This document shows, one piece after another, positions 1 through 64,000 of a stretch of 64,000 bases of DNA. The notes under the pieces are model-generated. The model worked only from the letters and a program-made list of their open reading frames with translations. It was not told where the DNA came from and did not search any database. Source of the stretch: Myxococcales bacterium. Lineage in GTDB: Bacteria; Desulfobacterota; Binatia; UTPRO1; JBBIJE01. The stretch is from NCBI GenBank assembly GCA_037446155.1, contig JBBIJE010000015.1, positions 11,318-75,317 on the forward strand. Direction: 5' to 3'. Each line of letters begins with the position of its first letter. Within the stretch, counting starts at the first letter, position 1. The position numbers were made by a program, and so were the translations under genes.

Positions 1-524
1 TCGCCATCGGTCGAAGCCCCGCGAGCTTGCCTTGCCGCGAGCTTTCCGATCACGCCGCCCAAGGGGACGAGACGAGCCGGGCCGAGGAAAAGATCAGGAT
101 CCGATGGACTGTCGGATAGCGCCTCGTCGGCGGGAATTCCGTCGCTCGGGTCGCGCTCGATCTCGAAGCGCATGACGAGATCCGCATTGGGCACTCCCTT
201 CCCTTGCGCGTACACCATACGGTTGCCCAAGCGGTCCGTCTCGATAGAGTGGGGCCAGGGGAAGTCGATCGCCGCGGCAAGCACCCGCTGGTACTTGGTA
301 TCTTTGGGGTAAGGTACCCAGATCCTAAAATCGGTTGTGGCGGGGGCCGAGACCGCGGCGAAATCCACCCGATACTCGAACTTGTAGCGGGCGGTCCCCT
401 TCCAGGGGTCGGCCACCCCAGCACCCCCGCACGCCGGCCATAGGGGTCCGACGAGCAGGGCCGAGGCCCAGGTTGCGAGGAGAATCAGGCGGTTTCCAGC
501 CCGCGTCGCGAATATGTCCTTCAT
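1..524 (-). CDS. Secreted transglutaminase-like domain protein (3' end outside window)
   Basis: Not in the ORF track because it is open at the edge. Manual translation from ATG at 524 gives MKDIFATRAGNRLILLATWASALLVGPLW... (signal-like), then FRIWVPYPKD, DRLGNRMVY and FLGPARLVPLGGVIGKLA, typical of the N-terminal half of transglutaminase-like proteins. The catalytic region lies outside the window. Confidence 0.65.
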   Translation of the reverse strand, partial: MKDIFATRAGNRLILLATWASALLVGPLWPACGGAGVADPWKGTARYKFEYRVDFAAVSAPATTDFRIWVPYPKDTKYQRVLAAAIDFPWPHSIETDRLGNRMVYAQGKGVPNADLVMRFEIERDPSDGIPADEALSDSPSDPDLFLGPARLVPLGGVIGKLAARQARGASTDG

Positions 525-883
525 ACGTGCTTTCCTGGTTCCCCTTCCCGCCGAGACCTTCTGGTAGGCTCGACCTACGGAAGAGGACCGGCGCCGAGTG
601 GCTTGTCTTGAGTTGCTATCGACGATACGGCACGCGCTCGCGCCCGTACCTTCAAGTGAAACCGCTTGGCTGCGGCTGTCGCCAGATTCGAGAAGGCATT
701 GCCGTCCTGCCAATGGGAACGTTTCAGGATGTCAAGGCCGGTCCTCGGCGGTTCGCGACCCGTTTTCGCAGACGTTGGGTAGCTAAGCCGCGATCGATCC
801 TTCCAGAAGCTCCCGGCGAGCTTGCGCCGCTCCGGCCCGGATTTTGCCCATCTCGGCAAAGATCCTCGCGCGGCTCTTCCCCC

Positions 884-3394
884 CTAGCTTCGGGCCGCGT
901 CTCGTAGCAGGGGCTCGCGCTCCGCCAGTTCCCCCTCCTGTCCGACGGAAGCGCTGATACGCATCCCGTAAAAAGATCGCCAGACGAAAAAAAGCGAGAT
1001 CGCCAGAAAAACGCACCCCAGCAAAGCGCTCGTTAGACGACTCAACGCCAGGGCGAATTCCACCGCCAGTAGCCCGAAGAGGGTCGTGAACTTGATGACC
1101 GGGTTCATCGCCACCGAGGAAGTGTCTTTGAACGGATCACCTACCGTGTCCCCGACAACGGTCGCCGCGTGAAGGGCGGTCCCCTTTTCCCGAAGGTCGA
1201 CCTCGACTACCTTCTTGGCGTTGTCCCACGCAGCCCCCGCGTTGGCCATGAAGATCGCCTGGAAAAGCCCGAACAAGGCGATCGAAATCAGGTAGCCGAT
1301 GAACAGGTACGGGTCGAGACAGGAAAACGCGAGAGTGCTGAAAAACACGGTCAAGAAAACATTGAACATTCCCCTTTGCGCGTACTGGGTGCATATCTCG
1401 ACGACCCGCCTGCTATCGTCGAGCGAGGCCCTGGTCGTGCCCTCGAGGCGGATGTGCCGCTTGATGAACTCCACCGCTCGATACGCCCCCGTGGAAACCG
1501 CTTGGGTAGATGCGCCGGTGAACCAATAGATGGCGGCGCCGCCGCTGATCATTCCGAGCAGGAAGGGGGGATGGAGAATCGACAACTTCTGGATGCCTTG
1601 GGTCAAGCCGTGGGTCAGGAGCATGATGATAGAAAAAACCATCGTCGTCGCGCCCACCACGGCCGTCCCGATAAGGACCGGTTTGGCGGTTGCCTTGAAG
1701 GTATTTCCCGCGCCGTCGTTGGACTCCAGAAGCTGCTTGGCTCGGTCGAAGTCCACGCTGAAACCGTGGTCGCGCTCGAGTTCTTCGCGAATCCCGGGGA
1801 GCGTTTCGATCACCGAAAGCTCGAAAACCGACTGAGCGTTGTCGGTGACCGGACCGTAAGAATCCACGGCGATAGTCACCGGCCCCATCCCCAGAAAGCC
1901 GAAGGCGAGGAGCCCGAAGGCGAAAACGGCCGGCGCAATCATGACGTCGGAAAAGCCCGCGCTGCTCATGCCATAGGCGATGGCCATGAGGAGCAAAATG
2001 CTCGCACCTATCCAGTAAGAGCTGAAATTGCCGGCGACGAATCCCGAGAGGATGTTAAGAGAGGCGCCCCCCTCTCGGGTCGAAGCTACGACCTCGCGAA
2101 CGTGTCCGGACTCCGTGGATGCAAATACCTTCACCAGCTCCGGGATCATGGCTCCCGCCAACGTCCCACAGGAAATCACGCTGGCAAGCCTCCACCATAG
2201 GGTCGGGTTTCCTCCGAGACCGGGGATGAGGAGATAGGAAACCAGGTAGGTCAGCGCGATCGAGACGCCCGAGGTGATCCACACCAAAGAGGTCAGAGGC
2301 GACTCGAAACTCATTCGGTCCGCATGCCCGAAGCGAAGCCGCGCCAGCAGGTCGTTCAAGTGGTAGGAAAGGCCACTGGCTAGGATCATCATCACCCTCA
2401 TTACGAAGATCCACACGAGCAGCTCGACCTGCACTTGCGCTTGCGGGACGGCGAGAACGACGAAGGTGATCAACGCAACGCCCGTTACCCCGTACGTCTC
2501 GAACCCGTCCGCGGTCGGCCCCACCGAGTCGCCCGCGTTGTCTCCCGTGCAGTCGGCGATCACGCCGGGATTGCGGGCGTCGTCCTCCTTGATATTGAAC
2601 ACGATCTTCATGAGGTCCGATCCGATGTCCGCGATCTTCGTGAAGATCCCCCCGGCGATGCGTAAAGCCGCCGCCCCCAGAGATTCGCCGATCGCAAAGC
2701 CGATGAAACATGGGCCGGCGTAGTCGCCGGGAACGAAGAGCAGGATGCAGAGCATTATGAAAAGCTCCACGCTGATGAGCGCCATCCCGATGCTGAGACC
2801 CGCTTCGAGCGGAATGTGGTAGACGGGAAAGGGCTTGCCGCGCAGACCTGCGAAGGCGGTTCGGGAGGTGGCAAGCGTGTTGATTCTGATGCCGAGCCAG
2901 GCCACGCCATAACTTCCGGCGATCCCGACCAGGCTGAAGATGAGAATAGTGCATACCCTTGCCGGCGTGAACTGAAGGAGCACGCCGAAGTAAGCCACGA
3001 TCATGACGCCGACGAAGGTCTCGAGGAGAAGGAGAAACTTTCCCTGGGTCAGGAGGTAGGTTTTACAGGTTTCGTATATCAAGTCCGATACCTCCTGCAA
3101 CGAGCGATGCACCGGAAGCTTGCGGAGCTTGGCGAACGTGGCTAGTCCGAAGGCGAGTCCGAGCGCGCAGATGATGAGGCCGAGGCTAAGGACGGCCCTT
3201 CCACTCATGCCCCAGAAACTCACCGAATCGAGATCGGGAAGAACGAGCTCTGCTTCGCTCGCTCCCGCTGGCGTGGCCCCGAGCACTACGGTAAAAGCGA
3301 CCATAGCCGGAAGCACAAACGAGATCAGTGCGCGGGCTCTGCGCCCAAACCCCGCAAGCGACGCCGGTGTGTGGTCAGACGGTCTTGAATACAT
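884..3394 (-). CDS. hppA: Membrane-bound proton-translocating pyrophosphatase (V-type H+-PPase), K+-independent signature
   Basis: Motifs GGIFTKIADIGSDL, EDDARNPGVIADCTGDNAGD, DSYGPVTDNA, GNTFKA, GDTVGDPFKDTS; many TM helices. ATG at 3394 follows a GGAGAGG RBS. Confidence 0.95.
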   Translation of the reverse strand: MYSRPSDHTPASLAGFGRRARALISFVLPAMVAFTVVLGATPAGASEAELVLPDLDSVSFWGMSGRAVLSLGLIICALGLAFGLATFAKLRKLPVHRSLQEVSDLIYETCKTYLLTQGKFLLLLETFVGVMIVAYFGVLLQFTPARVCTILIFSLVGIAGSYGVAWLGIRINTLATSRTAFAGLRGKPFPVYHIPLEAGLSIGMALISVELFIMLCILLFVPGDYAGPCFIGFAIGESLGAAALRIAGGIFTKIADIGSDLMKIVFNIKEDDARNPGVIADCTGDNAGDSVGPTADGFETYGVTGVALITFVVLAVPQAQVQVELLVWIFVMRVMMILASGLSYHLNDLLARLRFGHADRMSFESPLTSLVWITSGVSIALTYLVSYLLIPGLGGNPTLWWRLASVISCGTLAGAMIPELVKVFASTESGHVREVVASTREGGASLNILSGFVAGNFSSYWIGASILLLMAIAYGMSSAGFSDVMIAPAVFAFGLLAFGFLGMGPVTIAVDSYGPVTDNAQSVFELSVIETLPGIREELERDHGFSVDFDRAKQLLESNDGAGNTFKATAKPVLIGTAVVGATTMVFSIIMLLTHGLTQGIQKLSILHPPFLLGMISGGAAIYWFTGASTQAVSTGAYRAVEFIKRHIRLEGTTRASLDDSRRVVEICTQYAQRGMFNVFLTVFFSTLAFSCLDPYLFIGYLISIALFGLFQAIFMANAGAAWDNAKKVVEVDLREKGTALHAATVVGDTVGDPFKDTSSVAMNPVIKFTTLFGLLAVEFALALSRLTSALLGCVFLAISLFFVWRSFYGMRISASVGQEGELAEREPLLRDAARS

Positions 3395-3831
3395 GTTAAA
3401 ACACCTCTCCTTGGCTCTAAGCTCCCGGCCATAACTCGACACCTGCCCCGACCTCTTCGAGCCCTTGGAGCTGCCGCGAACTCCGGGCAAGGGGGCGCGA
3501 TGCGGTCGAGCGGCGGCGCAAGCGGCGGTCCTCCCGCCCTTTCCACGCTCGCCCCCTCGCCAAACCCCGACCCCAGCAGCCGTGCGGTCCGTGGGTAGGT
3601 TTCCGGCTGGAGCCAATAAACGCATGGCATTGTAGCGAAAGGGCAACGCTATAGCTAGGCCAGGCGCCCTAGGCCGACGTGTCGTGCTCGCCGCTCAGAG
3701 GGGGATAGAGCAGGGGACAAGGTGCCGCCCGAGGCTTCCGCCGTTGCGAGGGAACGTCTAGGGAAGCGGTGTCTGCTCGCGGACACTGGCACGGTTACAG
3801 GCCCCGCAATGGGCGAGCCCCACAGCCAAGG

Positions 3832-4614
3832 TCAATGCGAAGGACTAGACGGCTGTGGCGAATCCGTCCCGGCCTCTTTCGCATTGTCGTCCTGGGAGTG
3901 CAGGACGATAACGGAGACCCTGCGGTTTCCCGGATCCAGAGGGTTATTCGGGTTGTAAAGGCGCCGATCGGCGAACCCTCTCACCTGAATCACTTGATCG
4001 GGATTCAAGCCGGAAGCTTCCATTAGGCGCCGGGCGGCGTTGGCGCGATCGGCGGAAAGTTCCCAGTTGCCGTACTGGGCCCCGTTGGAGAACGGCTTGG
4101 AGTCGGTGTGGCCTTCTATCAAGACCTTGTTAGGCAATCGCCCCAGTTGCTGCGCCAGCATGACCAACAGTTCGCGACCTTTGTCGGTCGGTCGGGGGCT
4201 GCCGCTGTCGAAAAACATGCCCCTGGCGGTCTCCAGCAATTCTACGCGCAGCCCTTCCTTCCCAACTGTTAGCTGCACCTGATCGCGCAGCGCCTCATCT
4301 TGGGTCCACTTCGCGAGCTGGCTGGTGATTTCGTCCTTGAGCTTGCCCATCTCGTCCTTGCTCACCTTGATTTCCGGCGCCGCGCCCGTCTTCGCCGCGG
4401 CCACAGGGCGGGTCCGGTGGGAGGGATCGCGAAAGTACCCCCCCACGGCCTCTCGAATCTCTTTCTTGGTGTTCATTAGCCAAAGCACGATAAAAAGCGC
4501 CATCATCGCAGTCACGAAGTCGGCATAGGCCACCTTCCATGCCCCGCCATGGTGGCCTTGATGGACCACCTTCTTCTTCACGATCATCGCGGGTTGAGGT
4601 TTTGCGTCCGGCAT
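3832..4614 (-). CDS. motB: Flagellar motor stator protein MotB
   Basis: WKVAYADFVTAMMALF TM motif with the essential Asp; OmpA-like domain with EGHTD and NWELSADRANAARR. Confidence 0.95.
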   Translation of the reverse strand: MPDAKPQPAMIVKKKVVHQGHHGGAWKVAYADFVTAMMALFIVLWLMNTKKEIREAVGGYFRDPSHRTRPVAAAKTGAAPEIKVSKDEMGKLKDEITSQLAKWTQDEALRDQVQLTVGKEGLRVELLETARGMFFDSGSPRPTDKGRELLVMLAQQLGRLPNKVLIEGHTDSKPFSNGAQYGNWELSADRANAARRLMEASGLNPDQVIQVRGFADRRLYNPNNPLDPGNRRVSVIVLHSQDDNAKEAGTDSPQPSSPSH

Positions 4615-4620
4615 AGCGCA

Positions 4621-5499
4621 CTACGCGGCGGCAGCTTGTGCGGATGCACCGCCGGCCTTGCAAGCCTTTTCCAATTCTGGGAATGTCGGCCTTACCCGCG
4701 GAGGAATCGATCGCCTGGCAAATTCTACCGCTAGAATAGGCGGGCAACCTTTCACGAAGGACATTATGGCCACGCGAAGGCAATTATAATACTGGGCCTG
4801 AGCCTCGGCGGCCTTGGCCATCCTCGCCGCGAGCGGGCCGAAGAAGCCATAACACATGAGGATGCCAAGAAAGGTGCCAACCAGCGCGGCGGCGACTTTG
4901 TGCCCGATCTCCTCCGGCGGACCGCCAAGAGAGCCCATGGTAATCACCACACCGAGTACCGCGGCGACGATGCCAAGGCCAGGCAACGAATCCGCCATCG
5001 TAGTCAGGGCCGACGCGGGCGCATTGGTCTCGTGGTGGTGGACTTCCATGTCGAGCTCCATCATCTGGTCGAGTTGCAATGGTTCTACGCCGCCCATGAC
5101 CGCCACCCGCAGGGTGTCGCACACGAACTGAACCGTGTGGTGGTCCTTCAAGAAGCGAGGGTTCTTGGAGAATATCGCGCTCTTCTGTGGGTTCTCCACA
5201 TCTGCCTCGAGCGCAACCATTCCGCCCTTGCGGGCGTTGTTGAAGAGCGCATTTAGCATCTTGAGGCTATCCAAATAGAGATCCTTGGTGTACTTGCTGG
5301 GCAGGAAGACGCCGGCAATACCCCGTACCATCTCGAGCATAGTTGCGGGCGGGTTGGCGATGAGGATTGTTCCCAACGCCGCTCCCCCGATGATAACGAG
5401 TTCGGCCGGCTGTACGAGGACCAGCAAGACGCCTTTTTCCAAGAGGTACCCCCCGACCACAGCACAAACGACCACCAGTATCCCAAGGATCGCGAGCAC
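4621..5499 (-). CDS. motA: Flagellar motor stator protein MotA
   Basis: QPAELVIIGGAA, LPGLGIVAAVLGVV, ALVGTFLGILMCYG, AVEFARR; directly upstream of motB. Confidence 0.95.
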   Translation of the reverse strand: MLAILGILVVVCAVVGGYLLEKGVLLVLVQPAELVIIGGAALGTILIANPPATMLEMVRGIAGVFLPSKYTKDLYLDSLKMLNALFNNARKGGMVALEADVENPQKSAIFSKNPRFLKDHHTVQFVCDTLRVAVMGGVEPLQLDQMMELDMEVHHHETNAPASALTTMADSLPGLGIVAAVLGVVITMGSLGGPPEEIGHKVAAALVGTFLGILMCYGFFGPLAARMAKAAEAQAQYYNCLRVAIMSFVKGCPPILAVEFARRSIPPRVRPTFPELEKACKAGGASAQAAAA

Positions 5500-5524
5500 C
5501 GGCTACCTTCACCGTCCTCCTGGC

Positions 5525-5552
5525 ATATCGGCATCGGTTCGGCAGAGCTTTA
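5525..5552 (-). promoter_or_regulatory. Sigma-28 (FliA/SigD)-type promoter for motAB
   Basis: Minus strand reads TAAA-N16-GCCGATAT, ending 25 nt before the motA GTG. This matches the TAAA-N15/16-GCCGATAW consensus. Confidence 0.7.
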
Positions 5553-5721
5553 ACGTGCAACAGTCAGGTCGCCATGGCAGTCCGAGTCCTCGGGCGGGCC
5601 CATGTTCCGCGCCCGCCGGTCGCCACGTCGTTGCGGTCACTTCTGGCGCAACCTTGGGCGAGGGAGCTGGCCTGCGCCACCAGTCGCGGCTAAGTAATAG
5701 GTACGCGGACGTCGAGGGAGG

Positions 5722-5928
5722 CTAGCACTCGGCCGGCGAAGCGCCCTGCTGGTCCTGGATCTGGGTGGCGACTTCGACCTTTCGCACGCCCAAGAAGGAC
5801 AAAAGGTGGATCAGGGGCTCGGTCAGGACGGCTCCCTCCTCCGCTAGAAGGAAATCACCGCACACCACCTTCCGCGTCACCCTCATCCCCGCCTTGAGCT
5901 CCCGGCACTTCAAAAAGCTGCTGTACAT
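5722..5928 (-). CDS. Small hypothetical protein (68 aa) resembling the N-terminal module of HD-GYP proteins
   Basis: GGAGG RBS before ATG 5928. The sequence ELKAGMRVTRKV...LLAEEGAVLTEPLIHLLSFLGVRKVEV fits the LxxGMxxxxxV...LLxxGxxLTxxxIxxLxxxGIxxVxV pattern. Confidence 0.6.
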   Translation of the reverse strand: MYSSFLKCRELKAGMRVTRKVVCGDFLLAEEGAVLTEPLIHLLSFLGVRKVEVATQIQDQQGASPAEC

Positions 5929-6251
5929 CGCCTGCCTCCATTCCCTAACGGGAGGGCTCGAACTGCCTACCGTCGTGGCGTCCCATACCTTTTGTCGCGC
6001 AATGCAACCTCCGTACCAAGGAAGATCTGCCGGCTCCGAGAGCCGCTCGGTTGGAAGCGATCCTCCAAAGGACACCTCGACTTCGGGGGCAAAAAGCCCC
6101 CGCGTGCAGATAAAAGGGGGCAAGCCCGCCGCCCTTCAGAAAACGCTAGTGGGGTGTCGATTTTATGACGCTCGGTATGCTCGTTGACCCCCCGGGGTGG
6201 GCGAGAGCGCCGAGGCCGAAGGCCGGACCTGCCACAGAAGCGTAAGATGGT

Positions 6252-6291
6252 ATTCCCCGGGCAGGCCGCTTGAGTTGCCTGCCCGGGGAAT
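6252..6291 (-). terminator. Strong stem-loop downstream of the Cyc2-like gene
   Basis: Perfect 15-bp inverted repeat ATTCCCCGGGCAGGC / GCCTGCCCGGGGAAT, 16 nt after the stop codon. No clear U-tract. Confidence 0.6.
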
Positions 6292-6307
6292 GGATCGGTG
6301 AAGGAGC

Positions 6308-7513
6308 TTAGATCGCCAGGATGAAGAAGAGAGTCACGCGGCGCTCGGCCGGGTGATCCAGGCTAGTGAAGTACTCGAAGTTTGCCCGGAAATTCTCCGT
6401 GACGTAAACGCCGAGATTCGCGGTGAGGTCGGTTTCGTCGTTATCGCCGTCGTTTTTCTCGTAGCTATCGATCCTAAGAAGGGGGACGACCTGGAAGAGC
6501 GGGACGGGCAGATTCGCCAGGACATCGCCCCGCAACGTATAGAAAACCTCACCGTAGAAGACATCGTTCTCCTGGCTCGTCCTCCCGGGCAGCCCGGTGG
6601 CTCCGTCATCCTCGGCCCGCATCCAGGCGCTTCGCAAAGTGAGGCCGGCAAGCTCGAGATTGCCATCCACGCCCCAGCGCTGGAAGTCCTGGTCTTCTTC
6701 GCCACCGCTTATCGACTGGCGGCCGGTTATCGCGAAGCCCCCGATGGTAAGCTCCGGCAGCAAGTCGATCGCCAGTCTGCCCAGAAGATCCTGAGCGCCC
6801 GCTCCTTCGGGATCGTCGCGGTCGGCGGCGTAACTAAAGAGGTAGAAAATCTTGTTGATTATCGGGTCGCGGCCGTAAGCGCTTATAAACTGCTCGTTGT
6901 CCAGAAGGCGGGGCGCCCCCGGTGCCGTTCCCCGCTCGAAGATCGACGGGCGGCCGCGGGTGAGCCTAAGGCCGTCTCGGAGCGTGTTGTAAGGATCCGC
7001 CGTGAAGGCTGGACCCCAGCCACCCACCACGTTCATCGTCTGGTGCAGATGCAATCCGGCCCAGCCTGCCGCGAACTCGGGATCGAAATCGTTCTCGTCT
7101 TCCATCTCCAGCTCGCCGAAGAAGGAGCCGAATTTGCTGAAGTTGCCGGCTGCCATGACCTCGAACTCGTGGAGCGCCCTAAGCTTTGCGTCCCGATCCT
7201 TCTGGCGGTCGTAGGGCCTGGAGTTCAAAACCACCGCCACCGGCGGCACCGTCGGAAGCGAAAGGTAATCGTTGAGCTCCGTTTGCCCCTGCGGCTGCCC
7301 GCGCGATACCATGTACCCGTTTTCCTTGAATTGGCGGCCGAAGCTATTGAGCGAGGGCCAAGCGCTGTGGCACGCGGAGCAAGGCATCTCGTAGGCGCGC
7401 GCAAAAGCGGGAATCGCTTCGGCCGGCCGCGGGCTCACGAGACAGGCCGCTGCCGCGATCGCTAGCCCCGGGAGAAGAACAGACAGGCGACTGCTTGTTG
7501 TTGGTTTCACCAT
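6308..7513 (-). CDS. Cyc2-like fused monoheme cytochrome c / outer-membrane beta-barrel
   Basis: Signal peptide ending AEA, then IPAFARAYEMPCSACHSAWPSLNSFGRQFKENGY (AxPxFAR, CxxCH, PxL, GRxFK), followed by ~320 aa of amphipathic beta strands. AAGGAGG RBS. Confidence 0.8.
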   Translation of the reverse strand: MVKPTTSSRLSVLLPGLAIAAAACLVSPRPAEAIPAFARAYEMPCSACHSAWPSLNSFGRQFKENGYMVSRGQPQGQTELNDYLSLPTVPPVAVVLNSRPYDRQKDRDAKLRALHEFEVMAAGNFSKFGSFFGELEMEDENDFDPEFAAGWAGLHLHQTMNVVGGWGPAFTADPYNTLRDGLRLTRGRPSIFERGTAPGAPRLLDNEQFISAYGRDPIINKIFYLFSYAADRDDPEGAGAQDLLGRLAIDLLPELTIGGFAITGRQSISGGEEDQDFQRWGVDGNLELAGLTLRSAWMRAEDDGATGLPGRTSQENDVFYGEVFYTLRGDVLANLPVPLFQVVPLLRIDSYEKNDGDNDETDLTANLGVYVTENFRANFEYFTSLDHPAERRVTLFFILAI

Positions 7514-7723
7514 CGCAACCTCCTTTCCTAATCCACCTCTGCCCCTCCTGCTCGAAACCTTAAGCAGGTGGGCGACCCCACTTCCTTCAACCCAACGCGC
7601 CCATATCTGCTACGAACGGGTGTCCAAAGTCAAGAGAAAACCAAAAATTTTTTTTCGTCGGTTTCCCGGGTCTAACCGGTGCCCATTGACAGGGGGTGGG
7701 GCCGCCTAGTAGAAGCCACCGCC

Positions 7724-8578
7724 ATGGTGAGAAGCGCGGGGTGGGGTAAATTGGTGGCCTGCTGTATGGTTTTCCTCGGGGCAGGCTGTTCGCTTTCGGG
7801 CCCGCGGAGGCCCGACGTGTGGCCGGTCTCCTGCGAGGAGGCTCCCAAGCTTGCGGTAAGCACCCTGGAGGATTTGGGCTACCGCATAACCGGTCGTTTC
7901 GACCCGTCGGGAAAAGCCCAGGGCGTGGTAACGGCTAAAAAAGGCAGTGGCCGAGCGAAAGAGCGTGTAAGCGTCGTTCTTCGTTGCGAAACGGGTATTT
8001 TGAGCAAGACGGGCGATTCTGTCGAGGTCCTACCTCAAGCCATCGCGTGGCACCCGGGCAAATCGGAGTTCCCGGACCGTTTCAGAGGGCGATTTGCCGA
8101 GTATGCTGCCGGGACGGCAAAACCGATGGAGCGGCCCGCCGAGCAGCCGGGGCCGGTCGAGCTTTCCGCGGCTCTCCTTTCCGACGCTCAGGTGGAGCAG
8201 GAGTTCAACATACACCTTGGCCCGGCGGGGCTCAAAGCCGCCAAAGTAGAGGTGCGAAATCTGGGCGAGCGCCCATTTGTCATGTCGGCCGATCTTGCGC
8301 GGGTGAGGAAGCCGTCGGGCGAGACGATTTCGGCGGTGCCATTAAGGGAGGCGTCGAATCTGGTCGCGAGAAGCGGCGCAGGTAGCGGAAGGCAAATCTA
8401 CCAGGATCTCGAGCAAGCGTATCTGGGTCACCGCCTGCTAAAGCCGGGAGCGGAGCGCTCGGGCCTTCTATTTTTCTCGGGCTCGCCCGAGGGAAAACTT
8501 ACCCTTCCCGTGATGGATGCGGAATCGGGGGAGGCCAAGGAGCTCAACGCCCCGCTCCACCCCGCGGCGGGCCGGTAG
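7724..8578 (+). CDS. Hypothetical lipoprotein
   Basis: Lipobox-like LGAGC after a hydrophobic stretch; TTGACA at 7686-7691 upstream; divergent from the Cyc2-like gene. Confidence 0.65.
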   Translation: MVRSAGWGKLVACCMVFLGAGCSLSGPRRPDVWPVSCEEAPKLAVSTLEDLGYRITGRFDPSGKAQGVVTAKKGSGRAKERVSVVLRCETGILSKTGDSVEVLPQAIAWHPGKSEFPDRFRGRFAEYAAGTAKPMERPAEQPGPVELSAALLSDAQVEQEFNIHLGPAGLKAAKVEVRNLGERPFVMSADLARVRKPSGETISAVPLREASNLVARSGAGSGRQIYQDLEQAYLGHRLLKPGAERSGLLFFSGSPEGKLTLPVMDAESGEAKELNAPLHPAAGR

Positions 8579-8661
8579 CCTTTTCGGAGGCTGCTCGGCG
8601 CTCCTTGGGCAGGCCGATCGCGCTCCTAGCAATTCACGAAACCGGCTGCGCGAGCGCTCTT

Positions 8662-10788
8662 CTAACGCTTGTCTACGAGCACCAGCCCGGTCACCTCGAA
8701 GCTTCCGAACTTATCGCCGACGGCAAGGGGCTGCGAGCAGGAAACGTGTATGACGTCGTGCTCTACGATCGCGCCTTCGAAGAGGACGTCGATCCACAGG
8801 TCTCCTCTGAGGGCGCCCTTGCCGGCCGCCGCCCCACCCGCGGTGACCTCGTCGCCCAGCGCAACCGGAAAGGCATCGAGCACCGTGCTGCTCCCGGAGC
8901 GGCCGACCACCCATACGGGGGAGGCGAAATCGGCGCCCTCGCAAGGGGAGCCTCCTGAATCGTCGTCGTCCTTCTTGTCCTTCGAGGGGCAGCCACAGCT
9001 CGCCTTGTCCCCCTGGTCGTTGTCGCTAGCCGAACAGCCCTCTCCGGTGTAGCGAAGCGTGACCGAGGCCACCTTCTTTCCTTCGGTGCAGGCTACAGGT
9101 GCGCTTTGCACGGTAACTACTGCCGAGGCACTGGCGTTGCACGACTGGCCCCCTTCGAGCTCTCCGGAGACCAGAACCTGGTTTTCCGTGGTCTCCGTGA
9201 TGAGTGTGGTCGCCTGGAGCGTCGCTTTTTCTCCGGGGGGAAGCTCGGCGATCGGGCTTTCGGGGAGCTCCCCCAGCTTATCGTCGATTACGGTGATCCC
9301 GAAGAGCGTGGCATTGCCCGCGTTGGTGACCTCGTAGGTATAGGTCACATTGTCGGCGAGCGAGTGGAGGCCGCCCTCGGTGGTTTGGAGAGCTACGACT
9401 TCGAGGCTTCCGAAGCGGTCCCCCGGATTGAGCGGCCGCGAGCAGGAGGTATGGATGAGATCGAACTCCACCACGGCGCCGCTTGCGTTTCTTACGGTGA
9501 CGCGGGTCTCCGAGCTCAATATCCCGCTGGCAGCGGCTGCTACCACGACGCTGTCGCCCAGGGCGACGCCCGCTTGGTCGAGCAGAACCTGATCGTTCTT
9601 ATCGCGCGCCACTATGCGCACGGGGCTTGCGAACGCGGCATCGCCCGTACAGCTCGCCTTCGTGCCCTGCTGATTGTCGCTCGCACCGCAGCCCCGCCCG
9701 TCGTAGCGAAGCTCCATCCATTCGACCTTCCCCTGGCAGGCGTTATCGGGGGGAGGAGGAAGAGTGTCCGGCGACGCAGTTTTGGTTACCTCGATGCGGC
9801 AGACCGGTGCCGGGGTCGGCGTGGGGGTGGCGGTCGGCTTCGGTGTAGGCGTGGGAGTCGGCGTCTCGGCCGGGGTCGGTGTCAACGGTGGCCCTTCGGT
9901 GCAGTCGTTGCTGCATCCGTCGGTATCTACGCCGTTGCCGTCATCGCACTCTTCGCCGTCATCCAGGAAGCCGTCGCCGCAGACGGGAAGCTCGAGTTGC
10001 AAGCCAAAGTCGCTGCGAACCTTCCTGGCTATGAGCCGCCCCGAGAAGTCACCGTTGCCCATTCCGACTTTCGCGAAACGAGCGTCGATCAAAGCCCGCA
10101 CCACGGTACGCTTGCCGAAGCGAAGGGATCCGCCCGCGAGATTGATCTTGGGCCTGCTGCCGCCAGGCGGTGGGCTCAAGAGGCTCCCGTTGCTGATTAC
10201 CACCGAAGACACCACGTTTATCACGGTAGGAGATGCCGTGACGACCAATACCCCCTTGCCGATCTTTAGTCTGCACATCGTGTAGGTGCCGCCGGATAGC
10301 GTTACGGTGGCATCGTCGCGAAATACGATATTGCCATAGACACCAGGGGGCAGAACCGCTCCTTCGCCACGTCGCACCGTTATGGCCGGGCCGCCGCAGA
10401 GGAAATCGGCTACGGGCGGAAGGACCGGTATAATCGGCGGGGTAAAGCTCTGGGGCCCCGATCCCCGCACGATCGCCGGGTCGAATCTTCCGCTCACAGT
10501 GTTTGCGAAAAGGTCGTAGATACTAGAGCCGGCGCCGATCCGGGTTATATCCCCCACAACTTCCGTCCCATCCGCAAGAAAGGAGCCCCTTCCCATGCTG
10601 AGCTTCCCGCCGGTTTCGTTGACGCCGATGCTTCCCGTGGCGTGGGGATTTTTTAGCTTCGCCGATTCCAGCGCGAAAATCACGTAGTCTTCCAGATCGG
10701 TCGACTGCGCTTGGGCTTGCGGCGCACCCAGCGCCCCTGCGATAAACGCGAACAGCGCGGCTGTTGCGATTCTCTTTGGCAAAAGCAT
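8662..10788 (-). CDS. Secreted modular protein: beta-solenoid, Myxococcus-type Cys-rich repeat, PT linker, Ig-like domain and two IHxSCS domains
   Basis: AAAGGAG RBS; signal peptide ending AQA; CGDGFLDDGEECDDGNGVDTDGCSNDC; (TP)n linker; VTYTYEVTNAGN Ig-like strand; duplicated LRYxGxGCxASDNxQGxKASC...IHxSCSxPLxxGDxFGS. Confidence 0.8.
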   Translation of the reverse strand: MLLPKRIATAALFAFIAGALGAPQAQAQSTDLEDYVIFALESAKLKNPHATGSIGVNETGGKLSMGRGSFLADGTEVVGDITRIGAGSSIYDLFANTVSGRFDPAIVRGSGPQSFTPPIIPVLPPVADFLCGGPAITVRRGEGAVLPPGVYGNIVFRDDATVTLSGGTYTMCRLKIGKGVLVVTASPTVINVVSSVVISNGSLLSPPPGGSRPKINLAGGSLRFGKRTVVRALIDARFAKVGMGNGDFSGRLIARKVRSDFGLQLELPVCGDGFLDDGEECDDGNGVDTDGCSNDCTEGPPLTPTPAETPTPTPTPKPTATPTPTPAPVCRIEVTKTASPDTLPPPPDNACQGKVEWMELRYDGRGCGASDNQQGTKASCTGDAAFASPVRIVARDKNDQVLLDQAGVALGDSVVVAAAASGILSSETRVTVRNASGAVVEFDLIHTSCSRPLNPGDRFGSLEVVALQTTEGGLHSLADNVTYTYEVTNAGNATLFGITVIDDKLGELPESPIAELPPGEKATLQATTLITETTENQVLVSGELEGGQSCNASASAVVTVQSAPVACTEGKKVASVTLRYTGEGCSASDNDQGDKASCGCPSKDKKDDDDSGGSPCEGADFASPVWVVGRSGSSTVLDAFPVALGDEVTAGGAAAGKGALRGDLWIDVLFEGAIVEHDVIHVSCSQPLAVGDKFGSFEVTGLVLVDKR
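9810..9885 (-). repeat. Pro/Thr-rich linker (low-complexity coding repeat)
   Basis: Encodes TPTPAETPTPTPTPKPTATPTPTPAP. Confidence 0.7.
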
Positions 10789-10976
10789 GAGAACTCCTTT
10801 TCGAGAGGGCAATTCGTGGTACCGTTGCAAGGTCGCTCTGCTTCCTCCAGGTACGCTGGAGGATCCCGGCAAGATGTTTGGGGTAAGCCCTTGCCGGTGG
10901 GTCGAAGTGGCACTAGAACTCATCATCCAAAGGGCTCGGCCGAAGCTGAGTAGATCCCCGCACCCGGTTTACCGGG

Positions 10977-10991
10977 GCAAACGACATGCCA
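10977..10991 (-). promoter_or_regulatory. Sigma-54 (-24/-12) promoter candidate
   Basis: Minus strand TGGCATG-TCGT-TTGC with exact GG-N10-GC spacing, ~190 nt upstream of the ATG at 10788. Confidence 0.6.
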
Positions 10992-11839
10992 TTCGGCTCA
11001 CGATTATCGCTGCGTTTTCTTTGGTTCGCTGTCTGGCACAAGTGCACGATGGTGGGTCAAGCTCGCATAGGCGCAGTGCGGCGGAGACGCGGTCGGGTGT
11101 TCGCCTGCCGGGGCTTGGTTCGAAGCCCGGCTAGAAAGCGATTGGGGTTGCTTTTTCTGCTTGTGGCGGCGGATTCAGGCGCGGTGGTCGCGGGCGGACC
11201 TTCGGCCGCCCGACCCGGCGATTGGGGCAGGCGCGTGTCGGGGCTTCCCCAAGATTTTACGACCCGAGACTTTCTGGTATCTGGAACCGAGCGGGCCGAA
11301 AGACCGCACGCTTTCACCCCCCTTCTTCGCTCGCCCGGGAGGGCTCGTCGCCGCAGGAGCAGTATCCCTTGTGCCCTGGCAGGGAGGAGATGACCCCCCG
11401 AGGTGGCGAGGCTTCCGGCGCGGTCGGGGAAAGAGGCCTGGAGCGTTCGGGCGAATCTTACTCGGTTCGCGGCACCTTCGTCCGAGGGCCAACCCGACCG
11501 GGTGCTCCGCGACACCCACGTTCCCCGGGTGTCCGGGTAGGGCGCTCACGAGGTGACCTGGGAAGCCCCGGTGCACGGCGTATTCCACCCCAGATTGACC
11601 GCCCCCGCGGGCTTCGAGGCGGGCTCGGGCATGTACATGAACACCGCGCTCCCGAGCAGAGAGCCGCGCTCTTGCGCGATGCCGCTCGGGGCTGAGAACT
11701 TTTTTAAGCGAGCTCTCGCTCCAAGCGTTGCGATCCTTGCGATTCACCGAGCCCATCCCCCGACTCTTTTGGCGGCTCAGGCCTGTGGAAAAGCGGGGCG
11801 GGGTGTGCTTATCTTGACAGGGCCGAGGGGGACTACGAG

Positions 11840-12337
11840 ATGCTCGAGCGGTACACACCCGCCATCGTTTTTCTCCTGACGATGCTCGTTGGTGGAGCGG
11901 TCCTCCTCGATCAGGGCATGCAGGACGGGCCGCTTGGCAGCCTCTCTCTTTTCATAACACATCTGTCGCGGGTGGCGATCGAATCGACTGGAATGGGAGT
12001 TGTCCAGTCGAACAGAGTGCTTGCGTCGCCGGACGGCTCCTTTGCCATGCGTGTCGATAACGATTGTAACGGCGCCTGGGCGCATCTCATTCTCTTGGCC
12101 AGCATATTGGCTTACCCGGCGAGCTGGAGGGAAAGGGTCATCGGGATATTGATCGGCCAGCCTGTGCTTTTTGCGCTTAACGTCTTTCGGGTGGCAAGCC
12201 TCTTTTTCGTGGGCATCTTCGCGCCTTCCGTGTTTCGAGCCACCCATGTCTTCGTGTGGCAGTTTCTCATAATCGCGTTGGCGCTCCTGATTCTCTTCGT
12301 ATGGGTTGATCGCGTTGTCGAGCGCGAGGCCCACTAG
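11840..12337 (+). CDS. xrtH: Exosortase/archaeosortase family transpeptidase, exosortase H-like
   Basis: Catalytic triad motifs Cys (VDNDCNG), Arg (LNVFRVASL) and His (THVFVWQ); ILAYPASWRER; short multi-TM protein. Confidence 0.75.
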   Translation: MLERYTPAIVFLLTMLVGGAVLLDQGMQDGPLGSLSLFITHLSRVAIESTGMGVVQSNRVLASPDGSFAMRVDNDCNGAWAHLILLASILAYPASWRERVIGILIGQPVLFALNVFRVASLFFVGIFAPSVFRATHVFVWQFLIIALALLILFVWVDRVVEREAH

Positions 12338-12956
12338 CCTGACTAGGGCGGGGCTTTTCTTCCTCGCCTGGTTCGCGGCGCTCACCGCCCTTTGGGCGGC
12401 TTTGGCCGAGCGGTACTACGATCATTCGATAATATGGTTGTCGCGCATCGTCCTTGCCACGATAGAGGGGGAGCCGATGACGGGTAAGATCGAGCTTCAG
12501 GGGTTCGATGCCGTCGTAAGTCACAGAGGTCGAGCGGCGGCCATACCAGCCCAGCGGCTCGAGCTCAGGACACACGAGAACAACACTCCACTCCTCCTTG
12601 CGCTTATCCTCGCCACACCCTGGCTTTCTTGGCGAGGGCGCCTGAAAACGGCTTTGGCGGCGCTTCCCCTTCTTTGCGCGACGCACGTTTTCCATTTTGT
12701 GGTATCGGTTCATTGGCTCTATGCCTGGGAAAACGTGGGCCCTTATCGCGTCACCGATCTGAGCTATCTAAAGAGAACTTTCTGGCAGAGCCTCGATAAC
12801 CCCGCTCAGGTGAGAAAGTACGTCGTCAATTACACGTATCATTTCTACACTCACGTGGGGCGCTTGCTCATGCCGATTCTCCTTTGGATGGTTTTCGCTG
12901 CCATCCCGCCGCGGTGGAGAGGTCCTGGGGGGCTGGAGAAGAAGCGGCACCCTTGA
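12306..12956 (+). CDS. Exosortase-associated membrane protein (start uncertain)
   Basis: Adjoins or overlaps the xrtH-like gene; TM segments; NTPLLLALILATP and MPILLWM motifs as seen in exosortase partner proteins. Confidence 0.6.
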   Translation: MIALSSARPTSLTRAGLFFLAWFAALTALWAALAERYYDHSIIWLSRIVLATIEGEPMTGKIELQGFDAVVSHRGRAAAIPAQRLELRTHENNTPLLLALILATPWLSWRGRLKTALAALPLLCATHVFHFVVSVHWLYAWENVGPYRVTDLSYLKRTFWQSLDNPAQVRKYVVNYTYHFYTHVGRLLMPILLWMVFAAIPPRWRGPGGLEKKRHP

Positions 12957-13103
12957 TTTGCTCTGGCACCACTGGCTTGGCGGCCGAGGTTGCAAGGGTG
13001 GTGTGGATCGGGGAATAATGCTATGCGGCAGCGGGCCTCGGATCCAATGCCTTGAACTTTTGCCAGCGGGCCGGCAATCGGAAGAAGGCGGGAGGCGAGT
13101 CGT

Positions 13104-14381
13104 ATGAGTTCGCGTTCAGGCTTTGCGAGCATCACCTTCGTAGCGGCGGTTTCGTGCGTGGGGCTTGTCTTAGCTCAGGGGTGCGAGCGATCGCCCCGGC
13201 TCGGTTGGCAGGAGCCCGATCTTCTGTTGGCTCAGGCGCAGTTTAAGGACGAGGCCGGCTCCGATGGCAAGAAACGGCAGGTGCCGGGTGCCGCAAGGCT
13301 CCTCATGGTCTACGCGACCCCGCAGGGGTGGCGCTCCCGGGTGCTGGAGGACCCCGAGAGCAACGTTTTTCACAAGGCCATTTTTTTCCAGCCGCTCCAA
13401 GGTTCTTCCGGCATTCTCACGATAGGCGCCAATGCCGCGGTGCTCAAGCTGTGGCGGCCGCGTGGTAGCGAGTGGGCAGCCGAGACCCTGTGGCGGGCCA
13501 CGTTCGGCGGAAAGCAGGATCGTCTGCGAGACATGGAGGTAGGGGATGTGACCGGCGACGGTATTGCGGACGTGGTGATCGCCACGCACGACCAGGGTGT
13601 GGTCGAGGTACTGGAGCAGACGAAAGAAGGATTTGCGCCGCACGAGCTTTCCCGAAAGGCCAGGACCTTCGTACACGAGATCGAGCTAGGAGACGTAGAT
13701 GGGGATGGCAAGCTCGAGATCTTTGCCACCCCGAGCGCGCCCAACAAACTCGACGGGAGCATTCAGCCGGGACAGATCGAGATGTTCGAGCAGCGAGCGC
13801 CGGGTTCCTTCGAAAGCAGGATCGTGGAGGAGTTTCCAACGCGACACGTGAAAGAGATCTTGGTTTACGATCTCGAGGGATCGGGTCGTCCCACCCTCTT
13901 CGCATCCCTGGAGGGGGAGGAAATCGGCAAGGGGAAAGCCGGCTCGAACAGCATGATAAGGGCGTATCGCTTCTCGGATGGGGGCGTGAGCGGGCAGGAC
14001 GTGATCCCGCTTCCCGGTTCGCTTTGCAGGTTTTTGACCGGCGGAGACGTGGATGGGGATGGCAAGAACGAGCTTGTGGCATCGACCTTCGCTTCCGGGA
14101 TCTGGTTGATCCGCCACACGAAGGACGGTTGGACGAAGCAGCTCATAGACGATCAGTCTTCCGCTTTCGAGCACGCGACCCTGATCTTCGACTTGGACGG
14201 GGACGGGAAAAAGGAAATCTATGTGGCTGCGGACGATCAGAATCTCCTGCGGCGTTACGACTGGCAGGGGGATGGACGATTCAAGAGGACGGATTTGCTG
14301 GAGCTAGGCGGGGGAGGCAGAATTACCTTCAATATGGAGCCGTATCGGCCATTCATCAGACAAAGGGCGGGGAGCCCATGA
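13104..14381 (+). CDS. FG-GAP/VCBS repeat lipoprotein (beta-propeller)
   Basis: Lipobox LAQGC; four repeats GDVTGDGIADV, GDVDGDGKLEI, GDVDGDGKNEL, FDLDGDGKKEI. Confidence 0.85.
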   Translation: MSSRSGFASITFVAAVSCVGLVLAQGCERSPRLGWQEPDLLLAQAQFKDEAGSDGKKRQVPGAARLLMVYATPQGWRSRVLEDPESNVFHKAIFFQPLQGSSGILTIGANAAVLKLWRPRGSEWAAETLWRATFGGKQDRLRDMEVGDVTGDGIADVVIATHDQGVVEVLEQTKEGFAPHELSRKARTFVHEIELGDVDGDGKLEIFATPSAPNKLDGSIQPGQIEMFEQRAPGSFESRIVEEFPTRHVKEILVYDLEGSGRPTLFASLEGEEIGKGKAGSNSMIRAYRFSDGGVSGQDVIPLPGSLCRFLTGGDVDGDGKNELVASTFASGIWLIRHTKDGWTKQLIDDQSSAFEHATLIFDLDGDGKKEIYVAADDQNLLRRYDWQGDGRFKRTDLLELGGGGRITFNMEPYRPFIRQRAGSP

Positions 14382-14396
14382 GCGGGCGGTGCGCTG

Positions 14397-15065
14397 ATGG
14401 AGCTTCGGGAAACGATAGGGCGAAGGCGCAGCGTCCGGGCTTATAAACCCGACTCGCTTCCCCGCGAACTCGTGGAAGAGATCTTGCAGGCCGCCACCCA
14501 GGCTCCCTCCAATTCCAACATCCAGCCCTGGACTTTTTACGTGGTCACCGGGAAGAAGAAGGCCGAGCTCGACGCTCTGCTCATGCGATGCGTCGAGGAG
14601 GGAAGACCAACGAGCGGCGAGCTTCGGGAGAGTGGGGAGGCAGGGGACGAGGCCGAGCTTGCCCGCCTCAACTCGAACCGCGCGACGCTCATTCGCGGTG
14701 TCACGCAGGTCCTCGCCGAGAACGACCTGCCCGTGGACCTCTTTACCAAAGGGAGCTTTCGCTTTTACGGGGCGCCGGTGGCGATCGTCGTCACCATGGA
14801 CCGGTCGCAGGGCGAGGGAGTGGTGCTGGCGATCGGTGCCGCCATAGAAAATCTGCTTCTTGCGGCGGTGGATCGCGGCTTGGGTGGGTGCTGGATCGCG
14901 CTCACGGTTCGCTATTCCAAGGAGATCCGCGAGTTCTTGGGGATTCCCGCGGGCCAGCGCATCATCACCACGGTCGCTCTGGGGTATCCGGACGAGAACT
15001 CGCCGATCAACTCCTTCAAGTCGGGCCGCGAGCCGCTCCTGGAGCGAATCCGCTGGATCGAGTAG
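14397..15065 (+). CDS. Nitroreductase family protein
   Basis: RRSVRAY, APSNSNIQPW, ENLLLAAVDRGLGGC, ALGYP. Confidence 0.92.
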   Translation: MELRETIGRRRSVRAYKPDSLPRELVEEILQAATQAPSNSNIQPWTFYVVTGKKKAELDALLMRCVEEGRPTSGELRESGEAGDEAELARLNSNRATLIRGVTQVLAENDLPVDLFTKGSFRFYGAPVAIVVTMDRSQGEGVVLAIGAAIENLLLAAVDRGLGGCWIALTVRYSKEIREFLGIPAGQRIITTVALGYPDENSPINSFKSGREPLLERIRWIE

Positions 15066-15118
15066 GGACCGGGTGACTCCTCCGAGTCCACTGTCGTACT
15101 ACTTTCGGGAGAGACGGA

Positions 15119-16072
15119 ATGGCAGAGCGTATGGAGCCTAGGGTAGAGCGACTCTCCGAGCGAGTGGCGGCTTATTTGCAACCGCCTTGGGGACTGGGCC
15201 TAAGCAATGCCGGGGTTGTCGCGGGTGGGGGCGAGGCCGTTTTGGTCGATACTCTCTTTGACCTCGCGCACACCCGCGCCATGCTCGGCATGCTCGCGGA
15301 GCGAGCCGGAGTGGCCGCTGATCGGATCGGTTGGGTGGTCAATACACACCACAACGGGGATCACTGCTGGGGCAATCAGCTCCTGCCCGGGGCGAAGGTC
15401 GTGGCTCACCGCCGCTGCCGGGAGTTCATGCCTGTGCTGCCGCCCCAAATATTGGGGGGGATGATTTCCTCGCTCGAGGGAACTCGCGCAGCGTCCTATT
15501 TAAAGAGCGCTCTCTCCCCCTTCGATTTCAGCCAGATCGAACTTCGGCTGCCCACGGTAGTATTCGACGATGCGCTCACGCTTTTCGTCGGTGACGATCC
15601 GCTGGAGCTCATCTACGTGGGGCCGGCGCACACGGCGGGCGACATCGTCGCGTACTTTCCTCGCGACCGCATCGTATTTGCCGGCGACGTGGTTTTTCGT
15701 CTGTGTACGCCGATCGGGTGGGAAGGGACGTTCGGCAAATGGATCGGTGCTCTGGATAGGATTCTTTCTATTGAAGCAGATACCATTGTGCCGGGGCACG
15801 GGCCCATCTGCGGCCGAGAGGGGGTGGAGGAAATGCGGTCTTACCTGGGCTTCGTGTTCGAGGAATCGCGGCGGCTGTTCGAGGCGGGAGTGCCGCTTGG
15901 GGAGGCCGTTCGGCGCATCGATCCCGGGCCTTACGGCTCCTGGAGCGAGCCGGAAAGGGTGGTCTTCAATGTGGCTCGCGCGTACCGGGAGCTCAACGGG
16001 GAGCCGTGGGATCAGCCGGTGGATTTTCTCGCGTTGGCGGAGCTCATGGCGGAGCTGGCCCAGCCTTCTTAG
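15119..16072 (+). CDS. MBL-fold metallo-hydrolase (cyclase-like)
   Basis: NTHHNGDHCWGN, AHTAGD, FAGD, VPGHG. Confidence 0.9.
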   Translation: MAERMEPRVERLSERVAAYLQPPWGLGLSNAGVVAGGGEAVLVDTLFDLAHTRAMLGMLAERAGVAADRIGWVVNTHHNGDHCWGNQLLPGAKVVAHRRCREFMPVLPPQILGGMISSLEGTRAASYLKSALSPFDFSQIELRLPTVVFDDALTLFVGDDPLELIYVGPAHTAGDIVAYFPRDRIVFAGDVVFRLCTPIGWEGTFGKWIGALDRILSIEADTIVPGHGPICGREGVEEMRSYLGFVFEESRRLFEAGVPLGEAVRRIDPGPYGSWSEPERVVFNVARAYRELNGEPWDQPVDFLALAELMAELAQPS

Positions 16073-16139
16073 GCGGGTGGGCTTGTGGGGCAGCCTGGCC
16101 CCTTTACGGGTTCCGCTCTTTGGCCGATACTCATAGGGT

Positions 16140-17795
16140 ATGGACTGGCAACTTCGCAAACACCCCGATTTTCCGCCGCCCCGCGGCCCTCTCGTCATCG
16201 TCATCATGGACGGAGTCGGCGTGGGTCGCGCAGACGCTGGGGATGCTGTCTTTGCGGCCGCTACCCCGACGCTAGATCGACTGAAAAAGTCGGCTCCGTT
16301 TCGCACTCTGCGCGCGCACGGGACCGCCGTCGGCCTTCCCTCGGACGAGGACATGGGCAACTCCGAGGTGGGGCACAACGCGCTCGGGTGCGGGCGCGTG
16401 TACGACCAGGGCGCGAAGTTGGTGAATCGGGCGATAGAGTCGGGAGAGATTTTTCGCGGCGCCACCTGGAGAAAACTTACGGATCGCTGCTTGGAGCGCC
16501 GCACACCGCTTCATCTGATCGGGCTCCTCTCGGACGGGAACGTCCACAGCCACGAAGATCACCTCTTCGCGCTCATTCGGGAGGCCCACCGGATCGGGAT
16601 CAAGGAAGTTTACGTGCACGCCCTCCTCGATGGGCGAGACGTGCCCGAAACGTCCGCTCTTGTTTACGTCGATCGATTGGAGGCGCTCTTGCGCGAGTTC
16701 GATGGTACGGAAGGGAGGCGCTACCGGATAGCTTCCGGTGGGGGGCGGATGGTGACCACGATGGATCGCTACGAGGCCGATTGGCGGATCGTGGAGCGCG
16801 GCTGGAAAGCGCATGTCCTCGGGCAGGCAAGGGGTTTTTCTTCGGCCCGGGAAGCCATCGAGACCTACCGGCGGGAACAGCCCGGCGTGACCGATCAGTT
16901 CCTTCCTCCCTTCGTTATCGTGGAGAAGGGCGAGCCGGTGGGCCCGATTCGGGACGGATCCTCCGTGGTTTTTTTCAATTTTCGAGGAGATCGGGCGATC
17001 GAAATTAGCCGAGCCTTCGAGGAAGAGAATTTCGACAAGTTCGATCGCGGACCGAGGCCCGATTGCGAGTACGCGGGGATGATGCAGTATGACGGCGACC
17101 TGCTGATCCCTAAACAGTATCTCGTCTCCCCCCCTTTGATCGAGCGCACGATGGGGGAGTATCTGGCCCGTAACGGCATCCCCCAGCTTGCCGTGTCGGA
17201 GACGCAAAAATTCGGCCATGTCACGTACTTCTGGAACGGCAACCGAGGTGGCATGTTCGATCCGAAAACCGAGCGCTACATCGAGATTCCCTCCGACCGG
17301 GTGCCCTTCGAGACCCGGCCGGAGATGAAGGCGGCGGAGATCACCCGAGCCACAATCGACGCTTTGGCCGAAGGCAAGTATCGCTTGGCCAGGCTGAACT
17401 ACGCCAACGGAGACATGGTCGGCCACACCGGTGTTTTCAGGGCCGCGGTAGCCGCGGTCGAAGCGGTCGATCGGGCGTTGCGAGACCTTCTGGTGGCGGT
17501 GGCGGAAATGGGGGGAATCGCGCTCGTTACCGCGGATCACGGCAACGCAGATGAAATGTACGAGAGAAACAGCGACGGCTCTATCAAGCTCGCTCGTGAC
17601 TCCGGCAAGCCGGTGCCTCGAACGAGCCACAGCCTTAACCCCGTTCCCTTCTACGTAGTGCATCCCCGTGGGCAGGATCGGGTGCGGCTCAACCCTAACC
17701 TTCCCGACGCAGGCATCGCCAATGTGACCGCGACCGCCCTGAACCTTCTCGGCTTCTACGCGCCGCCCGACTACGCCCCGTCGCTTCTCCTGTGA
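16140..17795 (+). CDS. gpmI: 2,3-bisphosphoglycerate-independent phosphoglycerate mutase
   Basis: MGNSEVGH (catalytic Ser), SDGNVHSH, LDGRD, FNFRGDR, ETQKFGHVTYF, DMVGHTG, TADHGNA. Confidence 0.95.
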   Translation: MDWQLRKHPDFPPPRGPLVIVIMDGVGVGRADAGDAVFAAATPTLDRLKKSAPFRTLRAHGTAVGLPSDEDMGNSEVGHNALGCGRVYDQGAKLVNRAIESGEIFRGATWRKLTDRCLERRTPLHLIGLLSDGNVHSHEDHLFALIREAHRIGIKEVYVHALLDGRDVPETSALVYVDRLEALLREFDGTEGRRYRIASGGGRMVTTMDRYEADWRIVERGWKAHVLGQARGFSSAREAIETYRREQPGVTDQFLPPFVIVEKGEPVGPIRDGSSVVFFNFRGDRAIEISRAFEEENFDKFDRGPRPDCEYAGMMQYDGDLLIPKQYLVSPPLIERTMGEYLARNGIPQLAVSETQKFGHVTYFWNGNRGGMFDPKTERYIEIPSDRVPFETRPEMKAAEITRATIDALAEGKYRLARLNYANGDMVGHTGVFRAAVAAVEAVDRALRDLLVAVAEMGGIALVTADHGNADEMYERNSDGSIKLARDSGKPVPRTSHSLNPVPFYVVHPRGQDRVRLNPNLPDAGIANVTATALNLLGFYAPPDYAPSLLL

Positions 17796-18001
17796 GCTTC
17801 TACGCTTCGCGTCAACGCCGCGGCTTGAAAGTGTTCCTCGCCGCGTTTGCGTCTTGACGTCGGCGGTGGATTCTTCTACCCTTGGGGCTTGCGGTGGGCG
17901 GGGTGGTGGCGTAAGCGGCCGAATTGTAATCGAGAGGTCGAACATGCTGCCGGAACCGGTTACCTTGATAATGCACTGGGTTGACGCTGGGAGGTGCGGC
18001 A

Positions 18002-19063
18002 GTGAGTTTCAGTGCTCGCTTCGTTTCTACGACGGGTTCCCCGGAGCCGGAAGCGTTTTTCTACTGCCGATCGTTTACCGCCGCTAACCTGAAGCGCCTC
18101 AGGCGCCGGGTATTAGCTCGAGGCAACGGCGAAGCGGCTCGTGGTCGAGTCGAGCTGCTCGTTACCCCGGACGAGCACGAGTTCGCTCGGGCGGCTTTGG
18201 AGCGGGTCGGGTGTGGCGACATTGCCGTCTCCGTAATACCCCATCCCGAGCCTCTTCCCCGTCCGCGGGCCGCTCCAAGCTCGCGAACGCGCAGGCGCCA
18301 GGATCCCTTCGGTTTCGATCCGGCTTTTCGCGCGAAAGTCGCACCCATCTTTAAGTTTCTTTACCATCGGTATTGGCGGGTCGAGACCCAAGGCGTGGAG
18401 AACATTCCGCGGCGGGGCAAGGCGATACTCATCGCCAACCACTCGGGGGCGGTGCCCTTCGATGCCACGATGATATCGGTGGCGGCGCAATTCGAGCACC
18501 GCCCGGGGCGCGTCGTGCGCTTTCTCTACGATCGTTTCGTGAAAGACATGCCGCTCGTGCCGAGGTTCTTTTCGCGAGTCGGGGCGGTCGAAGCGACGCT
18601 CGACAACGCGCGGGCTCTGTTGCGGGAAGGCGAGCTCATAGGCCTCTTTCCCGAGGGAACGGAGGGGGTGGCGAAAGGATTCGCGAAGCGATACGAGCTT
18701 CAGCCTTTCCACACGGGCTTCTTGCGCCTCGCCTTGGAGGAGCGCGCGCCGCTGATTCCTGCGGTCGTGGTGGGAGCCGAAGAGACCTACCCGGTGATCG
18801 GGCGGATCGAGTCGCTGGGGCGATTGCTCGGTGCGCCCTACCTTCCGCTCACGCCGTTTTTCCCGATGCTGGGGGTGGTCGGCATGATTCCACTGCCCAC
18901 CAAGTGGAAGATGAGATTCGGAAAGCCCATCTGGCCCTCGCGCCGGCGGTGGGGGGCCGGGCCCGACGAAGGGTTCGTTTGCCGCCAGTGCGAAGAGATC
19001 CGGGAGCAGATGCAGGCCATGCTTTACGAACTCAGAGGAAGCCAGCGCTCGCTTTTCTTCTAG
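18002..19063 (+). CDS. Lysophospholipid acyltransferase family protein with N-terminal extension
   Basis: NHSGAVPFD (HX4D), FPEG, QDPFGFD. GTG at 18002 follows GGAGGT. Confidence 0.85.
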   Translation: MSFSARFVSTTGSPEPEAFFYCRSFTAANLKRLRRRVLARGNGEAARGRVELLVTPDEHEFARAALERVGCGDIAVSVIPHPEPLPRPRAAPSSRTRRRQDPFGFDPAFRAKVAPIFKFLYHRYWRVETQGVENIPRRGKAILIANHSGAVPFDATMISVAAQFEHRPGRVVRFLYDRFVKDMPLVPRFFSRVGAVEATLDNARALLREGELIGLFPEGTEGVAKGFAKRYELQPFHTGFLRLALEERAPLIPAVVVGAEETYPVIGRIESLGRLLGAPYLPLTPFFPMLGVVGMIPLPTKWKMRFGKPIWPSRRRWGAGPDEGFVCRQCEEIREQMQAMLYELRGSQRSLFF

Positions 19064-19105
19064 TAAGCTTTAGGTGGCTTGGGGCGCAATTCGCGCCTTC
19101 GCTTC

Positions 19106-21913
19106 TCAGCCGGTATTCCGAAGGCCTGCCGCGATTCCGTTTATCGTGAGCAAGATCGCGTGGCGCAGCAGATCACGGGCCGTCTTGAAGCGGTCGCAGG
19201 GGCGTGCGACGCGCGCCCTCTTTCGGGCCAAAAGGGCAACCTGGCAATAGCTCAGGGCGTCGATGTAGGGCTCTCGCACCGCAAGCGAGCGCTTGAGCAC
19301 GGGCGTGGCTTCGAGCAGTTCCTTTTGACTCGTGACCCGGAGCAAAGCTTGGGTAACGCGTCGGTGCTCTTCCACGAGCACTCGGAAAACGCGGTTGCGT
19401 ATCGGTGCCCGCGCGAGCCGTTCTGCATACTGACGGGCTATGTGTAGGTCGGTCTTGGCGAGGGTCATCTCGACATCCGAAACGAGGCTTCTAAAAAAGG
19501 GCCAGCGCCGCCACATTTCCTTTAGCAGCCGCTCGCCGGGCCTGCCATGTTTTGCAAGGAAGGAGGCTAGGGCCGTGCCTACTCCGAACCAGCCCGGCAG
19601 AAGGTGTCGGCTCTGAGTCCAGGCGAACACCCAGGGGATCGCTCGCAGCCCTTCGATCCCAGAGCCGCCGCGGGGTCTGTGCGTGGGGCGCGATCCGATC
19701 TTGAGCTCCGCGATCTCCTCGATCGGGGTGGCTTCGGTGAAATACGCGAACAATGCCGGGTCTTCGATCACGAATTCACGGTAGGCACGATAGGACCTCT
19801 GCGCCAGCTCCTCCATGGTCTCGTGCCAGTGATCGGGATCCGGCACCGGCCCACCGCCTCGCAAGTCCCTAGCCGTCGCTTCGATGACCGCCGAGGTGAC
19901 CAACTCAAGACTTCGCTCGGCCATGTCGCGAAAGCCGTATTTCGAGGAGATCACCTCTCCTTGCTCCGTAATGCTGATCTTCCCTCGGACCGTGGCGGGC
20001 GGTTGGGCGAGGATGGCAAGATTGGCCGGGCCCCCGCCCCGCCCCACGCTTCCCCCTCGGCCGTGGAAAAGCTCTATGCTTGCACCGTGGCGCTCGGCGA
20101 CCCGCCACAGCTCTTGCTGCGCCAGGTAGAGCTGCCAGCGCGAAGCGAGGAGCCCCGCGGCTTTGTTGCTATCCGAATAACCGAGCATGATCCTCTGAAG
20201 ATTGCCCCGAGCCGCGACCTGTCGCGCGAAGACGGGGTTTCGGAAAAGCGAATCCATGATTGCGGGAGCCTCCTTGAGATCCTCCACCGTTTCGAAAAGC
20301 GGCACGATCGAAAGCTCCGACCTGGGTCGATCTTTTGGACCGAGGCTCGCAAGGCCCGCTTCCTTGGCGAAAAGGAGCGCCTCGAGCACGTGGCTTGCCC
20401 GCGTCGTCATGCTGATGACGTAGGTATCGACGGCGTCGGGAGAGAGCTCCTCAAGGGCTCTCTTCACGGTTCTAAATACATTGACGGTCTCGTTCGTCTC
20501 CCAGGAAAATTCGAGACTCTCGGGGATCAGGGGCCGGCGGGAGGCGATCTCGCGGCTCAGCCAATCCTGGCGCTCGGCCTCCGAGAGCGCGCCGTAGGGC
20601 TTCTTCAGAATACCGAGAGCCTTGGTAATCTCATGCAAGGCTTCCGTGTGGCGCAACGCGTGCTGGCGGATGTCCACCTTGGCCAGGTGGAGGCCGAACG
20701 CCGCGGCCTGACAGATCATTCTTCGCGCCGTCAGATCGGCCGCCCTCAGGCCCCGGTTGGCGGACAGGCTCTCGTGGATGAGCATGAGATCGTCGAGGAG
20801 TTCCTCTCCGCTGCGGTAAAAGGTGCCGGCAGCGGCACGGTCCCCCCTCAGTGTGTTCACGAGCTTTTGCCATATGAAAGAGCACTTGAGCCGGTAGGGC
20901 TCGTAGCGGTTCCTGCGGCCGTACTCCTCCATCACTTCGGGAAGAAGCTCGGCGTCGCGCGCGATGGAGCTTAGGAGCGCGCGGCTCGCCGGCACGATCC
21001 GGGTCGACTGACTCAGTCTGCGCGCCAGCTCCTCGACAGCGCCTATGTGCTTGCGCAACACCCGTTCCCTGAGAAAGGCCAGGGTCTTTAGGGTGACTTC
21101 GCAGGTGACCGCCGGATTGCCGTCCCGGTCTCCACCTACCCAGGATCTGAACCTTATGGGGGTGGCCCGGGGGTGGAGTCTCAAACCGAAGGTCTCGCGC
21201 AGTTGGCGATCGAGCTCCAGGTAGAAATCGGGAAGGCGGTCGTAGAGTATTTCCTCGAAATAGTATGTTGTATTTTTTACCTCGTCCAGGACCGTCGGGG
21301 GCTCGGCGCGGATCTCGTCCGTCTGCCAGATTCGCTCGAGTATCTCGGCGAGCTCCCCCTGGATAACGCGCCGCCTCGTTCTTCCCAGCCTGGGATCGTC
21401 GCGCTCCTCGAGAAGGCGGGTTATCTCCCGGTGCTTCAAGCGGATCGACCGGCGAGCCACCTCCGTGGGGTGGGCCGTGAAGACGAGCTCTATCGCAAGG
21501 TGGGGCAGGAGCGAGCGCATCGTTGTCGGGGCCACGCCGCTTTTGCGCAGGCGCAGCAAAGTTTCGGCCAGCGAGCCGGGCTGTGGACTGTCGGGTCGCA
21601 GCCGCTGCCACTGCCTGCGGCGGCGGGTGCGGTGGTATTCCTCGGCGCTATTGGCGAGCTGGAGATAGGTGGCGAAGGCACGGATCAAGTGGATAGCGCT
21701 TTTGGGATCGAGCCGCCCGAGCTTAGCGAGCAGGCGCTTTTCCAGCTTCGGATCGAATTTCTGTCTGAGCTTCTTGCAGGTAAGCCGCACATCTTCTTCC
21801 AGGTCGAAGAGCTTCTCGCCGCACTGGGCTTTGAGGGTGTGCCCGAGAAGGTCGCCGAGCAGCCTGATGTCGTCTCGTAGCGGCTGGTCCTTGTCGCTTC
21901 TGGCCGCGGCCAT
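19106..21913 (-). CDS. ppc: Phosphoenolpyruvate carboxylase
   Basis: VFTAHPTE, SWVGGDRDGNP, MLGYSDSNK, FHGRGGSVGRGG, LRAIPWVF, C-terminal GLRNTG. Confidence 0.97.
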   Translation of the reverse strand: MAAARSDKDQPLRDDIRLLGDLLGHTLKAQCGEKLFDLEEDVRLTCKKLRQKFDPKLEKRLLAKLGRLDPKSAIHLIRAFATYLQLANSAEEYHRTRRRRQWQRLRPDSPQPGSLAETLLRLRKSGVAPTTMRSLLPHLAIELVFTAHPTEVARRSIRLKHREITRLLEERDDPRLGRTRRRVIQGELAEILERIWQTDEIRAEPPTVLDEVKNTTYYFEEILYDRLPDFYLELDRQLRETFGLRLHPRATPIRFRSWVGGDRDGNPAVTCEVTLKTLAFLRERVLRKHIGAVEELARRLSQSTRIVPASRALLSSIARDAELLPEVMEEYGRRNRYEPYRLKCSFIWQKLVNTLRGDRAAAGTFYRSGEELLDDLMLIHESLSANRGLRAADLTARRMICQAAAFGLHLAKVDIRQHALRHTEALHEITKALGILKKPYGALSEAERQDWLSREIASRRPLIPESLEFSWETNETVNVFRTVKRALEELSPDAVDTYVISMTTRASHVLEALLFAKEAGLASLGPKDRPRSELSIVPLFETVEDLKEAPAIMDSLFRNPVFARQVAARGNLQRIMLGYSDSNKAAGLLASRWQLYLAQQELWRVAERHGASIELFHGRGGSVGRGGGPANLAILAQPPATVRGKISITEQGEVISSKYGFRDMAERSLELVTSAVIEATARDLRGGGPVPDPDHWHETMEELAQRSYRAYREFVIEDPALFAYFTEATPIEEIAELKIGSRPTHRPRGGSGIEGLRAIPWVFAWTQSRHLLPGWFGVGTALASFLAKHGRPGERLLKEMWRRWPFFRSLVSDVEMTLAKTDLHIARQYAERLARAPIRNRVFRVLVEEHRRVTQALLRVTSQKELLEATPVLKRSLAVREPYIDALSYCQVALLARKRARVARPCDRFKTARDLLRHAILLTINGIAAGLRNTG

Positions 21914-21918
21914 TCGAG

Positions 21919-23205
21919 CTAATCCAAGGCGGCAAGCGGCAAGGGCGCGGCGATGAATTGGCGGACGCGCTCGTATACCGCCTCGAAGGGCTCGGAGCCC
22001 GCCACAAAGTATTGGACACCATTTTCGACGGCCGCTGGTTTCACCGCCCCAACGAGCTCCAGCATGCGCACGTGCACGAAGGCTTCCTGCCCGGCTAGGG
22101 GATTGAAGCTGTCGCGGTCCACGGCGACATCGAAATAGCCCTCCATGGTGGCAATGTCCCACACCGAGGCGGGCCGAGCGAGCCTCTCGTAAGCCAGCTT
22201 CAAGCGCCTGCGGTGGTGGGCTTTAAGGAACGCAGCCCTGGCCGCCAGATCTCTTATGGGAAGGCCATGGCCCGGCAGGACGAGCGCGACGTCGGTAGCC
22301 ATTTCCAGATCGCCCAGGCTGCGCAGGTATTGGGGCAGGTTGTTGGGGTGGGGGGTTGTCGGATCGAGCAGGAGATCCCCGCAAAGCATGATTTTGGGAT
22401 CCGAGGCCTCGCCCACGAAGAGGCAGATGCTGCCTGGCGAGTGCCCCGGCAAGTTCCTTACCTCTATGAGACTAGACTTTCGCCCGCGCAGCTCCAGGGG
22501 CCCATCCCACGCGATCGGCCGGTGAACCGCAAGCCCCAGAGTCAATTGCCCCCATCCCCCTCGGAGGGTGTCCGGCCCCCGACGCGGTGGCATCCCCAAG
22601 GCGAGCATCTGCGGTCTTCGTCGCACCCACGTTCTCAGGACCTCCCAAGGGTTGCATATCATGTCGGTATCCAGTACATGAGCCGCCACTTCGATCGCCC
22701 GGTTGCGCTCCAAAAGCCTGCGCCCGAGAAGGTAGTGGTCGAAGTGCCCGTGCGTGATGACGAGGCGGGTTATTCTGTCGATCGTGTATCCGATCGCGAT
22801 GAGTCCCTCTTCGAGCTGCCTCTCGCTCAAGTCGTCGGGCAGGCTCGCTACGTCAGGCGGCATGCGCTGATTGCGCCAGTTGTAGAGGAGGAGCTTGGCG
22901 AGATAGGTATCGATACCACTGTCGACCAGAACCAGCTCGTCGGCGTCGGGGATGAGATAGAGGTGGGTAGGGCCCGGTCCGATGTTCGAGGGACAAAATG
23001 TGGTCAGCCGCCAAACGCAGGCGCCGCTCGGTAGCTCGTAAAGCGTAACCCCTCCGCCCACCGGAGTGTCGGGGCGCACGGCCTTCTCCCTTATGGCGCA
23101 TTCCTTTGCCGTCTTCACGGTCATGGGAGGATCAAGCTTAACAAGCGCCTCGAGTGAATCAACTCGCCCGCTTGGGTTCAAGCGCATTTCGTCGCGCTGC
23201 GCCAC
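21919..23205 (-). CDS. MBL-fold metallo-hydrolase
   Basis: THGHFDHY, PGHSPG, CGD, LPGHG. Confidence 0.85.
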   Translation of the reverse strand: MAQRDEMRLNPSGRVDSLEALVKLDPPMTVKTAKECAIREKAVRPDTPVGGGVTLYELPSGACVWRLTTFCPSNIGPGPTHLYLIPDADELVLVDSGIDTYLAKLLLYNWRNQRMPPDVASLPDDLSERQLEEGLIAIGYTIDRITRLVITHGHFDHYLLGRRLLERNRAIEVAAHVLDTDMICNPWEVLRTWVRRRPQMLALGMPPRRGPDTLRGGWGQLTLGLAVHRPIAWDGPLELRGRKSSLIEVRNLPGHSPGSICLFVGEASDPKIMLCGDLLLDPTTPHPNNLPQYLRSLGDLEMATDVALVLPGHGLPIRDLAARAAFLKAHHRRRLKLAYERLARPASVWDIATMEGYFDVAVDRDSFNPLAGQEAFVHVRMLELVGAVKPAAVENGVQYFVAGSEPFEAVYERVRQFIAAPLPLAALD

Positions 23206-23399
23206 GCTCGCCTTGGAGAAGCTTTGTTCGCGGTCTCGTGGCAGATCCCTCCGGTGTCTATGGGTGAAGCGCTTGGGCGCAAGCGAGGCATGGCTAACGC
23301 TTTGCGCAGCCAGGGCCGGCGGCCGCGGCCCATGCGAACCTTGCCGTGGGCGCGTTGCCGGGTGGGCTCAGTTCGGCGCCTCGCCCTCGGTCGAGAAGA

Positions 23400-24950
23400 T
23401 CACGGGCCGGGCACCTGCTCGCCGCACTTGCGAATCCGCTTATCCCCGGAGATAGGGGGCGGCGGCATCGTCCAGTAATTGGTGGTGGAGAAGCATTGCT
23501 CGCCCGCAAAAAGCGTCAGGGTCAGCACCTCTCTGTCCGCGTTTCGCAGCACGCCAGTCATGCCGGGAGCCAAGGCCGGCTGGATTCTTCCCCGTACCTT
23601 GTACATCCCGCCGTGGGGCTTGAATGTCAAGGATTTGATACCATCGTAGCGGCCCGCCGGGTCTCTGAACTTCCAGCGTCGGCCACTGCCGCTGATCTTC
23701 CCGGGGGGAATCGTGCCCCGGTAGATCTCACCGTCACTATCGCTCAAAACTATGACCAGGCCGGTTGCCGCGAGATCTGCGGTTTCACTCAGAGGCACAT
23801 GCAACCCGGAAAGCTTGAAGTTATCCATTTCGGGCTGCGGGGCGAATCTTATCTTCGGGGGATGCCTCCGGCACCACATGTCGTCGCAAGGGATGGCGGG
23901 CGTAGGCGTCGGGGTTGGCTCCGGTGTTCGAGTGGGAGTGGGGGTAGGAGTGGGCGTCGGCGGCTGCTCGCAACAAAAGCCCTGATTGCCTAGATCCGAC
24001 GAGATCGTGTTGCCAAAGATGTGCCCGCCGATGAAGTTGCTGTTGCCGAGCCTGATAAATCCGAAGGGCGCGCAAAGGTCCAATGTTATGAGCCCGCCTT
24101 TACCGAACGAGACGCCGAAATTGCCGGATCGCCCACCTTCGAAGTTGACCCTGAGCGTGCCGCATCCCGCGACCACGATGACCTCGTCGCCGAAACGCAT
24201 TTCCGCGGTCTCGGCCACGTTAAGCGTCGTTTGGCCCCCAAACGACATGGTGACCCTTTTCCCGTTCTGGTAGGAGGCCAGGTCGTACACGCCGCCGAGA
24301 AAGTGTATCTTCGCGTCGTTGCGAACTGCCACGTCTCCGTAGGTCCCCGCGGGGAGGTCGCAAACCCCGTTTCCTGGATTCGGATCGAACGAGGGCGGGC
24401 ACACGGGCCCCGTGCAGGCGAACTGGCAGTCGCTTCCGCCTGCCAGCACCGTGACATCCATATCGTTCATTTCGAAGGTCACGGGAAAATCATCCCCCGC
24501 AAGCTCGTTGCAGGCCGCGATGAACGTGTCGACCGCTCCGTCGGCGAGGATGGGGCAGACGAAGCCCTCGGCTGGAAAGTTGGGATCGCCAGGATCTCCA
24601 GGATGGCGGACGGTGGACCGATCCAGGGAGCAGTCATTGCAGAATGCCTGGTACATGGTACCAGGACTTACGCCGCCCACCACGAGGCGGTCGCCCACGA
24701 TTTGGGTCATATCGGCGAAAACGATCCCAGCGCCGTTCACGCCGTCGCCGCTGGAAACCGCGCACCGATTGGTGCCGACGTTGCAACCCTCGCTCAGCAG
24801 TCGGTAATCTTTGAGCGTGGCGGCACTCTGTGCCAGAATATGGTAATCGGCCGGAACGCGCCTGATGGGTATGTGGTCTGCCCAGCCATTGGCGCTCCAA
24901 AAAAGGGCGAACATTGCGCAAAACGGCACTGTGCGAAGTTTCTGGCTCAT
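23400..24950 (-). CDS. Secreted Cys-containing beta-solenoid protein with PT linker (paralog of the 8662-10788 N-terminal domain)
   Basis: Signal peptide ending GWA; LPAGTYGDVAVRNDAKIHFLGGVY; (PT)n linker; C-terminal beta domain with WKFRD. Confidence 0.75.
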   Translation of the reverse strand: MSQKLRTVPFCAMFALFWSANGWADHIPIRRVPADYHILAQSAATLKDYRLLSEGCNVGTNRCAVSSGDGVNGAGIVFADMTQIVGDRLVVGGVSPGTMYQAFCNDCSLDRSTVRHPGDPGDPNFPAEGFVCPILADGAVDTFIAACNELAGDDFPVTFEMNDMDVTVLAGGSDCQFACTGPVCPPSFDPNPGNGVCDLPAGTYGDVAVRNDAKIHFLGGVYDLASYQNGKRVTMSFGGQTTLNVAETAEMRFGDEVIVVAGCGTLRVNFEGGRSGNFGVSFGKGGLITLDLCAPFGFIRLGNSNFIGGHIFGNTISSDLGNQGFCCEQPPTPTPTPTPTRTPEPTPTPTPAIPCDDMWCRRHPPKIRFAPQPEMDNFKLSGLHVPLSETADLAATGLVIVLSDSDGEIYRGTIPPGKISGSGRRWKFRDPAGRYDGIKSLTFKPHGGMYKVRGRIQPALAPGMTGVLRNADREVLTLTLFAGEQCFSTTNYWTMPPPPISGDKRIRKCGEQVPGP

Positions 24951-25405
24951 GAAACCAGCCTCCAACCTTGGCGTGGCTCGGCTCGTCCCGGCGCGTGTCG
25001 CGGGAAAGCGAACTCCCTAACTCTGCTGCGCCACGGCCCGCTTGCCGCCGAAGGTGCGCGAGCCCTGCAACTGCGATCGATCACGCTATACTTACCAAAA
25101 AAGCGCCATGCCTGCCAGCGAAACCTCATCTGCACAGGGTACTACATGGGACCAAAAGAGATCGGCATACGGGACTAGTACGCTTGGCCGCGCGAAACCC
25201 CGCATCGCGACGCTTCGCTCGTCAGGGCGAAGGGCCAGCGCGCCCTTTGGCTTGTGATCCCGTGGGTCCGCCAAGCGGATTGTGGGCTGGTGGGTGCTTT
25301 AAAGGCGCAGGGAAGTCGAAGGCGGGCAAAACTCTAAAAGCCGCCAAGCTGCCTGCGCGGCAGCGATGCGCGGCATCTCTGCCGCGGGTTAACGCTCGGA
25401 CGGCA

Positions 25406-25435
25406 TTGACGCGCCGGGTGTGAAGGTCCTACTCT
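25406..25435 (+). promoter_or_regulatory. Sigma-70-like promoter candidate for the PadR gene
   Basis: TTGACG-N18-TACTCT, ~70 nt upstream of the ATG, which has an AGGAGG RBS. Confidence 0.4.
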
Positions 25436-25506
25436 ACGTTGGCCGTTTCCCTTGTCGGCGATTTCGGCCTGCGGGCGGGAGGAAAAAAACTATAGGAGGT
25501 GCGCCG

Positions 25507-26097
25507 ATGACGCTGCGATACGCGATTCTTGTGCTCTTGAGCGAGGAGCCGAGTCATGGTTACCGGCTGAAGCGGCGGCTCGAAGAGACCGTGGGCTCCC
25601 TATGGCAGGTCAACGTTGGGCAGGTTTACCAGACCTTGGCCCAGCTCGACCGACAGGGGTTGGCAAGAAGCAGGATGGAGGCAACGGATCAGCTCAAGGT
25701 GCGCAAGGTGTACGAGATAACCGAAAAGGGGAGAAGGGCGCTGGCTACCTGGCTCAAGCGGCGTCCCTCCAAGCCGGGACCGATTCGCCCCGAGATTGTA
25801 GTCAGACTGATAGCCCTCGAGAGTGGAGAATACCAGCAAGCGTTGGAGCAGCTTCGGGCGGAGGAGGAGGTTTATCTAACGTATCTAGAGCGCTTGAATG
25901 GCTCCGGGGAGCCGGCGCGCTCCCTCGTGGCGGAGGGAGGCTCCTTCAGGGTGAGGGATCTCGCTTTGGATATAGCGGTTTGCCAAGCCCGGGCGCACCT
26001 CGGGTGGCTCAGGTCATGGCGTGAGCAGCTCGAGCGCTTTCGGTCTTCCCCTGCCTTGGCCGAGCGCAAGGCCTTGGGGCTGCAAATTGGGCAATAG
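25507..26097 (+). CDS. PadR family transcriptional regulator
   Basis: LRYAILVLL, HGYRLK, GQVYQTLAQL, RKVYEITEKG; long C-terminal helical domain. Confidence 0.92.
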   Translation: MTLRYAILVLLSEEPSHGYRLKRRLEETVGSLWQVNVGQVYQTLAQLDRQGLARSRMEATDQLKVRKVYEITEKGRRALATWLKRRPSKPGPIRPEIVVRLIALESGEYQQALEQLRAEEEVYLTYLERLNGSGEPARSLVAEGGSFRVRDLALDIAVCQARAHLGWLRSWREQLERFRSSPALAERKALGLQIGQ

Positions 26098-26128
26098 TGG
26101 ACGCAGGGTCGGCAGGATCCTGACCCGT

Positions 26129-26830
26129 CTAGCTTGCCGTGGCTGGGAGGGTTTGGATCCTGACCTCCGGGATCGCCAGGAGAGTATCGAGGAAGGCGTG
26201 ATGCTCGGCATGGGTGCGGCAGTAGGAGAATCTCGCAACGGCTTTGTCGCCACGGGTTGCGAACTCCTCGACCCTAACATGCCGTCCGGCTGACGCCAGC
26301 ACCGCCTCCAAGCGGATTCGGGCACGCGGCTCCGCTTCGGCCACCGTGGCTTCCAAACGGGCGAAATCGCAGGCGCCGGATATGTGCTCCTCCAACCGCC
26401 CCAAAAGAATGAGCGTGGCGAGCGTAAGCACCGTAGCCGCAAAGCCAAGTAGCGGGAAACCGGCCCCGACCGCCATGCCGATACCTGCAACGAGCCAGAT
26501 CGACGCCGCCGTGGTAAGCCCCTGAACCGTCACTCCGGAGCGAAGAATCGCGCCCGCTCCGAGAAATCCTATGCCTGTCACTACCCCAGCCGCGATTCTC
26601 GCCGACTCGGCCGGAGTTCGCGCGATGTACTTGGCCACGAGTTCGGAGACAGTCATGTATATGGCTGCCCCGAGACAAATCAGTATGTTCGTCCGAAGCC
26701 CTGCGGTCTTCCCTCGGATCTCGCGCTCGAGGCCGACCATCGCGCCGCAGAAAAACGCGACCGCCAAGCGAAGAAGGATGGGGACCGTCGTCCGCGCGAT
26801 CTCCTCTGTGCTCTCGAAGCTGAAGTTCAA
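26129..26830 (-). CDS. MgtC/SapB family membrane protein
   Basis: GLERE, AGLRTNILICLG, RIAAGVVTGIGFLGAG, GLTTAASIW. Probable TTG start at 26830. Confidence 0.9.
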   Translation of the reverse strand: MNFSFESTEEIARTTVPILLRLAVAFFCGAMVGLEREIRGKTAGLRTNILICLGAAIYMTVSELVAKYIARTPAESARIAAGVVTGIGFLGAGAILRSGVTVQGLTTAASIWLVAGIGMAVGAGFPLLGFAATVLTLATLILLGRLEEHISGACDFARLEATVAEAEPRARIRLEAVLASAGRHVRVEEFATRGDKAVARFSYCRTHAEHHAFLDTLLAIPEVRIQTLPATAS

Positions 26831-26876
26831 TCCGCTTCCCCCTCGTTCAACACATATACCGCAGCACAACCCCCCT

Positions 26877-28010
26877 TCAATCGGAGAAAAAGCGACGAAA
26901 AGCGGGGGGAAGCTCTTGCGGGGCGGGGAGGGGCCCGATCGCCTGAGTAGGGTCCGACGAAGAGTACGTGAGCCAGAAAAGGAGAGGCTCGCGCGAAAGG
27001 TGCGAAAGCTTCGCTTCCCTGGCGAGGGCGGCGAAGGCCTTGGCGGTGTAGACCGGGTCGAGGGTAATGGGGCCGAGCCGCTCGGCAAGCTCGATCATTT
27101 CGCTGCCGGCTGCCGTAGGATGCCCGTACCCCCGCCCGAGTTCGCTCGCCACGAGCCGGATGTCCTCGGGGGCCACGCGGATCGGGGGGATGCGCGGCGA
27201 GGCGCGGCGCAACAAGTCGAGGGTGCGGTTAGCCAAGCGCGCCATGCTTCGATTGTTCGGCGGCATAATATCGTTTACCAGGACACCGACGATCCGGGTC
27301 GGCAAGCCGGCAAGCTTGAGACCGGCGGCGAGTCCCGCGCAGGTTCCCCCGGATCCGGCCGCGACGAAGATCGCCCGCGGGCAGGGCAAAAGGCCGGCCC
27401 TTGCCTGGTCGGCCAGCTCCATTGCGGCTGCCACCTGACCCACGGTTCCCATCGGGTTCGAGCCACCCGCGGGAACGATCATAGGCGGCATGCCGTCCTT
27501 TACCGTTCGTCGGAGGATAACCGCGGCGGCTGCGGAAACGGTGCGGGAAAGCTTGCCTCCGTACACCAGTTCGGCCCCCAAAGCCGCGAACCGCAAGAGG
27601 GAAAGACGCACGCGCTCGGTGACAGGCTGATCGACGAGAACCAGCGTGACCGCGATCCCCGCCTCGCGACAAGCCAGGCAGGTGGCCAATCCGTGATTGG
27701 TCCCGAGGGCGCCGAAGGTCATGATGCGCCTCACCCCCGCTCGCCTGGCCGATCCCAACAGGAATTCTAACTTCCTCGGTTTGTTGCCACCGTAAACGGT
27801 GCCACTCATGTCGTCTCGCTTGACCCAGAGGCTCTCGAGTCCGAGCGCGCCGCCGAGCGCGTCCAATCTTTCGACCGGCGTGGGCAGGTTGGTCAAGGGG
27901 AAAACCGCCAAAGAGCGCTCGAGTTCCGGATAGGCTCGAAGCAAGGCGTTGGGCTGGTGGGAGAGGCCGCAGCGAGCCTCGGTCGAGGGATGCGAGAGCC
28001 CTGCATTCAT
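26877..28010 (-). CDS. PLP-dependent D-cysteine desulfhydrase / ACC deaminase family protein
   Basis: PTPV, VKRDD, GGNKPRKLEF (PLP lysine), GSGGTCAGL, LDPVYTAKAF. Confidence 0.9.
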   Translation of the reverse strand: MNAGLSHPSTEARCGLSHQPNALLRAYPELERSLAVFPLTNLPTPVERLDALGGALGLESLWVKRDDMSGTVYGGNKPRKLEFLLGSARRAGVRRIMTFGALGTNHGLATCLACREAGIAVTLVLVDQPVTERVRLSLLRFAALGAELVYGGKLSRTVSAAAAVILRRTVKDGMPPMIVPAGGSNPMGTVGQVAAAMELADQARAGLLPCPRAIFVAAGSGGTCAGLAAGLKLAGLPTRIVGVLVNDIMPPNNRSMARLANRTLDLLRRASPRIPPIRVAPEDIRLVASELGRGYGHPTAAGSEMIELAERLGPITLDPVYTAKAFAALAREAKLSHLSREPLLFWLTYSSSDPTQAIGPLPAPQELPPAFRRFFSD

Positions 28011-28245
28011 CGCCTCCCTCATAGCACTTCGGCGGATCGGTGGCGAGGCTCGTCGACGCCGCAACCTTCGGCCGCAGTCACCATCGGAGCGGGAGATCGG
28101 ACCGGCAGGGGTGGGCCTGGCCAAGCGTTCCGCCCATGCGATAGGTGTGATGGTACTAGATTCGTCATCCTTTCTCGAGCGGCGAGCAGTTGAAGCCTCG
28201 CGCTGATCGTTGACGTTTGCTCGGGTGCGTGCGATCTTTCGAGGC

Positions 28246-29352
28246 ATGGGACGGACGGGGGGATTTGCTGCGGCCCTTGGCGCTGCGGGGTTGCTGGCGA
28301 CATGCGCGGGGTGGAGAGGTGGCGATCCCGCCCCTCTTTCTTGGCCTAAGCCGCCGGACGAACCGAGAATCGTTTTCGAGGGAAGCTTACAAGGGGAATC
28401 CGATCTCCAAGGGAGCCGCCGTTTCGGATGGCTGCTCGAGGCCTTGAGAGTCGGCGAGCAGCCCGGCTGGCAGATGCGCGAGCCGGTTTCTCTTGCCGTG
28501 AGCGACTCGGGCGCTTTGCTCTGCGTTGTCGATTATCATCGGCGAAGGGTGGCTCTTTTCGATTTCCGTGAGCGAGCAGTCAGGGTACTGGGGCCCAGAA
28601 GGCTGCTCGGCAAGCCGATCGGCGTGGCGCTCGGGCCGGGGGATACCGTGATCGTCGCCGACCAGGCCAATCGCCGGCTCCTCTTCTTCGATAGCTCGGG
28701 CCGTTTTCTCCGTAGCGTCTCGATCGTGGAGGTGGAGCGTCCGATCGGGATCGCTGTGGATCGCGTTCGGGGGCGGATTTACGTGGTCGATGGCTCTACT
28801 GCGGATTCCGCCAATCACCTGGTCAGGGTTTATGACTTGCATGGCCGCTACGCGGGTAAGATAGGGCGGGGAAGGGGAAAAGAGGAGGGAGAGCTTTTCT
28901 TCCCCACCTACGTTGCTGTGGACGAGGGTGGCCGAGTGTACGTGGCCGATAGCATGAATTCTAGGGTAGCGTGCTTCGAGCCGGATGGAGCTTTTGTGAG
29001 GACGTATGGCGGGCCCGGAGCGGGACCGGCCACATTCGAAAGACCCAAAGGCATTGCGTTCGACGCTCGTGGCAACATGCACGTCGTGGATTCGGCGCGA
29101 GAGACCGTTTCGGTGTGGGACAAAGAGGGGCAATTCCTTTTCTCTTTCGGCTCCAGCGGCCGTTCGCCTGGTTCGCTTGCCAATCCGACGGCGATAGCGA
29201 TAGACAAGGGCGGCAAGGTTTATGTAGCAGATACCTTCAATTTCCGGGTCAATGTTTACAGGCTTCTCGCGACCGACTGGGGGGAGAGATTGCCTCGGGA
29301 AACGACCAGGGAAGGGGATGCGGGGTGCCTTGCGATTCGCGGGAAGGGGTGA
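28246..29352 (+). CDS. NHL-repeat 6-bladed beta-propeller protein, probable lipoprotein
   Basis: LLATC lipobox-like; WPKPPDEPRI; repeated PxGIAxD...YVAD..N.RV units. Confidence 0.88.
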   Translation: MGRTGGFAAALGAAGLLATCAGWRGGDPAPLSWPKPPDEPRIVFEGSLQGESDLQGSRRFGWLLEALRVGEQPGWQMREPVSLAVSDSGALLCVVDYHRRRVALFDFRERAVRVLGPRRLLGKPIGVALGPGDTVIVADQANRRLLFFDSSGRFLRSVSIVEVERPIGIAVDRVRGRIYVVDGSTADSANHLVRVYDLHGRYAGKIGRGRGKEEGELFFPTYVAVDEGGRVYVADSMNSRVACFEPDGAFVRTYGGPGAGPATFERPKGIAFDARGNMHVVDSARETVSVWDKEGQFLFSFGSSGRSPGSLANPTAIAIDKGGKVYVADTFNFRVNVYRLLATDWGERLPRETTREGDAGCLAIRGKG

Positions 29353-30413
29353 GGGTGCCAAAAGGGCGGGGAATCCAGGTCGCTGGGCTTTTGGCGAGGG
29401 CGCCTTTCGGGGTGGAAACCGGGGTTGCACTGCTTTGCGCTTTGCTGTGCGGGTGTGGAGGGTTGATGGCCGAGCCGGTTTCGCCGCCGAATCTGGTCTG
29501 GCCGCCCCCGCCTGCAACCCCTCGGGTAGCCTTTGTTCGGGCGATAACGGGGCCTCGGGACCTCGGCATCAAGCCCTCGTTCTGGCAGCGGCTGCGAGAG
29601 GCGGTCGGAGGCGAGCGGCCGCCCGCGATGATCAGGCCGTCGGCAGTCGCGGTCAGTGGTGATCTGCTCGGGGTCGCCGATCCGGGCGCGGCAGGGGTTC
29701 ACATCTTCGATCGCGGGAAGTCCTCGTACAGGTTCGTTTCTCGCTGCGGCGGGCGCCCCCTGGTGCAGCCGGTCGGCGTCTGTTTCCTGGCGGGTAAACT
29801 TTACGTTTCGGACTCGGCTTTGCGGGCGGTCGCCGTCATGGATCCCTCAGGCGAGTGCCTTGCGAGCTGGGAGCCGCTCGAGCGGTGGCGTCCCACGGGG
29901 CTTGCAACCGACACCGGTAGAAACCGGGTCCTTGTGGCCGATACCGGGGCTCACAAGATTCGCGTTTTCGGCGCGGACGGACTGCTGGTGGAGGAATTCG
30001 GACGGCGCGGTAGCGCGCAGGGGGAGTTCAACTTTCCCGGTTGGCTCGCCGTCGCGAGAGATGGCTCGCTCTACGTCGTGGACTCCCTGAACTTCAGGGT
30101 CCAGGTGCTCGACGCCGCCGGCAGGCCGATCGAGGTTTTCGGGGAGGCGGGGGACTCGGCCGGGTTTTTCGCCCGGCCAAAGGGGATAGCCCTCGACGGC
30201 GGCGGTCGCATATACATCGTAGACGCTCTGTTCGACGCAGTGCAAATATTCGATCGAGACGGGCGCTTGCTGCTCGGATTCGGCGGGCGTGGGACCGCCC
30301 CTGGGCAGTTTTGGCTCCCCTCGGGAATCTTCATAGACGAGCACGATTTCATCTACGTGGCCGACTCGTACAACAAGCGGGTGCAGGTTTTTCGCGTGCT
30401 CCAAGGGCCGTGA
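29349..30413 (+). CDS. NHL-repeat 6-bladed beta-propeller protein, probable lipoprotein
   Basis: GTGA overlap with the previous gene; LLCGC; WPPPPATPRV; NHL repeats. Confidence 0.88.
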   Translation: MRVPKGRGIQVAGLLARAPFGVETGVALLCALLCGCGGLMAEPVSPPNLVWPPPPATPRVAFVRAITGPRDLGIKPSFWQRLREAVGGERPPAMIRPSAVAVSGDLLGVADPGAAGVHIFDRGKSSYRFVSRCGGRPLVQPVGVCFLAGKLYVSDSALRAVAVMDPSGECLASWEPLERWRPTGLATDTGRNRVLVADTGAHKIRVFGADGLLVEEFGRRGSAQGEFNFPGWLAVARDGSLYVVDSLNFRVQVLDAAGRPIEVFGEAGDSAGFFARPKGIALDGGGRIYIVDALFDAVQIFDRDGRLLLGFGGRGTAPGQFWLPSGIFIDEHDFIYVADSYNKRVQVFRVLQGP

Positions 30414-30626
30414 AACCTCGACTTGAACTTGCTCGTTGCCCGGGTGCGCAGCGAGCGCGGGGCTAAAAAGCACCCGCCGCCCCTGGGTGATGGGAGCCTC
30501 GCTTCCCGAGGCCGCCTATTTCTCGCCTCGATCGGGCGACCGGCCTACGAGTCGGCGGGAAACTGCGCTTGCCTTCGCGGCCGGGCGGCACCTGCGATCT
30601 CTCGCCGGCTCGCTCTTTGTATGGTA

Positions 30627-31370
30627 TCAGATGCCTGATCCACCCTCTTCGCCGGTGTGCAGGCCGCATTCTCGGGTCTCGGCACTTTCCCACCACCAAC
30701 GGCCGGCGCGAATGTCCTCCCCAGGGCTCACGGCACGCGTGCAGGGCTCGCACCCGATGGATGGGTAGCCGATGTCGTGCAGCCTGTTGTAAGGGACCTT
30801 GTTGGCTCTCACGTAATCCCAGACCTGTTTCTCCGTCCACGCCGCCAGGGGGTTCACCTTCAAGATTCCTCCATGGGCCTCGTCGATTTCTAACAGGTCC
30901 ACACCGGTGCGCGTGACCGACTGTTCGCGGCGAAGGCCCGTTATCCACGCCTCGAGCCCAGCGAGCGCGCGGCCCAAAGGCTCCACCTTGCGGATACCGC
31001 AGCATTCCTTGCGGTTTTCGATGCTTTCCCTGAAGGAGTAAAATCCCTTCTTGCGTTCCAGTTCTTCGACCTTCTCGCGATCCGGGAAGTAAGAGACTAT
31101 TTCGATGTCATATTTTACCCTGATCCTCTCCATTACCGTGTAGGTGTCACCGTGCAGACGCCCCGTGTCGAGTGTGAAGATGCGCGGCTTGGGCTCGATC
31201 TTGCACATCATATCGATGATCGCCACGTCCTCGACACCGAAGCTCGAGGCGAGCGCCACCTGCTCGCGAAACTCCCCCATGACGAAGCGCAAAAGGTCCT
31301 GGGGCGGCCTACCGGCAAACTCTTGGTTAAGCTCCTTTACTCGCTCCGGGGTGAAAGTGTTCCGACTCAC
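30627..31370 (-). CDS. cysH: Adenylyl-sulfate / phosphoadenylyl-sulfate reductase (4Fe-4S, APS-type)
   Basis: LDTG, ECCGIRKVEPL, WITGLRREQS, SIGCEPCT, RAGRW, ECGLH. The CC and CxxC cluster ligands indicate the APS-reductase type. Confidence 0.93.
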   Translation of the reverse strand: MSRNTFTPERVKELNQEFAGRPPQDLLRFVMGEFREQVALASSFGVEDVAIIDMMCKIEPKPRIFTLDTGRLHGDTYTVMERIRVKYDIEIVSYFPDREKVEELERKKGFYSFRESIENRKECCGIRKVEPLGRALAGLEAWITGLRREQSVTRTGVDLLEIDEAHGGILKVNPLAAWTEKQVWDYVRANKVPYNRLHDIGYPSIGCEPCTRAVSPGEDIRAGRWWWESAETRECGLHTGEEGGSGI

Positions 31371-31511
31371 TGCTCCGTTCTCCTCGCTGTCAAGTCCCGA
31401 AAAAAAGACTGGCGGCGTTAGGCGGTGCCTGGCCGCAAGCTCGTACGACCGCCCATGCTCTTACGGCCCTGGGTCAAAGTCAAGCCGCGGCTGCCGAGAC
31501 CCAAGGCGGCT

Positions 31512-33104
31512 TTACCCCGGCCCCAGGTGCACAGTCTCGTAGGTTTCGAAGCTCGCCTCTCCGCTCTTCCAGCAGCCCGCGGGCGACCCCTGTTTGCGGC
31601 AAAGCCTGGATAGAAACTCCTCAGCGTCTGGCAGTTCCTCCCAGACCTCGGGGAGATAGGTCGAGCGGTGGCCGCGAAAGCTCAGCACCACTCCGTCGAT
31701 ACCTGGCCGCAGAAGTCTCGTTACCTCCTCGCCCGGTGCCACCGCGAGCGGCCGAAGGGGGGACAGAATCGATATCTCGACCGTGATGTTCCCGAGCTCC
31801 TCCTCCGTGACCGGCGAAAACCGGCGGTCTTGGGAGGCGGCGGCGATTGTGTTTTCCCGCACGTCGAGCCACAGCGGCCGGCTAGGTTGCAGGGAGCCTA
31901 TACAACCTCGCAAAAAGCCCCCCTTTTTCAAGGTGACGAACGTGGCTCGCGCGCGGTAAAAGCTCGGAAACCTCTTTAGCTCCTCCTCGCTCGGGCTGTA
32001 AGTCACCCGGCGCGTCACGAACTGCGTAAGCGTTTTTCGCGCCAAGTCGAGAAGGGCGGCTCTTTCGTTCGGCGCGAGCGAAGACGTCGAAGGACGAAAC
32101 GCCACGGCCGCGTACCCGACGACTCGGTCCGTCTCCCCCGTCACATCCCCCGAGTTCTTGTAAGTTACAAGATCGGGCTCGAGCCCTCTTACCCGCGCCA
32201 GTTCCAGAAGTATCAGCAGCAGGCTGTTTCTATCCGTCGAATCGGTCGTGCACCGGGAAACCCGCGCCCTATCCTTGGCGAGCAAGGCATCGAGGCAGGA
32301 GCGGTCCAGAGCCACGGCGCGCTCGTAGGGAAAGTAATGAGAGAGGTCCAAGCTGAACACGTACAGAGGCTTCTCTCCTCCTTGCCGGTGGAGAATTTCG
32401 GCGATTTCGACGATCTCGGCATCGTTCAAGGTTCCTAGCACCATAGGTACGATCTCGAACCCCTCGTTGCCTGCCTGCTTGCCTAGCTCTACCAGAAAGG
32501 GGAGCTCGACTTCGACCATATGCATCGAGTTCGCTGGCTCGTTCACCAGAAAGAGCGGGTTCTCGATGAGCTTGCGGGTAAGAGGCGCCACGGTGATGTC
32601 GGCCCCCGGCACATGGTAAATGTCCGAGTCGTCGAGCGAGACGCCATGGTAGCGCGCGCCAGGATTGTGGTTCGCCGTGAGAATAAAGACCCGGCTGAAA
32701 TCGGACGGGGCCTGGGCGAAACCATCCGCGGCCACCTGCCCGGAGAAGGCGTATCCGGCGTGGGGAACCAGCAAAGCCTCGGCTCGCTCGCCCGGCTTGC
32801 GCGGAGCCTTCTCGAAGAAATTCTTGACCGCGGCCTCGAGCTTGGCCGGATCGGCCGGATAAAACTGGCCCGCCACCGCCGGTGGTCGGATCTTGGGAGG
32901 GTTCGCCCGGCAGGCGCAGACCCCGAGCGTCACGGCGCAGAAGAAACCGAGAAAGGAGCAAAACGTGGCGGCCGCTCCGCCTACCAGCGGCTTCCCTGGC
33001 CTCGCTTGCGGGCGGCTGCCCGGCTCGCTCGCCCCCTTCTTCCCACGCCCCCCCCGCACGACCCGCCCCCTCAGACCCAAACGCCGGGAATCTCCTCTCC
33101 GCAA
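31512..33104 (-). CDS. amrB: AmmeMemoRadiSam system protein B (Memo-like) fused to protein A (AMMECR1-like); start uncertain, possibly 33059 or later
   Basis: IRPPAVAGQFYP, VPHAGYAFSG, SLDLSHY, SGDVTG..VVGY (Memo domain); ATFVTL..LRGCIG, DRRF, STYLPEVW (AMMECR1 domain). Confidence 0.9.
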   Translation of the reverse strand: MRRGDSRRLGLRGRVVRGGRGKKGASEPGSRPQARPGKPLVGGAAATFCSFLGFFCAVTLGVCACRANPPKIRPPAVAGQFYPADPAKLEAAVKNFFEKAPRKPGERAEALLVPHAGYAFSGQVAADGFAQAPSDFSRVFILTANHNPGARYHGVSLDDSDIYHVPGADITVAPLTRKLIENPLFLVNEPANSMHMVEVELPFLVELGKQAGNEGFEIVPMVLGTLNDAEIVEIAEILHRQGGEKPLYVFSLDLSHYFPYERAVALDRSCLDALLAKDRARVSRCTTDSTDRNSLLLILLELARVRGLEPDLVTYKNSGDVTGETDRVVGYAAVAFRPSTSSLAPNERAALLDLARKTLTQFVTRRVTYSPSEEELKRFPSFYRARATFVTLKKGGFLRGCIGSLQPSRPLWLDVRENTIAAASQDRRFSPVTEEELGNITVEISILSPLRPLAVAPGEEVTRLLRPGIDGVVLSFRGHRSTYLPEVWEELPDAEEFLSRLCRKQGSPAGCWKSGEASFETYETVHLGPG

Positions 33105-34246
33105 GGACAGCGACCCCCGACCAGATTGTTTCGCACTACCAGGTACCCCCTACGCTCTATGAGCAACCGGCCGTCTCGCGGACAGTAGGTATTTTCTGCC
33201 TCGTGATTCGGGACGTTCCCCACATAGACGAACTTGAGTCCCGCTTCAAGGGCCCGCCGCCTCGCCTCCTCGAGGGTCGCAACCGGCGTCGGGGGCAGCG
33301 TGCGCAGCCGATAGTCGGGATGAAAGCGCAGAAAATGAAAGGGCACGTCGGCACCCACCTCGCGCGCGATCCAGTGACACAGGCGGGATACGTCGCCCAT
33401 GTCGTCGGAGACACCGGTGACGAGAAGATTACTCAGCTCCAGCCACACCCCCTCTTCTCTGATAATCTTGGCGGCTTTGAGGACCGGGTCGAGTCTTCCC
33501 TGCGACAACTTGCGATAGATTCTTCTGCTGAAGGCCTTGAGGTCGAGGGTCACCGCATCCACCGAGCACAACAGGGCGCGCAGCGGCTCCTCGCTTATGT
33601 ATCCTGCGGTGACCAGGACGTTGCGGATGTGGCTTGCCCGCGCCAAAGCGGCGGAGTCGGCGACGTACTCGTAAAAGACGATGGGTTCCGAGTAGGTGTA
33701 AGCGATCGCCCCGATGCCTCTCGCCCGTGTAAGCGCTACCAGTTGCTCGGGCATGAGATCGGCATTTTCCGTGTCCTCCGGTCTCTTCTGCGAGATCTCC
33801 CAGTTCTGGCAGTTGAGGCAGCGCAAATTGCATCCCGCCGTCGCGAGCGAGAGGATGGGCATGGTGGGCAGGAAATGGAAAAGGGGCTTCTTTTCTATCG
33901 GATCGAGATGGATGGAGCAGGGGTTGCCGTAGGCGATCGTGTGGAGCCTGCCTCCCTTTACCACGCGGGTGCGGCAGAAACCGCGATCGTTCTCCCCGAG
34001 GATGCACAAGTGGGGGCAGAGCAGGCAGCGCACGAGCTTCCCCTCGCGTTCGTAGTAATCCGCCTCTCGACACCAGCGCCAGAGTGCGACCGGGGCGTCG
34101 TTGCGAAAACCGATCGAGAAGCCGCTGCGCCCCGGGTGCAGGAAAAAGTCGTCGAGAACCTTGAAGCCCACCAGGGCGGAGCCGGCGCCTACGATTGCCC
34201 GGCGCACGAAGAGCCGTCGCGAGATCGATTCCTCAAAAGCGCCCAT
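33071..34246 (-). CDS. amrS: AmmeMemoRadiSam system radical SAM enzyme
   Basis: CLLCPHLC, DPIEKKPLFHF, GCNLRCLNCQNWEISQ (CxxxCxxC), AYTYSEP, RFHPDY, YVGNV. Confidence 0.93.
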   Translation of the reverse strand: MGAFEESISRRLFVRRAIVGAGSALVGFKVLDDFFLHPGRSGFSIGFRNDAPVALWRWCREADYYEREGKLVRCLLCPHLCILGENDRGFCRTRVVKGGRLHTIAYGNPCSIHLDPIEKKPLFHFLPTMPILSLATAGCNLRCLNCQNWEISQKRPEDTENADLMPEQLVALTRARGIGAIAYTYSEPIVFYEYVADSAALARASHIRNVLVTAGYISEEPLRALLCSVDAVTLDLKAFSRRIYRKLSQGRLDPVLKAAKIIREEGVWLELSNLLVTGVSDDMGDVSRLCHWIAREVGADVPFHFLRFHPDYRLRTLPPTPVATLEEARRRALEAGLKFVYVGNVPNHEAENTYCPRDGRLLIERRGYLVVRNNLVGGRCPCGEEIPGVWV

Positions 34247-37200
34247 CTCGTCGCAACTGGGTACCCGCCGGGCGTGGCTTGCTGGCTGGGATTCGATTCA
34301 ACAGGGCGTGCGCGAGATCGCAGGACGCGCCGACCGGGCAGAGCAGGTTGCAAAAAGACTTCGGGACCCAGCGATTCAGCACCAGCAGCCCCGCCGTTAC
34401 CGCCAATACGATCGAACTTACCGAATACGCATTCTTGAATAGCACAGAATAGAGATCGGTGGAAAGCGGCGACTCGTTGGCCGCACCGGCGGGCATGGCG
34501 AAGTAGGCGTAGCAGACGAAGGCGAGGACGCCGAGGCGGATTCCATGCGAAAGGCGCCTCGGCCAGCGCGCAAGCGCCTGCTTCCCTGCTCGCGACTCCA
34601 ACAGAGCGCCGATCGGGCACAGTCGTAGGCACCAGGAATACGAGCCGAGATTCATGAGAAACGCCGCCGGGACCCAAAACGGCCGCAGATACCCGAATAC
34701 GCAAACCCGCGGGCAGACATGGCAGAAGAGATAAGGGACCTGAAAGTAGCAGTGCAAGAGCGGATAATAAGTCGGAAGCGAAAAGATGGCCACCGCGAGG
34801 TGCTGTGCCGGGCGGGAGACTACCGCCCTGCGAAAAACGGAGAGCCAGGCAAGGCGAGCCCTGCCGTCCCAGCTTGCCGGCCGAAGCTCTAGGGTCAACG
34901 AGAGACCGAGAAAAAGAACCGAGAGGATAAGTACGTGATACCCTTTCGAAAAAGACAACCCGTAGACCGCCATTTCCGTGCCGGGCGCGATGACGAGCGC
35001 GGCGGCCGCGAGCAGAAGAAGAAAGGAGGTCAAGCCGATGGAGATGGGCTGCGGCTCGAGGGCCCGGGCTCTCCAGGCGCCGGTCGGGCTCGGGGCCAGC
35101 AGCCAGAGGAAACTTGCGGCCTTGACCGCGGCCACGAGCAGGCACACGTTGACGATGCCGAGCAGCGGAACCAAGAGGACGCCGGCGGTCGCCGCGCCGA
35201 CCGAGGCGCCGATAAGGTCGGCGGCATAGAGCTTGGATGCGCTCCCCTTAGCCGCACGATCGAGACCCGCCACCGCGAGCGGAAACTCCGCTCCGGTGAG
35301 AAAACCGAATGTCGCGAGCAGGAGCGAGAAAGCGAGCGTTCCCTCCACGTAGTGTAGGATACTGTCGAAGCCCAGGGCGAAGAGCGCCGCCGTACCTGCA
35401 GCCGATATGGCGCTCGCCGCCTCGAGCGACCTGAGCCACCGTATCTCCTGACCGGAGCCGGCGCGTCCGAGGGCCGCAGCCGCGCCGGCGGCGGTTCCGA
35501 GCATGAAGGCTGCGACGAGAATGCCCATTTGGAGGAAGAGGGAGCCGCGGATCATCTGAAAGCCCAAGAGGAGGCAGAACTCCATGGCGAGCGAGGCGAA
35601 GCCGCTGCTCAAGATCGCCCCGCGCACCGGTGCGCCCCGCCCCACGACCGCGTTTCTAACTGCAACCGCCCCGACCAGCAAAAAAGCGACCCCAAGCCAC
35701 AGAGCCGATCCTCCGAGTTCCGCCAGCCAGCGGGCCAGGTAGAGCCGATAGAGGGACGGTTCCAAGTCGCGGTTCACCGGGCCCGGTTGCCTGAGCTCGG
35801 CCGCAAGCCGAGCCACTCTCTGCGGCGTCACTTGCGTTCCCATGTAAGCCCGGTTTACGTAACGGGTGCCGATTCCCCTCTCTTCCAGGGAGGTGAAAAC
35901 GTCGGCGTGGAGGGGTTCGGCGGAACCGAGAAAAACCAGACGCCCGGCCGGGAGGACGAGGGTGTGGGGAAACACGCTCGCCAGGGTCTGCGCGAGCGCT
36001 CGGTTGAGCTTGCGGCTTTCGGGGCCGCGGTAGTTCTCCGATCCCTCTATGGTAAAAGCAACAACTCCCCCGGGACGCAGGATCTCTTCCAGCTCGGTAA
36101 AGAATTCCAGCGTGAAGAGGCGGTTCAGCGTCGTGGTCGCGGGATCCGGGGCGGCCGAGATGATGACATCGTAGGGCTCGTGGTGCCGCCTGGAAAAACG
36201 CCTCGGATCGTCCACTATCACCCTGAGCCGAGGGTCCTGCACCGCGCCGCTTACCGCCTCGGCCAGCTCGAGCATGGCCGAATCTATCTCGACGTCGTCG
36301 ATCGCGCGTACAGGGTATTTCAGGATCTCCGCGACCGCCCCGGATGCGGCCCCCTCGAATACGAGGACGCGCCTTGCGTCGGGCCGCTGCGCCATGGCGA
36401 AGTGAACCGTCTCTTCGGCCGCGCGCGCGGCTTCGCTGCTCGCCACGGGGGATCCGTTGGCGAAGAGGTTCAACTGCGAGCCGGCTCGGGTGAGGACGAG
36501 ATTGGCATAGGGGGAAGCGATCTCGCGGACGATTTCCTGACCGGGGAAAGCGTGGCGAAGCAGAAGGTGCCTAGTGCCAAAGGTGTACGTTGCAACGACC
36601 AGGAAGGCGGCAAGCGATAGGATCGCCACGACCGCCCCCCTTGCGCCTCGCTGCCAGGAAATGGCGGCGGCAGCGGCGGCACTTGCGGCTGCCGGCAAGC
36701 AAACCAGAGCGAAGACGGGGAGATACACGAGGCCGGCCAGCGTGTAAAGGACACCGCCAGCCACGGCACCGAACGTCTCGGCGAGATAGACGCGGCCGGG
36801 CAGACTCGACTCGGGCGACCACGCCGCCGCCTGGCTGAAGAGGGCACCGAATACGAGGGAAGCCGGAAGGAGCACCAAGAGAGCGCAGCAGAAGATCGCG
36901 CCGAGCGACGGTGTGGTGCCCGCGAACACCCACGCGCGAATGAGCCTTATGGCGGCCACCTGAGTCGGCGCAAGGGGAATGGAGAGAACGAGTAACGCGA
37001 GAACCCCGCCTCGGCCGCGCGGCACAAGCCCTCCAATCCACGCGCCAGCCGCCGTGAGAAGGAGGGAGCTTGCGAGGAAAGTTCCGATGACCAACTCGTT
37101 GCCGCCGATCGAAGCGACGAACTCCCGCAAGCTCACAAGTTGCGCCAGCATGGAGGCAAAACCGAGCGTGGCGCCCGCTACGAGCGCCGGCTTCCCAAGG

Positions 37201-37295
37201 CGCGAAGACCGCCCTTCTTCACTGCCGCGCATAAACTTGCGATGCAAAGACCTGTCGCTAGCGCCTAGGCTAGCCCGGGCTCTGGGGTCGGTCAA
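34233..37295 (-). CDS. Fused membrane / spermidine-synthase-like SAM-fold protein with C-terminal Cys-motif (4Fe-4S-binding type) membrane domain
   Basis: GNELVIG, SPYANL, EETVHFAM, VEID, PDP...NRLFTLEFF, VNRDLEP, YAADLIG; C-terminal CHVCPRVC, WCLRLCPIG, FCNLLCPVG. Confidence 0.8.
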   Translation of the reverse strand: MTDPRARASLGASDRSLHRKFMRGSEEGRSSRLGKPALVAGATLGFASMLAQLVSLREFVASIGGNELVIGTFLASSLLLTAAGAWIGGLVPRGRGGVLALLVLSIPLAPTQVAAIRLIRAWVFAGTTPSLGAIFCCALLVLLPASLVFGALFSQAAAWSPESSLPGRVYLAETFGAVAGGVLYTLAGLVYLPVFALVCLPAAASAAAAAAISWQRGARGAVVAILSLAAFLVVATYTFGTRHLLLRHAFPGQEIVREIASPYANLVLTRAGSQLNLFANGSPVASSEAARAAEETVHFAMAQRPDARRVLVFEGAASGAVAEILKYPVRAIDDVEIDSAMLELAEAVSGAVQDPRLRVIVDDPRRFSRRHHEPYDVIISAAPDPATTTLNRLFTLEFFTELEEILRPGGVVAFTIEGSENYRGPESRKLNRALAQTLASVFPHTLVLPAGRLVFLGSAEPLHADVFTSLEERGIGTRYVNRAYMGTQVTPQRVARLAAELRQPGPVNRDLEPSLYRLYLARWLAELGGSALWLGVAFLLVGAVAVRNAVVGRGAPVRGAILSSGFASLAMEFCLLLGFQMIRGSLFLQMGILVAAFMLGTAAGAAAALGRAGSGQEIRWLRSLEAASAISAAGTAALFALGFDSILHYVEGTLAFSLLLATFGFLTGAEFPLAVAGLDRAAKGSASKLYAADLIGASVGAATAGVLLVPLLGIVNVCLLVAAVKAASFLWLLAPSPTGAWRARALEPQPISIGLTSFLLLLAAAALVIAPGTEMAVYGLSFSKGYHVLILSVLFLGLSLTLELRPASWDGRARLAWLSVFRRAVVSRPAQHLAVAIFSLPTYYPLLHCYFQVPYLFCHVCPRVCVFGYLRPFWVPAAFLMNLGSYSWCLRLCPIGALLESRAGKQALARWPRRLSHGIRLGVLAFVCYAYFAMPAGAANESPLSTDLYSVLFKNAYSVSSIVLAVTAGLLVLNRWVPKSFCNLLCPVGASCDLAHALLNRIPASKPRPAGTQLRRDGRF

Positions 37296-37419
37296 ATCGC
37301 AAACGGCGCCTCGAGCCGGCAGCTCGAGTCACCCCCATGGGTGCGGGCTGGAGGGTTGACAGGCGAGGGAGGTCTCCATATTCGAGAGATGTCGAGTCCA
37401 CGGCGGAAGGGGGCGCAGT

Positions 37420-38112
37420 ATGACTGCGAGCGGATCGGTGGCCTTGTGGGGTATCCTTTTCGTTGGCACGCACATGCTCTTGCCCAGCCGCTCGGTGCGG
37501 CCACGGCTCGTAAGCCTCCTCACGGAGAGAGGCTACCGGCTTCTCTACTGGATCGTGAGTCTCGTCACCTTCCTCCCTTTCGTCGTTCTTTTCGCCCGCC
37601 ACAAGGGGACGGGGGCGGTTCTTTGGAGCACCGCCTCCGGGTCGGCCGTTTGGTGGCTTAGCCACCTTCTCATGATAGTCGGCCTCGCGATCTTCATCGC
37701 CGGTCTTATGGTTAGAAGCCCGGCCAGCATGTTCGGTGGTAGCACCGAGGTCAAAGGGATCTTGAAAGTCACCCGCTCGCCGGTTTTCGTCGGCCTTAGC
37801 CTCTTCGGGATCTCGCACATGTTGGTCAACGGCTCGACGGTGGATCTCATCTTCTTCGGAAGCTTCCCATTGCTAGGCCTCCTAGGCGGCTGGCACCAGG
37901 ACCGGCGCAAATTGGCGGAGCAGGGTTCGCCCCTTTCCCGGTTCATAGAGCAGACGTCGCTCCTTCCGGCTGTGGCGCTGGCCTCGGGGAAGCAAAGATG
38001 GAGCGCCGCCGACACGCCCTGGCTCGCGATCGTAATTGCTTTGGCGCTTTACGTCGTTTTGGTCTTCCTAGGGCTCCACGCAGCCCTTTTGGGCGGCGAC
38101 CCGCTAGGGTAG
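37420..38112 (+). CDS. NnrU family membrane protein
   Basis: LFVGTH, YRLLYWIVSL, GILKVTRSP, SHMLVNG, QDRRK, TSLLP. TTGACA-N17-TATTCG at 37356-37384 upstream. Confidence 0.85.
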   Translation: MTASGSVALWGILFVGTHMLLPSRSVRPRLVSLLTERGYRLLYWIVSLVTFLPFVVLFARHKGTGAVLWSTASGSAVWWLSHLLMIVGLAIFIAGLMVRSPASMFGGSTEVKGILKVTRSPVFVGLSLFGISHMLVNGSTVDLIFFGSFPLLGLLGGWHQDRRKLAEQGSPLSRFIEQTSLLPAVALASGKQRWSAADTPWLAIVIALALYVVLVFLGLHAALLGGDPLG

Positions 38113-38148
38113 TGTGCACCTCTGGTCACCGGCGCCTCGCCTCTTTTT

Positions 38149-39285
38149 TCAGTAAGCCCAGCGCCCAGCCGTAAAAACCGTGGAGAGAAAACCTAGGAGG
38201 GGAAGGAAGAAAATGACGAGAGCGAGGCGCAGGAGAGGCCGGCGCGAGAGCGCCCCCAGAAAAAAGAAGAGGGGGATGACCCCGAGCACGTAGCGGCCGA
38301 GGCTGATGTTCCAAGAGGTGCAAAGAAGCAGGCACAGGGTGGCCGCTCCTTGGAAGGTATAAGCCACCGGGAGGTAGAGAGCGCTCCAGAGGCAGGAGAG
38401 AAGAGCGAGGAGAAGGAAGAGAGCGCCGAGATCGAATATCACCGCCCGTTCATGCGAAGGGGAGGCCTCGAATGGGGAGAGCAGCACGTCCCTTAGGCCC
38501 TCCCAGGGCCAGCGAAAGCTGTGGTGCCAGTGCTCCCTCTGGACGGTCATGAAGTGGAAGGGGTCGCCGAAGAGGCTCAAGTTGATCGCCAGGTAGAGGA
38601 GAAACCCCGCGGGCAGGATCGAGGACCAGAGGAGCTTGCGGGAAAAAAAGGAGGATGCGGCTTGGCGCCAGTGGAGGAGAAGGAGCGTGGGGAGGAGAAT
38701 CAGCCCGTTTACCCTGGTCGCCCCAGCCAAACTTCCCAGCAGACAGGCGGCCCCGAACCGGCCCGCGTACACCATGTATATGCTTGCCAAGGTTATGGCG
38801 AGAAAGAAGCTCTCGGTATAGGGAGCAATCAAGAAGTAGGCCGTGGGGAACGCGTTGAGAAAAAAGACGCTTCCCCGGGCGGCGTCTTCGGTCATCTCCT
38901 GGCGGGCGAGGAGGTAGAGAAAATAAGAGGCGACGAGCGAGGAGAGGAAAGAAAGGAGAAGGGCGGAGACGAGGTAGTCGCCGACGAGGATGTTGAGAAT
39001 TCGGATCGTCCAGGGGTAGAGGGGGGGAAACACTATATTGAAGGCTTCCTCGCCCCTCGTTCGATACCCTCTCTGCGCAAGTTCGAGGTAGTGAGTCGCG
39101 TCCCACTGCCTCCACATGTTGAGGTAAAACGAGGAAGCTGGATCGGTCCTTCGAACCCACACTCTCTGCGAGAAGATGGCTGTCGCCTCGACCCCCATTC
39201 TTACGGCGACGACCAGCACGAAGACGAAGAGGAGGATGCGAGCGCGCTCGGGAGGGGAAGGAAAGCCTTTGAGCGATGGTTCCAT
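38149..39285 (-). CDS. GT-C fold mannosyltransferase (PIG-V-like)
   Basis: WDATHYLELAQRGY, FPPLYP, FPTAYFLIAPYTESFF, TRVNG, SLGRY. Confidence 0.85.
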   Translation of the reverse strand: MEPSLKGFPSPPERARILLFVFVLVVAVRMGVEATAIFSQRVWVRRTDPASSFYLNMWRQWDATHYLELAQRGYRTRGEEAFNIVFPPLYPWTIRILNILVGDYLVSALLLSFLSSLVASYFLYLLARQEMTEDAARGSVFFLNAFPTAYFLIAPYTESFFLAITLASIYMVYAGRFGAACLLGSLAGATRVNGLILLPTLLLLHWRQAASSFFSRKLLWSSILPAGFLLYLAINLSLFGDPFHFMTVQREHWHHSFRWPWEGLRDVLLSPFEASPSHERAVIFDLGALFLLLALLSCLWSALYLPVAYTFQGAATLCLLLCTSWNISLGRYVLGVIPLFFFLGALSRRPLLRLALVIFFLPLLGFLSTVFTAGRWAY

Positions 39286-39407
39286 GACCGAATCTCACGG
39301 GCTAATTAAGCGCAAACGGGCTCCGACGCAAACGGGCCGGCGGGCCCGCAAGACCGAAGCATCGCGGAGAAAACTCAAAGTTCCGTCCGGCTCGGGTGCC
39401 CCTGGCG

Positions 39408-42400
39408 CTAGCCGCCCCTCCTGAGCGCCGTACCTGGCAATGCGGAGAAATAGCGGGCCGATGGGTGGTGGAAGACCAGGGCCGAGACGCTCGCCTCGGG
39501 CTCCATCATGAAACCTTCGGTCAGGGTTACGCCTATGCTCTCGGGCGAAAGAAGCGAAAAGAGGATCTCTTGTTGCCCCAGGTCGGGGCAGGCCGGGTAG
39601 CCAAACGAGACCCGGATGCCCCGGTAGCGTGCCTTGAAAACTTCGTCGCGACTCAAGGTGGGCGGATCCGGGAACCCCCACATGGCTCGCAGCTTCGCGT
39701 GGAGCCACTCAGCCATCGCTTCCGCCATCTCGAGCGCGAGCGCCTGCAAGGCGTGCGAGCGCAGGTAATCGCCCGCATTCTTGAGTTCCTCGGCGCGCTC
39801 TCTCACGCCCCTGCCGGCCGTGGTCACGAACAGGGCCACATAATCCGGGCGCCCGCCCGCGGGCTCGACCCAATCGGCCACGCACAGCCGATCGCGCTCC
39901 GCCTGGCGTGGAAATCTCAAGACCGCCACAGGCTTTGCCCCGGGCGCCGGCGCCAAGGCGATCTCCTCCCCATGCGACCAAGCGGCATAGAACCTGAAAA
40001 CGCCCGCCGGGCTGAGAAGCTCTCGCTCTTCGCATTCGGCGACCAACTCTTCGATCAGTCGCTTCAGCTTCACCGCCTTTTCGTCTCCTTCGCGGAGAAG
40101 TCCAGCAAAATTTCCCTTGAGCCCGAGGTGTTTGCCGTACAGCATGACCGGGTTGACCCAAGGAAGGATCTCGCTCGGGGTAGCCCGGATCTCGTGGCGT
40201 TTGAGGTCCGGTGGCTTGGGAATGTCCGGGGCAAGCCCGATCGTTTTCCCCCCCCTCTCACTCGTTGGCGCAATCGGATTCTCCTCTCGCTCGTCTTCGG
40301 GCCGCCTGCGATCCTCCTCGGCCAGCTCGGACGCCAGTCGCTCCAGGCCGCCCGGGGCGCTGATCCTCTCCGCAAGCGCAAGGCCTGCCATGGCGTCCGC
40401 GGCATAGGCTACCACGCCGTCGTAGGCCGCGGCGATGCGCTGGCGCGTGAACTTTTTCGTCAGCGCCGCGCCTCCCACCAAAACGGGCAGGTCGATTCCC
40501 GCCCTCTTCATGTCGCTTACCGTGGCCACCATCTGCTGGGCGCTCTTGACCAAGAGACCGGAGAGTCCGACGATGGTCGGGCGCTCGCGCCTCACCGCTT
40601 CGACGATCCGCGCCGGCTCGACCTTGATCCCCAGATTCACCACGTCGTAGCCGTTGTTGCTCAGGATTATATCGACCAGGTTCTTGCCGATGTCGTGCAC
40701 ATCGCCTTTCACCGTGGCAAGAATTACCTTGCCCTTGGTTCTCGCTGAGACTCTGTCCATGCGCGGCTCCAGGTAATCCACCGCCACTTTCATCGCCTCG
40801 GCGCTCTGAAGGACCTCCGCCACTATGAGCTTGTTTTCATTGAAAAGACGCCCCACTTCCGCCATCCCGTCCATCAACGGCCCGTTTATGATGTCGAGCG
40901 GAGCGTAACGCCCGAGCGCCTCTTCCAGGTCCGCCTCCAGTCCCTCTCGCGTCCCCTCTATGATGTGGCGTGCGAGGCGGGTCTCGACCGGCAAGCCAAG
41001 CCGCGATGCTTCTTCCCCTGGCGTCTTGCTCCTCTCGCGGTAAGCGGAGGCGAACGATCCCAGAGGATCCTCGCCGCGGTTCCAGAGCAGGTCCTCCGCC
41101 AGCTTCCGCTCCTCGTCCGGTATGCTGGCAAAGCGTACCAGTTTTTCACTGTTTACGATCGCAAGGTCGAGCCCGGCTTGGATTGCGTGGTAGAGGAAAA
41201 CCGAGTTCAACACTTCGCGCCCCGCGGCGGGAAGGCCGAACGAGACGTTGGAGATCCCGAGGATGGTCTTGGCCTGCGGGAAGCTGCGCTTTATCTCCGC
41301 CAGGCCGGCAATTGTCTCGGCCGCCGCTCCCTTGAGCTTTTCATCTCCCGTGCCGGCCGGGAAGACGAGCGGGTCGAAGATGATGTCGTGAGGCGCGAGC
41401 CCGTATTTTCCCGTGAGGAGCTCGTACGCACGCCGAGCCACAGCGAGCTTTCGTGCCGCGGTAAGCGCCATCCCCTGCTCCTTGTCGTCGTCGATGCATC
41501 CCACCACGACGGCGGCACCGTAACGCTTGGCGAGGGGCACCACCTGCGCGATCCGCTCCTCCCCGTCTTCCAGGTTGACCGAGTTTATTATCGACTTTCC
41601 GGGAGTGAGCGTAAGCGCAAGCTCGATCACTTGCGCATCGGTGGAGTCGATCATGACCGGCACTTTGACCTTCTTGAGTAGCCGCGGGAGAAACTGTTCC
41701 ATGTCGGCTTTCTCGTCGCGGTCCGGGTTGGCCAGACACACGTCCAATATGTGTGCTCCGCCCCTTACCTGGGCTCGGCCGACTTCCGCGGCCCGGTCGA
41801 AGTCTTCGGAGGCGATCAGGTCCTTGAACTTCCGGCTCCCGATTACATTGGTTCGCTCCCCCACGATGAGCGGAGGCCGGTCCACCTCGAGCGACTGGAA
41901 CTCTATTCCGCTCACGCGCGAAAACCTTGCCGGCCGGGTGCGTCTCGGCCGCTGGCGCTCTGGAATCTCGGCGATTTTGCGGGTGTGCTCGGGTGTCGAG
42001 CCGCAGCAGGAGCCGAGCAGGTTGATCCAACCCTGGCGGGCGAAGTCCTCCAGCACCGCCGCCATCTCCTCGGGCGATTCGTTGTAGCGGCCGTGCTCGT
42101 CTGGAAGGCCGGCGTTCGGGACACATCCGATCGCGCAATCGGCGAACGCCGCCAGCCCGCGGATGTGATCGGCCATGAATGCAGGGCCGGTCGCGCAGTT
42201 CAGGCCGACATAAAGCAGGGGGAAGTGTTCGATAGAGGTGTAGAAGGCTTCCACCCCCTGGCCGCAAAGCATCGTCCCCGTCGGCTCGATGGTGCAGGAA
42301 ACCGCAACGGGGACGCTTCTCCCTGCGTCGGAAAAGGCATCGGAGATTCCAAGAAGCGCCGCCTTCACGTTGCATGTGTCTTGGCAGGTCTCGAGGAGAA

Positions 42401-42869
42401 GGTAGTCGGCGCCTCCTTCGAGGAGGCCACCGGCCTGGATCCTGTAAGCGGCGCGAAGCTCCTGGAAAGTGACCCCACCGGTGACCGACATGGCTTTGGT
42501 GGTGGGTCCCATGGATCCGGCGACGAAACGCACCTTGCCTGCGCCAGCGGCCTCTTCGGCCGCCTCCCGGGCTATCCTCGCAGCCCGGCGGTTTATTTCC
42601 CAAGCCTTTTCGGCCAATCCGTACTCGGCGAGAACCAGGGGAGTGGCGCCGAAGCTGTTCGTCGTCGCTATGTCGGCGCCGGCGTCGAAGTAGGCGCGGT
42701 GAATGGCGCGGATGGCGTCCGGTCTCGTGAGCACCAGGTGTTCGTTACACCCATCGAAGCACTCCCCCCCGAAGTCATCGCTGGAGAGGCCGAGGGACTG
42801 GATCTGCGTTCCCATGGCGCCGTCCAAGACTAAAATGCGCTCCACGAGCGCGCGCTCGAGCTCCGTCAT
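39408..42869 (-). CDS. metH: Cobalamin-dependent methionine synthase
   Basis: VLDGAMGT, GLNCATG, SCCG, GERTN, GDVHDIGKN (B12-binding), SFGYPACPD. Confidence 0.97.
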   Translation of the reverse strand: MTELERALVERILVLDGAMGTQIQSLGLSSDDFGGECFDGCNEHLVLTRPDAIRAIHRAYFDAGADIATTNSFGATPLVLAEYGLAEKAWEINRRAARIAREAAEEAAGAGKVRFVAGSMGPTTKAMSVTGGVTFQELRAAYRIQAGGLLEGGADYLLLETCQDTCNVKAALLGISDAFSDAGRSVPVAVSCTIEPTGTMLCGQGVEAFYTSIEHFPLLYVGLNCATGPAFMADHIRGLAAFADCAIGCVPNAGLPDEHGRYNESPEEMAAVLEDFARQGWINLLGSCCGSTPEHTRKIAEIPERQRPRRTRPARFSRVSGIEFQSLEVDRPPLIVGERTNVIGSRKFKDLIASEDFDRAAEVGRAQVRGGAHILDVCLANPDRDEKADMEQFLPRLLKKVKVPVMIDSTDAQVIELALTLTPGKSIINSVNLEDGEERIAQVVPLAKRYGAAVVVGCIDDDKEQGMALTAARKLAVARRAYELLTGKYGLAPHDIIFDPLVFPAGTGDEKLKGAAAETIAGLAEIKRSFPQAKTILGISNVSFGLPAAGREVLNSVFLYHAIQAGLDLAIVNSEKLVRFASIPDEERKLAEDLLWNRGEDPLGSFASAYRERSKTPGEEASRLGLPVETRLARHIIEGTREGLEADLEEALGRYAPLDIINGPLMDGMAEVGRLFNENKLIVAEVLQSAEAMKVAVDYLEPRMDRVSARTKGKVILATVKGDVHDIGKNLVDIILSNNGYDVVNLGIKVEPARIVEAVRRERPTIVGLSGLLVKSAQQMVATVSDMKRAGIDLPVLVGGAALTKKFTRQRIAAAYDGVVAYAADAMAGLALAERISAPGGLERLASELAEEDRRRPEDEREENPIAPTSERGGKTIGLAPDIPKPPDLKRHEIRATPSEILPWVNPVMLYGKHLGLKGNFAGLLREGDEKAVKLKRLIEELVAECEERELLSPAGVFRFYAAWSHGEEIALAPAPGAKPVAVLRFPRQAERDRLCVADWVEPAGGRPDYVALFVTTAGRGVRERAEELKNAGDYLRSHALQALALEMAEAMAEWLHAKLRAMWGFPDPPTLSRDEVFKARYRGIRVSFGYPACPDLGQQEILFSLLSPESIGVTLTEGFMMEPEASVSALVFHHPSARYFSALPGTALRRGG

Positions 42870-43037
42870 GGCTTAAAGACTGCCTGAGTGGAGCGAAAAA
42901 ATCCAATCTCTATCGTCGCGGCGGGCCGGCGGGGGAAAGCTTATCGGGTGCGTTCTCTCGGGCGCTCGTGCCTGCCTGTTGACCGGTCCCAGGGGCGGGG
43001 TTAAGGAGGGGAGTCGAAGACCGGTTGGAGGGAAGCG

Positions 43038-43382
43038 ATGGGCGAGGACCAGGATGAGGTTTTGGCGTTCGATCTGAATGACAAGGTAGAGTTTGCTTCC
43101 GAGGGAATCGTGAGCAAGACGCTCCTTTCGACCGACCGGGCGCGCGTCGTGCTCTTTTGCTTCGATGCCGGACAGCTTCTCTCGGAGCACACCTCCGCCC
43201 ATCCCGCGTCGCTCCACATTCTAAGCGGGCGTTGTCGAGTCGGCCTCGGCGAGAGGGAAGAGGAAGCCGGGGCCGGGTTTTGGGCGCACATGCCCGCGCA
43301 TTTGCCTCACTCGATAGTGGCGAGCGAGCGAACGATAATGCTCCTTACCATCTATCGGCCGGCAAAGCCTAAAGGGGCGTAA
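43038..43382 (+). CDS. Cupin domain protein
   Basis: IVSKTL, FDAGQLLSEHTS, MPAHLPHSI. Confidence 0.88.
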   Translation: MGEDQDEVLAFDLNDKVEFASEGIVSKTLLSTDRARVVLFCFDAGQLLSEHTSAHPASLHILSGRCRVGLGEREEEAGAGFWAHMPAHLPHSIVASERTIMLLTIYRPAKPKGA

Positions 43383-43390
43383 GCCTTCGC

Positions 43391-43987
43391 GTGAGCAAGC
43401 GTTTGGCGATCCGGCTCCTCCTTGCGCTCGCTGCCCTCGCTCTCCTCGCAGTGGCCGGCTACCGGTGGCTCGGGGCTCCAGGCGGAGCCCAGGTCCCCGT
43501 TCCGCTTCGTTTGGACATGAGCCATCCCCGCTTCAATGAATCCCCACCCGGCTACACGACTCTCCTTCCGTCCGACACCTATACGGCGAGCCGCGGCTTC
43601 GGATGGTCCCAAGGGGTGGGGGCGTTCGACGCGAACACCTGGCGTGACGACCGCCTCGATCTCGATTCTCTCCACCGAGATGCCCACCTGGGATTGAACA
43701 CCGAGGAGGAGCGAGGCCCCTCCTTTCGGATCGACCTGCCCCCGGGGCGTTACCGATTGAAGGTCGTTACCGGTGCGGCGGTTCACGGTGTCCATGCTAT
43801 CGGCCTTCGGGTCAACGGCAAGAAGGCTCTGGATCTCCAGGAGATCGTGCCCGACGGCGAACCCCGGGAGTTCGTCTTGGAGGTCGAACCGGTGGACGGC
43901 AAGATCGAGATAGCACCTTTTACCGAAGATGGCACGGAGTGGCTGATCTCCGCGCTCGAGCTGGTCAGGGTCGGTGCCCCGCATTGA
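43391..43987 (+). CDS. Membrane-anchored or secreted protein with a galactose-binding-like beta-sandwich
   Basis: N-terminal TM/signal; YTASRGFGW, FRIDLPPGRYRLKV, ISALELV pattern of carbohydrate-binding jelly-roll domains. Confidence 0.6.
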   Translation: MSKRLAIRLLLALAALALLAVAGYRWLGAPGGAQVPVPLRLDMSHPRFNESPPGYTTLLPSDTYTASRGFGWSQGVGAFDANTWRDDRLDLDSLHRDAHLGLNTEEERGPSFRIDLPPGRYRLKVVTGAAVHGVHAIGLRVNGKKALDLQEIVPDGEPREFVLEVEPVDGKIEIAPFTEDGTEWLISALELVRVGAPH

Positions 43988-45398
43988 TCCGGCGCCGGCC
44001 GGGTCCTCGAAGGATTGCGGCGGCGGCGAGCCAGATCGCCAGCAGGGGAAGAAGGCTTGCGGTCGAATGGGGGAAGAGAAGCTCTCCCACGTTGAAGGAG
44101 TGCCAGTTTTCCGGGGGAGCAAGACGCAGGTACGAAAGCGGCGGCAGATAGTCGTCGAGTCCCTGGGGGTTTACCGAGATCTTGCCTTTCAGGAAGTAGG
44201 CCAGAACGAAGTCGCGAAGCGGATTGCCCAACCCAGCCGGCACCTCGACTCCGACGGCCGTTATTCCCAGCATGAAGGTGATGGATACCAGAGCGAGCGG
44301 GGAAAAGAGCGGGCTCGCTCGCCGCGCAGCCGCCGCGACAGGCAAGAAAAGGAAGGGCAGGCAGGGAACGAGGTAACGGGGCCCCGGCGCCCAGCCGCCC
44401 TGCCAGCCGTGGAAAGAAGAGACGAGGAGGAGGAAGGCTAGTGGCACGAGCGCGCAGACGAGAGCCTGTACCCGGTCCCGGCGCAGCAGCTCCGCCATGC
44501 CCAGGGGGGCCAGCGCGAGCATCGGGCTGGAGAAGAGAATGCCGTGGCGCGGCGAGAGGAGAAGCGCCGCCATCCGCTCGAGCCTAGGCGCTCCGAAGAA
44601 GCGGCCATTTTCGGCCACCATTACGGCGGGATTGGAGTGGGCGTAGCCGGTGGAAAAGGGACTGCCGAAGCAGAGATAGTAATAGATGCCAAGAGCCGCG
44701 AGTGCCGGCAGGCTGCCGGCGAAAACCCAGGGGCACAGCCGCTTCTCGCCCTTCCGAAGGCGTAGAGCGAAGGTGACCGCGGCCAAAACGAGGACGGTGC
44801 TCAGCTCCAGCGCAATCGCTACGCCGAAGGCCGCGCCGGCCGCCAGCGCATAGGCTGCTCCCTTTTCTCTCGTCCGAGCGGCGTTTACCAGCGCTAAGCC
44901 GGCAAAGCTCGAGGCCGCCGCGGGCTGGTGGGCGTAAAAGGCGGTGGCGTAAGGGAAGACGAGGGTCCCGAGCCCGAAGAGGAGCGCCAGCCAGGCACAC
45001 CGAGCCGCGGTGCCGAGCGAAAGGCCCATCAGTGCTCGGTACACCAGAAACCCCAAAAGCGCGCCGCTCGAAGCATTCACGGCAAGATTTGCGGCGTAAG
45101 CGGAGCGCCCGAGTCTCGTGGCCGGTTCGGCTTTGCCATTTAGGCGGTCTGCGATCAGGAAGGCGGGAAGCGCCAAAAACGATAAGCCTGGGCTTTTGTT
45201 CGTGTAGTAATGTCCCCCGTGGTAGGCCCAGTCGCCCGTGTTTCGGACGAAGCGATCTATGACTAGACCGTCGCCGCTTGCCAGCGCGCGAGTGAGGTCG
45301 AGCCGGGAGTTGGGGTTCCAGCCTCCCCCTTGGAAGAAATAAGCATAAGATACCGCTAGGGTAAGGAAGACGAGTATGCCGGCGTTCCGTTCGCGCAC
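43965..45398 (-). CDS. Multi-pass membrane protein, putative GT-C glycosyltransferase
   Basis: NPNSRLDLTRAL, GHYYTNKSPGLSFLALP, GILFSSP, GGWAPGPRYLVP; ~12 TM helices. Confidence 0.6.
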   Translation of the reverse strand: MRERNAGILVFLTLAVSYAYFFQGGGWNPNSRLDLTRALASGDGLVIDRFVRNTGDWAYHGGHYYTNKSPGLSFLALPAFLIADRLNGKAEPATRLGRSAYAANLAVNASSGALLGFLVYRALMGLSLGTAARCAWLALLFGLGTLVFPYATAFYAHQPAAASSFAGLALVNAARTREKGAAYALAAGAAFGVAIALELSTVLVLAAVTFALRLRKGEKRLCPWVFAGSLPALAALGIYYYLCFGSPFSTGYAHSNPAVMVAENGRFFGAPRLERMAALLLSPRHGILFSSPMLALAPLGMAELLRRDRVQALVCALVPLAFLLLVSSFHGWQGGWAPGPRYLVPCLPFLFLPVAAAARRASPLFSPLALVSITFMLGITAVGVEVPAGLGNPLRDFVLAYFLKGKISVNPQGLDDYLPPLSYLRLAPPENWHSFNVGELLFPHSTASLLPLLAIWLAAAAILRGPGRRRINAGHRP

Positions 45399-45411
45399 GG
45401 CCTGCCGGTTA

Positions 45412-47196
45412 CTACATGGCCGACATGCGCATGAGCATCGGCTGCTTCAGGAGCCAAAGGCTATAGAGGCTAAAGCCGACCATGCCGCAGAGCATCGGAA
45501 CTTGGCTCAGGCGGGCCCGCTTGGGGTCGGCGAACAACTTCCTTGCGCTTTCGCTTGCGGCCCAGAGTCCGTAAACGTGCCCCACGATTATCATCAGAAC
45601 CTGTAGATGCCAGAGGGAGCTCAGCGAAAGCAAGGGCGCAGGGAGGGTGTGTGCGGTTCCGAACAGGTTCCATCCCCAGCCGAAGGGGTCGGACGCGAGC
45701 TTTGTCACCTTCGGTCCCTCGACCAACAAATGCTCCAAGTTGTGCGCGAGGTGGTAAAAGAGCGCAATCGGGAGAAGCGGGTAGGCGAAACGCAGGAAGG
45801 CTTGCTCGTACCGAACGCTGGGATCGGCTGCGAGCCTGCGCCCGAGCTCGACGGTTGCCGCATAAAAGAGCAGGGGAAGGAGAAGGGCAGCCGCCATGCC
45901 GAGCGAAAAAGCTCCCAAACGGTTAGCCCCGAGCGCCGATGCCAGCCTCTCGGTCCACTCCTGCCAGGAAGGGGTCATGGTGAGGCCGTGGAAGGAGGCC
46001 AGGCTGAGCATCGCTATCGCAAGATAAGCCTCGTCGGCGCGCGGCCGCCTTATGCCTGCCAGGTCCGCCCCCCAGGGGCGAAGGTTCAGCCGCAGGTTGT
46101 CGGCCGGACAGGTTTTCAGGCACTCCGAGCAGAGCGTGCAGTAGGTGTTACTAGTGAGGCTACCCGGGAACTCGAACGTCGGGCAGCCGTATCCCCTCGC
46201 GTTTCCGTGCCAGCAGTCCTTGCCTCGGCACGTCTTGCACGTGTGCCGGTCGGCGGGTCTCAGCTCGATTCCGGCGAAGAGAGCGTAGAGCCCGCTTATA
46301 CGTCCTACCAAGCAACCATACCGGCAGAAGGACTTTCGCTCGAAAAGGGCTAGGGAGAGGAAGGTGAGAATCAAAATGAGGAGGCCCAAGTAGGCGGTAA
46401 GCCGGGGCCGCAAGCTCACACCAAAGCCGATCTCGATCCAGGTGAAGCCCAAAAAGAGGATCGTGGCAAGCCAAATGTTCCGAAGGGCCCTCGGCCACGG
46501 CAGTCCGAGCCCCAGGCCCTGCTCGCGCTTCCTCCAAAGCGCAAGTCTTTCGACCCAGGTGGAAAGCGCATCCCAAGGGCACACGTAACACCAGGCCTTG
46601 CCGAAATAGAGGATGAGAATCACGATTCCCGCCCACCAGACGGTCCAGGTGAGACAGGGTGCGATGTTGAGGGCTGGGTTTTGATTACCGAAGAGGCCGG
46701 CCGCGATTATCAGGACAAAGGCCGTGACCGTGGCTAGCTGGCCGCCGAATCTCGCCCTGCGCGACGTGGCAAGGGCGCGAAGGAACCGAAATCTCAGAAG
46801 GTTGAAGCGCGGCGGGGGATCGGAGCTCCGGGTAGTTGCGCGCGATCGGAGGTCGAAGAGAAGAAAGGAAAGGAGCAAAATCGCGGCGCAGGAGAGATAA
46901 TAGAGGCCAGAAGGTAAACCCTCCATCCGATGGGTTTCGGCGTCGCCCGAGTGAGGGCAGGGATGGGCGCTTTCGTGCGTGGCGGCACCCGGGGCGAAGG
47001 AAGGGTGGGCTGTCTCTTCGCTTACGGCCGCCTCGGCTTCCTGGTGGGAAGCGACGTTTTCGCCGCTCACGCCGGCCTGGGCCCCGCCCGAGACGAAAAC
47101 GCCAGCTGGGGGAGAGCCGCTTCGCTCGGCAGCGGCCAGAAGCAGGATCACGACCGGCAGGGCGTAGGGCCAGAAGATCGCAGCAAGCCGTTTCAT
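45412..47196 (-). CDS. 4Fe-4S binding membrane protein (NapH/FixG-like polyferredoxin)
   Basis: WCYVCPW, FCRYGCLVG, CKTCRGKDC, YCTLCSECLKTCP, YHLAHNL; His-containing N-terminal linker. Confidence 0.85.
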   Translation of the reverse strand: MKRLAAIFWPYALPVVILLLAAAERSGSPPAGVFVSGGAQAGVSGENVASHQEAEAAVSEETAHPSFAPGAATHESAHPCPHSGDAETHRMEGLPSGLYYLSCAAILLLSFLLFDLRSRATTRSSDPPPRFNLLRFRFLRALATSRRARFGGQLATVTAFVLIIAAGLFGNQNPALNIAPCLTWTVWWAGIVILILYFGKAWCYVCPWDALSTWVERLALWRKREQGLGLGLPWPRALRNIWLATILFLGFTWIEIGFGVSLRPRLTAYLGLLILILTFLSLALFERKSFCRYGCLVGRISGLYALFAGIELRPADRHTCKTCRGKDCWHGNARGYGCPTFEFPGSLTSNTYCTLCSECLKTCPADNLRLNLRPWGADLAGIRRPRADEAYLAIAMLSLASFHGLTMTPSWQEWTERLASALGANRLGAFSLGMAAALLLPLLFYAATVELGRRLAADPSVRYEQAFLRFAYPLLPIALFYHLAHNLEHLLVEGPKVTKLASDPFGWGWNLFGTAHTLPAPLLSLSSLWHLQVLMIIVGHVYGLWAASESARKLFADPKRARLSQVPMLCGMVGFSLYSLWLLKQPMLMRMSAM

Positions 47197-47723
47197 GCCT
47201 TCCCGGTGATTCGTTTTACGGCCACTATCGCGCCCACGAAGAGAGCGAGGCCGGCAGCGATGCTTCCCAATAACGCAAGCGGCCTTCCCCGGCTACCGAT
47301 TACGATGGGCAAGAGAACCCGCTCTTGCCGGGGTGGTGCCCCCCCAATGGTAAGCTCTGCCATGTAAGACCCCTCGACTGCAAAGCTGAGTCGAGCGCGG
47401 TAGAGGCCATCTCGGGGCGCAAGCGTCCGGCGCGGGGCCACTTCCCGATCACCCCGAAGCGCCGAGTGCGCGAGAAGCCTCAGGAAGAGGGGGCCTTCGT
47501 AAGGTCCTCCACTAGCAGCGTTGCGCACGTAGATCGTGAGATCCACGGGCTTTCCGGCTTGCGGTGTCGGAAGGGTCATGGCGATCTCGTAAGGGCCGCT
47601 TTTTGCGGCGTACTCCATGATCCTGTTTCCGCTCTGATCGACCCCGAGAGTTACGTCAACCGGCAAGTGGTCGGCGGCGCAAATCCGGGCAGAAAGCGAA
47701 AGCACGCCGCACGCAAGGAGCAA
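47193..47723 (-). CDS. Secreted YtkA/FixH-like Ig-fold protein with C-terminal TM anchor
   Basis: TTG at 47723 after AGAAGGGG; signal peptide; PQAGKPVDLTIYV...GLYRARLSFAVEGSY; C-terminal TM plus KR. ATGA overlap with the next gene. Confidence 0.6.
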   Translation of the reverse strand: MLLACGVLSLSARICAADHLPVDVTLGVDQSGNRIMEYAAKSGPYEIAMTLPTPQAGKPVDLTIYVRNAASGGPYEGPLFLRLLAHSALRGDREVAPRRTLAPRDGLYRARLSFAVEGSYMAELTIGGAPPRQERVLLPIVIGSRGRPLALLGSIAAGLALFVGAIVAVKRITGKA

Positions 47724-47763
47724 GCAGCCCCCCCTTCTAGCGCCGACGCCGGAGGTTAGGGCA

Positions 47764-48444
47764 CTAGGGAATACAGAAGGTCGTGTCGAAAACGCAGTTG
47801 GCACTGCAAAGAAGGGTTCCCCCGCCGGGAAAGCCGCGGCTTTCACACGTCTCGCCGTTCAAGTTAGTGCCGTCGCACAACTCCCCGCAAAAGGAGTCTA
47901 TCGTGCCGTTTCCGCAAAGCGGCGTGTTGACGCAGCCGCCGGCCCCCTCGTCGCACGAGTCGGTGGTACAGGCGTCGCCGTCGTCGCAGTCGAGTCCCCT
48001 AAAACCCGAGCACGCGGGAAGGCCCAAGTTGGCCGCCATGAGCTGTCTAACCCTATCGTTTTGGATGTTTATTAGGCAGTCGACGATGTCGTCTATGTCG
48101 GCGACACCGGGGCAATACGCGTTCGGAAAACCGAGTTGGGCCACCGTGACTCCGACGCATTTCTTCTTTATCCGCTGCCGGTTCTTTATCGCGGCAACGG
48201 CTATGGTGCGCATGGTTTCTTCCTCCTCCCAGCAGTCCTGAGGTGCGAGCAAGCCTTCCATGATCATCGACTCGCAGTTCGTAAGCGCTCGCAAGACCAC
48301 CTTGACGTACTTGCTCCCGGTCCGCGCGATCTGATACGCGCAGTCGCTGGAGATGGCCGCCGTGGCGGAAGCGGCCACCAACGCCACGGAACAGGAAAGA
48401 ATGCTAGCCAGCCGACGCGTTTTTTCCACGGTGCTCCTAAACAT
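47764..48444 (-). CDS. Secreted protein: helical Cys-rich domain plus Cys-rich repeats
   Basis: GGGAGG RBS; signal peptide; CAYQIARTGSKYVKVVLRALTNC; CDDGDACTTDSCD; CGNG...ELCDGTNLNGETCESRGF. Confidence 0.75.
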   Translation of the reverse strand: MFRSTVEKTRRLASILSCSVALVAASATAAISSDCAYQIARTGSKYVKVVLRALTNCESMIMEGLLAPQDCWEEEETMRTIAVAAIKNRQRIKKKCVGVTVAQLGFPNAYCPGVADIDDIVDCLINIQNDRVRQLMAANLGLPACSGFRGLDCDDGDACTTDSCDEGAGGCVNTPLCGNGTIDSFCGELCDGTNLNGETCESRGFPGGGTLLCSANCVFDTTFCIP

Positions 48445-48497
48445 GCAGAGACCCTCCCGACCCTTGGATTGCGCCCGCACTCGCTTTCTCCCCTTCC

Positions 48498-50183
48498 CTA
48501 CGGAAACAACTGGGGAACCCAAGCCTTGAACAGGTCTCGGACCACAGCCTCGTGGATACTCACTAGGCAGCTCGCCTCTCCGCTGGCGGTGGGCCGAGCC
48601 GGGTCGCACGGGTCGATGAATGGCATCACCTCCTCGGGGCAGAATTGCTCTACGGTGCCGATCATGGTATCTCGCGCCACCTCGGCCTTTCTTGCCGAGT
48701 TGGCATATTCCGTCCAGCAGTCAACCTGAGGTATCTTGCCCTTGACCATCTTCTTGGCGCAAAGACCTATGGCCCTCAGGTAGCTCTTGGTGGCGCGCAG
48801 CGAGCTCCTCAGGATCGTTTCCCGACAGTCCGCGACCAGGATCGAAGTGGAAGAGCCCAGAAAAACTCCCTGCTCGGTCAAAAGCGCCATTTGGCCTCGG
48901 CTATTGACCGCCGGTGCGTCCGGAGCAAACCCAGTGAACCTGCGGTTCGCCGGATCCGCAAGCCCTGCCTTGGCCGCAACCACCGTGAAGCTGGCGGGAC
49001 CGAAGGGCGGGGCGGAGCGAATGATTTCCCCGGGCGCCGCGCCGGGCAGCGGGTCCCCCGCCCGAAAATACACGTTGCCGAGACTATCCGATACCGGGTC
49101 ACTGAAAAGGTCGGTGGCATAGCTCCCGCCCGTTGTTTCGTCGGGGAAAAAGGTGGTAGCGTCGGCGATCATTTGGATGGTCCCGGGAAGAAAGGGGGGG
49201 CCCACGCGATAAATGCCCTGCCCCGATCCGGTAAGAGAATCGCAGTCGTCGGTAGGATCCGTAAGCGCCCTGAAGACCACGTCCCCGCCGTCGTTGATGG
49301 CCGGAGGCCCGCAGAATCGTGCTATGGTACCCCCCGTTTCTATCGGGTCACCTTTGGCTGCGGCGATCACGACGTCTCCGGTATCTGCGCTCGCTACGAA
49401 AATCGCGTCACAAAAGCCATCGGCGCCAAGGCACGCGGGATCGACATCGGTGCCCGCCACCTGACTCAAGAACGCGATGCTGTTTATCGAATTCATCGCC
49501 ACCACGCGCCGCATGGTTTCCCAGCCGCTCGAGCGCGCCTTGGCGAGATTCATGAAGAACCCGAGCACACGGCTCATCGTGGGTGCCCCGGTGGTCACCA
49601 CGGGGGTCGGCACCGCACCGAGTTCGTCGGGGAGAAAGACTACGGCTTCCAGCAATGCCCGCCAGTAAGAGACACCAGTGTGGCTGCTCGCGATCTGCCC
49701 GAACTTGCTGAAACAAGGCGAGCCGGCGAGCAAGATCTGATCCACGCTTCTATTGTTTTCGAGAATCCCTTGAATGGGCTCGCCGGGCCCCGAGCAGGAG
49801 CTGTGATATACCCCTGGCCCTCGGCTAAGCGGCAAATCATCCAGGGTCTGGAGCGTTCCTATCCCAGTGTTGTGTCCCTGGTTCGTAACGTAGGCGAGCT
49901 CGAAACCGGGCTGTTTGGTTTGAACCAGCACCTCGCATTGCGCCCCCACCGGACACTCGGGGTTGGTTGCGCCGGCCACTAGCGCCTTGAACGCTATGCG
50001 GCCGGAGTTGCTTATGCTCGGCTGGAAGAAGGCGGTGAATGTTCCTCCGACTTCTGCCGGTGCCGCATCTCCCGAAGACGCTACCTCGAAGAACGCAAAC
50101 TGCGCCCTGGCTTGACCGGGGAGCGATAGAACCAGCGCAGTCGCCACGCTCGCCGCTGATCTCGCTAGGTGCCTAAACCGCAT
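48498..50183 (-). CDS. Secreted beta-propeller with NxxGxxAF-type tandem repeats and C-terminal helical Cys-rich domain
   Basis: Signal peptide ending ARA; PSISNSGRIAF, PAINDGGDVVF, PVSDSLGNVYF, PAVNSRGQMAL. Confidence 0.75.
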   Translation of the reverse strand: MRFRHLARSAASVATALVLSLPGQARAQFAFFEVASSGDAAPAEVGGTFTAFFQPSISNSGRIAFKALVAGATNPECPVGAQCEVLVQTKQPGFELAYVTNQGHNTGIGTLQTLDDLPLSRGPGVYHSSCSGPGEPIQGILENNRSVDQILLAGSPCFSKFGQIASSHTGVSYWRALLEAVVFLPDELGAVPTPVVTTGAPTMSRVLGFFMNLAKARSSGWETMRRVVAMNSINSIAFLSQVAGTDVDPACLGADGFCDAIFVASADTGDVVIAAAKGDPIETGGTIARFCGPPAINDGGDVVFRALTDPTDDCDSLTGSGQGIYRVGPPFLPGTIQMIADATTFFPDETTGGSYATDLFSDPVSDSLGNVYFRAGDPLPGAAPGEIIRSAPPFGPASFTVVAAKAGLADPANRRFTGFAPDAPAVNSRGQMALLTEQGVFLGSSTSILVADCRETILRSSLRATKSYLRAIGLCAKKMVKGKIPQVDCWTEYANSARKAEVARDTMIGTVEQFCPEEVMPFIDPCDPARPTASGEASCLVSIHEAVVRDLFKAWVPQLFP

Positions 50184-50223
50184 GGATCCTCCACTGGGTG
50201 GTTCTACCTCTTTCCTCCTCGCT

Positions 50224-52323
50224 TCACGGCAGCGGGAAAGATCTGCCCACCGCGTCGAGAAGCTCCCCAATTCTCGGAGACTGCTTCTCGGCAAGCTGTT
50301 CAGCTCTCCTCTGGTGCTGGATGCGGATGCAGTCGGCCAGATCCGCGGCCGAAGATAGACTCGGGACGCCGAGCGAGTCGCACTGTGCCGCTTCAGCCAA
50401 GTATCCTAGACCCGTAGGATCTAGTATGTGGCTTGGGAGCAGAGGAGCAGCACCGCAGTTCTTGACGATGGTATTCCTGAGCTTGTCGGCGAGGCCCTGG
50501 CCCGGCGGAAGGGTGATCTTGCCGATCGCCTTGTCGCATTTGCTCTTCGCTTTGTTCACGCATGTCGGATCGGTCGGCTTTTTCTGGATGCAATCGCGGA
50601 CCGCACCCGCGCAGGTCTGAAGGCTCTTTAGGACCCCGAGCGCGAACTTCGCGCCCGCCTTCTTGATCGTCTGCTGGCACTTGACGGCGGCTTTGGCCAC
50701 ATCGGGATTTTGCAGGCCCGCTCCGCCGCCGTTGGCGCCGGCCTCCAGGCACGGGAACTGCTGGTTTGACGCGCCCGCACCGAAAAGGAGATCGAGCATT
50801 TCTGCCGCTCTAGGAGCCTCCTTGGCGAACATCTGCTCTAGCCTGCATTCGTGCTGCAAACCTAGGCACTCGGCCACATCGTCTATCGTGGCGGGGTTTA
50901 CGAATCCGAATAGAGCGCAGCGGTCCGCCTCTCTCGCCGCTCCATGCCCCAGCCCCTGGTTGCTAAGGAGATGGATAGGATCGAGTTGCGGCGGATCGCC
51001 CGGCTTCTTCGGGCCGCAGGCCTTGAGAATATTGATCCTTAGCTTTGCCTCGTCCCCCTTCCCTGGGTTGGTAAGAGAGTCGAGCTGCTTTTGGCACTTA
51101 GCCCGCGCCTTCAGGATGCACTCTGTATCGCCCGGCTTTCTCTGAACACAGGCAAAGGCGGCATCGACGCACTTCTCCAAGCGCTTTAGCTTGGCCGAAG
51201 CAAAGACCCCTCCCGCTTTGCTCATTGCCTTCTCGCACTTCACCGCCGCTTTGGCGGCGTCTCCCGAAAGTCCCGTTCTTCCGCCGTTCGCCCCGGGAGC
51301 GCAGTCGGAGTCTCGACTGTCGATCTGGCCGTCGCCGTCGTTGTCGATGATGTCGAAGCAGTCCTCGGTAACGGGCGTGGGCGAAGGTGAAGGCTGAGTA
51401 GTGGTCGTCGTGGTGCTGGTTGTCGTCGTAGTGGACGTGCTCGTGGACGTACTCGTGCTCGTGGTGGTAGTCGTAGTCGTTGTCGTGCTGGTTGTCGGAC
51501 TGGGGCTCGAAGTCGGTGTCGGAGGAAGCGTTGTCGTTGTACTGGTTGTGGTCGTAGTAGTCGTTGTCGTTGTAGTCGTTGTCGTCGGCGAAGGTGTCGG
51601 AGTAGGCGTCGGTAGCGGAGGCAAGGTTGTCGTCGTCGTGCTCGAAGTCGTCGTGGTGGTGGTCGAGGTCGTGGTGCTCCCGCCACTTACGCAGATATCG
51701 CCGGGGAGCTTGTCGTAGAGGATCGAACCCAAGTCATCCGGGGGGTTTCCGTCGCCGTCTTCGATCGAAATCGTGGAGCAGCCGGCAGTTTTGAGGACCC
51801 CAAAGCACGCCGTTAGCATCGTGGCATCGGCCCCGAGGTTGTCACCGAAAAGCGACGTTGAAGCGGAGCCCATTCGGCCGGGGGCTTTGAATGGGTTAGG
51901 CGTGAAGAGACTAAGGGTTTGACTTGACATGTTAACCGGCACGAGGTCGGCCGGGTCGAAGGTGAGATCGATATCGGTCGTGCTTACCGAGATGGCATTG
52001 CTCGTCTTCACGCTGACACAGCCCTGCGGTGTGCATTTTCCCGCCGCCACGCACTTCCCGATGGGATTTGGAGACTCCTTACACTGGCTGTCGGCGGTGC
52101 ATGCCGTTCCGACCTTCGGTCCTACAACGCACCAGCCCTGCGCGCACTCGGAGTCGCCGGAGCAGAGGACATTGGGATTATTGCTGCAACGGGGTTGATC
52201 GCCTGGGTCCACGGTCGTCCCGGCGACCGAGAGCGTGGTATCCGCTGCCACAGCCCAGGGAGCGGACCAGAGAAGCGTGAGCGCAGTCATGAACACCGTT
52301 GCCCGAGCGCGATTCGTTTTCAT
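50224..52323 (-). CDS. Secreted protein: cohesin-like domain, Thr-rich linker, Ca-binding motif and two helical Cys-rich domains
   Basis: Signal peptide; TLSVAGTTVDPG...IDLTFDPADL...PGRM...MLTACFGV...GDICV; poly-Thr linker; CFDIIDNDGDGQIDSRDSDC; internal ~170-aa duplication. Confidence 0.75.
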   Translation of the reverse strand: MKTNRARATVFMTALTLLWSAPWAVAADTTLSVAGTTVDPGDQPRCSNNPNVLCSGDSECAQGWCVVGPKVGTACTADSQCKESPNPIGKCVAAGKCTPQGCVSVKTSNAISVSTTDIDLTFDPADLVPVNMSSQTLSLFTPNPFKAPGRMGSASTSLFGDNLGADATMLTACFGVLKTAGCSTISIEDGDGNPPDDLGSILYDKLPGDICVSGGSTTTSTTTTTTSSTTTTTLPPLPTPTPTPSPTTTTTTTTTTTTTTSTTTTLPPTPTSSPSPTTSTTTTTTTTTSTSTSTSTSTTTTTSTTTTTTQPSPSPTPVTEDCFDIIDNDGDGQIDSRDSDCAPGANGGRTGLSGDAAKAAVKCEKAMSKAGGVFASAKLKRLEKCVDAAFACVQRKPGDTECILKARAKCQKQLDSLTNPGKGDEAKLRINILKACGPKKPGDPPQLDPIHLLSNQGLGHGAAREADRCALFGFVNPATIDDVAECLGLQHECRLEQMFAKEAPRAAEMLDLLFGAGASNQQFPCLEAGANGGGAGLQNPDVAKAAVKCQQTIKKAGAKFALGVLKSLQTCAGAVRDCIQKKPTDPTCVNKAKSKCDKAIGKITLPPGQGLADKLRNTIVKNCGAAPLLPSHILDPTGLGYLAEAAQCDSLGVPSLSSAADLADCIRIQHQRRAEQLAEKQSPRIGELLDAVGRSFPLP
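51375..51680 (-). repeat. Thr/Ser/Pro-rich linker (~100 aa, low complexity)
   Basis: Degenerate ACN codon runs encoding TTTSTTTTTT...PTPTPTPSP. Confidence 0.85.
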
Positions 52324-52372
52324 TTTTTTACCTCTTTTCCAGTGAATCTGGTTCTCACCTCGAAACCTTTCC

Positions 52373-54481
52373 TCAAGGGCAGCAGGCTCCGAGCGGAGTG
52401 CCGCTCTTCGGAATTAAACTTACGAAGATTCCAAGCGAGCTAAGCGCGTCGTTGGGATCGATCCGGCCGTTCATGTCCCAGTCGGCGACAGAGAGCCTGT
52501 AGCTATTGGTATTGCACGGAGCCGGAAAGTCGGGATCGCCGCACAGGCCTACGAAGAGGCAGAGCTGGGCCAGCGCGTCATTCGGGTCCGGCTGGTTAGG
52601 GCCGCCGCTGCAATCGACGTCCCCCAGGTTCGAGCACTTGACCTTGAGCCGGGGTATGCAGAACCCGTTAAGGCAGGACTCCGTGGTGCATTCGCTTCCG
52701 TCGTCGCAGGGATTGCCGTTCGGCTCGGCGCGGCAGGTGGCGTCGCAGCAGTCGCCACCTAGGGTGTTTCCGTCGTCGCAATCCTCGCCCACCTGGATTA
52801 TCCCATCGCCGCACTCAGGGCAGGCCGGGAGCGCGGGGTTATGGGTAAAAGTAGCGGGCGGCGTGAAGCTCGCACCGCTCATTCCGGGCGCGGTGGTGCG
52901 GTAGAAGATATCTATTGTCCCCGGCACCGTTCCGTTGGCGTTAAAAATCCCCGCCAGCGTCCCCGTGTCGTGGACGGTTACTTTTATGAGGGAGCCCGGT
53001 GCTTGGCCTCGCGCCAACACCTCTGCCGTCGGATCGCTGGTCACCGTGCAGCCGTCTACGATGATCGGACCGGCCTTCCCTGCCCTGGGCGAGCTGGCCG
53101 AGCCGTCCGACTCCAGTATGACCTTGTTGCCGAGCGTCAGGTTCTGTCCCGCCGTAAGACGGATGTCGCCACCCGCCCCACCTCCCGCAAGGCTCCTTGT
53201 GTCCAAGACGAGGCTTGCGGTCGTCGGGCTTGCGATCGTCAGGTCGTTGCCGGCAAACACCTCGAGCACTCCTCCACCACCATCTTTTCCCGCGACGGCG
53301 ATGCTGCTTGCTACGTTTACGTCAGCGCTAGAAAAGATGATCACCTCGCCACCGAAGATCTGCCACCCACTGGAGGCGATTCCCCTGCCGTCGGCGAAAA
53401 TTTCGTCCAGGACGTTGAGTGTGCGCCCCGCCGTAAGAGAGAGCGCGCCGCCGCTACCTCCGCTCTCTCCGAAAGTCCGAAGCTCACCCGACCGAAAATC
53501 CAGATCCCTCCCGGCTTCGATATCGACCTCGCCGCCATCGAAGGATCCCCCGCTGCAATCGATCGCGACCGCGTTGCTCGAGTTTATGAGAACGTCGCGG
53601 CCAGCGAACATGGTCACCTCCCCTCCACTGGTATCCACCCCTACCGGGCTTGCATCGAGCTTACCGAAGAAGTTGATGTCGTTCATGGCCAGCCAATCTG
53701 CGAAACCCGCGTCGCCACAGGCTCCGTCTTCGCTGCATCCGCCCGTTCCCCTGATGCCCACCAAAACCCCGGCATTCAGGAATATGCTCCCGCTGCTAGC
53801 CTCCACCGCGATCTCTCCGCCCCCCCCTCCACCGTTTAGATCGAACGTGCCGCTCATCGTGACATCCCCACTGTTTGACACGAGCGCGATGAACCCGCCC
53901 TCCGACTGACTTCCCCCGGTCGCCAGCAGTTCGCCGCCAGCGCTCAAGTTCCCTTCCGCCTCCACCAATATGAACCCACCGGAGCCATCTGTGCTCGACC
54001 CTTTAGCCCAGATCTTGCCGGTGGTGGTAAACGCTCCTCCCGCCTTCATGACAATCTCGCCCCCGAGCAGATCGTTCGAGACGTCGATCTTCCCGGCGAC
54101 GGTGATGTCTGTCGTCGTCTCTATGGTTATGCGCCCACCGATGATAGTGCTCGAACCCGTGGCCAAGATCTTGCCAGTGCTGGAGACACTCAAGGAAGCC
54201 GCCTTGATCGTGTACATGCCTCGAGATCCCGACGCGGCGTCGAGCGTTCCCGTTACGACCAACGCGCTCGTCCCGAAGTCCAAAACGGAGTTGGGTGTTA
54301 TCACATGCGTGCCCGTGACGGTGCACACGGGTGGAAGACCCGGACAGATGTCGTTTGCCGTGGTCGCGCGCGCGCGCGAAGGTAAAAACACCGCCGCCGC
54401 CGCGACCGCGGTTAGTCCAAGGACCAGAGAAAGGCACCGCGGCGCCTTTTCTCCGATGCGACCAGTTTCCGTGCTCGTCAT
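52373..54481 (-). CDS. Secreted adhesin-like beta-helix protein with Cys-rich repeats and C-terminal dockerin-like domain
   Basis: Signal peptide ending ARA; repeated GGxIxIxAxxxI units; CGDGIIQVGEDCDDGN; GDVDCSG...DPNDAL and ADWDMNGRIDPNDAL. Confidence 0.8.
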   Translation of the reverse strand: MTSTETGRIGEKAPRCLSLVLGLTAVAAAAVFLPSRARATTANDICPGLPPVCTVTGTHVITPNSVLDFGTSALVVTGTLDAASGSRGMYTIKAASLSVSSTGKILATGSSTIIGGRITIETTTDITVAGKIDVSNDLLGGEIVMKAGGAFTTTGKIWAKGSSTDGSGGFILVEAEGNLSAGGELLATGGSQSEGGFIALVSNSGDVTMSGTFDLNGGGGGGEIAVEASSGSIFLNAGVLVGIRGTGGCSEDGACGDAGFADWLAMNDINFFGKLDASPVGVDTSGGEVTMFAGRDVLINSSNAVAIDCSGGSFDGGEVDIEAGRDLDFRSGELRTFGESGGSGGALSLTAGRTLNVLDEIFADGRGIASSGWQIFGGEVIIFSSADVNVASSIAVAGKDGGGGVLEVFAGNDLTIASPTTASLVLDTRSLAGGGAGGDIRLTAGQNLTLGNKVILESDGSASSPRAGKAGPIIVDGCTVTSDPTAEVLARGQAPGSLIKVTVHDTGTLAGIFNANGTVPGTIDIFYRTTAPGMSGASFTPPATFTHNPALPACPECGDGIIQVGEDCDDGNTLGGDCCDATCRAEPNGNPCDDGSECTTESCLNGFCIPRLKVKCSNLGDVDCSGGPNQPDPNDALAQLCLFVGLCGDPDFPAPCNTNSYRLSVADWDMNGRIDPNDALSSLGIFVSLIPKSGTPLGACCP

Positions 54482-54521
54482 GTCAGGTTGACCTCCGCAT
54501 AGGCTGTTCCCGGTGCAGGCG

Positions 54522-55589
54522 TCACTCGCTTCCGCCTCTCGTCTCCTGGGTGGCCAAGCCGCGCCCTAGTTCCATGGCCCACTCCCTCTCCCGCCAGCGC
54601 TTGCGGAACCTCCATAGCCCCGCCAGCATCCCCGCGCCCCAAGCGACATGTACGGTAGTGAAAACCAATGGCAAAATGCAGCCGACTCTAGCCCCGTTTC
54701 TGCGCACCGCCGTTGCCGCGACGGCGCTAGCGCCTGCCCCGTAACAGGCAGCGATCAGTGCCAATGGTGCTCTGCCCCAGCCACCCGCTGGCCACAGGCA
54801 AAGCGAGCCGACAAGCGCCAGGACAAAGAGCGGGGGTACCGCATGGCGCCAACTCATCGTCTGCGGGTGCTTCTGCAACACCCTGGCCTTGTAATAGCCG
54901 TACCGCCAATATTGTCGGGCCAGTGAGCACAGCGTCGTGCGGTTTCGATAGAGCGAGCGGATCCGGGGGCACATGACCACCCGCCCGCCCGCTCTGCGCA
55001 CGCGGTAGTTGAACTCGTCGTCTTGGTTGCAAACCAGCTCCTCGTCGAACCAGCCGACCGCTTCGAAAACCGAGCGGCGGAAAACCCCCATGTAAACGCT
55101 ATCGACTTCCCGCTCCCGATCCCCGTAATGAAAATAGGAATTGCCGATACCGAAGCGGCTCGAGGTCGCCACCGCGATCGCATCTCCCACGACCCCCCCA
55201 CCCGCGCACCGCATCGGGCCGCCGACGACTTGCGCCCCCGTGCGCTCCAGACACTCGACGGCGCGCCTCACGTAATCCGAAGCCACCTCCGTGTGCCCAT
55301 CCACTCTCACGATGATCTCTCCCCTGGCGGCACGAATGGCTCGATTGAGCGCTGCCGGGACTATCCGGGTCGGATTGTCGATGATTCTTACGCGGCCATC
55401 GCGTTCTGCGATCCGCTCCACTTTGGCTCGGGAGTCATCCGTCGATTGGCCGTCGGCGACTAACACTTCCATGGAACCTTCAGGATAATCCTGGCTCAGC
55501 ACCGAACGCAGGCACCTCTCGATGGTCGGGCCCTCGTTCCGCATAGGGATTACGATCGAGACGCGCGGCCAGGTACGGTTCTCATCCAC
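54522..55589 (-). CDS. Glycosyltransferase family 2 (ExoA-like)
   Basis: VSIVIPMRNE, DGQSTD, RVDGH, NQDDEFNYR, QYWRYG. Confidence 0.92.
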   Translation of the reverse strand: MDENRTWPRVSIVIPMRNEGPTIERCLRSVLSQDYPEGSMEVLVADGQSTDDSRAKVERIAERDGRVRIIDNPTRIVPAALNRAIRAARGEIIVRVDGHTEVASDYVRRAVECLERTGAQVVGGPMRCAGGGVVGDAIAVATSSRFGIGNSYFHYGDREREVDSVYMGVFRRSVFEAVGWFDEELVCNQDDEFNYRVRRAGGRVVMCPRIRSLYRNRTTLCSLARQYWRYGYYKARVLQKHPQTMSWRHAVPPLFVLALVGSLCLWPAGGWGRAPLALIAACYGAGASAVAATAVRRNGARVGCILPLVFTTVHVAWGAGMLAGLWRFRKRWREREWAMELGRGLATQETRGGSE

Positions 55590-56706
55590 GATCGCTTCCC
55601 TCCCCCTCGTTGTCAAGCACCCGCCGGTAGAGCCGGCTTGCGGCCCCGACCATCGCTTCTAGGCTGAATTTTTTTCGTGCCGTTTCTACTGCCTGCCTGC
55701 CGATCTCCTTCGCCTTGGACCGGTCCTTGAGCAGGGCCTCCGTTCGCATGACCAAGTCGGAGACGCTCCCTGGAGGCACGAGGTATCCCGTGAGTCCGTC
55801 TTCGATGATCTCGGCGCAGCCGCCTACTTCCGTAGCGACGACCGGCACACCGCTAGCCATTGCCTCGAGCACGGCGTTGGGAGTCCCCTCCCAGTCGGAG
55901 GTGAGCCAGAACACGTCCAACTGTCGCATGAACTCCGGGATGTCGGTCCGCGGGCCGAGAAATTCCACCTCGTCGCCGACCCCCAGGCTTGCGGCCCGGA
56001 ACTTGGCCGCCGCCAACTGGCTACCGCCTCCGGCAACCAGGAAGCGGCACTCGCCTATTCTGCGGCGCAGTTCCGCTGCCGCCTCCACGAAGAGAAACGG
56101 GTTTTTCTGAAGCTCGACCCGTCCCACGGTGCCAATTACTACGGGCCCGCCGTTCGCGCTTTGCCGCCCGTTGGTGAGCGGGAAAAAGCGGCGCGGGTCG
56201 ACGCCGTTATAGATGACGACGATGCGCTCCGTCGGGGCTCCGTAAACTTCGCCGATGTAGCGGGCGACGGCGCGCGAGTTACACACGATGGCGCGGCTTG
56301 CTCGGAACGCCGCTCGATTGAGAGCACCCAGAATCCCGGGGTCGCGCTTGCAGTTGCGGGCCGAGGTAATGAGAGGAATGCCGCCCACGAGCTTCGTCGC
56401 GAGCAGGCTGTAGCGATTACCGATGAAGAGGAAGGAGTGAACGAGCTCTGCTCCATCGGAGCGAAGGCTGCGCGCCAGCTTGAGCGCCCGCAGAAAATCG
56501 GCGCCGGTGGGGATCTGCGTGACCGCTATGCCCGCCTCCTTGAGCAACCTTCCGTAAGGCTCCATGCGCGCCGACAGGCAATACACGTGCGGCTCGAACG
56601 CCTCTTCGCGCGAAAGCCCTGTGGCCAGCTCGAAAAGCTGCCCCTCGCCCCCACCCAAGCCGAGCTGACCGATCACCAAAGCTATCTTCCTCTTGGCCGG
56701 CGTCAT
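55582..56706 (-). CDS. Glycosyltransferase family 4
   Basis: GGGEGQL, IYNGVD, GRVELQKN, EGTPNAVLEAMASGVPVV. ATGA overlap with the upstream gene. Confidence 0.92.
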   Translation of the reverse strand: MTPAKRKIALVIGQLGLGGGEGQLFELATGLSREEAFEPHVYCLSARMEPYGRLLKEAGIAVTQIPTGADFLRALKLARSLRSDGAELVHSFLFIGNRYSLLATKLVGGIPLITSARNCKRDPGILGALNRAAFRASRAIVCNSRAVARYIGEVYGAPTERIVVIYNGVDPRRFFPLTNGRQSANGGPVVIGTVGRVELQKNPFLFVEAAAELRRRIGECRFLVAGGGSQLAAAKFRAASLGVGDEVEFLGPRTDIPEFMRQLDVFWLTSDWEGTPNAVLEAMASGVPVVATEVGGCAEIIEDGLTGYLVPPGSVSDLVMRTEALLKDRSKAKEIGRQAVETARKKFSLEAMVGAASRLYRRVLDNEGEGSDRG

Positions 56707-58769
56707 TCCACGTACCCAAGCGCGCGCAGCGCCTGCATTCGCCCCGGATCGAGAAAAACTTCGCCCAGATCCGCCCCCAACTGTTCGCGCCTGCTCCATG
56801 TCTCGCGCATCCACTGCCCGAGATCGCGAGCGAGAGCCAGGCTGCCCGCTCCTTCTTCGGGTTGGGTTTCCCCGGGATCGCTTGCCAGGTCATAGAACTC
56901 CTGGCGCGGGAAGTTGAGCGACTGAATGAGCTTGCGATCTCCTTTTCTTACCGCGACCTGAAGATTGATGTTCTGCTTCACGTAGAGCTCGGATACGAGC
57001 GTCCGGGGCGGCAGGGGGCCTCGACCGGTCGCGGCGGGAATTAGGCTAATACCCTCGGTGCCCTTGGGTGGAGCTTGCCCGAGAGCGGCGAGGATGGTAG
57101 GGAGCGCGTCCACGATGCTTACCGGGTCCTCGACCCTCGAGCCTTCCGCGAGCCGGCCCGGCCAGTTCAGGATGAGGGGCACGCGAAGCACCTCCTCGTA
57201 AAGTGTCCGATGGTGGCCCTTTCCGCCGTGCTCGAAGAACTCGTCACCGTGGTCGGCGGTGAGAACGATGAACGTGCTCTCCAAGAAGCCGAGTTCCTGC
57301 ATGATATCCAAGACTCTTCCGATGTGGTCGTCGGTGAAGCGAATCTCCCCGTCATAGAGCGCGAGCAGGTGATCGAGATCGCGCCTGGGCATGCCCGGCC
57401 TTATCCTCGGGTCGGCATGAAAACGCCTGCCCGTGATCGAACCGTCGTAACTCGGGTCGAACATGCTGTCGTAAGGGGCCGGCGGGCTGTAATCGTAGTG
57501 AACGTCGAAGTAGTGGAGGAAGAGGAAAAAAGGCGGTTTGGCGGTCTGCCGCAGCCACTTTTCGATCGCGGGCGCCAAAAGGGGGGCGCTCAGAGTCGCT
57601 TGAGCCCGCATCCTCGACTCCCGATCGGGCGTGAAGGGAACACTGAAGTCATCGTAGAGGTCGAAGCCGCGGTCGAAACCGAAGCGGGAGCTCAACCAGG
57701 GAGCCGAGACGAATGCCGCCGTCTGGTATCCTATGCCTCGCATGACCTCCGCCAGCATGGGGACCGACGCGGGGATCCTGCGCGCCTCTCTCACTCCGTG
57801 GCCCAAAAGCGAGCGGCCGGAGAGAAGCGATACGTGGGCCGGTAGCGTCCACGAGGTCGTAGACCAAGCGTTGGTGAAAAGAACACCGCGTCGGGCCAGG
57901 GCGTCGATCCTGGGGGACGTGTCCCGCGGGTTGCCGTAACAGCCGAGTCGGTCGGCTCGAAGGCTGTCTATGGAAATGAGAAGCACGTTGGGCCGCGATA
58001 AATTGGGGTCGAGAGGTTGGGTATGCGCCTTGCTCGGGGGCTGGGAGGCGTGGCCCCTTGGGACCTCGGAAACAGCGGCGCTCACTCCCCAGGTCAGGGC
58101 ACAAACGAGAAAGAGCGCGGACGAGCGGCGCCGACTGTCGTCCTCGAGCCGAAGCCGAATCGAGGCGGCGAAACATAGCGTCGCGCAAAGCGCGAGCACA
58201 AAACAAGAAGCCAGGGTGCCGTCCCAGATGAAGTTCCTGACCGCTAGGGTTACCACCGAGCTGAACGAATAACGAACCGGCAATTGCACCGAGGCGATCC
58301 ATCCGATCAATTCCGTTGCGAAGCCGAATACCGCGAGCATGCCAAGGACTCTGCGCGCAGTGCACGGCCTGCCGGCTAACGCGACGAGCCAGCCGGCTAC
58401 GATTCCCACAAGGGCTCCTACGGGGAGGGTTACCAGCACGAGATCGCGCCCCAGAAAGAGCGAGTCGAAGAGGTCAGGTCCGTACGCCGAGGAAAGCGGC
58501 GCGGGCATCCAAGCTGGGCCCGCGGTGTTCCGCAAGGCCGCGTAGAGCTCGGTGAGAAAGTTGAACATCCTGGTTTCGGCGAGCGGCTGGGGCGCGATAA
58601 CGCTTCCCCACCACAGGACGGTAAGAAAAGCCATTTCCAGCAAAACCAGCAGCAGGGAGAAGGAGATGCCGGCGATCAGCCCCGCACAGGTAGCGTGCCA
58701 AAACCCACCAGACCTCGTTGCGTTACCTGGTGCCTTGCCGCTCACTGAGGGTTGTTTGCCTTCGGCCAC
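56703..58769 (-). CDS. Membrane-anchored sulfatase-like (alkaline phosphatase superfamily) protein
   Basis: About 5 N-terminal TM helices; PNVLLISIDSLRAD, WTLPAHVSLLSG, YDGEI, TADHG, C-terminal LRALGYVE. Confidence 0.88.
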   Translation of the reverse strand: MAEGKQPSVSGKAPGNATRSGGFWHATCAGLIAGISFSLLLVLLEMAFLTVLWWGSVIAPQPLAETRMFNFLTELYAALRNTAGPAWMPAPLSSAYGPDLFDSLFLGRDLVLVTLPVGALVGIVAGWLVALAGRPCTARRVLGMLAVFGFATELIGWIASVQLPVRYSFSSVVTLAVRNFIWDGTLASCFVLALCATLCFAASIRLRLEDDSRRRSSALFLVCALTWGVSAAVSEVPRGHASQPPSKAHTQPLDPNLSRPNVLLISIDSLRADRLGCYGNPRDTSPRIDALARRGVLFTNAWSTTSWTLPAHVSLLSGRSLLGHGVREARRIPASVPMLAEVMRGIGYQTAAFVSAPWLSSRFGFDRGFDLYDDFSVPFTPDRESRMRAQATLSAPLLAPAIEKWLRQTAKPPFFLFLHYFDVHYDYSPPAPYDSMFDPSYDGSITGRRFHADPRIRPGMPRRDLDHLLALYDGEIRFTDDHIGRVLDIMQELGFLESTFIVLTADHGDEFFEHGGKGHHRTLYEEVLRVPLILNWPGRLAEGSRVEDPVSIVDALPTILAALGQAPPKGTEGISLIPAATGRGPLPPRTLVSELYVKQNINLQVAVRKGDRKLIQSLNFPRQEFYDLASDPGETQPEEGAGSLALARDLGQWMRETWSRREQLGADLGEVFLDPGRMQALRALGYVE

Positions 58770-58771
58770 CT

Positions 58772-60160
58772 CTAGTCCTCGATGTACCCGAGCTCCGCGA
58801 GCTGGCGCTTGACCAGCGGATCGAAGTCGGGCTCGCGACTCAAAGCTCCTTCTGGCGATCTGCGCGCCGCGAGCCAGCCCCCCAACTTCTCGCGCAAGTC
58901 GGCCACGAGTTCCGGGTTTTCGGCTGCGATGTCGCGATTCTCGCCGGGGTCGTTTTGGAGGTCGAAGAGAAATTCCTGCCCGTCGCTTTGCCAGATGTAC
59001 TTGTGGGTGCGGGTCCGAAGAGCCCTTCGACGGACGTCGTGCACCCTGCAGTCGAAAAGCGGATACCGCTCCCTGAAGACGCGAAGGTTAGGGCGGAATT
59101 TCTCCGATACCGTGAAAGTACGATCCGGCGCGACCAAGCCGCCGCGGTCGGCTAGCGCCATCCCCTCGACCGGAGGCGGTTCGATCCGAAGCAGGCTGCC
59201 AAGCGTTGGCAGGATATCCACGGTCTGCGCCAGGGCGTCCGAGACGACACCCACCGGGACAAGCCCAGGGCAGCTCATAATGAGCGGCACCCTGAGGAGC
59301 GTGTCGTAGAGCACGAACTTGTGGCTCATGAGGCCATGGTCGCCCAAGTTTTCCCCATGATCGGCGGTGATCACGAAGAGGGTCCGTTTCAGTCGGCCGG
59401 CGGACTCGAGGATCCGCTCGATCTTGCCGACGAGAGAATCCGCGTACCTAATCTCGCCGTCGTAGAGCGCGGTCAGGATCTTGAAGTCTTCCGCACCCAT
59501 CTCCACGTAGCCGGCGATGTACTTGTTGCAATCCTGATTGACCGACTTTACGCGGCTTCGCGGCACGCCGTTCAGAAACAGCCGATCGTACGGTCTCGGA
59601 GGGTGGTACTTGAGGTGAGGCTCGTTAAGGTGCACGAAGGCGAAAAATGGCTTTTCTTGCGGAACCTCGCTTAGCCAGCGAGCAAAGGCCCGAACCGACC
59701 TTCGTCCGCCGGAATCCCTGCGGCCAAGCGCAGCGTCGATGAGCTTCTGGGAGAAGAAATACTGCCGGGTCAGCTTTTTAAACCGCGGCCGATGGTCGAA
59801 AAAGAATTCGAAGCCCCTCGCTAAGCCGGTCTCGACGATCCAAGGGTTGGCGCAAAACCCCGCTGTCGCGTAGCCCGCGTCGCGGAGCATCTCGGCCAAC
59901 GTGGGAATATGGGGCTCGAGTCTTCTGTGCTCATCTGTCGCTCCGTGGCTGGAGGGATAAAGACCGGTAAAAAGAGAAGCGTGCGAAGGCAGAGTCCAGG
60001 GCGCGGTGGTGATCATGTGGGAGAAGCGCACACCCTGCGCCGCCAGCCTGTCTATGTTCGGCGTTGTTGGAAAACGGTACCCGTAACAGGAAAAATGGTC
60101 CGCCCGCGCGCAGTCGAGAAGAATCAGGAGCACGTTCTCTCTGGGGTTTGGGTAAATCAT
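58772..60160 (-). CDS. Sulfatase-like (alkaline phosphatase superfamily) protein
   Basis: NVLLILLDCARADH, WTLPSHASLFTG, YDGEI, TADHGE, DPGE, C-terminal LAELGYIED. Confidence 0.88.
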   Translation of the reverse strand: MIYPNPRENVLLILLDCARADHFSCYGYRFPTTPNIDRLAAQGVRFSHMITTAPWTLPSHASLFTGLYPSSHGATDEHRRLEPHIPTLAEMLRDAGYATAGFCANPWIVETGLARGFEFFFDHRPRFKKLTRQYFFSQKLIDAALGRRDSGGRRSVRAFARWLSEVPQEKPFFAFVHLNEPHLKYHPPRPYDRLFLNGVPRSRVKSVNQDCNKYIAGYVEMGAEDFKILTALYDGEIRYADSLVGKIERILESAGRLKRTLFVITADHGENLGDHGLMSHKFVLYDTLLRVPLIMSCPGLVPVGVVSDALAQTVDILPTLGSLLRIEPPPVEGMALADRGGLVAPDRTFTVSEKFRPNLRVFRERYPLFDCRVHDVRRRALRTRTHKYIWQSDGQEFLFDLQNDPGENRDIAAENPELVADLREKLGGWLAARRSPEGALSREPDFDPLVKRQLAELGYIED

Positions 60161-60590
60161 TTACAAATCAGCAGCGCTGAGTGCCGACCGGGGATTAACT
60201 CCCGTCTTGGGTGCCTAACTTTCACCCCAGCGGCCGGGCCCCCTAAGCCATGGTTTGGGGCTACGCCCGCGCTCCCCGGGGGCAGCCCACTGCGGCACTA
60301 TAGCGAACCCAATTACAGGGACCGGTTGGGCCGGACAATAGACCGGAAGGGTTCAAAACGGGTCTAGGCCCTAGGTACCGCTGAAGCAACCATGGGCTGG
60401 CGAGGAAAGATCGGTATGTTCCCGAGTCAAGCCATGCGCTTAGGCCTCGGCAGATGGCACTGCACCGCCCGGAGGAAAGAGCCTCTCGTTGACGGTGGGC
60501 GAGTACCAATATCGTGGAAACAACGGTCGGGCGAAGGGGTGGCGTTCCCGACAACAGATGGCTTGAGCGCGACTGTGAGATCGGCGGGGG

Positions 60591-61580
60591 CTAAGGATTG
60601 GGGATTGTGGCGTCGAGGAACTTGAAGTACTCCACGTCGTCGTCGGGGAACTCGAAAATGTCCCCGTCCGGGCCTCGGATAGTATCCGGGCCCGGCTTTA
60701 TCCCGGATATGTCCACTCCAGGGTCGGTGCTGTTGAACGCAAACGTTGCTGTGTCGCTGCCCGTTCCGCCGCGGATCTGATCGACTTCCACTTGGCCCTC
60801 GATTTCTTCTGCCCTGCCGAGCTCGATGACGTCGTCGTTTGGGCCAGAATCGACCGAGTCATTGCCCCTGTTCGGGGTAACGAGGTCGGTGCCGCTTCCC
60901 GCAAGAATGCTGTCGTCGTCGGCCCCCCCTCGCAAGATATCGTTGCCCGATCCTCCGTCCATAACGTCGCTGCCCGGCCCCCCGATGATTACGTCGTCTC
61001 CATTCCCCCCGTTTAGCGTGTCGTTTCCCTTCCCCCCGATTATCCCATCCTGCCCGTCACTGCCGTTTATGGTATCGTCGTCCTCCCGACCTTCGATGAT
61101 ATCCGACCCGCTTCCACCGGTGATCAGGTCGTTCCCCAGTCCCGCGGACACGACGTTCTCCCCCTCGCCGGCAGCAATTGTATCCGCGCCATGGCTTCCT
61201 AGGATCGCGTCATCGCCCAAACCCCCATCGATGTTGTCATTTCCCTTGCCGCCGCTGATACTGTCGTTTCCGTCGCCCCCCTCGATCAGGTTCGCGTCGC
61301 GCGAGCGATCGGCGCTGATGATATCGTTACCCGCTTCCCCTTTCAGTACGTTAAGGCCTTTGCTTCCCTCTATTATGTCCGGCCCGTCTCGTCCCTCGAG
61401 GGTGTCGTTACCTTTCCGACCCTCGAGGATGTCGCTTCCCGCCGTGCCGATAAACACATCATCGAAGTTCGTGCCGACGCAAATGGGAGGGCAAGTCGCG
61501 GGAACGATCGATTGTGCCCACGCCGTGCTGCCCGGCATGCAGAGCAGCCCAAATACGATCGGCAGTTTCGCCAGCCTCAC
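60591..61580 (-). CDS. Calcium-binding RTX-like (GGxGxD) repeat protein with signal peptide
   Basis: GTGA-coupled start at 61580 (the track ATG at 61595 is an alternative); signal peptide ending AWA; ~20 nonapeptide repeats. Confidence 0.85.
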   Translation of the reverse strand: MRLAKLPIVFGLLCMPGSTAWAQSIVPATCPPICVGTNFDDVFIGTAGSDILEGRKGNDTLEGRDGPDIIEGSKGLNVLKGEAGNDIISADRSRDANLIEGGDGNDSISGGKGNDNIDGGLGDDAILGSHGADTIAAGEGENVVSAGLGNDLITGGSGSDIIEGREDDDTINGSDGQDGIIGGKGNDTLNGGNGDDVIIGGPGSDVMDGGSGNDILRGGADDDSILAGSGTDLVTPNRGNDSVDSGPNDDVIELGRAEEIEGQVEVDQIRGGTGSDTATFAFNSTDPGVDISGIKPGPDTIRGPDGDIFEFPDDDVEYFKFLDATIPNP

Positions 61581-62386
61581 GGTGCGAAGGTACATATCTC
61601 TACCGTTCCGTCGAACTTGTATACGTCGTTTCCACCCGAGTCGGGGCCGATCACGTAGTCGGGGCAGTTGTTGACCACCCCCTGAGCGGGGTCGTCTTGA
61701 AAACCGAAGTCGGCCGTATCCGACCCCGCCCCACCGAAAACGAGATTGATTTCCGCGTCACCGTCGACATTCTCCGGATAGTCTCCAAGGACAATCGTAT
61801 CGTTTCCATCTTCCCCAAAAATTATGTCGCTTCCCACCCCGCCTCGCAGGACATCGTCGCCAGCCCCCCCCCTCACTACGTCGTCGCCAGGGCCGCTTCC
61901 GATGGTATCGGCGCCGTCGCCTCCCGAGACTATGTCCCAGCCGTCGCCCGACGAGATTGTGTCGGCGCCGTCGCCGCCGTCGATGATGTCCTGTCCCTTG
62001 TCCGATGTGACGACGTCGTCGCCGGAACCGCCGACGATTATGTCGCCAGTCCTACCGCTCCGGAGAATGTCCGCACCCGGTCCCCCATCGAGCAAGTTGC
62101 GGCCCCGGCCCCGTTCGACGAGCTCGTCGTCTCCATCCCCGCCGAACAGCAGGTCGTTCTTGCCATTGCCTTCCGCGTTATCGCGGCCATCGCCGGCGGA
62201 GATCAGGTCCCTGCCGCCGCCCCCGAAAATATCATCGCCCGCTGCCGAGCCGGTAATTTCGTCGTTGCCGCTCGTGCCGATGATCGTAGCTGCCTGGAGA
62301 ACGCCGACATAGGGGAAAGTCAGGACCGCGCTGATCGCTGCTCCTACAAGCAGAGCCCCCGTCCGCGTGAGGCGCAACCTTCTCAC
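61577..62386 (-). CDS. Calcium-binding RTX-like (GGxGxD) repeat protein with signal peptide
   Basis: Signal peptide ending LQA; tandem GGDGADTI-type repeats; C-terminus paralogous to that of the neighbouring RTX gene. Confidence 0.85.
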   Translation of the reverse strand: MRRLRLTRTGALLVGAAISAVLTFPYVGVLQAATIIGTSGNDEITGSAAGDDIFGGGGRDLISAGDGRDNAEGNGKNDLLFGGDGDDELVERGRGRNLLDGGPGADILRSGRTGDIIVGGSGDDVVTSDKGQDIIDGGDGADTISSGDGWDIVSGGDGADTIGSGPGDDVVRGGAGDDVLRGGVGSDIIFGEDGNDTIVLGDYPENVDGDAEINLVFGGAGSDTADFGFQDDPAQGVVNNCPDYVIGPDSGGNDVYKFDGTVEICTFAP

Positions 62387-64000
62387 GGTTCCCTAACCTT
62401 CACCACAGGGCCGATCAGTTGTGCCTCGCGAGCGTCAAAGAGGCAGAGCCGGTTCGGCTCGTCTACGCACTCGCCGTCAGGCGCGCAGCTCGAGCTTTCG
62501 GTGCAGAGCGTCCCATCGTTGGGGCCCCCGCGGCAAATCATCCGCCCCGGATCGGCCTCGAAGACGAGCACTCCCCAACGCCGCGATGTCAGAGGCCGCG
62601 AGCTTGCGCCCGGACCGCGTATGATGAGCTGTCCGAGAACACCGCCGCGAGCGATGTCGAAGAAGAAAATCGATTGATCGGGGTTGCCATGGCTGGGTAT
62701 CAGGTCGCAGGTAGATTCGAACGCGACAAATGTTCCCTTCGAAGAGACGATCGGTTGGTTGTTCTCGCAAGCCTGGGTGTGGGTAAGTTGCGCGAAGCCG
62801 GTTTTCTCGTCCCAGAGGAAGATCTCGCGGTTGAGGTCGGGGTTCTCGCCCGTAAGGTCGGCGTCTGACATGAACGCGACGACCCGTTTTTTACTCTGAG
62901 CCGGCTCCTCGCTCACGGTTGCGTGGACGCATGCGCCGAAGGGGCAGTCGGAAGGGGCCCCGCAGGCCTGCAAGTGGTGGGGACCTCCCTGGCATCTGTC
63001 GCTCGAGGAGTCGATCCGAGTGATCTGCGTTACGCTATCGAACGTTTTCACGATTCGATAAATCTGGCGGATCCCGAGCGGATTAGGCTCGAGGAGGCTG
63101 CCGGTCGAGCTGAACGCCGTGGCCCTCGTCGAGAAGTTGACGCTGCGACCCACGATGCTCTCTCCGTCGGGAGCCGTCGTAATCTGTTGGAGCGCTCCCG
63201 AGCGGTGGATCCAGAGAAAGAGCTCGCGCGAGCCGTCCGCGTTCCCGCAAGATCCTCCGGGACAGTTGACGTCGCTCCCACAGGGCGCCCCAACGAAAAG
63301 GCCACCTGCACAGGTCCCGCTGGCCAGGTCACCGGGAGAGTCGAAGACCAGAAGGTTGCCCCGCATAGCTCTCAGATTAGGGTGCAGATTCTTGACGGTT
63401 TGGCTCGCAGTATCTGCCGTTCGGCTAACCTGGTTGAGTATGCGCCTCTTGAGGTCGAAATGGAAGACCTCCCTGTTGTGGTCAGTATTACCACAAGTGC
63501 CCCCTGCGCAATCGGCGTCGGTCTCGCACTGAGTGATGGGGTCGAAGAGACCGCCGGGAATCGTTCCTTCGCAAAAACTCGCGTTTGATACGAACGCAAG
63601 AAACCTGCCGCTGCCATTTGTCGTTGGCATCTCGTTGATGATGGCGATACTCGAAAAGTCGTTTTCTGAAGTGTTGGTCACCTGCTGGAGAGACATCCGT
63701 AGCGCAGTATCTTGATCGCTACCTTTCTTGAGGGCTTTGAGGAAAAGCTTGCGGCTGAAGACGTAGATCTCTCTATTGCGGTCGGGGTTGAGTCCCAAGT
63801 AGTCGGCGGTGGATTCGAAAGCGACATGCTTCGCATTGACGCTGATGGTTGCGTTCTCTCCCTCGAAGCAAGAGAGATCCTCGAGTTCGCAGTTGAAGCA
63901 GCCGTCATCTGGCAGATTGTTGCCGTCATCGCACTCCTCGGGTGGGTCTAGGACGCCGTCGCCGCACTCTACAGAGGAAGTGCAATCCGGCTCGCAGCCG
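62383..64000 (-). CDS. Cys-rich repeat / TolB-like beta-propeller protein (5' end outside window)
   Basis: The frame stays open to the edge: GCEPDCTSSVECGDGVLDPPEECDDGNN...; repeated VAFxSxxDL..NxDxNREIF blades with inserted Cys-rich mini-domains. Confidence 0.8.
   Translation of the reverse strand, partial: GCEPDCTSSVECGDGVLDPPEECDDGNNLPDDGCFNCELEDLSCFEGENATISVNAKHVAFESTADYLGLNPDRNREIYVFSRKLFLKALKKGSDQDTALRMSLQQVTNTSENDFSSIAIINEMPTTNGSGRFLAFVSNASFCEGTIPGGLFDPITQCETDADCAGGTCGNTDHNREVFHFDLKRRILNQVSRTADTASQTVKNLHPNLRAMRGNLLVFDSPGDLASGTCAGGLFVGAPCGSDVNCPGGSCGNADGSRELFLWIHRSGALQQITTAPDGESIVGRSVNFSTRATAFSSTGSLLEPNPLGIRQIYRIVKTFDSVTQITRIDSSSDRCQGGPHHLQACGAPSDCPFGACVHATVSEEPAQSKKRVVAFMSDADLTGENPDLNREIFLWDEKTGFAQLTHTQACENNQPIVSSKGTFVAFESTCDLIPSHGNPDQSIFFFDIARGGVLGQLIIRGPGASSRPLTSRRWGVLVFEADPGRMICRGGPNDGTLCTESSSCAPDGECVDEPNRLCLFDAREAQLIGPVVKVREP

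What the first reader, a model, noticed from the sequence alone, without database searches (positions are those of the whole stretch)
6308..7513. Cyc2-like cytochrome-porin fusion: candidate Fe(II) oxidase or extracellular electron conduit
The mature N-terminus IPAFARAYEMPCSACHSAWPSLNSFGRQFKENGY has the AxPxFAR, CxxCH and PxL signature of Cyc2, the outer-membrane iron oxidase of Acidithiobacillus, Gallionellaceae and Zetaproteobacteria (established). It is fused to a beta-barrel-like region. The gene is monocistronic with a strong RBS and a 15-bp stem, and has no periplasmic cytochrome partner beside it. Iron oxidation is not proven, because many distant Cyc2 homologs are uncharacterised.
Basis: partly seen in the sequence, partly recalled or inferred. 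Interest (0 to 1): 0.72.

Follow-up and report, generated by a model that had tools for sequence, protein, structure and literature searches.

The report
Cyc2-type haem porin, stand-alone gene
This gene encodes an outer-membrane pore with one haem group fused to its front end, a relative of the Cyc2 proteins that iron-oxidising bacteria use to take electrons from dissolved iron; it is a new member of a known family and its activity is untested.

Summary
Window 6308-7513 (- strand) is a 401-aa ORF. It has a Sec-type signal peptide, a mature N-terminus IPAFARAY, one CSACH haem site, PSL, and a predicted 16-strand barrel whose best structural matches are OprO and OprP (Z 25.2). An AGGAGG ribosome site and a 15-nt perfect hairpin flank it, and no cytochrome gene lies in the window.

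A profile of its close family aligns over 352 columns with Gallionella/Mariprofundaceae proteins, one of them named "Cyc2-like cytochrome" (probability 99.8%). It is therefore a Cyc2-type fused cytochrome-porin.

It is not in the Gallionella/Zetaproteobacteria branch or the Burkholderiales branch. It sits in a large, well-supported clade of ~400-aa proteins from uncultured Binatia, Methylomirabilota, Nitrospirota, Acidobacteriota and Gammaproteobacteria. It has Ala where the published motif requires Gln or Lys.

In 14 of 32 related loci a c-type cytochrome gene lies within two ORFs. The host genome has one copy, two MtrB/PioB porins beside ten-haem ORFs, haem-copper oxidases and NarI, but no RuBisCO.

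Fe(II) oxidation is the most likely role but is not shown. Metagenome surveys already report such genes in many phyla, so interest is modest.

The parts
6308..7513 (-). Coding sequence of the 401-aa Cyc2-type fused cytochrome-porin (the stop codon is 6308-6310)
   Evidence: There are 2585 homologues at E<=1e-3. It is the only copy in the genome.
7415..7513 (-). Signal peptide, residues 1-33, with cleavage predicted after AEA (A33)
   Evidence: Read. A33 is kept in 96% of the 173-member clade. The Edman N-terminus of Leptospirillum Cyt572, YPGFARKYNF, starts at the equivalent position (review PMC13741234, passage). No predictor was run.
7241..7414 (-). Small N-terminal cytochrome region, residues 34-91 (IPAFARAY ... 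CSACH ... PSL ... FGRQFKENGY)
   Evidence: and alignment A1. This part carries the BLASTP similarity to named Cyc2-like proteins: 45% over 75 aa, E 4e-14, and 37%, E 7e-12. In the haem-free model residues 1-58 have pLDDT <50 and residues 59-91 about 56-71.
7367..7381 (-). Haem c attachment motif C45-S-A-C-H49, the only CxxCH in the protein
   Evidence: It is invariant in 173 of 173 clade members. All 219 motif-bearing homologues have exactly one CxxCH.
6311..7240 (-). 16-strand beta-barrel porin domain, residues 92-401. It carries the acidic motifs H115-E-x-E118 and E134-x-E-x-E-D-E140, and a long loop (168-206) with D173-P-Y.
   Evidence: AlphaFold2 gives 16 strands, with block pLDDT mostly 70-92. 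Foldseek matches OmpC/OmpF at E 1e-10. VIA-align matches OprO/OprP at Z 25.2 (2o4v: rmsd 3.1, 302 aligned).
7519..7524 (-). Shine-Dalgarno sequence AGGAGG, 5 nt upstream of the ATG
   Evidence: Read directly.
6252..6291 (-). Perfect 15-bp stem with a 10-nt loop, 16 nt after the stop codon. It is a possible transcript-end or stabilising hairpin and has no U-tract.
   Evidence: It was not listed by the intrinsic-terminator scan.

Best explanation
The gene encodes a Cyc2-type outer-membrane protein: a short monohaem c-type cytochrome segment fused to a 16-strand porin.

Inferred steps, from what is established for c-type cytochromes and outer-membrane proteins: Sec export, cleavage after A33, covalent haem attachment at C45/C48 with H49 as axial ligand, and insertion of the barrel into the outer membrane.

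Most likely mechanism (inferred): a dissolved one-electron donor, most probably Fe2+, enters a barrel mouth lined with conserved glutamates and aspartates. It reduces the haem, which passes the electron to soluble periplasmic c-type cytochromes encoded elsewhere in the genome. From there the electron goes to a haem-copper oxidase or to nitrate reductase.

Family identity is close to certain (about 0.95). The Fe(II)-oxidase role is the leading but unproven reading; the confidence given below is for the whole statement.
For: Architecture
- One CxxCH follows a signal peptide.
- The model has 16 strands.
- OprO and OprP are the top structural matches at Z 25.2, the same porins Keffer et al. name for Cyc2 PV-1.

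Homology
- hhalign of A1 against A3 gives 99.8% probability, E 4.3e-29, 352 columns, query 17-389 against target 6-416. A3 holds 20 proteins, including 'Cyc2-like cytochrome [Ca. Gallionella acididurans]' and a Mariprofundaceae protein.
- Some homologues carry precomputed Porin_O_P or Porin_4 Pfam domains.

Conserved acidic residues, out of 173 clade members
- E116 146, E118 140, E134 146, E136 144, E138 140, D139 139, E140 134.
- E134/E136/E138 alternate with the hydrophobic L135/M137 on strand 3, so they should face the lumen (inference).
- The FEMS review reports D137/D138 as a central Fe(II) site in A. ferrooxidans Cyc2 (passage).

Partners
- In 14 of 32 related loci a c-type cytochrome gene lies within two ORFs of the homologue. 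It is often a ~100-aa monohaem or ~210-aa dihaem gene directly adjacent on the same strand.
- Named plasmid homologues in Caballeronia and Methylocystis are followed by annotated c-type cytochromes. The Paraburkholderia locus has one two genes upstream.

Own genome
- 19 Cytochrome_CBB3-domain hits.
- 3 haem-copper oxidase hits over the cut-off.
- NarI at 226 bits.

Precedent
- Cyc2 proteins of clusters 1, 2 and 3 have each oxidised Fe(II) in experiments (passages; PMC13647500 sections 20-21).
Against: - Nothing here shows haem attachment, expression or Fe(II) oxidation. No RNA run holds the gene.
- The gene has no redox partner beside it.
- RuBisCO was not found in a genome rated 100% complete, so a Gallionella-like autotrophic iron-oxidiser lifestyle is not indicated. 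The only other carbon-fixation hint is a weak CdhC hit of 34 bits.
- The genome is rich in multihaem cytochromes and has two MtrB/PioB porins beside ten-CxxCH ORFs. That equipment is used for electron flow in either direction.
- The protein lies outside the branch that holds the named Gallionella/Mariprofundaceae proteins and the Burkholderiales/Methylocystis homologues. No tested Cyc2 sequence was on hand to place in the tree.
- Keffer et al. call function in the divergent Cluster 3 'most uncertain'.
- The position after FAR is Ala, not Gln/Lys.
- No Fur box lies in the window.
Confidence: 0.55

Rival explanations
1. The protein has the same fold and haem but does a different job. It is a general one-electron gate across the outer membrane that works outward (reducing soluble Fe(III) chelates, Mn or humic shuttles), or takes electrons from donors other than iron. 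It would serve as a small auxiliary to the organism's MtrAB-type and multihaem machinery.
For: - The genome has two MtrB/PioB porins (384 and 359 bits), each next to a ten-CxxCH ORF.
- It also has ORFs with 18, 14, 13, 12 and 11 CxxCH motifs.
- RuBisCO was not found.
- A Cluster-1 Cyc2 from Ghiorsea titrated at -130 mV (abstract and passages), a potential compatible with electron flow either way.
- In two gammaproteobacterial loci (L033, L047) the homologue sits directly upstream of a small cytochrome c and a flavocytochrome-c sulfide dehydrogenase flavoprotein.
- The Tenderiales preprint considers Cyc2 at most auxiliary for electron uptake there (passage).
Against: - Every Cyc2-family protein tested so far was tested as, and behaved as, an Fe(II) oxidase.
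- A single haem inside a narrow 16-strand barrel cannot reach solid minerals (argument of Keffer et al., abstract).
- The conserved acidic lining suits a small cation such as Fe2+.
Confidence: 0.25
2. The protein serves iron handling rather than energy. It oxidises incoming Fe2+ at the cell surface, or senses it, to limit iron toxicity or to condition iron uptake, without feeding a respiratory chain.
For: - It is a single stand-alone gene with no respiratory partner in the window.
- The family is spread over many lineages not known to live on iron.
- 30 of the 40 relatives searched in the same order or class had no match, and the other 10 had only distant, N-terminal-only matches. This patchiness is typical of an accessory trait.
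Against: - No Fur box or other iron-regulation signal was found in the window.
- In 14 of 32 related loci the gene is paired with periplasmic c-type cytochromes, which points to onward electron transfer.
Confidence: 0.15
3. The protein is an ordinary ion-selective porin whose N-terminal CxxCH is not loaded with haem, or the gene is silent.
For: - The barrel alone resembles the phosphate porins OprO/OprP and the general porins.
- No expression data exist.
- The last residue is Ile, not the usual Phe that ends many family members.
Against: - C45, C48 and H49 are kept in 173 of 173 clade members, and P53, L55 and G59 in 98-100%. This is purifying selection on the haem site.
- The frame is intact and has a strong ribosome site.
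- A 94%-identical copy exists in another assembly.
Confidence: 0.04

Closest known systems
Cluster-1 Cyc2 of neutrophilic iron oxidisers (Mariprofundus PV-1, Ghiorsea TAG-1, Gallionellaceae). Represented here by P0229 'Cyc2-like cytochrome [Ca. Gallionella acididurans]' and the Mariprofundaceae protein P0262.
   Same: - Signal peptide, xIPAFAR start of the mature protein, one CxxCH, PxLNxFGRxFK, and a 16-strand barrel.
- Full-length profile match at 99.8%.
- OprO/OprP as structural neighbours.
- Similar size; Ghiorsea Cyc2 is 389 aa.
   Different: - Pairwise similarity is limited to the first ~75-95 residues.
- Cluster-1-type proteins read FARQ[T/V] and have four residues between His and Pro; the window protein reads FARAY and has three.
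- The two types lie on opposite sides of a branch with support 99 (FastTree) or 94-97 (IQ-TREE).
- The window clade has its own H-E-x-E and E-x-E-x-E-D-E motifs.
Cluster-2 Cyc2 of Acidithiobacillus ferrooxidans and its Burkholderiales/Hyphomicrobiales relatives. Represented here only by plasmid homologues from Caballeronia, Ralstonia, Paraburkholderia and Methylocystis.
   Same: - Fused monohaem cytochrome-porin with PxFAR and CxxCH.
- An acidic pair inside the barrel is reported as an Fe(II) site in A. ferrooxidans (D137/D138; review passage). This is close in numbering to E138/D139 here, but the two were not aligned.
   Different: - Those proteins are longer (461-588 aa by my ORF calls), read FARQTG ... 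PELT, and group with the Gallionella type, not with the window.
- They sit beside c-type cytochromes, and in Caballeronia also a HiPIP. The window gene stands alone.
- That the Burkholderiales proteins represent Cluster 2 rests on a passage of PMC10654088, not on a test here.
Cluster-3 Cyc2 homologues: Leptospirillum Cyt572 and the Cyc2 of 'Ca. Mariimomonas ferrooxydans' (Thermodesulfovibrionia)
   Same: - Cyt572 starts YPGFARKY. FARKY is also the commonest form in the ~400-aa clade.
- The clade contains Nitrospirota/Thermodesulfovibrio MAG proteins.
- The Mariimomonas protein has 16 strands and oxidised Fe(II) in E. coli.
   Different: - Cyt572 is 570 aa and has an unusual haem.
- No Cluster-3 reference sequence was available, so membership could not be tested.
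- The Mariimomonas sequence is shown only as a figure in the supplement.
Phosphate-selective porins OprP/OprO and general porins OmpC/OmpF
   Same: 16-strand barrel. Z 25.2 (2o4v: rmsd 3.1, 302 residues aligned) and Z about 23 for the general porins. Some homologues score for Pfam Porin_O_P.
   Different: - Those porins have no haem domain, and sequence identity is 10-14%.
- OprP is lined with arginines for anions. The conserved lining residues here include many acids.
MtoAB/PioAB/MtrAB porin-cytochrome complexes
   Same: They are outer-membrane electron conduits, and the same genome encodes two of them.
   Different: They are two-protein systems: a ~26-strand porin sheathing a decahaem cytochrome (review passage). 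The window protein is a one-haem fusion and is not homologous to them.

Membership tests
Cyc2 fused cytochrome-porin (criteria of Keffer et al. 2021 / FeGenie) | N-terminal signal peptide | tested here: met
   Residues 1-33 have a basic start, a hydrophobic core and AEA before I34. A33 is kept in 96% of the clade. This was judged by inspection and by analogy with the Cyt572 Edman N-terminus; SignalP was not run.
Cyc2 fused cytochrome-porin (criteria of Keffer et al. 2021 / FeGenie) | Exactly one CXXCH haem-binding motif near the N-terminus | tested here: met
   C45-S-A-C-H49 is the only CxxCH. It is invariant in 173 of 173 clade members.
Cyc2 fused cytochrome-porin (criteria of Keffer et al. 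2021 / FeGenie) | AXPXFAR core upstream of the CXXCH | tested here: met
   A33-I-P-A-F-A-R39 is followed by A-Y and three residues before C45, the same spacing as in the Gallionella-type proteins.
Cyc2 fused cytochrome-porin (criteria of Keffer et al. 2021 / FeGenie) | [Q/K] then [T/Y] directly after FAR (used as a hard screen for the published 1,593-sequence tree) | tested here: not met
   The window protein reads FAR-A-Y, with Ala at the [Q/K] place and Tyr at the [T/Y] place. Among 219 motif-bearing homologues the first place is K in 98, Q in 65 and A in 19. The protein would therefore have been screened out of the Keffer tree. I treat this as a one-residue departure within a homologous family, not as evidence against homology.
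Cyc2 fused cytochrome-porin (criteria of Keffer et al. 2021 / FeGenie) | PXL motif just downstream of the CXXCH | tested here: met
   P53-S-L55, with three residues between H49 and P53. 168 of 219 homologues have three residues and 51 have four; the latter are the Gallionella/Mariprofundaceae type.
Cyc2 fused cytochrome-porin (criteria of Keffer et al. 2021 / FeGenie) | Length of at least 365 aa | tested here: met
   401 aa.
Cyc2 fused cytochrome-porin (criteria of Keffer et al. 2021 / FeGenie) | 16-strand porin fused behind the cytochrome part | tested here: met
   AlphaFold2 with a 25-sequence alignment gives 16 strands over residues 92-400, pTM 0.75. OprO/OprP match at Z 25.2 and OmpC/OmpF at about 23.
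Cyc2 fused cytochrome-porin (criteria of Keffer et al. 2021 / FeGenie) | Score above cut-off with a FeGenie Cyc2 cluster HMM | not testable with these tools
   The FeGenie HMMs are not in any library on hand. Pfam and NCBIfam hold no Cyc2 model.
Cyc2 fused cytochrome-porin (criteria of Keffer et al. 2021 / FeGenie) | Covalently bound haem and Fe(II)-oxidising activity | not testable with these tools
   This needs expression, a haem stain and an Fe(II) assay.
Cyc2 Cluster 1 (Zetaproteobacteria, Gallionellaceae, Chlorobi) | Groups with named Cluster-1-type sequences in a tree | tested here: not met
   In FastTree (272 rows) the window sits in the ~400-aa clade (n=173, support 99), while the Gallionella/Mariprofundaceae clade (n=48, support 99) lies on the other side. 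IQ-TREE LG+G4 (105 rows) gives the same split, with support 94 and 97.
Cyc2 Cluster 2 (Acidithiobacillus ferrooxidans type) | Groups with the A. ferrooxidans / Burkholderiales type | tested here: inconclusive
   The window does not group with the Caballeronia, Ralstonia, Paraburkholderia and Methylocystis homologues. No A. ferrooxidans sequence was on hand, and their Cluster-2 status is taken from a paper passage.
Cyc2 Cluster 3 (Cyt572, Zetaproteobacteria cluster 3, Mariimomonas) | Groups with named Cluster-3 sequences in a tree | not tested
   No Cluster-3 reference sequence could be obtained through the tools. The only hints are the shared FARKY-type motif in the wider clade and the presence of Nitrospirota members.

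The most novel reading that the evidence does not exclude
The ~400-aa clade makes up 173 of the 272 sampled sequences. It has its own R-x-x-H-E-x-E and E-x-E-x-E-D-E motifs and lies apart from both the Gallionella/Zetaproteobacteria type and the Burkholderiales type. It could be a functionally separate branch of cytochrome-porins.

On this reading it is a general one-electron gate used by subsurface bacteria that do not live on iron (Binatia, Methylomirabilota, Nitrospirota, sulfur-oxidising Gammaproteobacteria). It would exchange electrons with soluble metal or sulfur species. In this host it would work beside two MtrAB-type conduits and was probably acquired horizontally.
Probability: 0.15. 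Interest if true: 0.6.

Novelty: new member of a known kind. Interest (0 to 1): 0.35.

Why it matters
Cyc2 is the main marker used to call iron oxidation from genomes. Surveys now report it in dozens of phyla, for example 97 MAGs across 20 phyla in one vent study.

This gene shows how far such calls stretch. It is a clear homologue by fold and profile, but it fails one position of the published motif. It sits in a large clade that lies apart from the named Cluster-1-type proteins and for which no tested member could be identified here. Its host lacks RuBisCO and carries multihaem machinery that can move electrons either way.

Testing one member of this ~400-aa clade would show whether thousands of similar environmental genes can be read as iron oxidases. 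The gene itself is an ordinary member of a known family.

Tried and rejected
Searches that gave no answer
- Pfam gave only a sub-threshold SlpA_C barrel hit (16.7 bits against a cut-off of 35), and NCBIfam gave nothing.
- The PDB sequence search gave 0 hits at E<=10.
- The listing of cluster members returned no organism names for 10 proteins.
- The ESM Atlas returned only 'hypothetical protein' clusters, one of them with Porin_O_P on 20% of its members.
- The sigma-70 promoter scan found 0 sites in 5500-8000.
- A recalled 19-nt Fur-box consensus found 0 matches in the window at up to 3 mismatches.
- Rfam found 0 matches in 5400-8000.

Expression
- No RNA holder is listed. Only 4 DNA runs from 2 studies (subsurface and hot-spring metagenomes) hold part of the gene, none with half of its sampled words or more.

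Taxonomy
- The window's MetH has as its best named hit a 'Ca. Eisenbacteria' protein at 66%. The next hits, at about 60%, are spread over many phyla. The lineage stays unresolved.

Trees
- The LG+C20 mixture tree did not finish in two 300-s calls, so I used LG+G4.
- Rows dropped before the trees: proteins under 360 aa or over 600 aa, or without CxxCH in the first 150 residues, and 9 duplicates (281 to 272 rows).
- The 105-row set was thinned by patristic distance, with named rows added.

Link to an experimentally tested protein
- The Ca. Mariimomonas sequence appears only as a figure in the supplement, so I could not tell whether it belongs to this clade.

H115 as the distal haem ligand
- I considered this and left it open. 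H115 is kept in only 140 of 173 clade members.
- By strand alternation it shares a face with F117 and V119, probably the lipid-facing side.
- No model coordinates were available to check. No conserved Met exists either.

Jobs not run
- Complex prediction and a second structure job were not run. A haem-free model cannot place the cytochrome part, and residues 1-58 already have pLDDT <50.
Full report
**What is in the sequence.** The - strand of window 6308-7513 carries a 401-aa ORF with an ATG start. A 370-aa ORF on the opposite strand (6353-7465) is the usual shadow frame of GC-rich DNA; all homology evidence belongs to the - strand frame.

Residues 1-33 (MVKPTTSSRLSVLLPGLAIAAAACLVSPRPAEA) look like a Sec signal peptide.

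AGGAGG lies 5 nt before the ATG (read). A perfect 15-nt inverted repeat (6252-6266/6277-6291, 10-nt loop) begins 16 nt after the stop. A 98-nt stretch around it folds at -43.2 kcal/mol, z = -4.04, and 0 of 200 shuffles fold as well. No T-run follows, so the terminator scan did not list it.

The upstream neighbour (7679-8578, +) is divergent and matches no Pfam family. Downstream lies an 800-bp stretch without a recognised gene, then motA, motB and an H+-pyrophosphatase. None of the 47 other window ORFs scanned matches a cytochrome family.

**It is a real, conserved protein family.**
- Pfam and NCBIfam hold no model for it, and no PDB sequence matches.
- phmmer against 1.84 billion representative proteins found 2585 at E<=1e-3, 251 at E<=1e-10 and 69 at E<=1e-30.
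- The word-indexed search found a 94%-identical protein, one at 64%, and about two dozen ~400-aa proteins at 34-49% identity. Those with names come from Binatia, NC10, Nitrospirae and Gammaproteobacteria MAGs.
- In a 25-sequence alignment 42 columns are invariant, among them C45, C48, H49, W52, P53, L55, G59 and R60.
- A scan of one genome per prokaryote species found 129 relatives. The 80 loci kept come from MAGs labelled Binatia, Methylomirabilota, Myxococcales, Gemmatimonadota, Nitrospirota, Acidobacteriota, Desulfatiglandales, Chromatiaceae, Thiotrichales, Woeseia, Acidiferrobacterales and Ca. Tenderia, among others.

**Fold.** AlphaFold2 with the 25-sequence alignment gave mean pLDDT 74.2 and pTM 0.75. 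It shows 16 beta-strands between residues 92 and 400, most in blocks of pLDDT 70-92. Residues 1-58 are below 50, as expected for a signal peptide and a haem domain modelled without haem.

Foldseek matched 16-strand general porins (OmpC, OmpF, Omp-Pst1) at E about 1e-10 and TM 0.55-0.68. VIA-align ranked OprO (4rjx, 4rjw) and OprP (2o4v: rmsd 3.1, 302 residues aligned) first at Z 25.2, with OmpK36/OmpC/OmpF at about 23. OprO (4RJW) and OprP (2O4V) are the structures Keffer et al. name as structural homologues of Cyc2 PV-1 (passage).

**Relation to Cyc2.** Keffer et al. define the family by these features (passages):
- a signal peptide;
- one CXXCH;
- an AXPXFAR[Q/K][T/Y] motif upstream;
- PXL downstream;
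- a 16-strand porin;
- a length of at least 365 aa.

The window protein meets all of these except one position: it reads FAR-A-Y, with Ala where Gln or Lys is required. Of 267 proteins stored when the script ran (the window protein among them), 219 carry the full motif pattern, and all 219 have exactly one CxxCH. The [Q/K] place is K in 98, Q in 65 and A in 19.

A profile search with a broad alignment reached proteins with source names: 'Cyc2-like cytochrome [Ca. Gallionella acididurans]', two Gallionella sp. proteins and a Mariprofundaceae protein. By BLASTP the window protein matches these only over its first 75-80 residues (45%, E 4e-14; 37%, E 7e-12). Profile against profile, the close family (A1) aligns with 20 Gallionella/Mariprofundaceae-type proteins (A3) at 99.8% probability, E 4.3e-29, over 352 columns (query 17-389, target 6-416). 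Homology to Cyc2 is therefore secure, and the strict motif miss is a one-residue departure.

**Which branch.** A FastTree of 272 sequences (414 columns) puts the window protein in a clade of 27 with support 99. Its named members are Binatia, Methylomirabilota, 'Myxococcales' and Gemmatimonadota MAGs, and the motif there is FAR[A/T/R][Y/T/E]. This clade lies inside a clade of 173 proteins, median length about 400 aa, also with support 99. All 169 of these with a recognisable Px[LIMV] motif have three residues between His and Pro (4 have none).

The Gallionella/Mariprofundaceae type (48 sequences, FARQ[T/V], four residues between His and Pro, median 443-450 aa, support 99) lies on the other side. 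So do longer FARKY forms from Gemmatimonadales, Acidobacteria, Nitrospinae and Krumholzibacteria.

To add named anchors I searched plasmid records and found homologues in Caballeronia (two records), Ralstonia, Paraburkholderia and Methylocystis. One Caballeronia record and the other three were fetched and added. In an IQ-TREE LG+G4 tree of 105 sequences these join the Gallionella/Mariprofundaceae proteins in one FARQT clade (n=12, SH-aLRT 97). The window stays in its own clade (n=8, 99) within the ~400-aa group (n=70, 94). The better mixture model did not finish.

The set is biased toward relatives of the query. It also lacks A. ferrooxidans Cyc2, Cyt572 and every other tested Cyc2. I can say the protein is not of the Cluster-1 type and does not group with the Burkholderiales type, which a paper passage links to A. 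ferrooxidans Cyc2. Whether the ~400-aa clade lies inside the published Cluster 3 could not be tested. The only hints are that Cyt572 begins YPGFARKY, the commonest motif form in the wider clade, and that the clade holds Nitrospirota members.

**Signature of the clade and a likely path for iron.** Across the 173 members the following are kept:

| Residue | Kept in (of 173) |
|---|---|
| H115 | 140 |
| E116 | 146 |
| E118 | 140 |
| E134 | 146 |
| E136 | 144 |
| E138 | 140 |
| D139 | 139 |
| E140 | 134 |
| D173 | 171 |

On the modelled strands 2 (114-124) and 3 (129-138), E116/E118 and E134/E136/E138 alternate with hydrophobic residues. They should therefore face the lumen. Given a periplasmic N-terminus, they should lie toward the extracellular ends of these neighbouring strands. 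This is inference, since no coordinates were available.

The long loop 168-206 holds the conserved D173-P-Y and T185-R. It occupies the position of loop 3, which constricts general porins (established knowledge of porins).

An acid-lined mouth suits a small cation. The FEMS review reports an outer and a central (D137/D138) Fe(II) site in A. ferrooxidans Cyc2 (passage). The Ghiorsea paper also discusses negative charges in the barrel (passage). No Met is conserved. H115 is a possible sixth haem ligand, but this remains unresolved.

**Partners.** I took 32 of the 80 related loci, chosen for a full-length match and some flank, and scanned up to two ORFs on each side (113 ORFs in all).
- In 14 of the 32 loci a c-type cytochrome family scored at E<=1e-4: L001, L007 (weak), L010, L012, L014, L016, L018, L029, L033, L035, L036, L040, L042 and L047.
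- The partner is often a ~100-aa monohaem or ~210-aa dihaem gene directly adjacent on the same strand.
- In L029 and L031 the neighbours are ccmF and a thioredoxin-like gene.
- In L033 and L047 the next genes are a small cytochrome c and a flavocytochrome-c sulfide dehydrogenase flavoprotein.
- In five Nitrospirota-type loci (L015, L019, L023, L028, L045) the gene sits among pyrimidine-synthesis genes (pyrC upstream in all five, pyrB in four, carA downstream in three).
- Within the window's own 27-member clade, 3 of the 7 loci examined have a cytochrome neighbour.

Related loci are not independent. Still, the share is far above what a few percent of cytochrome genes per genome would give by chance (inference).

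**The host genome.** The assembly is 3.48 Mb in 39 contigs, 62.9% GC, and rated 100% complete.
- It holds one Cyc2-type gene only.
- A crude ORF scan found 97 ORFs with at least one CxxCH, including ORFs with 18, 14, 13, 12, 11, 11, 10, 10 and 10 motifs.
- Two MtrB/PioB-type porins (384 and 359 bits) each lie next to a ten-CxxCH ORF.
- Three haem-copper oxidase hits exceed the cut-off. No FixO hit does.
- NarI scores 226 bits.
- There are 19 Cytochrome_CBB3-domain hits, some in small ORFs.
- RuBisCO was not found. CdhC scored a weak 34 bits. The ATP-citrate-lyase search was uninformative because its control was silent.

Among 40 genomes of the same order or class, 10 have a match. All 10 match only the N-terminal part of the query (within residues 2-141, E 1e-8 to 1e-13) and lie in ORFs mostly 430-500 aa long with other motif types. 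No full-length counterpart was found in those searched. This pattern, with nearest full-length relatives in other phyla, fits horizontal acquisition but does not prove it. The lineage could not be named: the best named MetH hit is Ca. Eisenbacteria at 66%.

**What it most likely does.** The shown facts are family, fold, conserved haem site and conserved acidic residues. The rest is inferred.

The leading reading (about 0.55) is a one-haem outer-membrane Fe(II) oxidase that hands electrons to periplasmic cytochromes. This role has been demonstrated for Cluster-1, -2 and -3 relatives.

The main rival (about 0.25) is a conduit for other donors or acceptors, or for outward flow. This fits a host equipped like a metal reducer or oxidiser without RuBisCO. 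It also fits the low potential (-130 mV) measured for one Cyc2. A protective or sensing role for iron (about 0.15) and a haem-less or silent gene (about 0.04) follow.

**Novelty.** Cyc2 homologues are already reported routinely from MAGs, including Methylomirabilia, in 97 MAGs of 20 phyla in one study (passages). A search for 'Cyc2' with 'Binatia' returned one paper, and that paper does not list cyc2 for its Binatia MAG. 'Cyc2' with 'Methylomirabilota' returned 14 papers.

The protein is a new member of a known kind. Its points of interest are the motif departure, its place in a large clade for which no tested member could be identified here, and its coexistence with two MtrAB-type modules.

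Noticed in passing
Own genome, outside the window: G000:C18:44692-47894 and G000:C1:92160-95384: Two MtrB/PioB-type porin genes (384 and 359 bits) each lie next to an ORF with ten CxxCH motifs, the layout of MtrAB/MtoAB/PioAB conduits. The C18 porin match contains one in-frame TAG.
   Followed up: partly
Own genome: G000:C26:5692-16072 and G000:C8:118643-141428: There are two dense clusters of multihaem cytochrome ORFs. On C26, six ORFs have 9, 18, 10, 11, 8 and 9 CxxCH motifs. On C8, ORFs have 11, 4, 4, 3, 3, 14, 2 and 13 (crude ORF scan).
   Followed up: no
L015, L019, L023, L028, L045 (Nitrospirota-type MAG loci): The Cyc2-type gene sits among pyrimidine-synthesis genes: pyrC (dihydroorotase) directly upstream in all five loci, pyrB before it in four (not found in L023), and carA downstream in three (L015, L019, L045; no downstream flank in L023 and L028). 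This is an odd, conserved position for a redox gene.
   Followed up: no
L033:2051-3664 and L047:7217-8843: In two gammaproteobacterial loci the Cyc2-type gene is directly followed by a small cytochrome c and a flavocytochrome-c sulfide dehydrogenase flavoprotein. This hints at a link to sulfide oxidation.
   Followed up: no
L006:5877-7067 and L007:7298-8512: In the window's own clade the next gene encodes a YNCE/cytochrome-d1-like beta-propeller. In L007 it has a weak N-terminal cytochrome c domain.
   Followed up: no
L082, L084, L086, L087, L089, L090 (genomes of the same order or class as the window's): Relatives of the host carry a different Cyc2-type protein of about 430-450 aa, with the motif AIPVFAR[V/I]Y.KPCG.CH and PQLNP, rather than the window's type.
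   Followed up: partly
window 8662-10926 (-): A 754-aa protein holds two DUF7467 domains, DUF7507 and a DUF4215 cysteine-rich repeat, with a Pro/Thr-rich linker. It is probably a secreted or surface protein of unknown role.
   Followed up: no
window 5500-6307: An 800-bp stretch between the Cyc2-type gene and motA has no recognised gene. ORFs of 133 aa (-) and 140 aa (+) overlap there; the 133-aa one has no Pfam match (the 140-aa one was not scanned), and there is no Rfam match.
   Followed up: partly
window 3832-5499 (-) and 884-3646 (-): A motA-motB stator pair stands between the Cyc2-type gene and an H+-pyrophosphatase, with no other flagellar family among the 47 window ORFs scanned.
   Followed up: no
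window 60591-61595 (-): A 334-aa protein holds eight stretches of RTX calcium-binding nonapeptide repeats.
   Followed up: no

What the first reader, a model, noticed from the sequence alone, without database searches (positions are those of the whole stretch)
43965..64000. Candidate undescribed system: 20-kb locus for a modular, disulfide-rich, Ca-dependent, glycan-decorated surface complex
Fourteen consecutive minus-strand genes, many with overlapping stops and starts. In order: Cys-knotted TolB-like propeller, two RTX proteins, two Thr-type sulfatase-like enzymes, GT4, GT2, dockerin-tailed beta-helix, cohesin/Thr-stalk scaffold, NxxGxxAF propeller, small Cys-rich protein, YtkA-like protein, polyferredoxin, GT-C. 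The secreted members share interchangeable modules (CGDG/CDDG repeats, 4-Cys inserts, helical Cys domain, Ca loops). Inference: structural subunits, their assembly modules and their modification enzymes are co-encoded, like a cellulosome-style adhesion or sheath system without hydrolases. The locus continues beyond the window.
Basis: partly seen in the sequence, partly recalled or inferred. Interest (0 to 1): 0.75.

Follow-up and report, generated by a model that had tools for sequence, protein, structure and literature searches.

The report
Cohesin–dockerin-like pair in envelope gene cluster
A tightly packed run of cell-envelope genes from an uncultured bacterium holds two neighbouring secreted proteins that look built to plug into each other, but nothing shows that all fourteen genes form one machine.

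Summary
Most labels hold: two RTX proteins, two sulfatase-fold enzymes with Thr at the formylglycine position, GT4, GT2, a beta-helix protein, a DUF7453 protein and a NapH-like polyferredoxin. The GT-C label has lead-level support. TolB-like and YtkA-like are below significance.

The best-supported specific link is between two neighbours. g09 has a cohesin-like head: 16 of 19 relatives carry Pfam Cohesin, and its profile hits solved cohesins. g08 ends in an 85-residue dockerin-like module that Pfam does not recognise. That module sits in the same polypeptide as a cohesin in 9 of 18 metagenomic relatives. Binding is not shown.

The 14-gene "one system" reading is not supported:
- A 430-nt gap splits the array, and the same-strand run continues through metH.
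- The shared Cys modules also occur outside the locus.
- The window holds only one cohesin and one docking tail.
- No conserved synteny could be retrieved.
- No g09-like protein was returned from the two contigs carrying close g08 orthologues.

g09's tandem helical Cys domain has no Pfam family and no PDB fold match. Interest is moderate.

The parts
62383..64000 (-). g01, cut at its 5' end by the window. It has a DUF4215/myxo_disulf_rpt Cys repeat, then repeats with four C-x-D-x-C-x-G-x-C hairpin inserts. A propeller fold is only weakly indicated.
   Evidence: DUF4215 at 2.6e-7. TIGR02232 at 26.8 bits, above the 20.8 cut-off. PD40 at E=0.011, below the cut-off; four Cys hairpins; 4.8% Cys.
61577..62386 (-). 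g02, an RTX (beta-roll) Ca-binding protein with an N-terminal Sec-type signal peptide.
   Evidence: HemolysinCabind at 1.2e-30; the start overlaps the g01 stop by 4 nt. The signal peptide was read from the sequence.
60591..61595 (-). g03, a second RTX Ca-binding protein with a Sec-type signal peptide. It is 34% identical to g02.
   Evidence: HemolysinCabind at 1.3e-53; g02/g03 BLASTP at 1.2e-28.
60161..60590 (.). A 430-nt intergenic gap, the only long one in the array and a likely boundary between transcription units. It holds a doubtful 97-aa ORF.
   Evidence: gene starts; no family for the ORF at 60261-60554; no Rfam family; promoter and terminator matches are near chance.
58772..60160 (-). 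g04, a cytoplasmic sulfatase-fold (alkaline-phosphatase superfamily) enzyme with Thr at the formylglycine position.
   Evidence: Sulfatase at 7.5e-48; the alignment to 4upl puts the Thr of WTLPSH on the Cys of CGSSR, with Arg replaced by His.
56703..58769 (-). g05, a sulfatase-fold enzyme with a hydrophobic N-terminal region of about 250 aa and the same Thr variant (WTLPAH). It is 34% identical to g04.
   Evidence: Sulfatase at 9e-46 over residues 260-564; g04/g05 at 3.9e-62. The motif was read from the sequence.
55582..56706 (-). g06, a GT4 glycosyltransferase. The ATG at 56706 overlaps the g05 stop.
   Evidence: Glycos_transf_1 at 1.6e-39. TIGR03088 at 183 bits, below the 409 cut-off; start choice.
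54522..55589 (-). g07, a GT2 glycosyltransferase with a hydrophobic C-terminal segment.
   Evidence: Glycos_transf_2 at 6.2e-28; best matches are MftF-, EpsD- and HpnI-like, all far below their cut-offs; the GTG at 55589 has a strong SD-like motif.
52832..54379 (-). g08 beta-helix domain (residues ~35-550). The whole gene is 52373-54481 and has a signal peptide.
   Evidence: AF2 10-residue block mean pLDDT is mostly 80-98 over residues ~40-550 (lowest 61), with pTM 0.73; no PDB match at E<=0.001; the nearest are beta-helix adhesins; 28 relatives, only 2 of them close.
52376..52630 (-). g08 C-terminal dockerin-like module (residues ~618-702). It has two D-x-D/N-x-D/N/S-G-x5-D loops, each followed by a hydrophobic stretch, and conserved Cys residues.
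   Evidence: alignment A3, 43-52% identical to the module in P0029, P0034, P0039 and P0045; the module is found in 9 of 18 cohesin relatives; loops at residues 621 and 667; no Pfam Dockerin_1 hit; pLDDT below 35.
51679..52251 (-). g09 cohesin-like head (residues 25-215) with a Cys-rich insert of about 55 residues.
   Evidence: 19 relatives. Pfam Cohesin in 16 of 19, with 12 above the gathering score; profile A2 hits solved cohesins, 2xdh_A at 5.2e-4. Atlas lead at 0.87; no direct Pfam hit.
51394..51678 (-). g09 Thr/Pro/Ser-rich stalk (residues ~216-310).
   Evidence: Read directly from the translation.
50227..51393 (-). g09 C-terminal part: an acidic double-disulfide / EF-hand-like motif, then two copies of an all-helical Cys-rich domain with no known family.
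   Evidence: acid_disulf_rpt at 26 bits, below the cut-off. AF2 pLDDT 82.4, pTM 0.84; no PDB fold match, best E 0.1 and TM-scores no higher than 0.26; 6 relatives; those relatives carry varied heads.
48498..50183 (-). g10, a DUF7453 / NxxGxxAF-repeat secreted protein with a C-terminal helical Cys segment.
   Evidence: DUF7453 at 7.1e-13. TIGR05002 at 33.6 bits, below the cut-off of 50; its C-terminus matches the g11 N-terminus at 6.9e-4; hhalign to the g09 domain is weak, E 0.016.
47764..48444 (-). g11, a small secreted Cys-rich protein: a helical Cys domain followed by a Dicty_CTDC-type repeat.
   Evidence: Dicty_CTDC at 1.6e-7; hhalign to the g09 helical domain at E 9.2e-5, probability 59%; 7.5% Cys.
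47193..47723 (-). g12, a small protein with a hydrophobic N-terminal leader and a hydrophobic C-terminal stretch. The YtkA-like Ig fold is only weakly indicated.
   Evidence: YtkA at E=0.076, covering profile positions 2-81 of 85; the TTG at 47723 has an SD-like motif.
45412..47196 (-). g13, a membrane NapH-type polyferredoxin with a His/Glu-rich N-terminal stretch.
   Evidence: Fer4_5 at 8e-5. NapH/MauN at 4.6e-8, 33 bits against a cut-off of 213; no PDB relative.
43965..45398 (-). g14, a polytopic membrane protein and probable GT-C-type glycosyltransferase.
   Evidence: NF047440 at 48 bits against a cut-off of 200. Atlas score 0.99 to RgtA/B/C/D-like and PMT/PMT_2 clusters; no Pfam family and no PDB sequence relative.

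Best explanation
The 20-kb stretch is a tightly packed, co-directional cell-envelope gene neighbourhood in the chromosome of an uncultured Gram-negative bacterium. It is not one 14-gene machine, and it probably comprises at least two transcription units.

It mixes three kinds of genes:
- **(A) Exported modular proteins** (g01-g03, g08-g11). They are Sec-exported and Cys-rich or Ca-binding, and are built from modules that recur in many combinations in metagenomic relatives.
- **(B) An ordinary-looking glycoconjugate cassette** (g04-g07). It holds two alkaline-phosphatase-superfamily enzymes that cannot be formylglycine sulfatases because Thr replaces the Cys. By analogy with other Thr-nucleophile members of that superfamily, they are probably phosphoester hydrolases or transferases. 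A GT4 and a membrane GT2 complete the cassette.
- **(C) A membrane trio** (g12-g14): an Ig-like anchored protein, a NapH-type polyferredoxin and a GT-C.

The one specific protein-protein link with evidence is g08-g09. g09 is a stalked protein with a cohesin-like head, a Thr/Pro stalk, and a tandem helical disulfide 'base' domain of unknown fold. g08 is a beta-helix protein ending in a Cys-braced, two-loop, Ca-type dockerin-like module.

The most likely mechanism, which is inferred and not shown, is that the g08 tail plugs into the g09 head in a Ca-dependent cohesin-dockerin-type interaction. g09 would then hold one beta-helix protein at the end of a stalk.

What is shown: the domain identities, and the co-occurrence of the two modules in single polypeptides elsewhere. 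What is inferred: binding, Ca dependence, location (periplasm or surface), and any glycosylation of the stalk.
For: **g09 head is cohesin-like.**
- An exhaustive HMMER search with g09 residues 25-215 gave 19 relatives at E<=1e-3.
- 16 of the 19 carry Pfam Cohesin at E<=0.01, and 12 exceed the gathering score, often at the matched coordinates.
- A profile of g09 plus 12 relatives hits solved cohesins: 2xdh_A at 5.2e-4, the NagJ cohesin at 3.2e-3, and 3ul4 at 0.028.
- The Atlas feature search gives a cohesin lead at 0.87.

**g08 tail is a conserved dockerin-like module.**
- It is a conserved module of about 85 residues, 43-52% identical to segments in four cohesin-bearing proteins.
- It carries two EF-/dockerin-type loops, at residues 621 and 667.
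- An HMM of the tail finds it in 9 of 18 cohesin relatives. Five of the nine were not in the training set (E 1e-26 to 1e-35). Six proteins show a cohesin-tail-cohesin order.
- By contrast, the tail is in only 3 of 28 beta-helix relatives and 0 of 6 helical-domain relatives. The tail therefore travels with cohesins, not with the beta-helix.

**Architecture and context.**
- The g08 beta-helix is confidently modelled.
- The g09 base is confidently modelled (pLDDT 82.4). The same base sits behind varied heads in 6 relatives, which suggests a base-plus-passenger design.
- g08 and g09 are adjacent with a 49-nt spacer.
- The mosaic view rests on four observations: the 430-nt gap; the same-strand run continuing through metH; a DUF4215 protein outside the locus; and exactly one cohesin and one tail in the 64-kb window.
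Against: - Pfam Cohesin and Dockerin_1 do not match g09 or g08 directly, even at E<=10.
- None of the 9 other tail-bearing proteins has a Dockerin_1 hit at E<=0.01.
- hhalign of the tail against a Pfam-verified dockerin segment is weak: E 0.013, probability 3.3%.
- The tail is unmodelled in AF2 (pLDDT below 35), so its fold is unknown.
- In six relatives the tail lies between two cohesins in one chain. It could therefore be a structural linker or an intramolecular partner rather than a trans-acting plug.
- No g09-like protein was returned from the two contigs carrying close g08 orthologues. One of those, P0002, is cut at its N-terminus, so its contig should run on downstream. Those searches saw only proteins of 384-1224 aa.
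- No secretion or anchoring route to the surface is evident.
- Gene order in relatives could not be examined.
Confidence: 0.45

Rival explanations
1. All 14 genes encode one dedicated system. It would comprise structural subunits, their assembly modules and their own glycan- or phospho-modifying enzymes, and would form a Ca-dependent, disulfide-rich, glycosylated surface complex or sheath.
For: - Spacing is tight: 12 of 13 junctions are overlaps or gaps of 53 nt or less.
- Modules are shared among the exported proteins.
- Ca-type motifs occur in g02, g03, g08 and g09.
- A long Thr-rich stalk lies in the same array as a GT4, a GT2 and a probable GT-C.
- Composition is uniform across the stretch.
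Against: - A 430-nt gap separates g03 from g04.
- The same-strand run continues for another ~12 kb through metH, a second GT-C and radical-SAM genes. Co-direction is therefore not specific to the locus.
- The window holds only one cohesin and one docking tail. The RTX proteins, g01 and g10 have no docking module.
- The shared Cys repeat is also in a gene at 8662-10926.
- In the genome scan, 0 of 3 loci showed related neighbours.
- No g09-like protein was found on the contigs of close g08 orthologues.
- There is no exporter, anchor or sortase-type gene.
Confidence: 0.1
2. The neighbours are functionally unrelated. The lineage carries many modular Cys-rich exoproteins, and g08 and g09 simply lie side by side. 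Their cohesin-like and dockerin-like modules would bind partners encoded elsewhere, or the tail would be a structural inter-domain element that binds nothing in trans.
For: - The modules recur in many architectures: varied heads on the helical base, and varied tails on the beta-helix family.
- The tail lies between two cohesins in one chain in six relatives.
- No g09-like protein was returned from the contigs of close g08 orthologues.
- Other secreted repeat proteins are scattered over the window: DUF4215 at 8662-10926, FG-GAP at 13104-14381, and NHL at 28210-30413.
Against: - In 64 kb there is exactly one cohesin and one tail, and they sit in adjacent genes 49 nt apart.
- The two module types are strongly linked by co-occurrence in single proteins: 9 of 18, against 3 of 28 and 0 of 6 in the other families.
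Confidence: 0.3
3. This is a sub-hypothesis, compatible with the best explanation. The membrane GT2 (g07) makes a lipid-linked sugar. The GT-C (g14) transfers that sugar on the periplasmic side onto the Thr-rich stalk of g09, as PMT-type GT-C enzymes O-glycosylate Ser/Thr-rich secreted proteins. The description of PMT enzymes is recalled knowledge and was not tested here.
For: - g14 resembles PMT/PMT_2 and RgtA-like GT-C clusters and an NCBIfam putative glycosyltransferase family.
- g07 is a membrane GT2.
- The g09 stalk is about 95 residues of almost pure Thr/Ser/Pro.
- All three genes are on the same side of the 430-nt gap.
Against: - g07's best family matches are MftF-, EpsD- and HpnI-like. 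The match to the polyprenyl-phosphate transferase ArnC is marginal (E 0.0029).
- g14 has no Pfam hit.
- A second GT-C lies 5 kb away, outside the locus.
- There is no direct evidence for any glycan.
Confidence: 0.15

Closest known systems
Non-cellulosomal cohesin- and dockerin-like modules. The reference is Peer et al. 2009, FEMS Microbiol Lett 291:1. Only its citation was seen, in the reference list of PMC6487960. The paper itself is not held, so its content is recalled. Solved examples hit here are the cohesin 2xdh_A and the NagJ cohesin 2jh2/2o4e.
   Same: A single cohesin-like module and a dockerin-like two-loop module occur in proteins that carry no plant-cell-wall enzymes, in an organism with no sign of cellulolysis. 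The profile of the g09 head hits these solved cohesins.
   Different: - The docking module is not recognised by Pfam Dockerin_1.
- It carries conserved Cys residues and a longer inter-loop segment.
- The cohesin has a Cys-rich insert of about 55 residues.
- The scaffold ends in an unknown tandem helical Cys domain.
Cellulosome scaffoldin systems of Clostridia and Ruminococcus
   Same: The logic is the same: a cohesin on a linker-rich scaffold, and a dockerin-like tail on a passenger protein encoded nearby.
   Different: - There is one cohesin, not several.
- There are no glycoside hydrolases or CBMs.
- No SLH or sortase anchoring module is present.
- The context is Gram-negative, with MotA/MotB-OmpA genes in the window.
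- The passenger is a beta-helix of unknown activity.
Cysteine-rich acidic repeat proteins of the Myxococcus type (TIGR02232 / Pfam DUF4215)
   Same: g01 and g08 carry the repeat above the NCBIfam cut-off. Relatives are named 'cysteine-rich repeat protein' by their sources.
   Different: The family is a repeat, not a system. Here the repeat is one module among several, and it also occurs outside the locus.
Thr-nucleophile members of the alkaline-phosphatase superfamily (NPP, EptA/MCR-type phosphoethanolamine transferases, LtaS). Their properties are recalled knowledge.
   Same: g04 and g05 have Thr at the nucleophile position. g05 has a hydrophobic N-terminal domain, as EptA and LtaS do. Weak NCBIfam matches to EptA, CptA and YejM are seen.
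   Different: Overall, g04 and g05 are much closer to true arylsulfatases and choline sulfatases, and they carry the SGSH_C subdomain. g04 has no membrane domain.
CcoG/FixG-FixH type pair: a membrane polyferredoxin plus an Ig-like membrane protein. This comparison is recalled.
   Same: A NapH-type polyferredoxin (g13) lies next to a small anchored protein with a possible YtkA-like Ig fold (g12).
   Different: No FixG_C or FixH family match was seen. The matches to NapH/MauN are far below the cut-offs, and YtkA is at E=0.076.

Membership tests
Cohesin (Pfam PF00963) | Direct significant match of the protein to the Cohesin HMM | tested here: not met
   g09 whole and g09 residues 25-215 give no Cohesin hit at E<=0.01 or E<=10.
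Cohesin (Pfam PF00963) | Homology to bona fide cohesins through intermediates or a profile | tested here: met
   16 of 19 HMMER relatives carry PF00963, and 12 are above the gathering score. Profile A2 hits solved cohesins: 2xdh_A at 5.2e-4, 2jh2_A at 3.2e-3 and 3ul4_A at 0.028.
Cohesin (Pfam PF00963) | Jelly-roll beta-sandwich fold | not tested
Cohesin / dockerin pair | Ca-dependent binding of the dockerin to the cohesin | not testable with these tools
   This needs a binding assay. See Tried and rejected for the one computational attempt.
Dockerin type I (Pfam PF00404) | Significant match to the Dockerin_1 HMM | tested here: not met
   There is no hit for the g08 tail at E<=10. None of the 9 other tail-bearing proteins has Dockerin_1 at E<=0.01. 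hhalign against a Pfam-verified dockerin segment gives E 0.013, probability 3.3%.
Dockerin type I (Pfam PF00404) | Two duplicated segments, each a 12-residue Ca-binding loop followed by a helix | tested here: inconclusive
   Two loops fitting D-x-D/N-x-D/N/S-G-x5-D lie at residues 621 and 667 and are conserved in alignment A3. The helices are not confirmed, because the AF2 tail has pLDDT below 35.
Cellulosome | Scaffoldin with multiple cohesins | tested here: not met
   The HMM search finds one cohesin in g09 and no other in the six-frame translation of the window.
Cellulosome | Dockerin-borne carbohydrate-active hydrolases | tested here: not met
   No GH, PL, CE or CBM family is found in any locus protein. 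The only tail-bearing protein is a beta-helix with no significant PDB match.
Formylglycine-dependent (type I) sulfatase | C/S-x-P-x-R motif supplying the formylglycine nucleophile | tested here: not met
   g04 reads T-L-P-S-H and g05 reads T-L-P-A-H at the aligned position.
Formylglycine-dependent (type I) sulfatase | Sulfatase fold with the C-terminal subdomain | tested here: met
   PF00884 at 7.5e-48 and 9e-46, and SGSH_C at 5.4e-9 and 4e-12.
RTX type-1-secreted proteins | Ca-binding nonapeptide repeats | tested here: met
   HemolysinCabind at 1.2e-30 and 1.3e-53, with nine GGxGxD cores in each protein.
RTX type-1-secreted proteins | No N-terminal signal peptide, a C-terminal secretion signal, and linked ABC/MFP exporter genes | tested here: not met
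   Both proteins begin with Sec-type signal peptides, read. No ABC or MFP family is found in the locus.
GT-C glycosyltransferases (PMT / ArnT / RgtA-like) | Family-level sequence match | tested here: inconclusive
   There is no Pfam hit. NF047440 scores 48 bits against a cut-off of 200. The Atlas feature score is 0.99 to RgtA-like and PMT/PMT_2 clusters, which is a lead rather than an alignment. There is no PDB sequence relative.
TolB / PD40 beta-propeller | PD40 repeats above threshold | tested here: not met
   PD40 at E=0.011 and 16.2 bits, below the cut-off of 20.9. There is no PDB sequence relative.
PEP-CTERM/XrtA-associated glycosyltransferase (TIGR03088) | Score above the curated cut-off | tested here: not met
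   g06 scores 183 bits against a cut-off of 409.

The most novel reading that the evidence does not exclude
An uncultured Gram-negative lineage uses a so-far undescribed docking system. A Cys-braced, dockerin-like 85-residue module, invisible to Pfam Dockerin_1, plugs into insert-bearing cohesin-like modules. This includes self-linking cohesin-tail-cohesin proteins. In this locus, a stalked scaffold stands on a new tandem helical disulfide domain with no Pfam family and no PDB fold match. It would display a beta-helix protein, and the co-encoded GT2/GT-C and Thr-type phospho-transferases would decorate the Thr-rich stalk. That would make it a Gram-negative, non-degradative counterpart of cellulosome-style display.
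Probability: 0.15. Interest if true: 0.7.

Novelty: new variant of a known kind. Interest (0 to 1): 0.4.

Why it matters
Cohesin-dockerin pairing is best known from cellulosomes of Gram-positive anaerobes. Non-cellulosomal copies are known to be widespread, but what they do is mostly unknown.

This locus offers a compact test case. There is exactly one cohesin-like head and one docking-type tail, in adjacent genes. The passenger (a beta-helix) and the base (a tandem helical Cys domain) are both confidently modelled yet unassigned.

If the pair binds, three things would follow:
- It would define a docking-module variant that current family models miss.
- It would give a handle on how the very numerous Cys-rich modular exoproteins of uncultured soil and sediment bacteria are organised.
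- It would supply a new orthogonal, disulfide-stabilised docking pair for protein engineering.

If the pair does not bind, the locus is an ordinary envelope gene neighbourhood.

Tried and rejected
1. **Synteny.**
Their neighbours are an ordinary polysaccharide cluster and methyltransferases, and none resembles this locus.
Gene order around the metagenomic relatives therefore stayed unchecked.
- As a proxy I compared the 'longest contig' lengths. 0 of the 6 g09-base relatives share a length with any of the 28 g08 relatives. This is indirect and limited to proteins of 384-1224 aa.

2. **Complex prediction.** The job paired the g09 head (A2, residues 1-191) with the g08 tail (A3, residues 12-103). 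It gave no verdict: score 0.20 against a mark of 0.32, with the controls not run. It counts neither for nor against binding.

3. **Direct Pfam tests of 'dockerin' and 'cohesin'** on the window's own proteins gave no hits.

4. **Foldseek against the PDB** gave no match at E<=0.001 for either the g08 model or the g09-base model.

5. **A3 profile against the PDB** found no dockerin. It did hit the Cys-repeat region of pappalysin-1.

6. **Promoter and terminator scan**: counts were near the shuffled expectation, so it is uninformative. Rfam found nothing in 42000-64000.

7. **PDB sequence searches** for g13, g14, g10 and g01 found nothing meaningful.

8. **Considered and rejected.**
- RTX toxin / T1SS system: the proteins have Sec signal peptides and there is no exporter.
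- True sulfatases: Thr sits at the formylglycine site.
- PEP-CTERM system: g06 is below the cut-off and no sorting tails are present.
- Horizontally acquired island: G+C is 0.606-0.639, like the rest of the window.

9. **Taxon.** It was not determined. Source names on distant relatives disagree: 'Deltaproteobacteria bacterium' and 'Candidatus Limnocylindria bacterium'.

10. **Literature.** Searches for DUF4215, DUF7453/NxxGxxAF/TIGR02232, and cohesin+dockerin with several phyla gave no description of such a locus. These were search listings only, except for passages of bioRxiv 10.1101/2023.11.21.568195. No supplements were consulted.

Full report
**What is there.** The window is about 62% G+C throughout, and the stretch has no compositional break. 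From 64000 down to 43965, the long ORFs on the minus strand form one uninterrupted series. I label them g01 (62383-64000, cut by the window end) to g14 (43965-45398).

Of the 15 candidate ORFs, 11 hit a Pfam family at E<=0.01. A 97-aa ORF at 60261-60554 has no family, no SD-like motif and a TTG start, and I do not count it as a gene.

- g01: Cys-repeat protein
- g02, g03: two RTX proteins
- g04, g05: two sulfatase-fold enzymes
- g06: GT4
- g07: GT2
- g08: beta-helix protein
- g09: stalked protein
- g10: DUF7453/NxxGxxAF protein
- g11: small Cys-rich protein
- g12: small anchored protein
- g13: polyferredoxin
- g14: polytopic membrane protein

**Checking the labels.**
- *RTX.* HemolysinCabind at 1.2e-30 and 1.3e-53. 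Both proteins start with Sec-type signal peptides, visible. No ABC or MFP exporter is in the locus, so they are not classical type-1-secreted RTX proteins.
- *'Thr-type sulfatase-like'.* This is correct. Both proteins have the Sulfatase fold. In the alignment of g04 to solved sulfatases, the Thr of WTLPSH falls on the Cys of CGSSR and the motif Arg is His. g05 reads WTLPAH. They cannot make formylglycine. By analogy with other Thr-nucleophile members of the alkaline-phosphatase superfamily (recalled knowledge), a phosphoester hydrolase or transferase role is likelier than sulfatase activity.
- *GT4 and GT2.* Both are solid, but neither reaches any curated equivalog cut-off.
- *g14.* It has no Pfam hit. 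It scores 48 bits against an NCBIfam putative glycosyltransferase family (cut-off 200) and 0.99 in the Atlas against RgtA-like and PMT/PMT_2 clusters. GT-C is likely but not proven.
- *g13.* It is NapH-like only at low score.
- *g12.* It is YtkA-like only at E=0.076.
- *g01.* Its propeller rests on PD40 at E=0.011.

**Gene spacing.** I re-chose starts by SD-like motifs and signal peptides. With those starts, 5 of 13 junctions overlap by 4-19 nt, 7 are gaps of 2-53 nt, and one, between g03 and g04, is 430 nt. The stretch is therefore probably at least two transcription units.

Consensus promoter and terminator scans are at chance level, and Rfam finds nothing. The same-strand run does not stop at 43965. 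After a 1.1-kb stretch with no family hits come metH, a second GT-C-like gene, a 1020-aa protein with a spermidine-synthase-like domain, a radical-SAM gene and an AMMECR1/Memo fusion. All of these are on the minus strand, down to about 31512. Co-direction therefore says little about function.

**Shared modules.**
- CGDG...CDDGN repeats are in g01 and g08.
- Four Cys-hairpin inserts are in g01 and two in g09.
- EF-hand-type loops are in the g08 tail and after the g09 stalk.
- Cys content is 2.5-7.5% in the exported proteins g01 and g08-g11, against 1.0-2.5% in the enzymes g04-g07 and g14.
- The helical Cys domain of g09 is related to the N-terminus of g11 (hhalign E 9.2e-5, probability 59%). 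Its relation to the C-terminus of g10 is weaker (E 0.016; g10 against g11 BLASTP 6.9e-4).

These modules are not specific to the locus, however. The best BLASTP match of g01's repeat is a gene at 8662-10926, which also carries DUF4215. FG-GAP and NHL repeat proteins lie elsewhere in the window.

**The cohesin-like head.** Pfam Cohesin does not match g09 directly. A word-indexed search with residues 1-215 found nothing. An exhaustive HMMER search with residues 25-215 found 19 relatives at E<=1e-3. In 18 of them the match covered about residues 100-205 of g09.

Sixteen of the 19 carry Pfam Cohesin at E<=0.01, and 12 are above the gathering score, often at the very coordinates matched. A profile of g09 plus 12 relatives (A2) hits solved cohesins: 2xdh_A at 5.2e-4, the NagJ cohesin at 3.2e-3, and 3ul4_A at 0.028. 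The Atlas gave a cohesin lead at 0.87. I accept a cohesin-like module with a Cys-rich insert.

**The dockerin-like tail.** AF2 models g08 residues ~40-550 as a beta-helix with mostly high confidence, but leaves residues 589-702 unmodelled. Foldseek finds only generic beta-helix adhesins, none significant.

The last ~85 residues are nevertheless a conserved module. They align at 43-52% identity with segments of four cohesin-bearing proteins (A3). They carry two loops fitting D-x-D/N-x-D/N/S-G-x5-D.

Pfam Dockerin_1 does not match the tail, nor any of the nine other proteins that carry it. hhalign against a Pfam-verified dockerin segment is weak (E 0.013). It is dockerin-like by motif and is not a demonstrable family member.

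**The link between the two modules.** An HMM of the tail finds it in 9 of the 18 cohesin relatives. Five of those nine were not used to build the HMM (E 1e-26 to 1e-35). Six proteins have the order cohesin-tail-cohesin. The tail is in only 3 of 28 beta-helix relatives, two of which are the close orthologues, and in 0 of 6 relatives of the g09 base.

In the six-frame translation of the whole window there is exactly one tail and one cohesin, in adjacent genes 49 nt apart. This domain-fusion pattern is the main evidence that the g08 tail and the g09 head belong to one interaction system. It does not show binding. The internal position of the tail in six proteins leaves open that it is a linker or an intramolecular partner.

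**The scaffold's base.** Residues 311-699 of g09 have six relatives at 30-45% identity. The same tandem domain sits behind varied heads in those relatives: a cohesin-like-looking segment (judged by eye), a P_proprotein domain, FG-GAP repeats and a galactose-binding-like domain. In one protein it sits in front of the passenger.

AF2 models it as two all-helical repeats with pLDDT 82.4 and pTM 0.84. Foldseek finds no PDB match: best E is 0.1 and TM-scores reach at most 0.26. There is no Pfam family. This looks like a base-plus-passenger architecture on an undescribed domain.

**Is it one system?** The evidence does not support that.
- g09 has one cohesin.
- The RTX proteins, g01 and g10 have no docking module.
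- A long gap splits the array.
- The genome scan, with g07 as anchor, found 3 distant loci, none with similar neighbours.
- The two contigs with close g08 orthologues are those of P0001 (81% identical to g08,377 nt) and P0002 (89%, 70,771 nt). P0002 is N-terminally cut, so its contig should continue downstream. Neither returned a g09-like protein of 384-1224 aa in either search.
- No contig length is shared between the 28 g08 relatives and the 6 g09-base relatives.

These last points are indirect.

**Most likely mechanism.** g09 is an exported stalked protein, and g08 is its probable passenger through a Ca-type cohesin-dockerin-like contact. This is inferred. g10 and g11 share a helical Cys domain with the g09 base and may associate through it, which is speculative.

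The g04-g07 cassette and g14 most simply belong to envelope glycoconjugate synthesis. A role in O-glycosylating the Thr-rich stalk is possible but untested. Where the proteins end up, periplasm or surface, is unknown.

**Comparison with what is known.** Non-cellulosomal cohesin- and dockerin-like modules are known to be widespread. The reference is Peer et al. 2009, seen only as a citation, with its content recalled. Dockerin-bearing giant proteins in uncultured bacteria are described in passages of bioRxiv 10.1101/2023.11.21.568195.

My searches of the held library for DUF4215, DUF7453/NxxGxxAF/TIGR02232, and cohesin+dockerin with several phyla listed nothing describing a locus or tail module of this kind. 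Those were search listings only, and supplements were not consulted.

**Verdict.**
- Novelty: a new variant of a known kind.
- Interest: 0.4.

Noticed in passing
window 8662-10926 (-): A 754-aa protein outside the locus carries DUF7467, DUF7507 and the same DUF4215 Cys repeat. Its repeat is the best BLASTP match of g01's repeat.
   Followed up: partly
window 31512-34246 (-): A Memo + AMMECR1 fusion protein overlaps a radical-SAM gene. This looks like the known AmmeMemoRadiSam trio in fused form; that name is recalled.
   Followed up: no
window 34233-39285 (-): A 1020-aa protein with a spermidine/spermine-synthase-like domain lies next to a second GT-C-like protein (PMT_2 / PIG-V hits), just downstream of metH.
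   Followed up: no
window 42870-43964: A 1.1-kb stretch between g14 and metH has only ORFs without family hits. No Rfam family is found there, so no cobalamin riboswitch is detected upstream of metH at gathering score.
   Followed up: partly
window 50227-51393 (-) and proteins P0048-P0053: A tandem all-helical Cys-rich domain is confidently modelled (pLDDT 82.4) but has no Pfam family and no PDB fold match. It is attached to varied passenger domains in six metagenomic proteins.
   Followed up: partly
proteins P0029, P0031, P0034, P0037, P0038, P0043: Six metagenomic proteins show a recurrent cohesin - dockerin-like tail - cohesin cassette. Such proteins could in principle chain head to tail.
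   Followed up: partly
alignment A3 (DUF4215 part of g08 and its relatives): The bacterial CGDG...CDDGN Cys repeat profile hits the corresponding repeat region of human pappalysin-1 structures at E~9e-4.
   Followed up: no
L001 6599-9376 (+): In the polysaccharide-synthesis locus that holds a 34%-identical relative of GT2 g07, a 925-aa protein with Dockerin_1 and a T9SS sorting tail lies two genes upstream of the GT2.
   Followed up: no
window 28210-30413 (+): Two overlapping long ORFs both give NHL-repeat propeller hits. This may be one gene with a frameshift, or two tandem genes.
   Followed up: no

Follow-up and report, generated by a model that had tools for sequence, protein, structure and literature searches.

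An uncatalogued, cysteine-stapled helical domain that appears to work in pairs on secreted bacterial proteins

Three adjacent genes on the minus strand of the window, by which we mean the whole 64,000-nucleotide stretch of DNA that was analysed, encode four copies of one uncatalogued domain family, confirmed here as helical and stapled by cysteines. Two copies together seem to make up the working unit. In the reading that we tentatively prefer, at a little less than even confidence, the pair would be a non-catalytic retention or assembly module, and two of the three genes, P0002 and P0003, would together rebuild the didomain that P0001 carries in one chain, through a putative binding of their single copies and with the ligand and the location likewise presumptive.

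The locus and its genes

P0001 (50224..52323) is translated as a secreted protein of 699 aa with a tandem pair of the domain in its C-terminal part. Following the signal peptide are a Cys-rich N-terminal part, a Thr/Ser/Pro-rich linker that can be read from the translation (about aa 215-315; 51379..51681), an acidic double-disulfide repeat that is matched by NCBIfam acid_disulf_rpt at aa 318-342, and then the pair itself. Copy 1 (aa 356-509; 50797..51258), of a long subtype, was delimited by profile and alignments and copy 2 (aa 542-688; 50260..50700) by profile and AlphaFold2 models; each is preceded by GANGG, and the inter-copy linker (aa 510-541; 50701..50796) carries a conserved Cys-Leu and the GANGG-type Gly-rich motif in the alignment consensus. 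P0002 (48498..50183; 561 aa) is also secreted, and Pfam and NCBIfam identify its cargo as DUF7453 / NxxGxxAF 'choice-of-anchor' repeats, which lie ahead of a single copy of the short six-Cys subtype at the extreme C-terminus (aa 446-561; 48501..48848). In P0003 (47764..48444; 226 aa), a single short-subtype copy (aa 28-144; 48013..48363) directly follows the signal peptide and precedes a Cys-rich tail that Pfam shows to be Dicty_CTDC / DUF4215-like. Both single copies were placed by a leave-one-out profile. The signal peptides of all three proteins are evident on inspection of the translations, and called genes in a public protein collection have exactly the lengths of P0002 and P0003, in agreement with the gene starts of the original prediction.

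The same row of minus-strand genes includes P0004 (52373..54481), a secreted, Gly-rich repeat protein of 702 aa with a myxo_disulf/DUF4215 repeat (Pfam, NCBIfam), in which profile searches found no copy of the domain. A dockerin-like tail considered for P0004 was set aside, as it lacks Pfam support and is shared by just a single further ORF in the genome. Upstream on the same strand are genes for a GT2 (54522..55616) and a GT4 (55582..56814) glycosyltransferase, both identified by Pfam. Two sulfatase genes also lie near the locus in the window, and exosortase-family ORFs are present in the genome, one of them inside the window.

Four copies of one domain family

The original prediction placed four copies of one pattern, two in P0001 and one each at the C-terminus of P0002 and the N-terminus of P0003, and all four proved to be true family members at these positions, with leave-one-out i-E values of 3e-10 to 3e-37. 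The pattern corresponds to profile columns C8, I12, K14, L24, K25, L27, C30, C47, I71, C75, C87, C102, H107 and L114. A public-only profile, from which the window proteins and their close orthologues had been left out, was run on the 38,731 six-frame ORFs of this genome and recovered copy 1 (i-E 3.3e-37) and copy 2 (i-E 2.9e-37) of P0001, the P0003 copy (4e-12) and the P0002 copy (i-E 3.7e-3; full-sequence E 2.3e-4). An own-genome profile built without the tested copy matched P0003 at 1.3e-19 and P0002 at 3e-10, and in these leave-out tests all four window copies align along the whole of the profile. Divergence is greatest for the P0002 copy, which shares 13-25% identity with the others, and the six core cysteines (profile positions 8, 30, 47, 75, 87 and 102) are present in 4/4 window copies. 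Judged by sequence, the similarity among the four copies is far beyond chance.

Absence from domain libraries and solved folds

The copies were compared both for a shared fold and for a match to a known domain, and both outcomes favoured the original prediction. That no characterised family accounts for the copies was borne out by Pfam-A, NCBIfam, PDB sequences and fold searches, none of which gave a real match to the domain. At E<=1, Pfam-A (2025 copy) and NCBIfam 20.0 leave the domain uncovered in P0001-P0003, and Pfam matches over the domain were found in none of the four window proteins, 0/13 paralogues (E<=0.1) and 0/56 public members (E<=1e-5). The PDB sequence-profile search returned only vinculin at an E of 5.1, no named cluster for the domain was found in the protein atlas, and Foldseek gave no matches at E<=1e-3 for either the single-copy or the pair models. 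When the P0001 pair was used as a single query, no relative was found among the genome contigs searched. Titles and abstract openings of the literature on extracellular or Cys-rich proteins of Binatia/Binatota contained no description of the domain.

The wide VIA fold search returned generic helical bundles only, its best rows (Z 8.1 and Z 8.7) not reaching the level up to which the tool counts helical bundles as noise. The top row for the pair model is the PhoU-like 2iiu_A (Z 8.7, rmsd 4.6, 193/208 aligned), which is within that noise, and five further PhoU rows (Z 5.6-6.7) fall below it. One could take this lead of PhoU-like chains, together with matches of neighbouring segments to MopE-type and acidic disulfide repeats, to mean that the domain is a metal-binding bundle, akin to PhoU-like six-helix bundles or to the Lys- and Cys-rich vanabins. 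We give this very little credence, as even the best score is beneath the noise level, the PhoU and vanabin Pfam models are both without a match, PhoU is cytoplasmic whereas these proteins bear signal peptides, and the cysteines co-vary pairwise in the manner of disulfides. The PhoU profile (PF01895) likewise has no sequence match in window proteins, paralogues or public members.

Cysteines, helices and charge

Copies of the domain measure about 115-150 residues and hold 6-10 cysteines each. AlphaFold2 models are all-helical, with extra short helices and long loops in each copy, and copy 2 of P0001 modelled alone reaches a pLDDT of 87.5 and a pTM of 0.82. Conservation across members reaches 98% or more in six cysteine columns, and the disulfide-like, pairwise co-variation of the cysteines suggests three core disulfides per copy and two extra in the long subtype, with a putative connectivity of C8-C75, C30-C47, C37-C53 and C87-C102. 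Nine cysteines fall in profile columns of P0001 copy 1; copy 2 lacks C109 as well as the tail Cys found in homologues, and C109 probably pairs with the Cys of the linker.

The N-terminal part of each copy, comprising its first three helices, is strongly basic and the C-terminal part acidic, with a median net charge of +9 over profile positions 1-75 versus -4 over positions 76-124. Conserved lysines occupy 12 profile positions, and no polar residue is invariant, the highest being K14 (75%), R121 (75%) and H107 (67%). One explanation of this charge pattern is that the basic pair targets a substrate in the manner of a carbohydrate-binding module (CBM), binding an external polyanion such as a sulfated or uronic polysaccharide, DNA, polyphosphate or a mineral surface, and not the cell's own envelope, and carrying enzymes and adhesins to that target. 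The lysine array and the net +9 of the first 75 positions would fit such a role, as would the hydrolases and lectin-like domains among the cargo, the sulfatase genes nearby, and the 33/174 short proteins in which hardly anything accompanies the pair, some of these being fragments from short contigs. Much of the cargo, however, is non-enzymatic (beta-helix, propeller repeats), and the charge pattern suits envelope binding equally well, so that we regard substrate targeting as unlikely. It could also be that the basic face pairs with the module's own acidic part and not with an external ligand.

The pair as apparent working unit

The original prediction described four copies of one domain. That picture stands with a refinement, since tandem pairs predominate and model as one body: the natural unit appears to be two copies and not one. 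The natural tandem pair of P0001 (353 residues) was predicted by AlphaFold2 as one rigid body, with a pLDDT of 95.8 and a pTM of 0.93. Among 174 members, two copies are found in 165, four in 3, three in 1 and one in 5, a count that rests on the best 150 of 3641 representatives and favours two-copy proteins because the ranking used total score. P0002 and P0003, together with three close orthologues of these two, make up the five one-copy proteins, and the median inter-copy linker in the 174 proteins is 31 aa.

This genome holds 12 intact two-copy ORFs and one further pair that a stop and a frameshift interrupt. In two places single copies sit in neighbouring genes, P0002 and P0003 being one such case. 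Four other genomes of the same class contain 48 tandem clusters and 38 apparent singles; a weaker second copy was detected in 27 of the 36 ORFs around these singles (18 with both copies at i-E<1e-2 and 9 in which the weaker copy is at 0.01-1), and one further adjacent single-copy gene pair was found in L120. Six single copies in these four genomes were left without a pair assignment, which counts against universal pairing. Pairing is not universal in this genome either: a lone, divergent copy that has a signal peptide of its own (contig C4, 46517-47725; i-E 0.13 with the own-genome profile and 3.3e-4 with the public profile) has no partner within about 4 kb. A degenerate fragment of the domain lies at 168964-169602 of contig C1.

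An apparent split of one pair across two genes

The single copies of P0002 and P0003 seem to be the two halves of a pair that is split across adjacent genes. That the split is an artefact of assembly, a frameshift error, is ruled out by an independent assembly, in which the same two gene lengths are found at 94% and 92% identity, and by a relative at about 40% identity, in which both genes again have a start and a signal peptide of their own. Orthologues of P0002 at 87, 47, 44 and 42% identity every one end in one copy. In the distant relative L143, the P0003 orthologue (41% identity) begins 12 nt past the stop of the P0002 orthologue, and the order GT4-GT2-P0002 orthologue-P0003 orthologue is that of the window. 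By these sequence comparisons, the split is genuine and of long standing.

A tree built from 29 own-genome copies gives no sign of matched halves, because it does not separate first copies from second copies as clades, and the P0002 and P0003 copies do not come out as sisters; support in this tree is weak, and copies from one protein often cluster together. Adjacency of P0002 and P0003 could be a relic of gene fission or local duplication that involves no lasting binding. Another explanation sees the domain as a passive scaffold, a stable and protease-resistant stalk or folding nucleus, with the P0002 and P0003 copies acting alone and their adjacency a relic of fission. The rigid, heavily disulfide-bonded module, the lack of any invariant polar residue, the tree and the lone divergent copy in the genome all accord with a scaffold. 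Single-copy gene adjacency, however, is kept at about 40% identity and was seen twice more, and the conserved charge asymmetry and lysine positions exceed what a spacer needs, all of which makes a purely passive role improbable in our estimation.

Distribution and cargo

A profile built from an alignment of 27 own-genome copies retrieved 3641 cluster representatives at E<=1e-3; of these, 1783 reach <=1e-10 and 168 reach <=1e-30. Among 151 genomes of the phylum, 4 carry the family, all from the same class, and six genomes of that class are without any copy. In the sampled genomes the family is confined to one class, probably Binatia, and genomes of a sister family carry 50 to 140 or more copies each. 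The taxa of the nearest protein-atlas clusters point to Binatia; MetH, at 53-59% identity to Bacillota, Chloroflexota and others, gave no useful placement. The suggestion that the domain is portable, being fused at either end to unrelated cargo, holds for the wider family: it is C-terminal in 88 of the 174 proteins, N-terminal in 48, at both ends in 33 and internal in 5. Cargo of paralogues and public members includes beta-helix, propeller repeats, PKD and lectin-like domains, reprolysin and esterases, and Thr/Pro/Ser linkers adjoin the pair in 34/90 and 20/47 homologues.

A large and varied set of secreted proteins within a single class is also what might be expected of an export or sorting tag, in which some lineage-specific machine for export or attachment at the outer membrane would recognise the folded pair, much as happens with T9SS C-terminal domains or PEP-CTERM tags; this recognition would be the reason why so many secreted proteins carry it. 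It is in keeping with a tag that the 'choice-of-anchor' repeats of P0002 end in the domain where such proteins usually bear an anchor signal, and that the genome, including the window, has exosortase-family ORFs. Nonetheless, we rate a tag as having a rather slim chance. The N-terminal (48/174, as in P0003) and internal (5/174) placements are unlike processed C-terminal tags, none of which, to our knowledge, is N-terminal or internal; the domain has neither a terminal transmembrane helix nor a basic tail, and no candidate machine was found. PEP-CTERM (PF07589) and T9SS (PF18962) tails gave no matches in the genome in a search that was silent in 14/14 control genomes as well.

Proposed role and its implications

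The retention and assembly module that we tentatively prefer would be an extracellular helical bundle of some 115-150 residues per copy, stapled by disulfides, with two copies packed into one rigid body, usually in one chain as in P0001. Borne on flexible linkers at either end of many secreted proteins, this portable and non-catalytic pair would localise or assemble its cargo outside the cell, most likely by way of a lysine-rich face that binds an anionic polymer of the envelope or matrix; that the proteins lie past the cytoplasmic membrane we infer. P0002, with its C-terminal copy, and P0003, with its N-terminal copy, would each contribute half a pair to a complex of two chains, whose genes lie downstream of the two conserved glycosyltransferase genes.

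A bolder version, possible though distinctly doubtful, is that the domain is a self-complementing half-domain connector. Two copies would have to meet for one stable body to form, so that the lone copies (P0002/P0003, L012/L013 and the L120 ORFs) would be handles for heterodimerisation after export and would yield two-chain surface complexes. The doubled form would then be a class-wide address tag that keeps much of the Binatia secretome on an anionic glycan of the surface, to whose synthesis the linked glycosyltransferases would contribute.

One curated profile would label part of thousands of hypothetical proteins and flag much of the secretome of this lineage. Binatia are abundant, uncultured bacteria of soil and subsurface, and if the pairing is true it offers a concrete handle on how they keep enzymes and adhesins at the surface; if the pair rule and the split pairs are both true, the domain is also a compact, disulfide-stable natural connector between proteins. 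If the pairing is false, the result is a new and clearly bounded domain family all the same, one that has a confident model and lacks structural relatives in the set of solved structures searched.

Comparison with known systems

A possible likeness to the PhoU-like proteins (2iiu, 1sum, 1t72, 2i0m, 1xwm and 3l39) lies in the packing of two tandem helical repeats into one bundle, with a fold score that is within noise. The domain has no sequence match to PhoU, its copies add short helices and long loops, and the proteins that carry it have signal peptides and 6-10 cysteines per copy, whereas PhoU is cytoplasmic and has no disulfides.

By analogy, a parallel in use may be the SLH domain (PF00395), which also consists of small helical repeats present in multiples, at either end of unrelated secreted proteins, and serves in non-catalytic retention. 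No SLH matches were found in the whole genome in a search that was positive in 4 control genomes. SLH repeats come in threes and are free of disulfides, whereas the present domain is usually in pairs with disulfides, and the ligand of SLH is a pyruvylated cell-wall polymer. For the present domain, the charge pattern and the placement on its cargo are suggestive of a comparable hold on a polymer.

Like PEP-CTERM, MYXO-CTERM and the T9SS C-terminal domain, the present domain is restricted to a lineage and appended to much of the secretome, and the P0002 arrangement, in which NxxGxxAF repeats are followed by the domain at the end, resembles that of 'choice-of-anchor' proteins. Unlike these sorting tags, the domain is folded, 115-150 residues long, usually doubled, also found N-terminally or internally, and without a transmembrane tail.

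Finally, should the single copies bring P0002 and P0003 together, the domain would be comparable to cohesin-dockerin as a connector between separately secreted chains. That system joins unlike halves, for cohesin is a beta-sandwich and dockerin is a pair of helices that binds calcium, whereas in the present case the same helical domain would supply both.

The domain family and its distribution

Three neighbouring genes on the minus strand, P0001, P0002 and P0003, yield clean translations and encode secreted proteins carrying between them four copies of a helical, disulfide-stapled domain, placed exactly where the original prediction had put its shared motif. P0001 (50224-52323, 699 aa) has copies at aa 356-509 and 542-688, each preceded by a GANGG segment, P0002 (48498-50183, 561 aa) ends in a single copy at aa 446-561, and P0003 (47764-48444, 226 aa) carries one at aa 28-144, directly behind its signal peptide. 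In the initial alignment of these four, six cysteines are invariant, the two P0001 copies are 44% identical, and identity between the P0001 copies and those of P0002 and P0003 is 18-22%. Membership in one family is settled by independent profile statistics: a profile built solely from public proteins and run against the 38,731 ORFs of the source genome (G000) gave i-E values of 3e-37 for the P0001 copies, 4e-12 for P0003 and 3.7e-3 for P0002, and own-genome profiles omitting the tested copy gave 1.3e-19 for P0003 and 3e-10 for P0002.

Iterated six-frame searches of G000 found 27 copies in 16 ORFs, to which a search with the HMMER filters off added one two-copy ORF of 2945 aa. A profile of the 27 copies (A2) matched 3641 of 1.84 billion cluster representatives at E<=1e-3, 1783 at <=1e-10 and 168 at <=1e-30. 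The domain is present in 25 of 31 related genomes, the other six, of the same class, having no match; each of the 19 genomes from a sister family carries it, with 50 to at least 140 matches, and an even sample of the phylum had it in 4 of 151 genomes, all four of the same class. Within the genomes sampled, the family is restricted to one class (probably Binatia). Relatives of one member are labelled Candidatus Binatia, UBP10 or 'Deltaproteobacteria bacterium', and the nearest protein-atlas clusters are unnamed, with taxa mostly Binatota or Myxococcota. Neither Pfam-A nor NCBIfam has a family covering the domain, whether in the window proteins, 13 paralogues or 56 public members, a PDB sequence-profile search returned vinculin alone (E 5.1), and literature searched by listings held nothing on it. 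The family is real, well-delimited and uncatalogued, and the earlier remark that it could not be assigned to a characterised family stands for these libraries as for fold searches.

Conserved features of the copies

Among 350 aligned copies, at least 98% keep the cysteine at each of profile positions 8, 30, 47, 75, 87 and 102, and those at 37, 53 and 109 co-occur in 71-75% (phi 0.88-0.93). Cysteines 87 and 102 are jointly lost in five copies (phi 0.91), and L013, a single-copy gene elsewhere in G000, lacks both 30 and 47. The disulfides would be 8-75, 30-47, 37-53 and 87-102, with 109 joined to a linker or tail cysteine; P0001 copy 2 has neither Cys 109 nor this partner. A rival reading of the same domain is a metal-binding bundle. 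The copies carry a median net charge of +9 in positions 1-75 and of -4 in positions 76-124, lysines occupy 12 positions, each in about 50-75% of copies, and no polar residue is invariant among the 350. We favour a pair of copies that acts as a non-catalytic module for localisation or assembly, and its basic face may bind a negatively charged polymer in the envelope or matrix; alternatively, the module could bind an external substrate, or be a passive scaffold.

Cargo and secretion

Family cargo is of the kind typical of surface and secreted proteins, and includes beta-helix and propeller repeats (DUF5122, SBBP, NHL, FG-GAP) as well as PKD, galactose-binding-like and laminin-G-like domains, MopE motifs, reprolysin, alpha/beta hydrolase and PHB esterase. 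A hydrophobic N-terminal stretch was found, by a crude test, in 112 of 137 Met-starting members, and the secreted context of the family is clear. An export tag is another possible role for the module; the N-terminal and internal positions of the domain argue against a processed sorting signal. Of 90 proteins with cargo upstream of the pair, 34 have a Thr/Pro/Ser-rich linker beside it, as do 20 of the 47 whose cargo lies downstream. In P0001 the Thr/Ser/Pro linker spans about 100 residues (51379-51681), and may be O-glycosylated, because the window also encodes a PMT_2-like membrane glycosyltransferase (38149-39285), at a distance of about 12 kb, and a GT2 and a GT4 enzyme immediately upstream.

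Pairing and the split pair

Pairs predominate in the family, with exceptions. Among 174 stored members, a set ranked by total score and so biased toward two-copy proteins, 165 have two copies, three have four, one has three and five have one, the last being P0002, P0003 and close orthologues. In G000, 12 ORFs hold an intact tandem pair, and in one further tandem-pair gene (contig C11, 4855-6151) a stop codon and a frameshift interrupt the first copy; this gene is either misassembled or a pseudogene. Another four copies occur singly, in two sets of neighbouring genes, P0002/P0003 and L012/L013, with a separate signal peptide on each gene. The one clear exception to pairing in G000 is a divergent lone copy behind its own signal peptide (contig C4, 46517-47725), with no partner copy found within about 4 kb; a degenerate fragment (contig C1, 168964-169602) falls outside the rule. 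Four other same-class genomes gave 134 matches, grouped into 48 tandem clusters plus 38 that looked single. When the 32 loci around these singles were re-searched at relaxed thresholds, 18 of 36 ORFs had two copies (both i-E<1e-2), nine had a weaker second copy (i-E 0.01-1), and nine had one copy, comprising one edge-cut piece of a counted pair, two adjacent genes and six others. The two adjacent ORFs (genome G022, contig C31, 1396-2685 and 2610-4367) each place their single copy N-terminally, ahead of the cargo, which makes a second arrangement of single-copy neighbours.

The division between P0002 and P0003 is genuine and old. Proteins of identical lengths (94% and 92% identity) are encoded in an independent metagenome assembly, and the P0002 orthologues at 87, 47, 44 and 42% identity each end in a single copy. 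At the locus of one of these orthologues (L143), the next gene begins 12 nt past the stop of the P0002 orthologue; its product has a signal peptide, a single copy and a Cys-rich tail and is 41% identical to P0003. Glycosyltransferase genes of types GT4 and GT2 directly precede the two, as in the window, and neither P0001 nor its secreted Gly-rich neighbour P0004 was found between them and the orthologues. Since the copy in P0002 ends its protein and that in P0003 starts the mature protein, the arrangement matches what would remain of a cargo-copy-copy-tail protein severed in the linker between its copies, and the two genes may have arisen in this way. Single copies might instead act alone, but the adjacency of single-copy genes is conserved, which argues against this. 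We infer that P0002 and P0003 would together restore a pair across two chains; of the new ideas raised here, this heterodimer lends itself best to testing.

Other features of the window

The tail of P0004 (52373-52690, about 105 C-terminal aa) has two similar Asp/Asn-rich segments, dockerin-like by eye, with the pattern D-x-D-x-(N/S)-G ... P-N-D-A-L; it matches no Pfam model and is shared with just one other G000 ORF (contig C3, 83908-86025). The C-terminal part of an exosortase-family profile scores above cut-off at 11837-12304 and, elsewhere in G000, at C2 305109-305555 and C29 10993-11439, in three short ORFs (209-217 aa), two with identical scores. The stretch 45412-47846 holds a membrane protein of 594 aa bearing a Fer4_5 4Fe-4S motif and, upstream, an ORF of 217 aa (47193-47846) that in its longest reading shares 83 nt with the end of P0003; the true start of this ORF probably lies further in. 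Upstream of P0001-P0003, the same strand carries two genes for sulfatases (56703-58769; 58772-60160) and one for an RTX calcium-binding repeat protein (60591-61595), and the whole stretch seems given over to surface and secreted functions.

Predicted structure and comparison with known folds

AlphaFold2 models one copy, with the A2 alignment, as all-helical with a first helix of 39 residues (pLDDT 87.5, pTM 0.82). The natural P0001 tandem pair (353 residues, 38-row alignment) reached pLDDT 95.8 and pTM 0.93, so that the mutual placement of the two copies is confident, and they are modelled as one rigid body. Foldseek returned no match at E<=1e-3 for either model, and the predicted fold is without a relative among the solved structures searched. 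In a VIA wide search, the single copy drew de novo bundles (Z<=8.1) and the pair drew PhoU-like chains (2iiu_A, Z 8.7, rmsd 4.6, 193 aligned), both under the noise level that the tool gives for helical proteins. Because the best score lies under that level, the likeness of the modelled pair to PhoU would be one of architecture only, in that both build one bundle from two helical repeats.
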